Positions 1 to 39,367 of a DNA stretch of 39,367 bases are shown here, piece by piece. The position numbers were made by a program, and so were the translations under genes. This DNA comes from Candidatus Eiseniibacteriota bacterium (lineage in GTDB: Bacteria > Orphanbacterota > Orphanbacteria > Orphanbacterales > Orphanbacteraceae): the NCBI GenBank assembly GCA_043809585.1, contig JBDROZ010000096.1, positions 1 through 39,367 of the forward strand. The letters are read 5' to 3'. The notes beneath the pieces are model-generated. The model did no database searches. It worked only from the letters and a program-made list of their open reading frames with translations, and was not told where the DNA came from. Positions within the stretch are counted from its first letter, which is position 1. Each line of letters starts with the position of its first letter.

Positions 1-141
1 AGCACGCCATCTGCGACAGTGCTCGCATTCACCAATGCTCACATATCGTTGGATATGCTCTGCTTGGTGAATGCTGCGCGCTGCCGCATCTGACGCACTC
101 TCACGCGTTTGTTCTCGAGATTTTATGAAAGATCAAGGCTA
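1..141. repeat. Partial MITE-like palindromic repeat, inverted copy of 39224-39364
   Basis: Reverse complement of the window end aligns over about 140 bp. Internal hairpin gcattcaccaa (25-35) / ttggtgaatgc (64-74). Terminus tgaaagatcaaggcta. Confidence 0.85.
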
Positions 142-144
142 GGT

Positions 145-180
145 GACAGTCACCGCTTTCGAAACAGGTGACCGTCCCTG
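145..180. repeat. REP-like hairpin (gacagtcacc...ggtgaccgtc)
   Basis: 9/10-bp stem around a tttcgaaa palindrome. Same motif as the IRs flanking the Y1 transposase at 27574 and 28299. Confidence 0.55.
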
Positions 181-269
181 TCTTCCGTATGCTAGGCTCT
201 CGACATTATCGGGGGCTTTTCATGCTTTGCTGCAAGAGGAAATGGAGGAGCGTTCGATCATCCGTCCCG

Positions 270-1490
270 ATGCTCTTTTTCATGGCGCTGCTCGTCCCTC
301 GCGTCGCATCGGCGGAGGTCTCCCTTTACGAAGCCATTTTCGCCGGCGACGCCGGGGCGGCCGACTCGATCCTCCGCGCGGGACTCATGCCGGACGCGCT
401 CCTCTGGAACCGAGGAAGGCCCGCCGGCTATCCTCTCCCCTTCGCGATCCAGCTCGGGCGTTATGATGTGGTGCGCCTCCTCCTCGATGCGGGGGCGAAC
501 CCGAACCATCCCCCCCATCCGTCCCCCCTCCGAACGGCGATCGAGCGGGGGGATCCGGACATGGTCCGGCTTCTCCTCGTCCGCGGGGCCGATCTCGAGA
601 ATCGGGACGGAGCCGGCGAGACGCCCCTCTTTCTCACCGCCCGGCGGGGGAAAGGCGCGGTTGCGTCGGTCCTCCTCGGATTCGGCGCCGACGGGAGGGC
701 GCGGGGAGAGGATGGATCGTCCCTCCTCGAGGTCGCGATCCGCTCGGGGAGTCTTGCCGTAGCGAATCTTCTCGTCCGGAAGGGCGTAACCCTCGACGAG
801 CGGGCCGTTCAAGCCGCCGTCGATAGGGGCCTCAATGAGTGGCCCCCCGTCCGGGTCTGGCTCGAAGAAGGGAGGGAGGCGAGGGTGCGCATGGTGTGCG
901 GGGAGGTGATGGGTTCGCGGAGCTATACCGAGGTCGCCCGTTTCCTCCGGCGGGACCCGGACATCCCCTGCCGGCGCGCCCTCGAGGCCCGGCTCGGTGG
1001 TTTCGAGCGGGAATTGGTCGTCGAGACCCGGAGGATCCCGTGGAACGGGGAGGAGAGAGCCCGTCCCGCCGCGCCGGGCCGCGTGTACGCGGAAGTTCCC
1101 CTCGACGGAATCGGCGCCCTCGAAGCGGCGGAGAAGGTCACCGCCGGACCGCTCCGGGCTCGGCACGTCCATGGCCGGGTGGCGGTCCCTCTCGGCGATT
1201 TCCTCATTATAGAGGCGTCGGCGTCCGTTCCTGAGACCGATGTCCGTGCCGACGCGACGACCCTCCAGGTGACTCCGGCCGGGGAGGGCTTCCTCTCCGT
1301 CGAGTCGATGGATCACCAGGGCTTCTGGACCCTGAACGACCTCGCCCTCGTCGTCGTCGGCACCACGATCCGGGTGACCGGGGACGAGCCGGTCCACCTC
1401 TTCGGCGTTGACCTCCTGGGTGCCCTCCGGATCACGCCGGACGGTATCGTGATTGAACCGGGGAGCACCCTCTTCGTTTTTCCCTGGTGA
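270..1490 (+). CDS. Ankyrin-repeat protein, probably exported (start uncertain: 168, 222 or 270)
   Basis: Ankyrin repeats (VVRLLLDAGANPN, SPLRTAIERGDPDMVRLLLVRGADLE, GETPLFLTARRG). Signal-like N-terminus ending ASA. Confidence 0.8.
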   Translation: MLFFMALLVPRVASAEVSLYEAIFAGDAGAADSILRAGLMPDALLWNRGRPAGYPLPFAIQLGRYDVVRLLLDAGANPNHPPHPSPLRTAIERGDPDMVRLLLVRGADLENRDGAGETPLFLTARRGKGAVASVLLGFGADGRARGEDGSSLLEVAIRSGSLAVANLLVRKGVTLDERAVQAAVDRGLNEWPPVRVWLEEGREARVRMVCGEVMGSRSYTEVARFLRRDPDIPCRRALEARLGGFERELVVETRRIPWNGEERARPAAPGRVYAEVPLDGIGALEAAEKVTAGPLRARHVHGRVAVPLGDFLIIEASASVPETDVRADATTLQVTPAGEGFLSVESMDHQGFWTLNDLALVVVGTTIRVTGDEPVHLFGVDLLGALRITPDGIVIEPGSTLFVFPW

Positions 1491-1544
1491 GTTCCCGAGG
1501 TACCCGATACCTGAATACGCCTCGGGCCTCTCTCCCCTGCGCCT

Positions 1545-2078
1545 CTATTGGACGGTGATCACCAGGTTCGCCATCTTCTCTTCCTTGGAAAACATGACCA
1601 TGACGACCGCCTCGCCCTTCTGGCCGTTCACCATGCCCCCCTCCGCGCCCATGTCGACCATCGTCGTCTCCCAGCCCATCTCATCGAGTTCCGCCCGGTA
1701 TCGGGTCCCGGCGTTGCCGTCTACGTCTTTGAAATGGAGATGATAGCTCCGGACGCCTTCTTCTTCGTTCTCGGTGCGGGTGACCCGTTCGATCTTCCCA
1801 TAGGAGAAGCGGGGAACATCGCCGGGAATCTCATCCGGCCACGAATCGGTCTCCTCCGATTCCATCGAGAAGCCGTCCCCCTTCATGGAGATCTTGCCCT
1901 TCTCGATGTCGACGTCCGCGTCGCCGCCGGCCGCCCGGGCGATCATCTTCTCCGCGACCTTCTCGGCAGCCCTCTCGCCCGCGTCCTTGCCGCCGCACGA
2001 GGCCGCGAGCAGGACCGCCAGAGCCAGGGCGCCGATGATCCGAGCGAATCGATCCGTCTTGCTGGACATGGTTTTCAT
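1545..2078 (-). CDS. Hypothetical lipoprotein
   Basis: AAGGAGG RBS, hydrophobic leader and LAASC lipobox. Confidence 0.8.
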   Translation of the reverse strand: MKTMSSKTDRFARIIGALALAVLLAASCGGKDAGERAAEKVAEKMIARAAGGDADVDIEKGKISMKGDGFSMESEETDSWPDEIPGDVPRFSYGKIERVTRTENEEEGVRSYHLHFKDVDGNAGTRYRAELDEMGWETTMVDMGAEGGMVNGQKGEAVVMVMFSKEEKMANLVITVQ

Positions 2079-2538
2079 TCCTCCTTAGAACTCATTTCAA
2101 AACCCCTTCCTGCTGCGGGCGGCTGCAGGGACGACTGGCTTCGTCCTCGGGCGAGAATGTCCTGGGCGGCCCGTCCAGGGCCGCTTCCGGGCATTCTCGC
2201 CCTCGATCCTCGCTTTCCGGCCCTTCGCTCGCCCTCGCGACGAAAGGGGTTTTGAAATGAGTTCTAGAGCGTCACGCCTTCCCGAGCTCCGGGTCTTTCA
2301 CGTGGGGGTGATTGTAGTCCTGCCGTCTCCCGAGTCCAAGGGGAACCTCGAGAAGGGAAAAGCGGGACCCGGCCAGGTCCTGTCCGGACGCCGCCACGGC
2401 GTGGTCACCCGCCCGAACTCACGAATAACCGCCGTCAGGGCAAGAGTCTGTGCCTCGGTCGGTTCCCCTCTCTCTCCCTCCGCGCGGGCCCGGGCACGTC
2501 CCTTGCATCCCGGTGAGGGGAGAGGAAGGAGGGCGTCC

Positions 2539-4437
2539 ATGAGGTCGCGACGGGTGCGGTGGTTCGGGCGGATGGGAAAGGTGATCGCCATGGGCGCCCT
2601 CGGATTCGGGAGCGGTGAGGGCGCCGACTTTCGATTGGAGTTCGACGGCGGAGCGCCGAGCGGCGCGGCGGGGGAGACGGGGCGGATCGGAGTCCTTCTC
2701 CGCTATGAAGGGGAAGATCGCTCTCCGGAGGGGATACTCACGTTCGAGCGGTTGTCCCGCACTCTCCCTCCTTGGCGCGCTTCGTTTCCCGTTCCTTCAT
2801 TGGAGGCGGGCTCCGGCCTTCGCGCGGGAACCCCCTTCATTTTCCCTTGGGCTTTCGGCGACACGATCGCCGCCTCATTCCGTTCCATAGGAGGGGATGG
2901 ATCCGACGAAGTCCCGCCGGAGACGCTCTTCGTCGGGTCAACGGGTCCCGTCGAGGAGTTCGAGAGGGAACTCCCCGGCCCGATCCCCGTCGATCTCCGT
3001 CTCGCGGGGGGCCGCGCCGCCGTGATCCGGATCGACGGCGCGACGATCCACGATCTGGCCTCCGAACCGGGGGGGGAAGGGCGCGCCCTTCCGGGGAGCG
3101 ATCTCTCCCTCGGAGAGTCATTCGCCCTCGTCCAGGTCGGCGGCGAAATCGAGCGGTTCGATCTCGAAGGGGGTGGGATGGAGGTCCTCTCCGACCCGGC
3201 CTTCCCCTGTTGTCTCCCCGCGGCGGGGGACTCGTTCTCGATCTGGTTCCGGAGCTGCTGCGGGAGTTACGGCGAGTGGATGGTCCGCCGCCACGATGGA
3301 TTCCGAACGACGATCCCCCTCGGGCCGGCATCGGTGGGCCGCCCCTCGGTGGAAGGCCCGCGGGCCGCCTGGCTCGAGCACGATCTCTCGGGAAACCGGG
3401 TGCTCCTCGCCGATTTGGTCACGGGGAAGGCCGACACGCTCTTCGAGGCCCCCCTCCCCATGGATGACCCCCTGCTCGCCGGCGGGCGCGCGACCGGTGT
3501 CGTTCACGGGTTTTCGGGGTCCCGCGTCGTCGCGGTCAAGGGGAGCGGCCCCGCCGCCGACACGCTCTTCACCGCGGAAGGAGCCGCGATCCGCTCCCTT
3601 TCGCCGGCGGAGAACCTCCTCTTCTGGCTCGAGGAGCGGGAGAAGGGATGGATCGTGCGGGGACTCCGGCCTGACGGAAGAGTGCTCGAAGTCAGGCCGC
3701 TCGCCGCCCGGCGATGGTCCCTCCGGGCGGACGAGGACCTGGTCCTCTGGATCGAGCAGGAGGGAGACCGGTTCTTCCTCCGAGGATTCCGTTTCGAGCC
3801 CGTTCGCTTCGCGCCGGAAAGAGGGCCCCTCCCCTCACCCCTTCGGGCCCGCATCGAAGCGGTTCGGGTCGGCGAGGATCACGTGACCATCGAGTGGCGC
3901 ATCGACGGCGCGACCGAGCCGATCGACTTCGCGGTTCTCCGGAGCGGCGACACGGGATCGGCCCTGCGGGAGGAGGAGGAGGTCGGACGGGGGAGCGTCC
4001 CGGGGGCCGGCTACTACACTTTCGTCGATCGCATGCTCCCTTCGGGGGAAGGGCGGCAGCGGGTTCGGTACTCCCTCCGTCTCGAGGCCGAGGACGGGCC
4101 TCTCCGGATCGGGCCCGTTGCCGTGCTTCTCCCCGAGCGGTTCGCGCGGATCCGGGTGCTCGCCGCCGGTCCCAATCCCGCGAGGGGGACCGTTCGATTC
4201 GCCCTCGGCGTTCCGCCCGGGCCGGTCTCGGGCCGCGCCGGATTCCGGGTCTACGACGGGCGGGGGAGGCTCGTCCGCACCGTGGACCTCGGTCCCGTTC
4301 GCGCGGGGCTCATGGCGGTCCGGTGGGACGGAGAGGACGGGAGCGGGAGGGGGGCGGTGCCGGGCGTCTACTTCATCCGCATGATCGTCGGCGAGCGCTT
4401 CCGGGAGACCAGGAAGGTGGTGCTCCTCAGCCCCTGA
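2539..4437 (+). CDS. Surface/secreted protein with C-terminal FlgD Ig-like domain
   Basis: C-terminus GPNPARG...RVYDGRGRLVRT...VRWDGEDGSGRGAVPGVYFIRM...TRKVVLL. AAGGAGG precedes ATG 2539; start uncertain. Confidence 0.75.
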   Translation: MRSRRVRWFGRMGKVIAMGALGFGSGEGADFRLEFDGGAPSGAAGETGRIGVLLRYEGEDRSPEGILTFERLSRTLPPWRASFPVPSLEAGSGLRAGTPFIFPWAFGDTIAASFRSIGGDGSDEVPPETLFVGSTGPVEEFERELPGPIPVDLRLAGGRAAVIRIDGATIHDLASEPGGEGRALPGSDLSLGESFALVQVGGEIERFDLEGGGMEVLSDPAFPCCLPAAGDSFSIWFRSCCGSYGEWMVRRHDGFRTTIPLGPASVGRPSVEGPRAAWLEHDLSGNRVLLADLVTGKADTLFEAPLPMDDPLLAGGRATGVVHGFSGSRVVAVKGSGPAADTLFTAEGAAIRSLSPAENLLFWLEEREKGWIVRGLRPDGRVLEVRPLAARRWSLRADEDLVLWIEQEGDRFFLRGFRFEPVRFAPERGPLPSPLRARIEAVRVGEDHVTIEWRIDGATEPIDFAVLRSGDTGSALREEEEVGRGSVPGAGYYTFVDRMLPSGEGRQRVRYSLRLEAEDGPLRIGPVAVLLPERFARIRVLAAGPNPARGTVRFALGVPPGPVSGRAGFRVYDGRGRLVRTVDLGPVRAGLMAVRWDGEDGSGRGAVPGVYFIRMIVGERFRETRKVVLLSP

Positions 4438-4461
4438 CGGACCCGGCGCGGACGGTGGGTT

Positions 4462-6075
4462 TCAGGGAGTGGCGGCGGCGCCCGCGGTCAGCTTCTCGAG
4501 CTCGAGCAGTGCGGGGGTGAACGCCGGGTTCACCCGGAGGGCGTTCCGGAATGCCTCGGCGGCCCGACCGGTTTGGCCGAGCCGGGCGTAAAACATCCCC
4601 TGGTTCATGTAGACCAGGTGGAGGTTCGCGGAGCCCCGGCCTTCGCCGATCGCCCGTTCGAAAGCGCGCTCCGCCTCTTCGACATCTCCGTCGTCGGCGT
4701 AAAACGTGGCGATCTCCGCCTCCTGCTTCGCGAAGCCCTCTTCTTCGAGCAGGGAGATCTTGCCGAGGAGGAAGACCAGGACGAGAAGGATCGCCCCGCT
4801 CCCGGCCGCGCCCCACGATCGCCCGCGAAGACGCCCCCCGAACCAGAGGGCGCCATGGGCGGCGAAGGGAACGAGCCCGATTACGACCGGAAGCCGGTAG
4901 CGGGAAGTGACGTAGAGGGCGAGGAGAGAGAGGATGTAGGCGATCACGAAGAGATGAAGAAAGCCGGTCCGTCTCCAGTCCCGGAGCGAGACGACCATCC
5001 CGAGAACGGCGAAGGGGGAGACCCAGACGAATGAGGGGAGGAACCCCCGGAAGAGGGGGGAGACGCGCGCGAAGTACGCCTGGTCGTAGTTGTCGGGCAC
5101 CTCCCGGTCGTTCCATGCGAGGAGGAACTTCCGCCCCACGAGCTTCGCCTCCGCCCCCGGGTTCAGGATCGCGAAACGAACCGCCTTGGCGATCCAGAAC
5201 CGGGAGACCTCGGAGGGCTTCAAGGGGCGGCGGCCGAGCTCCTGCTCCGCGAGCTTCGCGGCGTCCCGCTCTTCGTACTCCGGCACGGTTCGGATCGTGA
5301 AGGGGGGCGTATGGATTCCCGTCGCCGCCGGGTTGTTGCCGACGTATACGTTGATCCCCGCGTCCGATTCGGTCATCACCCAGTCGCCGCCGACGATCCG
5401 GTTCCGGAGCGTGACCGGCGCGATCGCGAGGGCGCCGCCGAGGAGGAAGACCCCGGCGGTCCGGATCGAGGATCCCCGGAACGGGCGTACGCCGCGGGCG
5501 AGGATCCATAACGTGACGAAGGGAACGGCGAAGAGGAGATTCCCCCGGCCCGAGATCGCGACGCCGAAGAGGAATCCGGCGGCGCCGAGGGCGGGCCATC
5601 CCCCGGAGTCCGCCCACCGGGCGAGCCGGAGGAGGGAGAGAGAGAGGAAGAAGAAGACGACCACCGATTTCAGGATCATCTGGTCCTGAAAGATGAAGGT
5701 CGAGTAGAGGGCGGCGAGAACTCCGGCGAGGAGGCCTGTGCGAAACGTGAAAAGCCGCGCCCCGAGAAGAAAGAGAAGGACGCAGGTGACCGACCCGAGG
5801 GCGGCCTGGGCGACCCGCACCACCGTGAGGTCCCGGCCGAAGAGCGCGTAGAGGCCGCCGAGGAAATACGGGTAGAGGGGGGCTTGATAGAAGACGCGGC
5901 TCCCCCAGAAGTCGCCGTCCGCGATCCGTCCGGCCCAGCGGTCGTAGGAGGCGGAGTCGATCATCAGATGTTCGAAATAGGGGTGGTCCTTGAGGTCAAG
6001 GAGGAACCAGAGCCGAAGGAGGAGGGCGAGGGCGAAAACCGCCAGCGCCGCGACGATGCGTTTTCGGTCCGCCAT
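4462..6075 (-). CDS. GT-C fold (PMT_2/GT39-like) membrane glycosyltransferase with C-terminal TPR
   Basis: DSASYDRWA, FYQAPLYPYFLG, many TM helices, TPR tail, AAGGAGG RBS. Confidence 0.85.
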   Translation of the reverse strand: MADRKRIVAALAVFALALLLRLWFLLDLKDHPYFEHLMIDSASYDRWAGRIADGDFWGSRVFYQAPLYPYFLGGLYALFGRDLTVVRVAQAALGSVTCVLLFLLGARLFTFRTGLLAGVLAALYSTFIFQDQMILKSVVVFFFLSLSLLRLARWADSGGWPALGAAGFLFGVAISGRGNLLFAVPFVTLWILARGVRPFRGSSIRTAGVFLLGGALAIAPVTLRNRIVGGDWVMTESDAGINVYVGNNPAATGIHTPPFTIRTVPEYEERDAAKLAEQELGRRPLKPSEVSRFWIAKAVRFAILNPGAEAKLVGRKFLLAWNDREVPDNYDQAYFARVSPLFRGFLPSFVWVSPFAVLGMVVSLRDWRRTGFLHLFVIAYILSLLALYVTSRYRLPVVIGLVPFAAHGALWFGGRLRGRSWGAAGSGAILLVLVFLLGKISLLEEEGFAKQEAEIATFYADDGDVEEAERAFERAIGEGRGSANLHLVYMNQGMFYARLGQTGRAAEAFRNALRVNPAFTPALLELEKLTAGAAATP

Positions 6076-6299
6076 GGCCCCTCCTTCGCGATGCCAGGAG
6101 GAAGATATCCGGTGAAACGGGGCAAGTCAAACGGGACGGGCCGGGACCGGGCCGCCGGGGAGCCCTCCTTCCCCCGCGGGGAACCCGTGCCCCTCCGACT
6201 TCCTCCGCCGAGGCCCCCTTCCTGGCGCCTTCTCCGCACCGGGGGCCTTCCGGCGAGGCGGGAACGCCCGCCCGATCCGGGGGAGCGGGGGAGGGGACC

Positions 6300-7832
6300 G
6301 TGCTCGCTCGCGTAGTGTCGAGCGCCCTCCTCGGCGTGGACGCCTACCGGGTGACCGTCGAGGCGGACCTATCGGGCGGACTGCCGGCCTTCTCCCTCGT
6401 CGGCCTCCCCGACCCGTCGGTGCGCGAGTCCCGGGAACGGGTCGCCGCCGCGGTCAAGAACTCGGGATTCCACTTCCCGGCCCGGCGGATCACGATCAAC
6501 CTCGCCCCGGCGGACATTCGGAAGGAGGGGGCCCTCTACGACCTCCCCATCGCCCTCGGGATCCTGGTCTCCTCCGAGCAGGTGCCGCCGTTTCGGTCGT
6601 GTGAGACCCTCGTGGTCGGAGAGCTCTCCTTGGATGGCGATCTCCGACCGGTGCGGGGCGTTCTTCCCATGGCGATTCTCGCCCGGCGGCTCGGCCTGAA
6701 GAGGATCGTCCTGCCGCCGGAAAACGCGGAGGAGGCGGCGATCGTGGACGGGATCGACACCTTTCCGGTCCGCTCCCTCCGGGACGCCGTCGGCCTGCTT
6801 CTCGCCCCCGAGGAGGAGAGGCCCTACGAACGGAGGGGGGGCGAGGGGAACGGCGGCGCATGCGCACTCGACCTGGCCGATGTCCGGGGGCAGGAGCGGG
6901 CGCGTCGGGCGGTGGAGGTCGCCGCGGCGGGGGGGCACAACCTGATCTTTCTCGGGCCCCCCGGCTCGGGGAAGACGATGATCGCGAGGCGCCTCCCGTC
7001 GATCCTCCCCGAGCTTTCCCGTGAGGAGGCCCTCGACGTGACCCGCGTCTATTCGGTGGCCGGCCTCCTCCCGGCGGGCTCGTCGCTCATCCGGCGGCGC
7101 CCCTTCCGCGCGCCCCATCACTCGACGTCCGACGCGGGGCTCGTGGGTGGAGGGGCCTACCCGAAGCCCGGGGAGGTATCCCTCGCCCACCACGGCGTCC
7201 TCTTCCTCGACGAACTGCCCGAGTTCAAGAAGAACGTCTTGGAACTCCTCCGCCAACCCCTCGAGGAAGGGACCGTCCGCCTATCCCGGGCCGCCGTCCG
7301 GCTCTCCTACCCCGCCGCGTTCATGCTCGCCGCCGCCATGAACCCCTGCCCCTGCGGCTATCACGGCGAGACCAGGTGCACATGCTCCCACACACAGGTC
7401 GCCCGCTATGTCGGGCGCGTGTCGGGGCCTCTCATGGACCGGATCGACATCCACGTCGAGGTCCCGCGCGTGCCGTACAAAGATCTTGCCAAGATCGAGC
7501 CGGGGGAAGGATCGGAACCGATTCGGGAGAGGGTGATGCGGGCGAGGGAGATCCAAGTCGAGAGGTTCACGAAGTACCCCGGCCTCTTCACGAACGCGCG
7601 CATGGACTCGCGGGAGATCCGGAAGTACGCGGCGCCCGACGACGACTGCCGATTGTTACTCCGCGCCGCCATCGAGAAGCTCGGCCTCTCGGCCCGCGCC
7701 CACGACCGGATCCTCCGAGTCGCACGGACCATCGCCGACCTCGCGGGATGCGAGCATCTCGAAGCGCCGCATGTGGCCGAAGCAATCCAGTACCGGAGCC
7801 TCGACAGGCCGAGGTGGAGGGAGGGCGGGTGA
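6300..7832 (+). CDS. comM: YifB-family Mg-chelatase-like AAA+ ATPase ComM, intact
   Basis: RITINLAPADIRKEG, Walker A GPPGSGKT, RPFRAPHHS, Walker B LFLDELPEF, AAMNPCPCGY, SGPLMDRID, LSARAHDRILRVARTIADL. Confidence 0.97.
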   Translation: MLARVVSSALLGVDAYRVTVEADLSGGLPAFSLVGLPDPSVRESRERVAAAVKNSGFHFPARRITINLAPADIRKEGALYDLPIALGILVSSEQVPPFRSCETLVVGELSLDGDLRPVRGVLPMAILARRLGLKRIVLPPENAEEAAIVDGIDTFPVRSLRDAVGLLLAPEEERPYERRGGEGNGGACALDLADVRGQERARRAVEVAAAGGHNLIFLGPPGSGKTMIARRLPSILPELSREEALDVTRVYSVAGLLPAGSSLIRRRPFRAPHHSTSDAGLVGGGAYPKPGEVSLAHHGVLFLDELPEFKKNVLELLRQPLEEGTVRLSRAAVRLSYPAAFMLAAAMNPCPCGYHGETRCTCSHTQVARYVGRVSGPLMDRIDIHVEVPRVPYKDLAKIEPGEGSEPIRERVMRAREIQVERFTKYPGLFTNARMDSREIRKYAAPDDDCRLLLRAAIEKLGLSARAHDRILRVARTIADLAGCEHLEAPHVAEAIQYRSLDRPRWREGG

Positions 7833-8352
7833 GGGGAGCGGATCTAGGTCAGCTCGTTTTCCGGAGGGTTCTCGTTCTCTGCGCGACAGTCAGGGGCGGC
7901 GTGCGGGGGTCGGCCGGATGCCCGATCGACGAGTACCGGGAATGCCGCGAACGTGTGCCCGGGCCGCCGTCATTCTTCCCATCTCAGGCCGACTGCTCTC
8001 GCCAGAAGACAATGAACGGGGTAGCTGACAGATGCCAAGACTACAAAGCGTAAGGCCGCGTGGTCCTGCAGAACTTCTACGAATCTCAAGAGGTGTTCTG
8101 TGAGGCTCATGAGGACCCCCCTGATCGAACGATCGTCAGAATAGCAGCAGTTTTCGGTTCTGTCGAGGAGCAGTTCTCTCTCCCCTCCAGAATACGTCAA
8201 GCACATGCTTGAGCGAGAGAAGGGCTGGTGCGGCCGGGGACGGCTACCCGCGAGGCCCGGCCGTAGGAGGGAGGTGATCCCTCGCTCGGAGGGACGAGGT
8301 AGGAACTCATCCAGCGCAGAGGAAAAGTGAGGTGAAAAGGAGGGAGAGCATG

Positions 8353-8862
8353 CTACACGAGCCGGAGTTGAGGGGTGGTAGAGGGATCCTGCCGGGCCTC
8401 CGTCTCCCCGAATAGAATTCCATCGCGCGCCAACCAGCCGAGCACGGCACGGAAGCACGGGCTGCCGCATGTTCTCGGAAAGCGGATCGAATAGAGAGGC
8501 CCTCGACTGCCGTTCCATAAGGAATCGTCCTCGCGGAACAGATCATGATATGCATCGATGAAGTGGCCGACGTGGTATTCGAGGACCTCACCGCGGGATC
8601 TCAGCCAGGCCTCCACCCATACACGTTGCTCGTCTGTCGTAGAGCCGCGGCTCGGAACGAGAAAAACCTCGAAGTAGTCGGGCGGCCAGAAGCCGATTGA
8701 GTATTCGAACCCGTGAGGCTTGCACAACGAACCGATGATAAGGCCCTCGAAGGACTCGCACTCCTCGGCGGTGTCGGTCTCCCCGCAGAACACAAGAGAC
8801 AACATGAACCCGAATTGGCGGAACTCCCCCATGTGGAGCTTTTTCCGGAGCCTCTTCCTCAA
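8353..8862 (-). CDS. yggL: YggL/DUF469-family protein
   Basis: Signature RKRLRKKLHMGEFRQFGF and GSTTDEQRVWVEAWL. GGAGG RBS, TTG start. Confidence 0.75.
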   Translation of the reverse strand: MRKRLRKKLHMGEFRQFGFMLSLVFCGETDTAEECESFEGLIIGSLCKPHGFEYSIGFWPPDYFEVFLVPSRGSTTDEQRVWVEAWLRSRGEVLEYHVGHFIDAYHDLFREDDSLWNGSRGPLYSIRFPRTCGSPCFRAVLGWLARDGILFGETEARQDPSTTPQLRLV

Positions 8863-8918
8863 GCGAACGCGCCTCCCGAGTTAGATACAGGAGAATTGTA
8901 TCATCATCCTGGGAAGAT

Positions 8919-10067
8919 GTGACCATAAAGGGAACTTGCAACGAACCGAGCCAAGAGCTGGATCGCCCTGTCGGTTTTGGAATGACTGCTGATGTCTTAG
9001 TCGGCGCGACCCGCCCGGCGCAACCTGGCTTGCTCCCAGCCTGTCGAGAGTCAATTCTTCATGGTTTCTTGGACGACATCGTGGTAATATTCTCGAGAAT
9101 GGACTTGATGGTTTCTGTTGTCCGCCCCCAGATAAGGAGCTTCCTCATGTGTACAATGCTGAAGGAAGTGCCCGGATCGGCATCTGAGTGTCTTCGCCTT
9201 GATCGGACCGATATCGACTTCTTCAACGTCACGCCCGAGACGGTGCGCATCGAAGTTACGCTCCGCAACGCGGGCCCGGTCCGTACGAAACCGGCGGAGC
9301 TTCCTCTGGAAGTCGCCCCTTTCGGCGCTTTTCTTCCCTGGAGTCCACTGACTACCCTGCATGTCCCGCCCATCGATCCCGGTGAGGCGCTCCTCGTGGA
9401 GGCCGAGGTCCCGGTGGCCCCGGTCCGACCGATCGGCAACCTCTTCACGACGCCGCCGGGTCGCCTGCTCACAGCCCTCGGCCTCTCCGGGGAAGATGAG
9501 GGTTCGAAGGATGTCCCCAGGTCCGCGTCTCCTCTTCGGAGCTTTCTCGAGGCGGATAGTCCTGACCGAACTCCACGATCCGGTGAGAATCCCGCACATG
9601 GGCTTTTGCCCGCGGATCCCCTCGCCCTTCTCGGTCGGGCTGGTGCCCACTGGGCAGGCAATATCAACGTTTTTGCCGGTTCTCATGCCGTCGAGAGGCA
9701 CAAGGCTCGGGCTCTCCGGATCTACCCCGGGCGCCCGAATGCGGTGATGTTCATTGTCGGTGGGCCCGAAATGGACGCCTACTCCTTCACCCTTGAAGGC
9801 GAGGGCGCTTCGTGGGATTGCTCGCTCTTTCGTGCCCCGCTGGATGGGCCGTTCACCGTGGACTTCTCCGATTGTCGAGTCATCGAGCCCGGACGGTGGT
9901 ACCCGGCTCGGCTCATGGCGATCTACTACCTCATGATGCGTCCGCAGATGGATGCGGAGAGGGGTTCTGTGGAGGTTCACGTGCAGCAGGCGTCCACCCT
10001 CAAGAGCGCGTGTGTCGAGTTCAGCCTCGATGCGGAGGCGCAAGGACCAGGGTGCTTTACAATCTAG
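8919..10067 (+). CDS. Hypothetical protein (true start probably near 9147)
   Basis: Long ORF with globular composition and an Ig/CARDB-like segment (VRIEVTLRNAG...VPPIDPGE). Confidence 0.6.
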   Translation: MTIKGTCNEPSQELDRPVGFGMTADVLVGATRPAQPGLLPACRESILHGFLDDIVVIFSRMDLMVSVVRPQIRSFLMCTMLKEVPGSASECLRLDRTDIDFFNVTPETVRIEVTLRNAGPVRTKPAELPLEVAPFGAFLPWSPLTTLHVPPIDPGEALLVEAEVPVAPVRPIGNLFTTPPGRLLTALGLSGEDEGSKDVPRSASPLRSFLEADSPDRTPRSGENPAHGLLPADPLALLGRAGAHWAGNINVFAGSHAVERHKARALRIYPGRPNAVMFIVGGPEMDAYSFTLEGEGASWDCSLFRAPLDGPFTVDFSDCRVIEPGRWYPARLMAIYYLMMRPQMDAERGSVEVHVQQASTLKSACVEFSLDAEAQGPGCFTI

Positions 10068-10085
10068 CGTGCGGGGGGCGCGGTC

Positions 10086-10559
10086 ATGCGAGAGGGGCCC
10101 AGAGCGGAGGGCGGCTTGCAGCTCGGTGTTCCACTACTCGTTCTCTTTTCGATCGTGTTGATGCTGGGCGGGAGAGCTGAGGCTCACGCGGACGACTGGT
10201 CGATTCTCAGCATGAACAGTAGCATGGGGCGCGAGCAGGTGGAAGGCGAGATGTGGGGGATGGAGATCCTCCTGGCGGCGACGAAGGACGGCTTCTCTGC
10301 CGTCGTCCAGCACGCCGAGATCGTCCCCGATGTGCCGTTCCTCGCCAAGGTTTCTGTGGACAGGGCCTCTCTGGTCTTCACCCCGCTCGAACCAGACCCC
10401 GTCTTCCGCATCTTCACCGGCGAGCTCATGGGGGATTCTCTCGTCGTGTGGCATGGGTCATCCGAGCACCACATGGAGTACCACTCCCTCCACCGCGGCC
10501 CGAGCTTCTGGCAGTGGTTTCCGGAGTCCGGGGAGAACGCCCACGATGAATCGCCGTGA
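10086..10559 (+). CDS. Hypothetical exported protein
   Basis: Hydrophobic signal ending AHA; lies directly after the previous ORF. Confidence 0.6.
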   Translation: MREGPRAEGGLQLGVPLLVLFSIVLMLGGRAEAHADDWSILSMNSSMGREQVEGEMWGMEILLAATKDGFSAVVQHAEIVPDVPFLAKVSVDRASLVFTPLEPDPVFRIFTGELMGDSLVVWHGSSEHHMEYHSLHRGPSFWQWFPESGENAHDESP

Positions 10560-10752
10560 AGGCTGTTGGAGAGAGATGATTGGGATCAGGGTATCCTTCG
10601 ATTGTTCCCCGCAGAGACGGGCGTCTCGCAAAGAAATGCGTAGAGGTCCGAGAACAGTGGGGGGGGGATTTCGTGATGGGAGCGTTTCGAGCATTCGCGC
10701 GCAGGTGGTTTTCGAGAACTGCCCTCGTCCTGCCTGTCGTCGCTATTCTTAG

Positions 10753-12359
10753 CCCAGATCCACGGGTAAGGGCGATGTGACGCAGAAGAGAGCCCTCCGA
10801 AGGCTGGGCGCGGGTTGATATTCCTCGATTGAGGGGCACGGCGACCGTAACCAATGACCGGGCGAAGCCCGGAAGACCGGGGAGACGGCGATCAGGGCAG
10901 ACTTCTCCCTCGGTGCGACATGTTTTCGGATGCGAGGTTAGCGCGCGGCGTGAAGGATGGCCTGCGCGCGGGCGAAGCGTGCGGTGACATCCGGAGCCCG
11001 GGCGAGCGCCAAAGTCATCCGCCGAGCCGAGCGGATGATCCGAGCGGCAACGCAGAACCAGTGGAATCGGAGGGCTTTGATCTGGGCGGCGCGCTCCTTC
11101 CGCGGCAGAACGAGGATCTTGAAGGCTTGCACCAGATTGTAGGCGAGCTGGGCGATCGTGAGCCACGCCCAGTTGGCGAGGAACTTCTGGCTGGGGAGCT
11201 GCCGGGCCCCGAAGCCGTTCTTGAATTCCTCGATGTAGTTCTCGATCCCGCCACGGGCGAGGTGGTGCTTGAGGAGACTCGATCCGGCCCCGCAGCGGTT
11301 GGTCAGCACACAGGTGTAGAAGAACTCGCCGAGCACGCGCTGCTCTCCCCGGTAGAACGGTTGTCGCTTGACGAGCATCCGGTAGCTCCGCGGCCATCCG
11401 TGCGGTTGATACGAGAACTCGGTCCACTCGGTCTCTTCCTGCCAGGGGTAGGGACGCCAGGAATCTTCGGCACAGTCGCCGATCCGCCGCACCAGGGCGC
11501 TCGTCTGGTGCGCCGAGATCGAGAACTCGAGATCGTGCTTCTCCGCGTACCGAGCGATTTTCTGGTCGTAGAATCCCGCGTCGAGCCGAAGCCGGACTCG
11601 TGCGTCTTTCGGGAGCCGGCCCCGCGCTTCCGAGAGAAAGCTCAGCACCCCGTCGGCGGTGTGCCGGTTGCCCGATCGAAGCCGCGTCCCCACCAAGAGC
11701 CGTTCTTCCGCCCAGAAAGCCAACAGCGGATGAAAGCCCTTCTTCCCCTCGTACCCGTAGCGAACCCCTTCCTTCAGATACCCGTGCACCTCGAAGAGGG
11801 AACTGTCCACATCGAGCGTGATCGGCCCGGCGAGACCCGCACGTTCCACCAGCCGCTGAAGCCCTCGGGCATTCACCGACTCGGGCTGGCGGATATGCCC
11901 CAAGGAAAAGGTCCGGAGTCGCTCGCCCGCCGTCGTCGGCGCCGGTGTCTCCAGGTCGTAGAGCAAGCCCCGGGTCCCCGGCTCCCCGCGAAGGACCGCC
12001 AGGTCCGAAAGAGACGATCCTCCCGCGATCAGGGTCTGCGCAATGCTCAAAACGAAATCCGACATCGGGATTCCCCGACGACGCTTCTTCACGCGGACCC
12101 GCTCCTCCAGATCGCGCACGATCCCCAATCGGTGGGCCATGTCGGTCAGCAGCTTCAGGCCGGCAAAGGAGGTCAGCTTGTCGTTCGAAGAAATATACTG
12201 GACTTTCCGGGGACGGCGTGCGATCTTCACCTGGTAAGTGCTCCTGTCTGGGGGATTCGGTTGCTGTTTCAACTTCCGTTCTACCAGATTCGGAGCACTT
12301 CTTCACGTCATATCCGCTTTCTGCCCAACAATTCACGGGCCCTTACCCGTGGATCTGGG
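10753..12359 (-). mobile_element. IS1380-family insertion sequence
   Basis: Perfect 21-bp TIR cccagatccacgggtaagggc. 5-bp TSD cttag at 10748-10752 and 12360-12364. Confidence 0.93.
10938..12272 (-). CDS. IS1380-family DDE transposase
   Basis: LTSFAGL, ITLDVDSS, GFHPLLAF, LRSGN, RLDAGFY, RGGIENYIEEFK, FLANWAWL. Confidence 0.93.
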   Translation of the reverse strand: MKQQPNPPDRSTYQVKIARRPRKVQYISSNDKLTSFAGLKLLTDMAHRLGIVRDLEERVRVKKRRRGIPMSDFVLSIAQTLIAGGSSLSDLAVLRGEPGTRGLLYDLETPAPTTAGERLRTFSLGHIRQPESVNARGLQRLVERAGLAGPITLDVDSSLFEVHGYLKEGVRYGYEGKKGFHPLLAFWAEERLLVGTRLRSGNRHTADGVLSFLSEARGRLPKDARVRLRLDAGFYDQKIARYAEKHDLEFSISAHQTSALVRRIGDCAEDSWRPYPWQEETEWTEFSYQPHGWPRSYRMLVKRQPFYRGEQRVLGEFFYTCVLTNRCGAGSSLLKHHLARGGIENYIEEFKNGFGARQLPSQKFLANWAWLTIAQLAYNLVQAFKILVLPRKERAAQIKALRFHWFCVAARIIRSARRMTLALARAPDVTARFARAQAILHAAR

Positions 12360-13468
12360 CTTAGCACCCTTTGTTGTAGCGAGAAGAATCCGGAGGAGCC
12401 CGGGAATGGGGAGGCGCACCAGTGGAATCCTCTCGGGGCGGGAACCAACGGACTTATCAATGCGATCACGATCTTCGAGGGGGGCCTCATCGCAGGGGGG
12501 AACTTCACCCAGGCGGGCGGGGTGGCGGCAAACTACATCGCGCGCTGGAACGGAACCTCCTGGAGCCCCCTCGGGTCGGGATTGAACCGTGAAGTCAAGG
12601 CCCTCACTGTCTTCGATGGCAGCCTCATCGCAGGAGGGAGTTTCACCCAGGCGGGCGGGATCACGGCAGACCTCATCGCCCGTTGGGACGGAACCTCCTG
12701 GAGTCCTCTCGGCACGGGATGGGACAACGGCTATGTCAGCGCGTTGGCTGTGTTCGATGGGAGCCTCTTCGCGGCCGGGCTAATAGATACCTTGGAGGAC
12801 CCCGAGTATGACTCGTTCGAGTGCATCGCCTGTTGGAACGGAACGTCGTGGAACTCCCTAGGGGAAGGAGTTGATGATGAGGTTCTCGCCCTCACTGTCT
12901 TCGATGGCAGTCTCATTGCAGGAGGAGCGTTCACCCGAGCAGGCGGGGTCTGGGCGAATTACGTCGCCCGCTGGGATGGAATGTCCTGGAACCCGCTCGG
13001 GGCGGGAATGAGCAATGATGTCTTCGCTCTCACGGTGTTCGAGGGCAGCCTCATCGCAGGAGCGGGGTTCACTTTGCGGGATGGGAACATAACGTCCAAC
13101 GTCGCCAGCTGGGACGGAACCTCCTGGAACCCCCTTGCGGCAGGAACGAGCGGTCACGTTCACGCCCTCACAATATTTGATGGAAACATCGTCGCCGGAG
13201 GAGAGTTCACTCGGGCGAGCGGGGTCTCGGCAAACCACATCGCCCGCTGGGACGGAGCCTCGTGGAGGTTCCTCGAGACAGGTACGAACGGCACCGTCCA
13301 GACACTCACGGTCTTCGATAGGAGCCTTGTCGTTGGGGGAAGTTTCACCTTTGCGGGCGGGATGGTGGTGAACAACATAGCCCGGTGGCGATAGGAGCTC
13401 TGTTCCTGGGCAAGAACCCTGAGGGGTTCGCAGGGATCGTTCCTACGGGAGAGGCGGAGGAGTGCCTG

Positions 13469-14734
13469 ATGAAATCCCTTCGAACGGTGCTGCTCGTGAG
13501 CATCTCAAGAATTCTTATGATGCCGGCCGTCATCGTTGTTTTGGCCACCCTGTCATGCGATGACAAGAGTCCCGAAGAACCTGCGGGTGGTGAACCTCCG
13601 CAGGCCTGCTTCACCGTGGCCCCGGGGTCAGGGACGACGGACACAGATTTTCAATTCGATGCCTCCTGCTCCACGGACAAGGAGGATCCCGTCTCCATTA
13701 TCCAGGTCCGTTGGGACTGGGAGAACGATGGGACGTGGGACACCCAGTGGGTGACGACGAAGAGCGCGTCCCACCGCTACGGCACGACCGGAACCAGGAC
13801 CGCCCGCCTCGTTGTGAAGGACGCAGGGGACCTCGTAGACGATACTACGGTGACGGTGCAGGTGGAGGAACAGCCTACCCCGCCGCCCGGCGACATGGTC
13901 TTGGTTTCTGCCGGTAGCTTCACGATGGGGAGCGACCCGGGGGAGGGAAACCTGGACGAGGAGCCCGAGCACCACCCGTACATCAGCGTCTACTACATTG
14001 ACCTCTACGAAGTGACGAACACCATGTATGCTGATGCCCTCAACTGGGCAATTGCGCGTGACAAAGCGTTCTGGAACGGATCCGATGCCGTCCGCTCTTC
14101 GACCGACGAGACGATCTACTTGGAGGTCTCCTGGCAGAATTGCCGGATCGACATCGACCCCCTCGGATCGGTCTTCGTCGTGCATTCCACTTACGAGAAG
14201 CAACCGGTCAAAGTCTCGTGGTATGGGGCGGTGGCGTACTGCAATTGGAGGAGCGAGCGGGAGGGGCGATCGCTCTGCTACAATACGAGCACGTGGGAAT
14301 GCGATTTCGATGCCAACGGTTATCGCCTCCCGACGGAGGCGGAGTGGTAAAAGGCGGCGAGGGGCTCCTCGGGCGAGAGGACCTACCCGTGGGGGGATGA
14401 AGCGCCAGACTGCGAGATCGTGAACGCATACATCGACACGTGGTGTGTTTCGGGAGAGACTCCCGTTGGCTCGTATCCAACAGGGCGGTCTCCATATGGC
14501 CTCTACGACATGGCGGGCAATGTCTGGGAGTGGTGCAACGACTGGTACGATTACATGTACTACAGCTCTTCCCCGAGCATAGATCCTCGGGGTCCATCGA
14601 CTGGGACCGCCCGGGTGTGGCGCGGCGGCTCACATAGGGACGGAGAGAAGCATCTCCGGTGCTCCTATCGATATAGCGTCCTCGACCCGTCCGCCGCCCG
14701 TGACGTTGGGTTTAGGTGTGCACGTGACCAGTGA
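13469..14734 (+). pseudogene. PKD + FGE-sulfatase (SUMF1/CLec-fold) lipoprotein with internal nonsense codon
   Basis: LSC lipobox, PKD domain, RLPTEAEW-TAA-KAARG (TAA at 14348 where the paralog has Glu), continuing in frame to GLYDMAGNVWEW...VGFRC. Confidence 0.88.
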
Positions 14735-15085
14735 TTGCGCATGGCTCAAGCATTCCATGTTATGGTTTCCAAGCCGGGAGAGCCGGGGCGCAGTTCCCCG
14801 GTCGGTGCAGTCAGGCATGTTGGATGAGGACGGGGGCAGCAACTCATTCCTCGCTCATGTCTCACGACGACAGGTGCCTGGGCGAAGGGTACTGTCGTAC
14901 TGGGGCATCGCGTCCCGTAGACACGACAGGGAGGATCTTTCGAGGATTGGTTCGTGTCCCCCCGTTACATTGGAACGGACGAGCAGGGAAACTGCTTATA
15001 GACGGACTCGCACGGGGAGTGATACCATGAAAGCGCGCAGAATCGTTCGCTTGCCGTCAGCGACAAGACATAGGGAGGTCTGATC

Positions 15086-16036
15086 ATGTCCCTCTTCAGC
15101 ATGCCTCTCAAGCACTCTGTGCTGCTCCTTCTCGCTCTAACTCTAATCTCTCTCTTCGCAACTTCTGTCATTGCCGCCGATCCGTGCAAGATCCTTACCG
15201 TCTCGGAAAGCTACGCCAAGATAGACTGTGGGCTTCTAGACAGCATTCACGAGGGGGACACGATCTCGGTCAAGAGAATCTCCGACGCGGAACTCGTCCA
15301 GATTGCCAGGGCAGTGGTCGTCGGAACCCGCGATGCAACTGCGGCCATCAAGATCCTATCGTTGGAGCCAGGCGCACAGTCGGTTGTCCCGGGAGACTTC
15401 GCTTTCCCGGTGGCGAAAAGGGGCGCGGGGGTTGAGAAAGATATCGTTGACTCGCTGCTCGACGACGAGCCGAACTCGAGTCCACCCGAAGTCCCGCTGC
15501 CTCCGAGTCCTCCGCCAACAGAGCCTATCCACTCACCTCCTCCACGCCACCCCACTCGTTTTGCCATGGGGGGGCAGGTGGGCCTGATGAAGAGCCCCGG
15601 CGAGGATGGGACGCCGTTCGCGATGGAGAGCCTCTTCGGCTTGGTCACTCAAACCGGGTTCCTCGGCTTTGGAGTGGGGTACCAGATCTGGCCCAACGGA
15701 AGCATGTCGCCCATCTACCTTCACAACCGGCTGACTTTTGGCGGGAGTGCAAAGGTTCGGCCCTTCATCGGAAGCGACTTGGGGTATTCGTTTGGCACGA
15801 TAAAGGGCGTCTCCGGAAACAACGGCGGGTACATGTTAGGGGGAAGTCTCGGGTTCTCCGTGCCTTTCACGGGAGGATCCTGGTTTCTTGGCGCCGGGTA
15901 CCGCCGTCAAAGCGCAAAGGAGATTCACAGCACACAGGAGTACGACTATTGGCTCGGCGGCTACTACCTGACCGAGGAGAAGGTGTCCGTGACATATGAT
16001 CTAGTATTCGTATACAGCGGGTTCGTGTTCCCATGA
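15086..16036 (+). CDS. Putative outer-membrane beta-barrel protein with N-terminal domain and Pro-rich linker
   Basis: GGAGG RBS, signal peptide, PPEVPLPPSPPP linker, amphipathic strands, aromatic C-terminus. Confidence 0.7.
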   Translation: MSLFSMPLKHSVLLLLALTLISLFATSVIAADPCKILTVSESYAKIDCGLLDSIHEGDTISVKRISDAELVQIARAVVVGTRDATAAIKILSLEPGAQSVVPGDFAFPVAKRGAGVEKDIVDSLLDDEPNSSPPEVPLPPSPPPTEPIHSPPPRHPTRFAMGGQVGLMKSPGEDGTPFAMESLFGLVTQTGFLGFGVGYQIWPNGSMSPIYLHNRLTFGGSAKVRPFIGSDLGYSFGTIKGVSGNNGGYMLGGSLGFSVPFTGGSWFLGAGYRRQSAKEIHSTQEYDYWLGGYYLTEEKVSVTYDLVFVYSGFVFP

Positions 16037-16064
16037 GGGGTCTCTTCAAGACCGAGGGTCGTCA

Positions 16065-18209
16065 ATGAAAAGAGAGCCGCTCGTGTACCGAATGATAGAC
16101 GTTTGTCGAACTTCCTGGAAGAAACAGACGAGCTACACGCTAGGGCTCCTGGTGGCTGTGGGCGTCCTTCTTTCCTTGTCCTGTGGTGATGAGAGTCCGG
16201 ATGGACCTGCGGACGATCAACCGCCAAGGGCCTGCTTTTCCGTCGCGCCGTTGTCTGGGTCGACAACAACCGACTTTCAGCTCGATGCCTCCTGCTCTTC
16301 TGACAACCAGGACCCTGTCACTGCCATCCAGGTTCGCTGGGACTGGGAGAACGACGGAACGTGGGACACCCAGTGGTCCAGCACGAAGACCGCGACCCAT
16401 CGGTATGGAACTACGGGTACAAAGACGATCCACCTGGTAACGAAGGATACCGCAGGGCTAGTAGACGACACGACCCATACCGTGACTGTCTCAAGCAGCA
16501 ACACAGTCCCGACGGCGTCGTTAACGGTGGTCCCCTTGTCGGGTACGACGGAGACGGACTTTCAGTTCGATGCGTCGGCCTCATCGGATTCGGAGGATCC
16601 GGTGGAAACTCTCCAGGTCCGGTGGGACTGGGAGAACGATGGAACGTGGGACACACCGTATGCGCTCACGAAGACGGCGACGCATCGCTTTTCGACAACC
16701 GGAACAAAGGTAATCAATCTGGAGGTGAAGGACACCGGCGGGCTGGTGGATGACACGACTCAGACGGTGACGGTTTCTGCAGTGAACACAGCCCCAGCCG
16801 CTTTGTTCACGGTGGACCCGCTGTCGGGGACGACGGAGACAGACTTTCAGTTCGACGCGTCGGGTTCGTCGGACGGGGAGGATCCGGTGGAAGCTCTCCA
16901 GGTCCGGTGGGACTGGGAGAATGATGGAACCTGGGACACGCCCTATGCGGTGACGAAGACGGCGATGCATCGCTACTCAACCACGGGCACGAAGGTGATC
17001 AAGCAGGAAGTGAAGGATACGGGAGGCTTGGTAGATGACACCACACGAACGGTGACGGTCTCTCCGGGGAACACCTCTCCGACTGCCTCGTTCACGGTTG
17101 ACCCCCTGTCAGGCACGACGGAGACGGACTTTCAGTTCGACGCGTCGGGTTCGTCGGATGGCGAGGATCCGGTGGAGGCTCTTCAGGTCCGGTGGGATTG
17201 GGAGAACGATGGAACGTGGGACACGCCATATGCGATCACGAAGACGGCGACGCATCGCTACGTAACGACCGGCACGAAGGTGATTAAGCTGGAGGTCAAG
17301 GACACTGGAGGACTGGTAGGTGACACGACGCGGAGCATCACCGTGCAGCAGCCAGTTCCGATGGTTCTCATTCCCGCGGGCCCCTTCACCATGGGGAGCG
17401 ATCCGGGGGAGGGTTATTCCGATGAGGAACCGGAGCACACTCCCTACACCAGCGCCTTCTACATCGACGCGTACGAGGTGACGAACGCGGAGTACGCCGA
17501 GGCACTCAACTGGGCGATCGCAAACGGCCGGGCGTACTGGAACGGGTCGGAGGTCGTCCGTTCGTCGAATGACGGGACCCTCTATCTGAATGTTTCCAGG
17601 TTCTACTCCCGGATCGACCGGTCGGGGTCGGTTTTCGTGGTCGAGTCCAACTACGACGACCACCCGGTGGTCGAGGTCTCCTGGTACGGGTCGGCGGCGT
17701 ACTGTAACTGGCGGAGCGAGCGGGAGGAGCGGACCCCCTGCTACAATACGAGCACTTGGGAGTGCGACTTCGGCGCGAACGGCTATCGGCTTCCGACGGA
17801 GGCGGAGTGGGAGAAGGGGGCTCGCGGGTCCTCGGGCGAGAGAACCTACCCGTGGGGAGAGGAGGCGCCCGACTGCTCCCGGGTGAATGCGTGGCTTATC
17901 TCAGGAGCTTGTGTCGACGGGACGAAGCCCGTTGGCTCGTATCCAACAGGGCGGTCTCCATATGGCCTCTACGACATGGCGGGCAATGTCTGGGAGTGGT
18001 GCAACGACTGGTACGCCTCAGGCTACTACAGCGATCCCCCCCCGCCCACCGATCCTCGGGGTCCATCGACGGGGAGCGATCGGGTGCTTCGCGGGGGCTC
18101 GTGGTCCTACTACATCCTCGCGTACGGCCTGCGCTGCGCCTACCGGGTCTACGGCGAACCGTTGGGCTCGTTCTACGACATCGGGTTCCGGTCGGTCCGT
18201 CGTCCTTGA
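16065..18209 (+). CDS. Lipoprotein with 4 PKD domains and C-terminal FGE-sulfatase/CLec domain
   Basis: LSC lipobox, four FxFDASxSSD...RWDWENDGTWDT repeats, YEVTNAEY, RLPTEAEWEK, YGLYDMAGNVWEW, RGGSW...IGFR. Confidence 0.92.
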   Translation: MKREPLVYRMIDVCRTSWKKQTSYTLGLLVAVGVLLSLSCGDESPDGPADDQPPRACFSVAPLSGSTTTDFQLDASCSSDNQDPVTAIQVRWDWENDGTWDTQWSSTKTATHRYGTTGTKTIHLVTKDTAGLVDDTTHTVTVSSSNTVPTASLTVVPLSGTTETDFQFDASASSDSEDPVETLQVRWDWENDGTWDTPYALTKTATHRFSTTGTKVINLEVKDTGGLVDDTTQTVTVSAVNTAPAALFTVDPLSGTTETDFQFDASGSSDGEDPVEALQVRWDWENDGTWDTPYAVTKTAMHRYSTTGTKVIKQEVKDTGGLVDDTTRTVTVSPGNTSPTASFTVDPLSGTTETDFQFDASGSSDGEDPVEALQVRWDWENDGTWDTPYAITKTATHRYVTTGTKVIKLEVKDTGGLVGDTTRSITVQQPVPMVLIPAGPFTMGSDPGEGYSDEEPEHTPYTSAFYIDAYEVTNAEYAEALNWAIANGRAYWNGSEVVRSSNDGTLYLNVSRFYSRIDRSGSVFVVESNYDDHPVVEVSWYGSAAYCNWRSEREERTPCYNTSTWECDFGANGYRLPTEAEWEKGARGSSGERTYPWGEEAPDCSRVNAWLISGACVDGTKPVGSYPTGRSPYGLYDMAGNVWEWCNDWYASGYYSDPPPPTDPRGPSTGSDRVLRGGSWSYYILAYGLRCAYRVYGEPLGSFYDIGFRSVRRP

Positions 18210-18325
18210 GCTTTGCTGATTCTTCCGAAGGACTACGTTGCTAGCTTGTCATACTCCAGGGCGGAAGCGGAACATCGAAGGCACTTTAGGTCGGCGATTG
18301 GAGGCTGATGGATGATGTCGACTGC

Positions 18326-19381
18326 TTATCCCCGATGGACGTCTCCTGCCCCAGAAACCTGATCTCGATCTTGCCGCTCTAGTTTGGGCGAAACGGTGGG
18401 TTCGGTGGTTTGCCGAGTCTCGTTATCTGCGAAGTCGGGATCAACCACCTCAAACAGTGTCTTTCTTGATTCGGAACAGGGAACACGCCCAAACATGCGA
18501 ATTGCGGACTTGAGCGCCACCTGGGTCGCAACGCGTGATGCCCCGGCAATTCCCAAGGCCGCGACATCGACAAGTCCTTCGAGGATTAGCGGGATGCCCC
18601 CGACGTCTCCCAGGTGCACCCTCAGTCGGCATAGCCGAGCCAGGAGAAATCCGAATATCGTACTGGCAAGGATAATCGATTCCACAGGCTGAAACCCGAG
18701 GTAGAGAGCCAATCCCAGAATCAGGACACCGAGAGTTCTGGGGTCAAGAAGCATAGAATGGACGAGAAGGAGAGCCAAAGGAATCTGCCAGAAAAGGTCG
18801 TATGGATTAGTCCCCCAATTTGTAAACCAGATCGGGTAGTGAACCGCGCCCAGGATCCACATCGCGTTGAGGCCCATCAGGAGAACAACATATGCGGGGA
18901 AGAGTGCGACTATGATGGTAAGGAAACCATCTAGTAGAAATAGAAGGCTCATCACAAGAAACCATCTGCTACGTCTTTTCATGAGAAGCGCTTTATCCAG
19001 TCGCTCCACTCGGGTGCCAACGCGAAGCACCTGGCCGTCAACGAAGATACACAAGCGACCCATCGTTTTGAGGAATCGCGATCGGTGAGCGCGCGAACCA
19101 GGGTGAGAGTACCAAAGAGTCACGCGGATAGGGATCCAAGCGATCAGTTGTATCCACCCGATGAGCCATGTTGAAAGGAAGTAGAGGACGAGGATGGCGG
19201 ACACGGGAAAGACGGCACCCACCGTGAGGACCATGGCAACGTAGAGGAGGAGTGACATTATGCAGGAAAGCCATAAGAACTTCGGTCGCTTTCGGACGAG
19301 GAGAAAGACGACGAGACAGAAAGCAGCGATGAAGACCGTGATGGAAACTGCGAGTATGAGCCTGTGATTGTCCCAATCCAT
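18326..19381 (-). CDS. Hypothetical multi-pass membrane protein
   Basis: Several hydrophobic helices; noticeably AT-richer DNA than the flanks. Confidence 0.7.
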   Translation of the reverse strand: MDWDNHRLILAVSITVFIAAFCLVVFLLVRKRPKFLWLSCIMSLLLYVAMVLTVGAVFPVSAILVLYFLSTWLIGWIQLIAWIPIRVTLWYSHPGSRAHRSRFLKTMGRLCIFVDGQVLRVGTRVERLDKALLMKRRSRWFLVMSLLFLLDGFLTIIVALFPAYVVLLMGLNAMWILGAVHYPIWFTNWGTNPYDLFWQIPLALLLVHSMLLDPRTLGVLILGLALYLGFQPVESIILASTIFGFLLARLCRLRVHLGDVGGIPLILEGLVDVAALGIAGASRVATQVALKSAIRMFGRVPCSESRKTLFEVVDPDFADNETRQTTEPTVSPKLERQDRDQVSGAGDVHRG

Positions 19382-19559
19382 TAGGCAACCAAGATCGAGC
19401 TAGGGTTTCCTCCATATTAACAGGAATCAGTGAGATCAGGAGGCCCAATGTAACCGGTCAATAAACGGCGGATTCCCTTCGAACCTCGCATGAGCTACAA
19501 GTGGCGGAGGCGCCATGGAGGCGTCGTTCGGACCGTGTAGTCTTTTTGTGGAGGTTGCG

Positions 19560-19829
19560 ATGAAGGTGATGTCGAACGGGAAGGTCCGCCGTAGCGAGGG
19601 GGAGTGGCGGGAGGTGTTTGCGCGACAGGAGGAGAGCGGGCTGAGCGTCCGGGAATTCTGTCGGAAAGAAGAGATCGGGTTCGAGAGTTTCCGGCGCTGG
19701 CGGGAGAAGCTTGCGGAGTCGGGGTCGGGCAGCGTGTTTGTTCCGGTATCGACGGAGTCGCCCCTTCGCTCCTCCTGGACGTTGGAGATCACCCTTCCGG
19801 GCGGCGGTCACCTACGGCTGCAGGGTTGA
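19560..19829 (+). CDS. tnpA: IS66 accessory protein TnpA
   Basis: WREVFARQEESGLSVREFCRKEEI...FRRWR, FVPV, LEITLPGGGHLRL. Confidence 0.85.
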   Translation: MKVMSNGKVRRSEGEWREVFARQEESGLSVREFCRKEEIGFESFRRWREKLAESGSGSVFVPVSTESPLRSSWTLEITLPGGGHLRLQG

Positions 19830-19832
19830 GCG

Positions 19833-20159
19833 GTGTTTTTCGCGCGGGAGGTCCGGAGGATCCTGGCGTACCGTCACCCTGTGGATATGCGGAAGCAGTT
19901 TGACGGTCTGGTGTCTTTGGTCCGCAACGAGCTGGGGGAGGATCCCCTTTCGGGTAGTCTGTACGTATTCATCAACCGGCGGGGGAACTACGTGAAGCTG
20001 GTGTACTGGGACCGGACCGGTTTTTGCTTGTTTGCGAAGCGATTGGAACGCGGCCGGTTTTCGTTGCCCGGTAGTGCCGAGACATTCGAACTGAGTGAAC
20101 AGGCATTTCGTTTGCTTTTAGACGGGATTTTGCTTGGAGCGAGCCGGCGATTATTGTAA
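19833..20159 (+). CDS. tnpB: IS66 accessory protein TnpB
   Basis: PVDMRKQFDGL, LYVFINRR, KLVYWDRTGFCLFAKRLERGRF. Confidence 0.93.
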   Translation: MFFAREVRRILAYRHPVDMRKQFDGLVSLVRNELGEDPLSGSLYVFINRRGNYVKLVYWDRTGFCLFAKRLERGRFSLPGSAETFELSEQAFRLLLDGILLGASRRLL

Positions 20160-20168
20160 GATTCCGGC

Positions 20169-21749
20169 ATGAAGTTTCAGACGCAGGCCGCATCGATGAA
20201 TCGGGAAGAAGTCGCCGCGCTGTTGGCCGCCCATCACACCCTGCAAGAGTCTTATGAGGAACTGACCCGTCAGGTGGCGTGGCTGAAGCGCCAGCTGTTC
20301 GGGCGGAAGAGCGAGCGGCGGATCTGTGACGCGGAGGGCCGGCAGCTGACTCTCGGAGAGCTTCCGGAGTCGGAGGCGGTGGATGGCGCGGAGATCGAAG
20401 TTCCCGCCCATCGGCGCCGCCGCCGGATCCTGGGGGAGGAGGAAGATCCGAAGCTCCGGTTCGATTCTTCGGTTCCCGTGGAAGAGATCGTGCTGCCTCC
20501 GGAGGGCTGGGACGAAGCGGAGCGGGAGGATTACGAGAGAATCGGCGAGAAGGTGACCTGTCGCCTGGCGCAGCGTCCGGGTTCGTACGTGGTCCTACGC
20601 TACATACGCCCGGTGTACAAGCGGAAGGCGGACGATACGATCCACAGTTCCCCGGCCCCGGCTTCGGTTCTGGAGAAGAGCTGTGCGGACGTGAGCTTTC
20701 TGGCGGGGCTTCTGATCGACAAGGTTCTCTATCACCTGCCGCTCTACCGCCAGCATCAGCGCCTGGCCGGCAGCGGGATCCATCTGGCGCGATCAACATT
20801 GACCCACCTGGTTCATCGGACGGCGGCGCTTCTGGAGCCGGTCTATACCGCGCAGCTGCAGTCGATTCTTTCGAGTGACGTTTTGGCGATGGACGAGACG
20901 CCGATCAAGGCGGGGCGGAAGAGGAGCCCACCGCCGGGACGGATGAAGCGTGGCTATTTCTGGCCGGTCTACGGGGACCGGGACGAGATCGCCTTTCCCT
21001 TTTCGCGTTCGCGGGGGAGGGAACTGATCGAGGCATTGCTCCGGGACTACCGGGGGAAGCTTCTGACCGACGGGTACGAGGTGTACGCGCGTTACGCGGA
21101 ATCGATCAAGCACGTCGTGCACGCCCAGTGCTGGTCGCACACACGGCGGCATTTCGAGAAGGCGGAGTCGGCGGAGCCCGAGCGGGCCGGCAAGGTTCTG
21201 GACCTGATCGGCGAGCTCTATAAGCAGGATGCGGAGCAGAAGGCGAAGGCGCTCTCACCGGACAAGGTGCTTGCGGGGCGGAGCCTGCATGCGAAGCCTG
21301 TGGTGGATCGCTTCTTCGAACACCTGCGGAGCACGCTCAACAACGACGTTCTCCTTCCGACGAATCCGTTCACCAAGGCGGCCCGATACGCGCTGGCACG
21401 GGAGAAATCGCTCCGTGTGTTCCTCGAGTATCCGGACGTGCCGATCGACACCAACCACGTCGAGCGTGCCGTTCGGCCGATCGCCGTGGGCCGCAAGAAC
21501 TGGCTGTTTTGTTGGACCGAGGTGGGCGCCCGGTATGCCGGCATCGTCCACAGCCTCCTCTTCACCTGCCGGCTGCACGGGGTCGATCCCTACACGTATC
21601 TCGTCGACGTGCTGCAACGGCTGGAGGCGCATCCGGCCCGCGCCGTCGGACAGCTTACCCCCCGCATCTGGAAAGAGACATTCGCCGACTGTCCGATGCG
21701 CTCCGACATCGATCGAGCCGGACGCAAGCAAAAACACGCCGGCGAGTAA
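20169..21749 (+). CDS. tnpC: IS66 transposase TnpC
   Basis: LFGRKSER, HLPLYRQ, MDETP, TDGY, CWSHTRRHF, IDTNHVERAVRPIAVGRKNWLF. Confidence 0.95.
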   Translation: MKFQTQAASMNREEVAALLAAHHTLQESYEELTRQVAWLKRQLFGRKSERRICDAEGRQLTLGELPESEAVDGAEIEVPAHRRRRRILGEEEDPKLRFDSSVPVEEIVLPPEGWDEAEREDYERIGEKVTCRLAQRPGSYVVLRYIRPVYKRKADDTIHSSPAPASVLEKSCADVSFLAGLLIDKVLYHLPLYRQHQRLAGSGIHLARSTLTHLVHRTAALLEPVYTAQLQSILSSDVLAMDETPIKAGRKRSPPPGRMKRGYFWPVYGDRDEIAFPFSRSRGRELIEALLRDYRGKLLTDGYEVYARYAESIKHVVHAQCWSHTRRHFEKAESAEPERAGKVLDLIGELYKQDAEQKAKALSPDKVLAGRSLHAKPVVDRFFEHLRSTLNNDVLLPTNPFTKAARYALAREKSLRVFLEYPDVPIDTNHVERAVRPIAVGRKNWLFCWTEVGARYAGIVHSLLFTCRLHGVDPYTYLVDVLQRLEAHPARAVGQLTPRIWKETFADCPMRSDIDRAGRKQKHAGE

Positions 21750-21766
21750 CGCCGATTATTGATCGC

Positions 21767-22273
21767 TTACGGCCCAATCACGGGGAATGACTGATTATCG
21801 GGTTGTGGCGTTCCGCCGCTTTCTTGTTTTTCCGTCGGAGAGAAGCCGAGTACCCGGTTAACCGCCCCGGCAAACCTCGCGCGCATCCCTTTGGACGGCC
21901 GCCGAATCCCTCGCTCCCAACCCCACAACGTGCTCGGATCGACGCCCAGGACCTTGGCGAATGACCTCTGTGAGAGACCGCTGGTCAGCCTCGCCGCCTT
22001 GAGCCTCTCCGGAAGACTGTCCCCAATTGGATACGGGAGGTAGCCCAGGAATCGGATGATGCCTGGGAAATGCCGCACCTTCGCACGGGTTGCGTTGCAT
22101 TCCCAGAGTCGGTAGGTCGTCATGTGGACTCCAATCTGGGCTGCTACCTCCTTCTGGAGGAACCCCAGATCCAATCGGCGCTTCCGGAGGTGATCACCGA
22201 AAGTCTTGATTTCTCTAGGATAAGCCGGATCAAGGGGTTTGGGGGCTCTGAGCCGTAAACCGGTAAAAGGCAA
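21767..22273 (-). CDS. Double XRE-type HTH protein abutting comM-3' copy 2; last codons replaced by IS66
   Basis: GDHLRKRRLDLGFLQKEVAAQIGV...WE and LKAARLTSGLSQRSFAKVLGVDPSTLWGWERG. TTG start. Confidence 0.85.
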   Translation of the reverse strand: MPFTGLRLRAPKPLDPAYPREIKTFGDHLRKRRLDLGFLQKEVAAQIGVHMTTYRLWECNATRAKVRHFPGIIRFLGYLPYPIGDSLPERLKAARLTSGLSQRSFAKVLGVDPSTLWGWERGIRRPSKGMRARFAGAVNRVLGFSPTEKQESGGTPQPDNQSFPVIGP

Positions 22274-22281
22274 CGCAACGG

Positions 22282-22767
22282 TGCCCCTGCGGCTACCACG
22301 GCGAGACTCGCTGCACCTGCTCGCCGACCCAGGTCGCCCGCTACGTCGGCCGCGTGTCGGGGCCGCTCATGGATCGCATCGACATTCACGTCGAGGTGCC
22401 GCGGGTGCCGTACAAAGACCTCGCGAAGATCGAGCCGGGGGAAGGATCGGAACCGATTCGGGAGAGAGTGATGAGAGCGAGGGAGATCCAGGTCGAACGC
22501 TTCGCGAAGTACACCGGCCTCTTCACGAACGCGCGCATGGATTCCCGGGAAATCCGGAAGTACGCCGCGCCGGACGACGACTGCCGGCTGCTCCTTCGCG
22601 CCGCCATCGAGAAGCTCGGCCTCTCCGCGCGCGCCCACGACCGGATCCTCCGGGTCGCCCGCACCATCGCCGACCTCGCGGGGAGCGAGAACCTCGAGGC
22701 CCCCCACGTCGCCGAGGCGATCCAGTACCGGAGCCTCGACAGGCCGAGGTGGAGGGAGGGCGGGTAG
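22282..22767 (+). pseudogene. comM: comM 3' fragment, copy 2 (starts at CPCGY)
   Basis: 486-bp open-frame repeat of 7347-7832 with 5 amino-acid differences and no 5' portion. Confidence 0.95.
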
Positions 22768-22887
22768 GTCTCGGCGAAGGATTTCAAACCAGTCAGGACC
22801 GGGGACAGTCACGCCCTTGTCGCGTTCTTCTTGCCGGGTGACTGCTGCTAGCGAGCGAGGAGGAGAAGAGCCAAGCGATAAGATGGA

Positions 22888-22922
22888 GACACAATACCGA
22901 AATCGGAGTCCGGTATTGTGTC
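22888..22922. terminator. 12-bp perfect hairpin (terminator or REP-like)
   Basis: gacacaataccg / cggtattgtgtc, 18 bp past the stop of the minus-strand gene. Confidence 0.5.
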
Positions 22923-22940
22923 CCCTCTCTTTCGGGCGCT

Positions 22941-23657
22941 CTACCGGAACATGGCCTTCACGTCACCCCAGGACGTATGCTCGGTGCCGGTGGGATCGCC
23001 GTATTCGATCGTGATATTGTCCGCGCCGACCTCCCAGCCCGTGTCGAAGGTAAAGTAGGCGGGATGGTTCCAATGGAACTCGACAGTCGTCACGTTGCCA
23101 ATGACTTCCTGAAAGGCCACGTCGGAAGGAAATATGTCGCCACCGGTCAAGTAGGAACCGCCGAGCCAGCCGGCCGGCAGCTGGCCGGGGCCGCCGACGA
23201 AGTCGCTCGGGATATCGAAGTCGTAGTGGGTCCAGCCCTCGCCGATCTGGGGGATCAGCCAGTTGAAGGGATCCGGGTAGACATAGACGTCATCCTCGAT
23301 GTCGGGCGTGCCCATGTCGTTTCGGAGCAGGACGGTGAAGGGCCAGCCGTTGGCTCCCTGGTTCTCGCAGAGAGGCGTGGTGAAGTCGCCGCTGAGGCGG
23401 GTCACGCCCATCGCCACGTAGTCGCCCGTGAAGTCGGCGGCACCCGGCTCGCACTGGCAAATGGGCCAGAAAGCCCAGTAGTAGCCGCTCGAGAGCCAGC
23501 CACCCGGATTGCCACCATTGGGGTTGATGCTCTCGGACCAACCGTAGAAGGTCCAGTTGCCGTTGTTGACTCCGCCTTCGAAATCGGCGGTGACCGTCAC
23601 GGCCATGACCGGAAGGGCCAGACAGAGAACGCACGCGGTAACAAGGATCATTCGCAT
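22941..23657 (-). CDS. Secreted protein with C-terminal SWGxVKAMFR motif
   Basis: Signal peptide ending VMA, AGGAG RBS, beta-rich body, ends TEHTSWGDVKAMFR. Confidence 0.85.
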   Translation of the reverse strand: MRMILVTACVLCLALPVMAVTVTADFEGGVNNGNWTFYGWSESINPNGGNPGGWLSSGYYWAFWPICQCEPGAADFTGDYVAMGVTRLSGDFTTPLCENQGANGWPFTVLLRNDMGTPDIEDDVYVYPDPFNWLIPQIGEGWTHYDFDIPSDFVGGPGQLPAGWLGGSYLTGGDIFPSDVAFQEVIGNVTTVEFHWNHPAYFTFDTGWEVGADNITIEYGDPTGTEHTSWGDVKAMFR

Positions 23658-23733
23658 CGCTTTGCTCCTCGCTCAGGGAATGGGTGAACGATTGACTCGA
23701 CCAATAGGATTGTATAGCGCTGGCACTGGGTTT

Positions 23734-23757
23734 CCTATTGGACCTTGGTCCAACAGG
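23734..23757. promoter_or_regulatory. Palindromic operator candidate
   Basis: cctattggacc-tt-ggtccaacagg (10/11 arms); related site at 24863-24881. Confidence 0.5.
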
Positions 23758-23807
23758 CGTAGATCCCTGGCTACGACGGGAAGGGGCGGATGAGGGACGC
23801 GCCGGCG

Positions 23808-24452
23808 CTAATCCGTTGAGGCGGAAGAATCTGGGGGCCCCTCGATCCCGATCCGGGCCACCAAGCGTACCAGTTCGGCCAAGGACTCGACCTCCATTTT
23901 CTCCATGACTCGTGCCCGGTGTACTTTGATGGTCTTTTCGGACGTGCCGAGCTCAAACGCCACCTGCTTGTTGAGCATACCGGTGATCACGAGCTCCATA
24001 ACCTGCCGTTCCCGGGGTGTTAGCCGGTCAGCCCGGGCTTGTACATCGGCGATTTCGGCCTCCTCGACGCGCTGAGATCTGTTCCGATCCAGGGCTCGGT
24101 TGATCGAATCGATCAGGTCTTGGTCGTTGAAAGGCTTGGGCAGGAAATCGACAGCGCCGCTTTTCATGGCCTTCACCGCCATGCGGATATCCCCGTGCCC
24201 CGTGATGAAGACGATGGGAACCTCCAAACCGCGACGGGCCATCTCCTTCTGCAAGTCCAGCCCGCTCATGCGGGGCATGCGCACGTCCAGCACGACACAG
24301 GAGGGAACATCCGGTAGTACGTGCTCCAGGAACTGGTGCGCCGAGCTGAATACCTCGACCCGCAAACCGACCGAGGAGAGCAGACGGGAGAGGGCTCGTC
24401 GCACCGATGCACTGTCGTCTACGACGAAAACTATGGGCTGAGAGTCGTCCAT
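23808..24452 (-). CDS. FixJ/LuxR-family response regulator
   Basis: VFVVDD, LDVRMP, FITGHGD, FLPKPF, LTPRERQV...SEKTIKVHRARVMEKM. GGAGGAG RBS; the ORF stays open upstream to 24752. Confidence 0.92.
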   Translation of the reverse strand: MDDSQPIVFVVDDSASVRRALSRLLSSVGLRVEVFSSAHQFLEHVLPDVPSCVVLDVRMPRMSGLDLQKEMARRGLEVPIVFITGHGDIRMAVKAMKSGAVDFLPKPFNDQDLIDSINRALDRNRSQRVEEAEIADVQARADRLTPRERQVMELVITGMLNKQVAFELGTSEKTIKVHRARVMEKMEVESLAELVRLVARIGIEGPPDSSASTD

Positions 24453-24899
24453 CCGGCGCTCCTCCAACCTCGGCTGCTCCTCCGGATCTGTTTTTCGCAG
24501 TAAGGACCATCGCAGCTTCACCATTATAGAGTAAGCACGATCGTTTTCCGCAAGAGCTTGTTGAACGGCCCGATGGGCCGAGCCGGATGACGGCGGATCG
24601 GCTGCAAGCAAAGACCGGGCTTGCCGAAGCTCGCGGCACGTCGCGCCAAGGCATTGCAGGAGATCGTGAAACGAATCGCGCAGATCCCGGAGTTGATCTT
24701 CGCTTTGATCGGCACGGGCTCCCTGCTGCTTGTCTTGAATGCGGCTCAGCAAGCTCTACCCCGTCCTTTCCCCTGTCCGAGTCTTGACGAATCCCTTAGT
24801 ATCATGGGGAAATCGGTGCCGGATCCTGCTGGTATTTTAGGGTGATTCGTGCCTGGCGACAATGGGACTTAGGTCCAATAGCCGACTCGGACGAACCGG

Positions 24900-26993
24900 A
24901 TGGGATTCGTGTGGGAGATCTCGGGGAGCAGGCAAAAAAATGAGGTCGTCGGCGTGTCGACGGTAAGATCGGCGTTGTTCTGCTCGCTCCTCGTATTGTG
25001 CCTTGCCGGAGTCTCGTTGGCTCTGAATGGCGCAGACACTCTCGCTCCGGACCGGGCCCAGAACCTGCTCGATCGAGCTCGGGCGGTTCGAAGCAATGAC
25101 CCGCACCTTGCCTTGGAGTTATGTGAGGATGCTCTCGGCCTCGCGAAAACACAGAATCTTCCCGTCCTGCGCGTGAGAGCCCTGATCGGGAAGGGCGTGA
25201 GCAAGTACTTCATGGGCGAGTATACGAGCGCGCTCATCCACTATCAGGAGGCTCGGGAGCTGGCGGAGGGGCTCGGCAACCTGGAACTTCAAGCGGATGT
25301 GCTCAACAACATCGGCATCCTGCATTTCGTTTGGGGCGAGTATGATCAAGCCCTCGACTACTACATCCAGTCCTTAGCCATACGCCGGGAATTGGGCGAT
25401 GAGACCGGAATCGGGAGAGCCTATAACAATATCGCGAATATCTACCAGACGATGGGCGACTATGATCAAGCCCTGGACCATTATGGGCGGTCGCTAGAAA
25501 TCTATGAGTCACAATCAGACACGGCCATAATCGCCAGTTCCCTGAACAACATCGGGTTGCTCTACTACGATCAGGGAGAATACGACCGATCGCTAGGGTC
25601 CTATTCCCGCGCGCTGGCCCTGGAATCGATAATCAACGACAAAGCCGGCATGGCATTAACGTTGAACAACATGGGGCAGGTCTTCGAAGCCCTCGGGACC
25701 CTAGACGAAGCCATGGAGCATTACGAGCGCTCCTTGTCGTTGCGCCGCGAGATCGATGACCGCCAGGGAATATCGGTCTGCCTTCATAATATCGGTGTCA
25801 TTCATGTCACGCAAGAATCTTACGATTCGGGCATCGACTACCTCGAAAGAGCCTTGGGTCTTGCCGAGGATCTGCAGATCCGGGAGCTGATCCGGGATGA
25901 CTTGGAGAGCCTCGCCATTGCCCACGAGGCCGCCGGCGACTACGAACGAGCCCTGGCCTACTACAAGCGCTTCAAAGAGGTCCAAGATGAGCTGTTTGGC
26001 GCCGAACGCACGCGGCAAATCGCCCTGGCGCAGACACGCTTCGAAGTCGACTTGAAGGATCGGGAGATCCAGATGCTGAAGAAAGAAACGGAGATCGAGC
26101 GCTTCCGACGACAACTGCTCTTGGTTGTCGCGGGATTGGCCTTGATCATCATTCTCCTTTTGTTGAATCGCTACATGTTTCAGCGGCGAGCGCATAGTAG
26201 GATCGCTCAGGCGAACGAGGCGCTCCGTATCGCCCACGACGAGTTGGGGCGGGCGACACGCGATGAACTGGCCCACGTGAGCCGGGTCACCACTATGGGC
26301 GAGCTGGCGGCGGCCTTCGCCCATGAGTTGAACCAGCCCCTGGCCGCGATTCGGGCGAACGCTCGGGCGGGCCATAACTTCCTCGATCGGGCGGAACCCG
26401 ATCGAAACGAAGCGTGCGCCGCGCTGATCGACATCGGCGAAGACGCCGAGCGCGCCCAGGACATCATTGTCCGATTGCGCGACATGATGCGAAAGGGGGA
26501 ACAGAAGCAGCAGCAGGTCGATTTGCGTCGAGTGCTCCACGATGCGGTAGCCATGATCCACGCCGAAGCGGAACGTCTCGGTGTCGGTTTGGACCTGAGG
26601 ATCGAGGATGCCCTGCCCTCTGTCGTGGGTGACCGCATCCAGCTGCAGCAGGTGGTCTTGAATCTGATTCAGAACGGTTTGGCCGTGATGGCCGGCCGGG
26701 ACGGCGTGTTGACCCTAACGGGGAAGCGTTTGCCCGACGATTCGGTGTGCGTGGGTGTGACCGATTCAGGGCCGCCCGTGGACGATCATATCCTGACGGA
26801 CATGTTCGAGCCGTTCTTCACGACGAAGCGGAACGGCTTGGGCATGGGATTAGCGATCTGTCGGACCATTATCGAGAGCCACGGCGGAAGTATCGAGGCC
26901 GAGCGGCGTGAAACCGGCGGCGTGACAGTGAGCTTCCGGTTGCCGAAGCCACCACATGGTTCCGGTGACACATCTAAGCGCGTACCGCAATGA
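24900..26993 (+). CDS. TPR-sensor histidine kinase with FixL-like kinase core
   Basis: TPRs (LNNIG...), TM helix, MGELAAAFAHELNQPL, QLQQVVLNL, FEPFFTTK, GLGMGLAIC. Confidence 0.92.
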   Translation: MGFVWEISGSRQKNEVVGVSTVRSALFCSLLVLCLAGVSLALNGADTLAPDRAQNLLDRARAVRSNDPHLALELCEDALGLAKTQNLPVLRVRALIGKGVSKYFMGEYTSALIHYQEARELAEGLGNLELQADVLNNIGILHFVWGEYDQALDYYIQSLAIRRELGDETGIGRAYNNIANIYQTMGDYDQALDHYGRSLEIYESQSDTAIIASSLNNIGLLYYDQGEYDRSLGSYSRALALESIINDKAGMALTLNNMGQVFEALGTLDEAMEHYERSLSLRREIDDRQGISVCLHNIGVIHVTQESYDSGIDYLERALGLAEDLQIRELIRDDLESLAIAHEAAGDYERALAYYKRFKEVQDELFGAERTRQIALAQTRFEVDLKDREIQMLKKETEIERFRRQLLLVVAGLALIIILLLLNRYMFQRRAHSRIAQANEALRIAHDELGRATRDELAHVSRVTTMGELAAAFAHELNQPLAAIRANARAGHNFLDRAEPDRNEACAALIDIGEDAERAQDIIVRLRDMMRKGEQKQQQVDLRRVLHDAVAMIHAEAERLGVGLDLRIEDALPSVVGDRIQLQQVVLNLIQNGLAVMAGRDGVLTLTGKRLPDDSVCVGVTDSGPPVDDHILTDMFEPFFTTKRNGLGMGLAICRTIIESHGGSIEAERRETGGVTVSFRLPKPPHGSGDTSKRVPQ

Positions 26994-26995
26994 GG

Positions 26996-27097
26996 ACGGT
27001 CGGTACTCGAGGTACCGGATCATCTTCTCCCGCCACGTGCGCAACGGTGGGTCGTGCCGCATTCCCAGAACCGGTAAGTGTCCTTCGATACCCCGAG
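26996..27097 (-). pseudogene. Remnant of the XRE-HTH gene
   Basis: Reads LGVSKDTYRFWECGTT, then after a 1-nt shift PLRTWREKMIRYLEY, matching the HTH at 31660-31926. Confidence 0.8.
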
Positions 27098-27101
27098 CGA
27101 T

Positions 27102-27554
27102 ACCTGCTCGGCGACGCAGGTCGCCAGCTACGTCGGGCGCGTGTCGGGACCTTTGATGGACCGGATCGACATCCACGTCGAGGTGCCGCGCGTTCCCTAC
27201 AAAGATCTCGCCAGGATCGAGCCGGGGGAAGGGTCGGAGCCGGTGAGGGAGAGAGTGATGCGGGCGAGGGAGATCCAGGTCGAGCGGTTCACGAAGTACC
27301 CCGGCCTCTTCACCAACGCCCGGATGGACTCCCGGGAGATCCGGAAGTACGCCGCGCCGGACGACGACTGCCGGCTTCTTCTCCGTGCCGCCATCGAGAA
27401 GCTCGGCCTCTCCGCCCGCGCCCATGACCGGATCCTTCGCGTGGCGCGCACCATCGCCGACCTCGCGGGACGCGAGAACCTCGAGGCCCCTCACGTCGCC
27501 GAGGCAATCCAGTACCGGAGTTTGGATCGTCCGCGGTGGAGGGAGGGGGGATGA
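27102..27554 (+). pseudogene. comM: comM 3' fragment, copy 3 (junction deleted)
   Basis: TCSATQVASYVGRVSGPLMD...RPRWREGG, near-identical protein to intact ComM. Confidence 0.95.
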
Positions 27555-27573
27555 GGTGTCGCACCCTCAAACC

Positions 27574-28312
27574 AGGGACAGTCACCTAATAAGAGACTCC
27601 TGATCGAGGTGGAGGGATGCCGAGAATCCCGAGAATCGTCCTCGTCGGCTATCCGCATCATGTGACCCAGCGGGGAAACGACCGGTGCGATGTCTTCTTC
27701 TCGGATGAAGACCACCGTACCTATCTTGGCCTATTGAAGAAGCAGACGAACCGGTACGAATTAGAGGTCGTCGGCTACTGTCTGTTGTCCAACCATGTCC
27801 ATCTGATCGTGATTCCTCGAGCGCTCGATGCCAGGGCCAAGGCGATCGGAAGGACTCACTTCCAGTACACGCAGCACGTGAATCGGGATCACGGCCGGAG
27901 CGGACATCTGTGGCAAAACCGATTCTATTCGTGTCCTCTGGAGTGAGAGCATTTCTGGGCCGCCCTTGCTTACATCGAGAGAAACCCGGTCCGCGTCGGC
28001 ATCGTTTCGAGGGCGGAGGACTATCCCTGGTCGAGCGCGCGATGGCACCTCGGATTGGAGGCCGAAAACGACTTGCTCGACGCAGCGGTCTGGAGGGACC
28101 TCGCCCCCGGGGTGAACTGGAGGGCAGTGATCGATCGGAAAGGAGGAGAGGAGCAGGGGGAGGGAATCCGCTCATACACTCGCACCGGCCGACCTCTGAT
28201 GCCCGAACAAGTGCTCGATCACTTGGAGAGAGAGCGAGGATGCCGACTTCGAGCCCTCCCCGTAGGCCGACCCTGGTGGAAGCGGCATCTGGAACAACAG
28301 GTGACTGTCCCT
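27574..28312 (+). mobile_element. Y1/RAYT-like element bounded by 14-bp inverted repeats
   Basis: agggacagtcacct (27574-27587) and aggtgactgtccct (28299-28312) flank the transposase. Confidence 0.7.
27617..28312 (+). pseudogene. REP-associated tyrosine (HUH, Y1_Tnp) transposase with in-frame TGA
   Basis: HHVTQRGN, YCLLSNHVHL, GHLWQNRF, TGA at 27944, then YIERNPVRVG...DYPWSS in frame. Confidence 0.88.
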
Positions 28313-28646
28313 ATATATCAGTGTAGGCGCTATTCGTTCCCCCGACCTCGCCGATCCTCCGGAAATGCTCCTCGGGCCGAAAGTGCTCGGATCCGCGAAA
28401 CATCATGTGCTCGAAGAGAGGGGAGAGGCCGCGGGTGCCAGGCCGCTCGTTCAGCCCGCCCGTGCGGTACCAGACCTGAACCGACGCGAGAGGAACCGAA
28501 TGCTTCTCGATGACACAGATTCGGAGGCCGTTCGGGAGCGTGTACTGAGTGATGTCGCCGTCCGCGGCGCGAAGGGACGTGGAAGCAAGAAAGACGAGGA
28601 TCGCCCCGAGAGCTCGGCCCGGAATGAATGATGACGAGACCGACAT
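28311..28646 (-). pseudogene. N-terminal fragment of an M16 (pitrilysin) peptidase
   Basis: TLPNGLR, VWYRTGG, GLSPLFEHMMFRGS (HxxEH altered), GGTNSAYT; truncated at the Y1 element IR. Confidence 0.85.
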
Positions 28647-28661
28647 GACCGGACCTCCTTC

Positions 28662-31445
28662 TCAGGCCGTCGCCGATGGTTTGAGCCTGCGAATGATGAG
28701 GAGAGAGATATCATCGGCCTGTTCGCATCCCGAAGAGAATCGGTCCACGGATTCGAGAACCGAGGCGAGAATTCCGGAGGCGGAGACACGGCGGTTCTCC
28801 TCGAGAACCCGGATGAGGCGAGCCTCCTCGAACATTCCGCCCGCGGCATCGACTGCCTCGGTGATGCCGTCGCTGTAAACCGTAAGCAGACTTTCCGTCG
28901 TCATGGGGAGAGTTCCCTCTTCGAAGGAAACTTCGGGCACGATGCCAACCATGATGCCGCCCGCGGAGAGCCGGGCAGGCGGCGTTTCGGAGCCCGCGAA
29001 CACGAGGGGGGGATTGTGCCCTGCGTTGACGTAGCGAAGCTCGGCGGTCCGAAGGTCGAGGATCCCGACGAAGAGAGTGATGAACATCTCCGGGGAAGTG
29101 GATGCATACAGATGTTCGTTCAGCTCGCGCACGAGGTCGGCGAGGCCGGTACCCCTCTGGCGCAATCGGCTCCGGATCAATGTGTGCGCGCTCGACATGA
29201 GCATGGATGGGCCGATGCCTTTGCCGGAGACGTCGCCGAGCGCGAGAGCGATGTGTTCGGCATCGATCGCGAAGAGATCGTAGTAGTCTCCCCCGACCGC
29301 CTTCGCCGGGCGGCAGATCGCCGCGAACTCCCACCCTTTGGCCCGGGGCAGCTCCTTGGGAAAGAGGTTCTGCTGCACTTGGCGCGCGATCGTGAGGTCC
29401 CGGGCTTGCTCTGCTTCCCGCTTCGCGACTTCGATAAGCTCCGCGTTCTCGATCGCGAGCCCCATTTGGGCCGCGACCGTGACGAGAAGCTCCTTGTCCT
29501 CGCGGCTAAATGGTTCTTCGGAGAGCTTCGCGGCGAGGGCCATGCAGCCGAGGAGCCCGCTATGGCTCCGAAGCGCGATGAGGAGCTCGCAAGGGGTGTC
29601 GCCGCCCGCTTCTCTCGCGGCGGTTTCGGCACGGCCGGCGGGGGGGAGGTCGATCCAGGGCTTTCCCTCTTCGAGCGCGCGCAGTCCCGCGACCGCGGTT
29701 TCTTCCAAGCGGTCCCCTCGACCGCTCCCGTCCGTGCCAGTGCTGCCCGCCGGGCCCGAGTTCCCTCCGGCCGTCCGGGTCCACACGCATTGGACCTCTT
29801 CGGGCTTCGATCCCCGCAGATAGAACGCAATCCGGCCCGGATGGAGCGCATCGTAAACCGCGTTCCCCGCGTCTTGGAAGATCTCCTCTCGCTCCCTGAG
29901 CAGGGAGATCCCCTCGCCGAGCGAGAGCAAGATCCGGCGCGCATCGTAGGTCTCGCGAAAGAAGCGTCGGTCGATGCGGCGCATGAGCGGACGGTTCACG
30001 CGGGCTATGGCGCCCATCACCAAGAGGGTCGTCCCCGCCGCGATCCCGGCGACGGCCGGCACCGATGTCCCGATTCGTGACCGCCCCTGCCGGATCGACT
30101 CCATGACGAGGAGAAAGAGGAGGAGCCCCTCGATCAGGCGCACCCCCCGCGAGAGAAAAAGGTGCTGGAGACCTCGGCGCACGATGAACCGGATGCCGAA
30201 GGCGCGGCGCGCGAGCACGGCATAGGCGAACGCTACCGGCAGGCACGCGATGAGCAGCGCAGGGAGAACCACATGGAGGCCGAAGAGAAACAGGCGAAGG
30301 GCCTGTGTCTCCGGCCGGATCAGCTGCCAGAGCAGAACCGTCGGAGGGAAGAGAATCCAGAGCAAGATCATGGCCCAGGCGAGGAAGCCGGTCTCGACGA
30401 CCCGGAGGCGCGCCTCGGGGCTGCCCCGGGTCTCCCTCCGCTGAGCGAGGAGAAGGAGCGCAACCATCCCCAAGGACCAAACGAGAAGGACAAGCGTGAT
30501 CCACGTCTGAGACTGGATCCACTCTACCAGCGCGAGAAGCGTCTTCCAGAATCCGCTCGGCCAGGCTTGGATTTCTTGAATCGCGGCGAGGCAGCTGATC
30601 ACGCCGAGCGAGGCGAGCGGGAGGTAGAAGACCCATCGCCACCTGAAGAACCAGCCGCCCAAGCGCGTGCGATTCGGGAAGTCGGCGAGAACGCGCGGGC
30701 CGAGGGCGAGAAGGAGCGGCTCTCCCGCGGAGGCCGCTAAGTTGTAAACGGTTATGAGCCAGATCGGCCAGAGGATCACCATCTCCCCGGACATGCAAAA
30801 CACCATGCCAATGGAGAGAAGCAGGAGAGAGACGTGGAAGGCGGCGCTGTCGTGAAGGCGGAGCCATCCGATGGGGCTTCCGACGAGGAGGAGAAGAAGC
30901 GCGAGCGCGACCCACGGGCCGAAGGGGAAGAACGCCTGCGCGAAGCCCGTGATCTGCGCTTCCGGCCATTCCCCTTTGAGGAGAGAGATTCCGGACCAGC
31001 TGAAGCCCGCGCGACCGCCTCCCCCGCTCGGCGCGAGCGGCATGATCCCCGTCTGCTCGACCCCGTCCCGTAGCCATGTGAACTCCACGGGGTCTCCGGC
31101 GGATCCGTGAATGAACACGCGGTAGTAGGCCGCGGGGTCGTCCGTGAGCCGCACGCCGTTCACCGCGACGACGAGATCCCCTTGGCGAAGACCGATGAGG
31201 CCGATCAGGTGCTCGGGCCCTACCTCTCCCCACTGCTTCATCCCACCGTCGCGGATGATCCGACCGCGCTCGTCGAAGCTCCCGTAGGTGCTGCTAAGCC
31301 ATGTATCCAACGGGATGAAGCGGGACTTGTTGACGAGCGACCAGAAGGACGCGCCGATCTGGAGCGCCAGGAGCCCGGTGAGAATGCCGACCGCGGCGAG
31401 CCTCAGTGCAAGGATGGGCTTCGGGATCGCGCCCTGATCGGACAC
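28662..31445 (-). CDS. Membrane SpoIIE/PP2C phosphatase (PDZ-TM-GAF-PP2C)
   Basis: GLRQGDLVVAVNG (PDZ), TM helices, VGGDYYD, LGDVSGKG, YVNAGHNPP, YSDGITEA, DDISLL. GGAGGT RBS before GTG 31445. Confidence 0.9.
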   Translation of the reverse strand: MSDQGAIPKPILALRLAAVGILTGLLALQIGASFWSLVNKSRFIPLDTWLSSTYGSFDERGRIIRDGGMKQWGEVGPEHLIGLIGLRQGDLVVAVNGVRLTDDPAAYYRVFIHGSAGDPVEFTWLRDGVEQTGIMPLAPSGGGGRAGFSWSGISLLKGEWPEAQITGFAQAFFPFGPWVALALLLLLVGSPIGWLRLHDSAAFHVSLLLLSIGMVFCMSGEMVILWPIWLITVYNLAASAGEPLLLALGPRVLADFPNRTRLGGWFFRWRWVFYLPLASLGVISCLAAIQEIQAWPSGFWKTLLALVEWIQSQTWITLVLLVWSLGMVALLLLAQRRETRGSPEARLRVVETGFLAWAMILLWILFPPTVLLWQLIRPETQALRLFLFGLHVVLPALLIACLPVAFAYAVLARRAFGIRFIVRRGLQHLFLSRGVRLIEGLLLFLLVMESIRQGRSRIGTSVPAVAGIAAGTTLLVMGAIARVNRPLMRRIDRRFFRETYDARRILLSLGEGISLLREREEIFQDAGNAVYDALHPGRIAFYLRGSKPEEVQCVWTRTAGGNSGPAGSTGTDGSGRGDRLEETAVAGLRALEEGKPWIDLPPAGRAETAAREAGGDTPCELLIALRSHSGLLGCMALAAKLSEEPFSREDKELLVTVAAQMGLAIENAELIEVAKREAEQARDLTIARQVQQNLFPKELPRAKGWEFAAICRPAKAVGGDYYDLFAIDAEHIALALGDVSGKGIGPSMLMSSAHTLIRSRLRQRGTGLADLVRELNEHLYASTSPEMFITLFVGILDLRTAELRYVNAGHNPPLVFAGSETPPARLSAGGIMVGIVPEVSFEEGTLPMTTESLLTVYSDGITEAVDAAGGMFEEARLIRVLEENRRVSASGILASVLESVDRFSSGCEQADDISLLIIRRLKPSATA

Positions 31446-31559
31446 GAGATTACCTCCGCGCGGGGAGCCCAAGAGTGCGCCAGAGATCTGTGGCGAATCC
31501 TGTACCGAATAGTATCCCGGCTCTTCGTCTATGTCTACCGCAGGTTCGGCGGACCTCGA

Positions 31560-31926
31560 ATCCTCCGTGCCCAGCCCCACAGCGGTCTCGGCTCGAGCCC
31601 AAGAAACTTGGTGAACCTTCTGCGAAAGCCCTCGGCTCTTCCTTGCCGCCCAGAACCTATCAGGTAGAGTGTCCCCAATCGGGTCCGTATGGCCCCCCCA
31701 GAAACCGAACGATCCCCGGCCATTGCCGGTGCAACGGATGGGTTGCGTTGCACTCCCAGAATCGATAGGTGTCTTTCGATACCCCGAGTTGCTCCCCAAC
31801 CTCTCTCTGGAGCAGTCCGAGGTCCGATCTCCGCTTTCGGAGATGGTCCCCCAAGGTCTTGAGATCCCTAGGATAAGCCGGATCAAGGGGTTTGGCGGCC
31901 TTGAGCCGCAAACCGGCAGAAGGCAA
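31560..31926 (-). pseudogene. Frameshifted double XRE-HTH abutting comM-3' copy 4
   Basis: LRLKAAKPLDPAYPRDLKTLGDHLRKRR...; the second domain PIGDTLPDRFWAARKSRGLSQ lies in another frame. Confidence 0.85.
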
Positions 31927-31934
31927 CGCAACGG

Positions 31935-32302
31935 TGTCCCTGCGGCTACCATGGTGAAGAACGATGTACTTGCTCCACGACCCAGGTCGCCCGCTACGTC
32001 GGTCGCGTCTCGGGACCCTTGATGGACCGGATCGACATCCACGTCGAGGTGCCGCGCGTTCCTTATAAGGACCTCGCGAAGATCGAGCCGGGGGAAGGGT
32101 CGGAGCCGGTGAAGGAGCGGGTGATGCAGGCGAGGGATATTCAAGTGGATCGCTTCGCGAAGTACCCGGAGATCTTCACGAACGCGAGGATGGACTCGCG
32201 GGAGATCAGGAGGTTCGCGGCGCCCGACGACGACTGCCGTTTGCTTCTTCGCGCCGCCATCGAGAAGCTTGGCCTCTCGGCCCGCGCCCACGACCGGATC
32301 CT
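31935..32302 (+). pseudogene. comM: comM 3' fragment, copy 4, truncated by a MITE-like element
   Basis: CPCGYHGEERCTCS...SARAHDRIL, after which homology stops abruptly. Confidence 0.93.
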
Positions 32303-32518
32303 AACCTTGATTTTTCAAAGAACTCACACGTCTTGGGCCAGGTCGGGAGCCAGGGGGTAAGGCTTAAGCGGCGAGTTCCGCAGCCCGCCGGCCTCACCCC
32401 ATGTGGCGGGACGCCTGGATCCCTGGGCCGGCGCGCGAGGACTGTTTGAGCAAGCCAGCCCTGGCCCCCTGGCTCCCGCCCGACAAATGAAAGGCACCGT
32501 TTCTGAAAGATCAAGGCT
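32303..32518. mobile_element. MITE-like element, about 216 bp
   Basis: TIR aaccttgatttttca / tgaaagatcaaggct; nested perfect 14-bp IR at 32344-32357 / 32465-32478. Confidence 0.7.
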
Positions 32519-32561
32519 GGTTATCCTCAAGTTATCAGTTATCCAACTGCCACGGGTGTGA

Positions 32562-34400
32562 TTATAGCCCGTAGATGAGCGGCAGCATCCAGGAGAGCGT
32601 CAGCCACATGATCAAGACCAGCGGCACCCCGATTCGCAGGAAATCGTTGAAGGTGTAATTCCCCGCGTTCATGATGAGTAGGTTGGTCTTGTAGGCCATG
32701 GGGGTGGCATAGCTCATGTTGGCGCCGAAGAGTACTGCCAGAACAAAGGGCTCCGGCGATTGCCCCATTTGCGCGGCGATGGAAATGGCGATGGGGGTGC
32801 CGATCACCGCGGCCGCGTTGTTGGAGACGATATTGGTGAGGATCGCCATCAAGAGCATCAACCCGCTGATCATGAAGGCGGGCGACGCATCTCCCGAGAC
32901 GGCCAGAAACAGCTGCGCCAGGTAATCGGCGCCGCCCGTCTTCAGCAAGGCCACCCCGAGGGCCAGGCTCGCCGCCACGATCAGGATGATCTGGGCACTG
33001 AGCGCGCCTGTCGCATCCCGCCATCCCAGGCAGCCGGTGAAGATCATCAGGAGCGCCCCGCAGGGGGCGCTGATCGCAATCGGCAGGATCCCGAAACCGG
33101 CCGTCACGATGATACCCAGCATGATGAACAGGGCCAAAGGCGCCCTGCGGGTGGCGGGCAGATCCGTCGTGGCATCGAGAATGAGGAAATCTTTCTCTTT
33201 CTTGAGACCGGCAATCTGTTCGGCCGGTCCCTGGACCAGAAGGATATCTCCCGCCCCCAGACGGATATCGCCAACGTGCTCGTGCAGCTTCGTCAAATGC
33301 TTTCCCGCCTGGTGGAGGGCCATGATAATCAGCCCGTACCGCTCGGAAAACCTCACGCCCCTGAGCGTCCTTCCCTGCAGAAGAGACCCCTCCACGACGA
33401 CTACCTCTGCGATTTGCTGGTTATCTGCCTTCAAGGGATGGTCATCATCAACGGGCATGTTCTCGGAATCGGCGGTATAGAGCTTTCCCGCGAGGACCTT
33501 CTCATACTCCTTGAGGCGCTCGGGTGTATCCCGAATGACGAGATGATCTCCGGCTTTCAGCACTACCGTGGGAAGGGGCATCATGAAGTTCTCTGGCCCG
33601 CGCTCGATGCTCATGACCTTCATGGCGCCATCGGTCTGTTTCAGCGCTTCCGCGAGCGTCTTGCCTTCCACGGGGCACCCTTCAGGGATGGCCAGGTGGG
33701 CGGCGAATATTCTCGGTGAGGTGTCGGCCAGCGGTTGTTCCCTTTCTTTGGTCATCCGCGGCGCCAGGAGCCACAGATAGACAATGCCCACACCGCCCGC
33801 GATCACGGCCGGCAACACGAAATCGAACATCTCCATTCGTCGCATCCCCATGGCCGCTGCCACGGAAACGACCAGCAGATTGGTGGAGGTGCCGATGGTC
33901 GTACCCGCCCCCCCCAGGAGGGTGGCGAATCCCATGGGCATCAGGACGGCAGAGGCACGGGTCCCGGTTCGGAGGGAGACACTGATCAAGATCGGAAGAA
34001 ACAAGACGACCACGGGAACGTTGTTGATGAAGGCGCTGATCATGGCACTGACGAGCAGTGTCACGAGGAGCGAAAAGGCGGGCGTGACCCTCCACAGTCG
34101 GGCCATTACCCTCCCCACCGGTTCGAGGGCCCCCGTGCGCACGATGCCCTGCCCGGCGATCATCAGGGCACAGACGGCGACCAGCGCCTCGTGTCCGAAG
34201 CCGAGGAAAAAGTCCACAGCGTGAAAGACACCACCTTCCTCCCGGAAGGGGAAGAGCTCGAAACCCACCGCCAGGCTGAGGAGCACGAGGAAACTCGTGG
34301 ATTCGAGGGGAATTCTTTCCCGGGTGAACAAGATCAGGGCCAGCACCGTGAGGAGCATGACGGCCAGGGCATGAACATTGGGAATCGGCGGCAGGATCAT
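32562..34400 (-). CDS. SLC13/CitMHS-type permease with TrkA-C domains
   Basis: SAFINNVPVV, TTIGTSTNL, two RCK-C domains, LTNIVSNNAAA, FGANMSYATPMAYKTN. Confidence 0.92.
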   Translation of the reverse strand: MILPPIPNVHALAVMLLTVLALILFTRERIPLESTSFLVLLSLAVGFELFPFREEGGVFHAVDFFLGFGHEALVAVCALMIAGQGIVRTGALEPVGRVMARLWRVTPAFSLLVTLLVSAMISAFINNVPVVVLFLPILISVSLRTGTRASAVLMPMGFATLLGGAGTTIGTSTNLLVVSVAAAMGMRRMEMFDFVLPAVIAGGVGIVYLWLLAPRMTKEREQPLADTSPRIFAAHLAIPEGCPVEGKTLAEALKQTDGAMKVMSIERGPENFMMPLPTVVLKAGDHLVIRDTPERLKEYEKVLAGKLYTADSENMPVDDDHPLKADNQQIAEVVVVEGSLLQGRTLRGVRFSERYGLIIMALHQAGKHLTKLHEHVGDIRLGAGDILLVQGPAEQIAGLKKEKDFLILDATTDLPATRRAPLALFIMLGIIVTAGFGILPIAISAPCGALLMIFTGCLGWRDATGALSAQIILIVAASLALGVALLKTGGADYLAQLFLAVSGDASPAFMISGLMLLMAILTNIVSNNAAAVIGTPIAISIAAQMGQSPEPFVLAVLFGANMSYATPMAYKTNLLIMNAGNYTFNDFLRIGVPLVLIMWLTLSWMLPLIYGL

Positions 34401-35093
34401 TTCGGCTGACTCCGTTTGTCGTCGTGAAGATGTCTTTCCCTGCGGTGAGAATACAGAAAGCAAACAGGAGCGGGCCAAAGGGAAGATGAAGGCGCCCTTC
34501 CGATGATCCCACCTTCCTTCGCCGGGCGAATCATATCATGAAGATCGTCTTTTCGCGTAAACTGAAATCATCGCCAAACGCTGCCCGATGATCAGGACAT
34601 CGGTCCGATCTCTTCGTGGGGGCGGAGGAAGGGAGGGTCGGGGGGCGCCGCCCCGCGATCTGATGTGCCGGCTTCCTCCCCGTCTTCAGGGGAAGGAGCC
34701 GTGGCGCCGCTCGTCGGGTACGAGGCCGGGGCATCTCTGCGGGAGTTTCCGGTCATGGTCGATCGGGATTGCTGCGAGAACCCGTGGAGGACGTTGGCTG
34801 GACGGGAACGAACAGCCGATGTTCCGGGTCTCCGGTCGGCCCGGTTCAGATACCGGCGGATCGGCACCATCTTCCCGGTGGCCGAGAACTCATCCGCCTC
34901 TAGGGGGGCGAAATGAATTCCGGCCGCGACCTCCCGCCCGTTCTCGATCCGGACGGGGATTCCTGCGGGAAGAGACCGCCGGAATCCGGAGTTTGCAGGT
35001 CCGGCACGGACCTACGTCCCCGATCCCGTACAATGCTATATTCAGGGAAATGGTGCCGCGCCCCGTCACTGTATGGTGCCCGGAGGACCCGAT

Positions 35094-36701
35094 ATGAGGC
35101 TGGGAAGAATGGCGCGCTGGATCCTGCTCGCCTCGGTCATGGCGGCCCTTTCCGCCGTCGTCCTCGGCGACCTCGAACACCAGGACTGGGCCTACGACGA
35201 CGAGGACTACATCAGGAGCGCGCGGCACGCAGGCGCCGACTTCCTCTACCTCTTGAACCCCCACAAGGAGGGGCTGGAGTTCGATTACAACGCGGCACGA
35301 CCGACGGTTCATCTCTATTTCTGGTTGCTCTATCCCCTCCTGGGCGAGAACCCGGGAGCGTATCATCTCGCCAACGTCGTGGTTCACACCCTGAATGCTC
35401 TGCTCCTCTCGATCCTCGTGTTCGCCTGGTGCGATCGCTTCCGACTCGCCGGAATGACCGGTCTCCTCTTCCTCATGAATCTCAGCTATTTCCGGGCGGT
35501 ATACTGGATCGCCGGCATCGGGATTCTGCTCGGGACTCTTCTCGGCTTCGGCTCGGTCCTTGCCATGATGGCTTACCTCAGGACCCGGCGGCCCGTCTAC
35601 TGGACCCTCTCGTTCTTCCTCTTTCTGTTCGCGCCGTTCGCCCATGAGTCGGCGATCGTCTTCATCGGTCTGCTGGCCATCCTGTGCGCGAGGAGCGAGG
35701 GAACACGGAGAGGACTGAGACTGATCGCTCCTCACGCCGCGATCATCCTGGTGACGTGGGCGGTCAGCGAGTTTGTCTACAATACGCCGCTCTCGAGGGA
35801 GAGCGACTACCGGATCGGTCTCCACATGGCACGCAACCTTCCAGGCATGGTCTTCAATCTCTTCTTTCATTTCTTCGCGGGAGAGTACTACGACGCAGAG
35901 TGGTATCCCGTCCCGGTGGCGGGAAGAATCGTCGCAGGCATGGCCCTCCTTACCGGCCTTCTCCTCATCGTCCGACGGGTCCGCCCCCTCGCGCCCGTCG
36001 TCGTCTGGCTCACTTTCGTCCTTCTTCCCTTTCTTCCTTTCGTGGATGCGACATTCGCCTGGAGATACCACTATCTCCCGGCCGCCGCGGCATCCCTTCT
36101 CACGGCCGCGGGCGTCCTATGGGTCGGTGGCAGGGCCGCGCGAAAACTTCGATTTCACGCCGGACGATCGGTTCTTCCCCTCGTTCTCACGGCCGGCCTG
36201 GTCGGGGTCGCATGGCCCCAGGTAGGGCTCCTCATGGCGATCCAGCACTCCTTCTCCGGGCTCTACCTGTCGAGGAACGGCAGTCACGAGCGGGCCCTCG
36301 CCCAGTACGAGTGGGCCGACGCCAAGGGGGGGGGGCATCCCGCCGCCTATCACTGGCAGTACAACAAGGCCCTCACTCTGCTCACCCTCGATCGGGTCGA
36401 GGATGGTTACCGGATTCTCCTTAGGATCGTGGCGCGCTATCCCTTGTACGAGAGGGGAAGGACCGTCCTGCTACAGGCTTTCGCAAGACGCGAGGGGCTC
36501 GAGGCGCCCCGCACAGCCTCGGACGGCTCGCTCCTCCTTCCGAAGTGGATCGTGGACCGCATGAAGGAAGAGGCCCTCGCGGCAGCCCGGGCCGGGCGGC
36601 GGGAGGAGGCAGAGGCTCTTACCACGGTCTACCTCCACTTTTTCGTTCCGGACCGTGAGAGGGAAGAGATCCTCCGGGAGTCGCGTGGAGGCACTATCTG
36701 A
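35094..36701 (+). CDS. GT-C-like multi-pass membrane protein with TPR-like tail
   Basis: YDDEDYI, ARPT, YHLANVVVHTLNALLL, HESAI, WRYHYLP. GGAGG RBS. Confidence 0.75.
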   Translation: MRLGRMARWILLASVMAALSAVVLGDLEHQDWAYDDEDYIRSARHAGADFLYLLNPHKEGLEFDYNAARPTVHLYFWLLYPLLGENPGAYHLANVVVHTLNALLLSILVFAWCDRFRLAGMTGLLFLMNLSYFRAVYWIAGIGILLGTLLGFGSVLAMMAYLRTRRPVYWTLSFFLFLFAPFAHESAIVFIGLLAILCARSEGTRRGLRLIAPHAAIILVTWAVSEFVYNTPLSRESDYRIGLHMARNLPGMVFNLFFHFFAGEYYDAEWYPVPVAGRIVAGMALLTGLLLIVRRVRPLAPVVVWLTFVLLPFLPFVDATFAWRYHYLPAAAASLLTAAGVLWVGGRAARKLRFHAGRSVLPLVLTAGLVGVAWPQVGLLMAIQHSFSGLYLSRNGSHERALAQYEWADAKGGGHPAAYHWQYNKALTLLTLDRVEDGYRILLRIVARYPLYERGRTVLLQAFARREGLEAPRTASDGSLLLPKWIVDRMKEEALAAARAGRREEAEALTTVYLHFFVPDREREEILRESRGGTI

Positions 36702-36786
36702 CCGGATACCCGAATCCCCATGGCGTGCATCTGCGCCGCAACTTCGCATGTCGAGTTCCGGTAGTTCGGAACGTCCCCTACCCCGC

Positions 36787-36828
36787 GCACTCTCACGCGT
36801 CGGCTCTCGAGATTCTGTGAAAGATCAA
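36787..36828. repeat. Diverged end of the MITE-like family
   Basis: gcactctcacgcgt...tctcgagatt.t.tgaaagatcaa matches 95-136. Confidence 0.65.
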
Positions 36829-36830
36829 AA

Positions 36831-37943
36831 TCAAAAATACATCGACGACTGGGCCTTGATGGAGTACTCCGTGTCCTCCCCCACCGCCTCGGGCAGAAAG
36901 ATGTCCACGTTCAGGGCGATCTTGTTTCGGCCGCTGAAGAAAACCTGAAGCCCCGGCGTGATCTGGTAGCCGCCGTCGTCGGCCACGTCGTCGTTCGGGT
37001 CGGCGTAGCCTACGCGCACGAGCGGCTCCACGGCTTCGACGTACAAGTTTGGACGGGCACGAAACTTGTAGGCGCCGATGACTTGAGCCGCCGCGAAGCT
37101 CGGCGCCGACGATGCGTCCGCGACACGGGCATCCCAGTTCTCGCCGAGAACGACGCCTACCTGCGCGTGCGGACCGGCCTCGAAGTTCCCGATCTCGAGG
37201 TCGGCCTGCACCGCAGGGGCGTGCTCGACGGCGGGGTTGTCGTCGCCGGCGATCGTCGCTGCCCGGACCTCGTAGGGACGGAGGGAACCGGCGACGGCGA
37301 GCGTGATGTCACGCTCATCGATAGGCGAGACCGTCAGCCGAGCCGTGTACTGTTTCTCGCCGATCGCGCCGTCCGTCCTACCGGGCACTTTGCCCGCGCC
37401 TGTCCCGTTCGTGACGGCGCCGGTGAGCGAGAACCTTCCGTCCTCGTCCGCCACCGCGATCTCGACGCCGATGTCACGGTCGGAGAAGCCGAGCTTCTCC
37501 GTGAGCGACGAGTGCGATCGGAGCCTGGAGACGCCGCGAATCTTGAGCGCCCGCTCCACGACCAGCATCTCCGTCGACGAAGTCAGCTCGAAGACATCGA
37601 AGGGCCGCTTGAACTGCCCGATCCGGAACGCGAGGTTCGGGCCGTAGGTGAGCTTCATGTACGCGTCCTTCAAGGAGAGTTCCCCCTCGCCGTAGTCGGG
37701 CTGCACCTTGCCGCTCACGAAGTCGTTGATCTTCACCTCGGCCGTGAGGCGGGCGCGCCGAATCAGGAACTCGGAGCCGAGCTCGCCGTCGACGGAGGAC
37801 GTGTTGAACTGCGTGTGCACGCTCCCGGTGATCTTGATCTTGGCCGCTTTCGACGCGATCTCGACAGCCGACGCCCCGGACGATCCGAAACACCAAGCGG
37901 CCAGCATGAAACAAACAGCGGATCTTCCCGACTCTTGGCCCAC
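36831..37943 (-). CDS. OprO/OprP-like porin
   Basis: FLIRRARL, LKDAY, IGQFKRPF, DRDIG, terminal Phe; start uncertain. Confidence 0.85.
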   Translation of the reverse strand: MGQESGRSAVCFMLAAWCFGSSGASAVEIASKAAKIKITGSVHTQFNTSSVDGELGSEFLIRRARLTAEVKINDFVSGKVQPDYGEGELSLKDAYMKLTYGPNLAFRIGQFKRPFDVFELTSSTEMLVVERALKIRGVSRLRSHSSLTEKLGFSDRDIGVEIAVADEDGRFSLTGAVTNGTGAGKVPGRTDGAIGEKQYTARLTVSPIDERDITLAVAGSLRPYEVRAATIAGDDNPAVEHAPAVQADLEIGNFEAGPHAQVGVVLGENWDARVADASSAPSFAAAQVIGAYKFRARPNLYVEAVEPLVRVGYADPNDDVADDGGYQITPGLQVFFSGRNKIALNVDIFLPEAVGEDTEYSIKAQSSMYF

Positions 37944-38425
37944 CGTCGCTCCCTTCTTTGTCGTGGGAACCTGCGTCTTTTCGTTCTTCCAGTCATCGCC
38001 CATAGGGCGAAGGACGGTTTCATTCACCATGAGAATCAAGTCCTCTCCTCGTGTGTCTCCCGAGATAGAGGATTGTATCCCGGCTCTTCGTGCAGGTCCA
38101 TAAGGACAGGGCGGTGTGGCCCGCTCCGGGGAGGATCGGGGGCATGGACACAGCCAAACGGCGCTGGGGGACAGGGCCGGAAGCGTTCAAGGGGGGTTTT
38201 CATGGGGTGACGCGCCCATCCCGCCCCGAGAATACGCGCTCGCCAAGGCGGTGCCGTGTTATTGTTTTCCGCGAGGCTCCTTAGCCGGGACGGGTCGGGA
38301 CCGTGGCCGGATACGAACCGTGTGGAGGTAGCGTTCGGGGGCGGCCGAAGCGGCGAGAGGCTCGCGAACGTCGTACGGAGCGTTGGAACGATCTGCCCCG
38401 CTTTCTCATGAGGAGGGGAAGAACT

Positions 38426-39226
38426 GTGAAGAGAGAGAATGGCCCGCGGCGAATTCCGCGGCCTTTGTGGGTCGCCTTCTGGGTGCTCATCGCCGTGCTC
38501 ATCGGTTGCGCGACGGTCCCGGTCACGGGCCGCCAGAGCTTCAATCTGATTCCGGAGAGCCAGGAGGTTGCCCTCGGACTGGACAGCTACCGGCAGGTTC
38601 TTTCCGAATCGGAGGTCGTGGAGTCGGGACCGGAGCTAGCGCTTGTCCGGAGTGTCGGCGCGAGAATCGCCGCCGCCTCCGACCGCCCCGATTACGATTG
38701 GGAGTTCAACCTGATCAAGGAAGACAAGACGGTCAACGCGTTCTGCCTTCCGGGCGGAAAGGTCGCCGTCTACACCGGGATCCTGCCCGTGGCGCTGAAC
38801 GAAGCGGGACTGGCGACCGTCGTGGCCCACGAAATCGCCCACGCGATCGCCCGGCACGGCGGCGAGCGAATGACCGACGAGCTCGCCTTCCAGGTCGGTG
38901 GGATGGGGCTCGAAGCGCTCCTGGGCCAGAAGAGCCAGGCGACGCGCAACGTGGTCATGGCGGCCTACGGGATCGGCGGGCAGATCGGCGTCCTCCTCCC
39001 CTTCAGCCGTTCGGCGGAGAGCGAAGCGGATCACATCGGACTCGTCTACATGGCCAAGGCGGGCTATGACCCGAGAGAGGCGGTTCACTTCTGGGAGCGG
39101 ATGCAGGAGCAAGCGGGCGGGGCTCCTCCCGAATGGCTCAGCACCCATCCGAGCCAGGGATCCCGGGCCAAGCAGCTCCAAGAGTGGATGCCGGAGGCGC
39201 TCGGCTACTACAAGCCGACTCGTTAG
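38426..39226 (+). CDS. M48-family zinc metallopeptidase lipoprotein
   Basis: IGC-ATVPVTGR lipobox, NAFCLPGGK, HEIAH, FSRSAESEAD, LSTHP. Confidence 0.93.
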   Translation: MKRENGPRRIPRPLWVAFWVLIAVLIGCATVPVTGRQSFNLIPESQEVALGLDSYRQVLSESEVVESGPELALVRSVGARIAAASDRPDYDWEFNLIKEDKTVNAFCLPGGKVAVYTGILPVALNEAGLATVVAHEIAHAIARHGGERMTDELAFQVGGMGLEALLGQKSQATRNVVMAAYGIGGQIGVLLPFSRSAESEADHIGLVYMAKAGYDPREAVHFWERMQEQAGGAPPEWLSTHPSQGSRAKQLQEWMPEALGYYKPTR

Positions 39227-39367
39227 CCTTGATCCGGCAAAAAATCGCGAGTGAAAACGCGCGAGAGTGCGTCAGATGCTGCAGCGCGGAGCATTCACCA
39301 AGCGGAGCATATCCAACGATATGTGAGCATTGGTGAATGCGAGCACTGCGGCAGATGGCGTGCTATC
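39224..39367. repeat. Partial MITE-like palindromic repeat, inverted copy of 1-141
   Basis: Begins tagccttgatc and has the same internal hairpin as the window start. Confidence 0.85.

Follow-up and report, generated by a model that had tools for sequence, protein, structure and literature searches.

Organization of the comM locus

The stretch of DNA analysed here (the window, 39,367 nucleotides) was one whole contig, C96, of a 123-contig assembly, and the array behind its comM gene is probably made up of three stacked islands, none with a recombinase, at the site where a large serine recombinase (LSR) element specific for comM attaches. An intact comM (6300..7832, + strand, 510 aa; Pfam ChlI, Mg_chelatase and Mg_chelatase_C, E values 3e-94 to 2e-32) was followed by three co-oriented copies of its 3'-terminal ~485 bp at 22282, 27102 and 31935. 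A repeat search of the window found one repeat family with four copies, at 7347, 22282, 27069 and 31935 (spacing 14935, 4787 and 4866). The final 165 codons of comM (from 7335) formed copy A, and in a whole-genome search comM residues 1-345 were encoded at 6300..7832 only.

Displaced tail B (22282..22767, + strand) was complete to the stop codon and encoded a protein 95% identical to that of A. Displaced tail C (27102..27554, + strand; Pfam Mg_chelatase_C, E 9e-34) encoded a protein 96% identical to that of A and was missing its first ~45 bp (the first ~15 codons) together with the att junction. Displaced tail D (31935..32302, + strand) ended early, after ~123 codons, truncated by a dispersed repeat of ~215 bp (32302..32520) of which copies with 80-86% identity were found on many other contigs. 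The initial annotation had described one intact comM and three co-oriented 3' copies in units of 14.9, 4.8 and 4.8 kb, each copy preceded by the same minus-strand HTH gene or remnant; repeat search, blastn, Pfam and translation bore this out, with the correction that C lacks its beginning and D is cut at 32302.

In a blastn comparison of the window with itself, tails A and B were 88.6% identical over 484 bp (E 9e-180), B and C 87.4% over 460 bp, A and C 87.4% over 443 bp, C and D 86.3% over 336 bp, and A and D 84.3% over 369 bp. Nucleotide divergence among the tails was about 11-18%, and most of the differences were at silent sites; for each of the 10 pairs among tails A, B, C, D and C34b, dN/dS was 0.04-0.15 at dS 0.47-0.79. 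Ratios this low indicate that the tails served as functional gene ends in separate lineages and are not local duplicates in decay, and support the view that they behave like imported alleles, functional elsewhere.

Each displaced tail was preceded by the same minus-strand double-HTH gene, which was intact before B, reduced to 57 bp before C and frameshifted before D. The intact double XRE-HTH gene (21767..22273, - strand) encoded 168 aa with two stretches of Pfam HTH_3 and matched PHROG transcriptional-repressor families; its first codons lay within the P arm of an att site. The 57-bp remnant (27041..27097, - strand, ~20 codons), 82.8% identical in blastn to 31731-31788, had its att junction deleted, and the pseudogene (31557..31934, - strand) carried stops and frameshifts in translation. 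The first ~380 bp of the HTH gene were repeated before copy D (21903-22649 versus 31557-32302, 77.7% identity over 749 bp), and HTH homologues occupied the same junction in two sister genera, G003 and G005. Judged from sequence, the HTH protein is most likely the repressor or regulator of the LSR element.

Every unit extended from a TG dinucleotide through a comM tail and cargo to the HTH gene and P arm. The left bound was the TG of attB or attR and the right bound a P arm with TG; the right site of unit 2 had been lost. Unit 1 (7347..22281, + strand, 14.9 kb; bounds from repeat spacing, content from Pfam) contained tail A, a YggL-like gene, a gene for an 846-aa DUF5122 beta-propeller protein, two PKD/FGE-sulfatase genes, ORFs of no assigned family, an IS66 element and the HTH gene, and had a GC content of 0.56-0.64 against 0.70-0.72 for comM. 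The IS66 element adjoined the HTH gene (19515..21749, + strand; tnpA 19515-19829, tnpB 19833-20159, tnpC 20169-21749) and was recognised by NCBIfam IS66 TnpA and TnpB and by Pfam DDE_Tnp_IS66 (E 2e-78). Unit 2 (22282..27101, + strand, 4.8 kb; Pfam and repeat spacing) consisted of tail B, cargo and the HTH remnant, the cargo being a 238-aa ORF of no assigned family (22941-23657, - strand) and Pfam-identified genes for a LuxR-type response regulator (23808-24752, - strand) and a TPR histidine kinase (24900-26993, + strand). Unit 3 (27102..31934, + strand, 4.8 kb) contained tail C, small ORFs of no assigned family, a PDZ-GAF-SpoIIE phosphatase gene (28662 to about 31400, - strand; Pfam) with a 910-aa homologue on contig C34, and the HTH pseudogene.

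Tyrosine and serine recombinase families had no match in Pfam among 34 window ORFs, as the initial annotation had stated. No integration or transfer genes were found in the units by Pfam (34 ORFs) or NCBIfam (17 ORFs, 12 of them among the same 34), and IS66 provided the only mobility genes. Decay increased away from comM, the HTH gene passing from intact to remnant to frameshifted and the last tail being truncated, which fits the earlier suggestion that the newest unit comes first. The proposal that each unit brings a replacement 3' end likewise held: comM is intact because the tail that the unit carried is joined to it in frame, precisely at the point of recombination.

Attachment sites and the cognate recombinase

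The attL, attR and attP sites of related elements, set beside comM, revealed an attB-type site at 7318..7372 (+ strand), ..GCCGCCATGAACCCC TG CCCCTGCGGCTA.., with its central TG at 7347-7348; aligned with the other sites on the TG, attB read ..ATGAACCCC TG CCCCTGCGG. The first attR (22258..22283, + strand) consisted of the P arm CCGGTAAAAGGCAACGCAACGG and the central TG, and the third (31911..31936, + strand) of the P arm CCGGCAGAAGGCAACGCAACGG and TG. The two window sites and those of C34, G003 and G005 gave the attR consensus ..AAAGGCAACGCAACGG TG YCCNTGCGG, and attL of G003 read ..ATGAATCCC TG AGGTTGCGTGCCTTTTTACCGG. Metagenome contig L073 had an uninterrupted attP, GCAAAAAGGCAACGCAACGG TG CTGTTGCGTTGCCCTTTTGC, situated 2.8 kb beyond a comM tail, with the HTH gene on one side and a C-terminal LSR remnant on the other. 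The P and P' arms were mutual reverse complements. A search of the window for further P arms returned the two known ones only, P'-like matches there were at chance level (5 versus 3.2 expected), and a viral contig collection gave 0 P-arm matches.

The recombinase was found on another contig of the same genome. A search of the genome for serine recombinases gave 1 match, at the start of contig C97, and its product had Resolvase and Recombinase domains. The attL of C97 had 25 of 31 bases in common with comM, 19 of them contiguous and ending at the TG, and the alignment scored 42, whereas the best of 200 shuffles scored 35. This TG was also the point at which comM was split in G003 and G005, where the LSR adjoined the comM-5' half and the HTH gene stood at the far end. 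Residues 1-352 of comM in G003 and 1-350 in G005 abutted LSR genes 69% and 65% identical to the C97 LSR, respectively, while the comM tails and the HTH gene were on contigs other than those with comM-5' and the LSR. Upstream of the LSR in both genera, an unnamed ORF separated a WG-repeat gene from a 1030-aa TrwB/TraG-like ATPase gene, and G003 had an additional unnamed 315-aa ORF immediately before the LSR. When the genome was searched for remnants of the element core, which comprises the LSR, the TrwB-like ATPase, the WG-repeat gene and others, only the C97 LSR was returned, and C97 was linked by end overlap to no contig, the window included.

Features of a comM-specific LSR element were thereby found: the LSR gene lay by the att site in C97, G003 and G005 (outside the window), the attP arms were inverted around a dinucleotide, and attL and attR were hybrids of attP and attB. 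Compared with these sites, each HTH|comM-3' junction in the window was shown by sequence to be an attR of the LSR element. The initial annotation had regarded the units as non-autonomous, moved in trans or by homologous recombination, and had advised looking for a co-occurring recombinase; the units did lack one, and the cognate LSR proved to be present on C97 and to abut comM-5' in the sister genera.

Recurrence in other genomes

Comparable comM tail and HTH junctions, which the initial annotation had suggested looking for, were found in many genomes and several phyla. The HTH gene was adjacent at 21 of the 34 sites with the exact 18-nt P arm on genome contigs and at 61 of the 81 on metagenome contigs, and a comM tail directly followed the TG at 14 of the 34 and 42 of the 81, respectively. 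By record titles, the P-arm sites belonged to Eisenbacteria, Rokubacteria, Rhodothermales, Gemmatimonadota, Verrucomicrobia, Acidobacteriota, Bacteroidota, Methylomirabilota, Chloroflexota and Gammaproteobacteria. Every complete tail began exactly at the TG, and the P arm was identical base for base across phyla. The layout of intact comM, cargo, HTH, attR and displaced tail recurred in several phyla. On four contigs (L030, L037, L055 and L057), one or two units came after a full-length comM, and at least two comM 3' ends were present on 15 of 107 contigs.

Among 127 unit ORFs on the recurrence contigs, the only serine recombinase was an unrelated N-terminal piece on L027, and the remaining mobility genes were IS transposases. 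In 5 array-bearing genomes, no LSR exceeded 37% identity to the C97 enzyme. No composite of an intact LSR element and a unit was found, L073 having a unit followed by attP and the LSR remnant. No unit circle was seen either. The only circular-looking contig, L091, had matching ends (at least 100 bp) and would form a candidate circle of ~9.4 kb, with two sites, extra DNA and a content unlike that of a simple unit.

The genome of the window contained two further HTH|comM-3' junctions on contig C34, one on C99 together with a lone tail, and a ~90-bp remnant on C39. The C34 array was related to that of the window but different (91% identity over 1276 bp). The extra junctions on C34 and C99 may reflect a strain mixture in the bin.

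Proposed mechanism

In the autonomous element, attP consists of two palindromic arms around the central TG, with the LSR gene reading into one arm and the double-HTH gene starting in the other. Integration takes place at the TG of comM codon 350, in the C-P-C-G motif, joining the LSR to the comM-5' half as attL and the HTH gene to the comM-3' half as attR. A unit ends in the HTH gene and P arm and therefore possesses a site for handling by the LSR without having the enzyme itself. The units may travel with the LSR element, or be handled by it, in the manner of cis-mobilizable elements. An element that excises through a more distal attR would take the intervening unit along; after integration in a new comM, excision through the proximal attR would leave the unit behind, its tail fused to the comM-5' half of the host and the old host tail shifted one place down. 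An alternative route that uses only canonical LSR reactions would be recombination between attR of a unit circle and attL of a resident element. This is an excision-type reaction that would require a directionality factor, and its outcome would be a restored comM, with the element left behind an attP. Either route, repeated, would stack units with the newest next to comM.

Counted against this explanation, the window had no attL, attP or LSR, and C97 could not be connected with it. The two routes also presuppose either that a distal attR was already in place or that a unit circle exists, and neither was observed. Nor does the explanation account for how the very first unit arose.

The second route also allows a rather doubtful extension, in which the units are hitch-hikers of reversed polarity that enter by the excision-type and leave by the integration-type reaction. 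On entry, the attR of the unit would pair with the attL of a resident LSR element, and on exit the attB of the repaired comM would pair with the attP left beside the element. The units would then repair the competence gene of the host and leave a spare landing site and a repressor-like HTH gene. If so, the HTH protein and the spare site could blunt later invasions, and a gene-repairing parasite of a gene-breaking parasite would be present in many phyla.

Alternative explanations

It is possible, though we do not expect it, that the LSR element made only the first HTH|comM-3' scar and that homologous recombination stacked the units. Any DNA with comM at its left end and a comM tail at its right end could be taken into a naive comM: natural transformation followed by a double crossover would do this, as would a circle that crosses over once within the 485-bp tail. 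Tails of 0.5 kb suffice as homology arms, although the 11-16% nucleotide divergence of the tails would strongly lower the rate. Shared variants were distributed as a mosaic among the five tails, and in a tree the tails grouped by genome (G000 clade 99/97, L030 97/90, L055 99/98), a clustering that fits close donors; gene conversion would give the same picture. B-like inner bases were found on left arms at L030 site 2 (2 nt), L119/L132 site 2 (4 nt), C39 (3 nt) and C99 (about 14 nt), which points to homologous exchange alongside site-specific exchange. The lack of a close LSR homologue in all 5 array-bearing genomes also favours a homologous route, and repair of comM by recombination has been discussed for Acinetobacter, in the context given in PMC11472951. 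Pure homologous exchange, however, would not maintain the exact TG starts and a P arm conserved base for base, and it gives no account of how a tail first got to the left of the cargo.

That the units are cassettes mobilised in trans, one of the options named in the initial annotation, seems unlikely. A unit circle (HTH-P|TG|comM-tail) would recombine with the attB of comM, the LSR acting in trans, in an integron-like single-step insertion that always regenerates comM. The substrates and products of such a step coincide exactly with the sites observed, the P and B arms agreed at 6 of the 12 innermost bases (counted by eye), and very small, nearly empty units exist, their sites being 1.4 kb apart on L137 and 527 bp apart on L084. 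Against this, the hybrid attL and attR are barred from synapsis without a directionality factor: with the integrases of phiC31, Bxb1 and A118 they synapse only when it is present, and then only together. To our knowledge, attR and attB are not a pair that canonical serine integrases recombine, so that a simple step of a cassette into comM would be unexpected. The missing unit circle and the two sites and extra DNA of L091 also speak against it.

It is very improbable that the array is an assembly artefact in which strain variants of one locus were joined through the common comM tail: the 123 contigs and 2% estimated contamination of the bin, the related array on C34 and the short, low-depth public contigs (180-380 bp) of the three runs of the candidate source study, which bridged no junction and had no tail-tail joint, leave room for it, but the four tails were 11-18% apart, each with its own flanks on both sides, and the same architecture was found in independent assemblies, including a complete single-contig chromosome (L057) and contigs of 1-2 Mb (L037 and L055).

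The array had been called integron-like, a label that we reject. Integrons have an intI tyrosine recombinase, attI with a promoter, and short, mostly single-ORF promoterless cassettes with attC hairpins. Here there was no intI, attI or attC, the units were multi-gene, 4.8-14.9 kb long and coded on both strands, and the repeat was a gene fragment with an LSR half-site. The five Phage_integrase matches of the genome were on C41, C104, C42, C23 and C82, with no match on C96, C34 or C99; on these positions and the scan of the window ORFs, a tyrosine-integrase island was ruled out by its defining features. Tn7-like comM islands of the AbaR type carry TnsABC(D) genes and a 5-bp target duplication, whereas the window ORFs had no Tn7 family match and the repeat was 485 bp starting at the LSR crossover site; this reading was rejected as well.

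Relation to known systems and significance

ComM is required for the integration of heterologous DNA in natural transformation, and no gene is targeted more often by site-specific serine integrases. Among islands of serine recombinases, staphylococcal SCC composites at rlmH are tandem, and some members are ccr-less (pseudo-SCC). SCC inserts in the last codons of rlmH through paired CcrA/B or CcrC enzymes, and therefore no coding replacement is needed, unlike in the units of the window. From this description, SCC composites resemble the array in that serine-recombinase islands are stacked at one gene and some lack the recombinase. The closest described relatives are the cis-mobilizable elements, the ccr-less pseudo-SCC islands and the Dehalococcoides ssrA island arrays, so that the architecture, which the initial annotation had not recognised as a described system, does have described analogues.

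Among predicted site-specific LSRs, 12.4% were reported to target homologues of Mg-chelatase/comM (Durrant et al. 2022, PMC10083194). As far as that survey describes them, the comM-targeting elements also combine an LSR that has Resolvase and Recombinase domains with a short palindromic attP and a central dinucleotide, and the element disrupts the gene; the window, in contrast, had no element and only recombinase-less units that restore the gene with a 165-codon tail. Cis-mobilizable elements (CIMEs), reviewed together with tandem accretion at the att sites of ICEs and IMEs, are described as islands that have no integration or transfer genes but retain att sites, form tandems at the 3' end region of a target gene and are presumed to move along with an autonomous relative (Guedon et al. 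2017, PMC5704250). The units of the window likewise had no integration or transfer genes and were bounded by att sites of a related autonomous element. CIMEs, in the account given there, depend on tyrosine integrases, share a core and carry a short gene end naturally, whereas the units involve a serine integrase, hybrid attL and attR sites and a 485-bp gene end. The Dehalococcoides ssrA islands (McMurdie et al. 2011, PMC3146451) are described as tandem islands downstream of a single-copy gene, with a ~540-aa reverse-strand serine recombinase by attL and the att site in its 3' end; many lack the integration module, and the authors suggest accretion of the CIME type. As described there, their repeat is 20 bp of the tmRNA gene, whereas that of the window is a third of a protein gene, and the window units differ further in having a conserved HTH gene at the far end. 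Our literature search found no paper on recombinase-less arrays that repair comM; the supplements of PMC10083194, outside that search, may list such sites.

If the array did arise by stacking at the site of the LSR element, comM in many environmental phyla would be repeatedly re-capped with foreign 3' ends and not simply broken and mended. Recombinase-less cargo would build up behind it, here secreted beta-propeller and PKD proteins and signalling genes. Such arrays would be a readable record of past invasions and a natural set of attB, attP, attL and attR variants for one integrase family, and would offer a testable case of non-autonomous DNA exploiting a strictly directional recombinase.

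comM and its displaced 3′ ends

The source genome (G000) is a bin of 123 contigs and 4.24 Mb, with an estimated completeness of 97.5% and contamination of 2%. The window is one entire contig of it (C96, 39.4 kb). The intact comM gene is located at 6300-7832 of the window and encodes 510 aa with all three Pfam domains. Repeat finding showed three extra copies of its 3′ end (last ~485 bp) downstream, all co-oriented. The four copies start at 7347 (A, the end of comM itself), 22282 (B), 27069/27102 (C) and 31935 (D), a spacing of 14.9, 4.8 and 4.8 kb, and share 84-89% identity by blastn (E-values 1e-111 to 1e-180). Copies A, B and C reach the comM stop codon, and divergence starts right after it. 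Copy C lacks its first ~45 bp, and copy D ends at 32302, where a dispersed repeat of ~215 bp, with copies on many contigs, truncates it. With small corrections, this bears out the initial annotation, which had described one intact comM and three further 3′ copies. The GC content was 0.70-0.72 in comM and 0.56-0.64 in the array.

On the minus strand upstream of B, at 21767-22273, lies an intact gene encoding a 168-aa protein with two XRE-type HTH stretches. The first ~380 bp of this gene are present again, with stops and frameshifts, upstream of D, and a 57-bp piece is found upstream of C. The same minus-strand HTH gene or remnant thus precedes each displaced tail, as had been claimed. A scan of 34 window ORFs gave no tyrosine or serine recombinase, in agreement with the claim that no unit carries an integrase.

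Unit 1 (7347-22281) contains an IS66. Two PKD/FGE-sulfatase paralogues at 13385-14734 and 16065-18209 share 72% identity over about 1 kb; the former is split in two ORFs and probably broken, and the latter carries 285-bp tandem PKD repeats. A ~180-bp dispersed repeat at 2086-2267, with copies 87-97% identical on at least 15 other contigs, sits where two ORFs meet, upstream of a gene for a FlgD_ig protein. The contig ends (1-141 and 39224-39364) are mutually inverted, 90% complementary copies of a ~141-bp palindromic repeat, with a further match between 94-136 and 36786-36828. This repeat also terminates or breaks into dozens of other G000 contigs and is therefore probably the cause of the assembly breaks.

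A large serine recombinase and its attachment sites

The whole-genome search of G000 returned five tyrosine-recombinase matches, none on C96, and a single serine recombinase, starting at the first base of contig C97 (C97:1-1530, L005). The enzyme has Resolvase and Recombinase domains, is at least 499 aa long and belongs to the large serine recombinases (LSRs). The initial annotation had read the array as lacking a recombinase and had suggested looking for a co-occurring one; the look yielded this cognate LSR, whose homologues in relatives adjoin the comM 5′ part, so the genome does encode one. comM is split in two sister genera: residues 1-352 adjoin an LSR with 69% identity to that of C97 in G003, and residues 1-350 adjoin one with 65% identity in G005. 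In both genomes, the comM tail is on a separate contig with the HTH gene directly before it. Upstream of the LSR, both carry a WG-repeat gene and a gene for a 1030-aa TrwB/TraG-like ATPase, separated by an unnamed ORF, and in G003 another unnamed ORF, of 315 aa, lies immediately ahead of the LSR; restriction and other defence-type genes lie deeper inside the elements. In the assembled G000 genome, the LSR was found and none of the other core genes. The genes upstream of comM were syntenic in all five relatives examined, and the downstream DNA was not. In G006, which is the closest of the relatives whose comM is intact, a comM tail in decay (residues 410-510, interrupted by two stops) lies 1.1 kb downstream of the gene (C24:6595-6897, L021), with no recognisable HTH there.

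All junctions were aligned on one central TG, and together they read as a textbook serine-integrase site set. The attB site in comM is ..ATGAACCCC TG CCCCTGCGG.., attR is ..AAAGGCAACGCAACGG TG YCCNTGCGG.., and attL in G003 is ..ATGAATCCC TG AGGTTGCGTGCCTTTTTACCGG, the last being embedded in the LSR coding sequence at its 3′ end. The element arms P and P′ are mutual reverse complements. The junctions in the array represent the attR of an LSR element specific for comM; a unit begins at the TG of the crossover, its first part being a full comM tail, and comM itself is intact.

An uninterrupted attP was found on metagenome contig L073, 2.8 kb behind a comM tail. It lies between the HTH gene and a C-terminal LSR remnant of 129 codons. 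Both genes are therefore read in one direction across attP in the circular form, and integration separates them. At the attL of C97, 25 of 31 bases match comM up to the TG, 19 of them contiguous. This site is intergenic, behind an unrelated gene ending in a hydrophobic-plus-RKRRG tail, so the LSR copy of G000 is not located in intact comM. Its comM-like 19-31 bases represent a pseudo-attB or, alternatively, a minimal remnant of comM.

Further junctions in G000 and recurrence elsewhere

Whole-genome tblastn and blastn showed two more HTH|comM-tail junctions on C34, which also carries a 910-aa PDZ-GAF-SpoIIE gene, with 91% identity to part of unit 3 (27102-31934) over 1276 bp. One junction and a lone tail were found on C99, and a ~90-bp junction remnant on C39. 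The locus at C99:8043-8832 (L002) has a divergent HTH gene, with 53% identity. Next to this, in place of the P arm, come ~14 bases of the B arm, from the comM side, and after the TG a tail that is 85% identical to comM over its first 47 codons and 43% over the remainder; it looks like a hybrid from gene conversion or recombination. C96 is the only place encoding comM residues 1-345. No recombinase was found among the scanned ORFs (40 on C34 and C99, 22 on C39).

An exact-pattern search with the 18-base P arm plus TG returned 35 loci on genome contigs and, after two duplicates were dropped, gave 34 sites on 33 contigs. The HTH gene was adjacent at 21/34 sites, a comM tail followed the TG at 14/34, and both were present at 13/34, which answers the suggestion that comM tails with an adjacent HTH be sought in other genomes. 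The 12/34 sites with no HTH, comM tail or P′-like arm are likely chance matches. From metagenome contigs, 106 stretches were reported and 76 loci taken in; with two duplicates dropped, these gave 81 sites on 74 contigs. Among the matches listed, the HTH was adjacent at 61/81, a comM tail followed the TG at 42/81, both were present at 38/81, and HTH, tail and P′-like arm were all absent at 16/81; many of these contigs are short, so a missing HTH or tail often reflects truncation.

By record titles, the genome-contig matches with an HTH gene or comM tail come from at least 10 phyla or classes. Among the matches listed, full-length comM is followed by one or two units on L030, L037, L055 and L057, the last a complete chromosome, and at least two comM 3′ ends occur on 15 of 107 contigs. 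As in the window, the cargo consists mainly of large secreted proteins (DUF5122 propellers, FG-GAP, FlgD_ig, T9SS tails), the remainder being IS elements and small modules. The only site-specific recombinase among 127 ORFs scanned there was one unrelated resolvase N-terminus (L027), and in five array-bearing genomes no LSR exceeded 37% identity to the C97 enzyme. The feature in the window is real: recurrence across contigs, together with the absent LSR, indicates an architecture that is widespread and mostly without its enzyme.

Three further loci were recorded. The last 100 bases of L091 (metagenome contig, 9564 bp) are present again near its start, and it may be a ~9.4-kb circle or tandem repeat; a comM tail follows one of its two HTH-P sites, and an unrelated stretch carrying a gene for an ECF-type sigma factor follows the other. 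On L057 (8371-11744), a 2.4-kb unit has its HTH|comM-tail junction between two inverted IS3-family copies, each with 88-aa and 293-aa ORFs. On L027 (3995-4549), an HTH-P arm is followed by B′-like sequence, after which comes the N-terminal part of another kind of serine recombinase, 29% identical and oriented away from the site; this may represent a second recombinase family at the same landing place.

Origin and stacking of the units

Tails A, B, C, D and C34b gave dN/dS of 0.04-0.15 and dS of 0.47-0.79 in all 10 pairwise comparisons (109-148 codons). Copies decaying in place are expected to show dN/dS near neutrality. The tails therefore diverged under selection, as working comM ends in separate lineages, and are foreign yet closely related alleles. 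In a tree of 29 tails (a G005 duplicate and the short, poorly aligned C34a were left out of 31 rows), copies from the same genome grouped together, with support of 99/97 for G000, 97/90 for L030 and 99/98 for L055, which points to close-relative donors or partial homogenisation of copies.

We infer that the units were moved by the LSR element. Two routes, involving solely reactions known for serine integrases, could stack units with the newest adjoining comM. In the first, accretion, an element integrated before a pre-existing unit would excise via the more distal attR, taking the unit along, and integrate into a new comM; its exit by the proximal attR would leave the unit behind, joined to the host's comM 5′ half. 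In the second, which would require a directionality factor, the attR of a unit circle would recombine with the attL of a resident element, restoring comM and placing the element behind an attP. The arrangement on L073 would be a fossil of this end state. The newest-first order proposed by the initial annotation agrees with the decay gradient in the window, and the stacking behind it would follow from these routes.

The main rival is stacking by homologous recombination alone. It is favoured by mosaic variant patterns among the tails and by left arms with a B-like inner part, at L030 site 2 (2 nt), L119/L132 site 2 (4 nt), C39 (3 nt) and C99 (about 14 nt). These hybrid arms and mosaic tails indicate that the array is subject to homologous exchange as well.

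Comparison with known systems

LSRs targeting the Mg-chelatase/comM gene are known and common (PMC10083194), and for Acinetobacter, comM-interrupting MGEs have been discussed along with a possible recombinational repair (PMC11472951). By definition, cis-mobilizable elements (CIMEs) are islands that lack a recombinase and are retained in tandem at an att site (PMC5704250); the array units likewise lack one and lie in tandem at such a site. At Dehalococcoides ssrA, an LSR family with tandem islands, often module-less, and an att site within the integrase gene has been described (PMC3146451); both traits are also found here. Literature searches returned no description of passengers of a strictly directional integrase that carry a replacement gene end, nor of their multi-phylum spread. 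Two features appear to be undescribed: the pairing of a serine integrase of strict directionality with passengers bearing a 165-codon replacement gene end, and the spread across many phyla with a base-for-base conserved arm. The integron-like interpretation was not borne out. The array most likely consists of CIME-type passengers of a comM-specific LSR island, which would have been moved by its recombinase.
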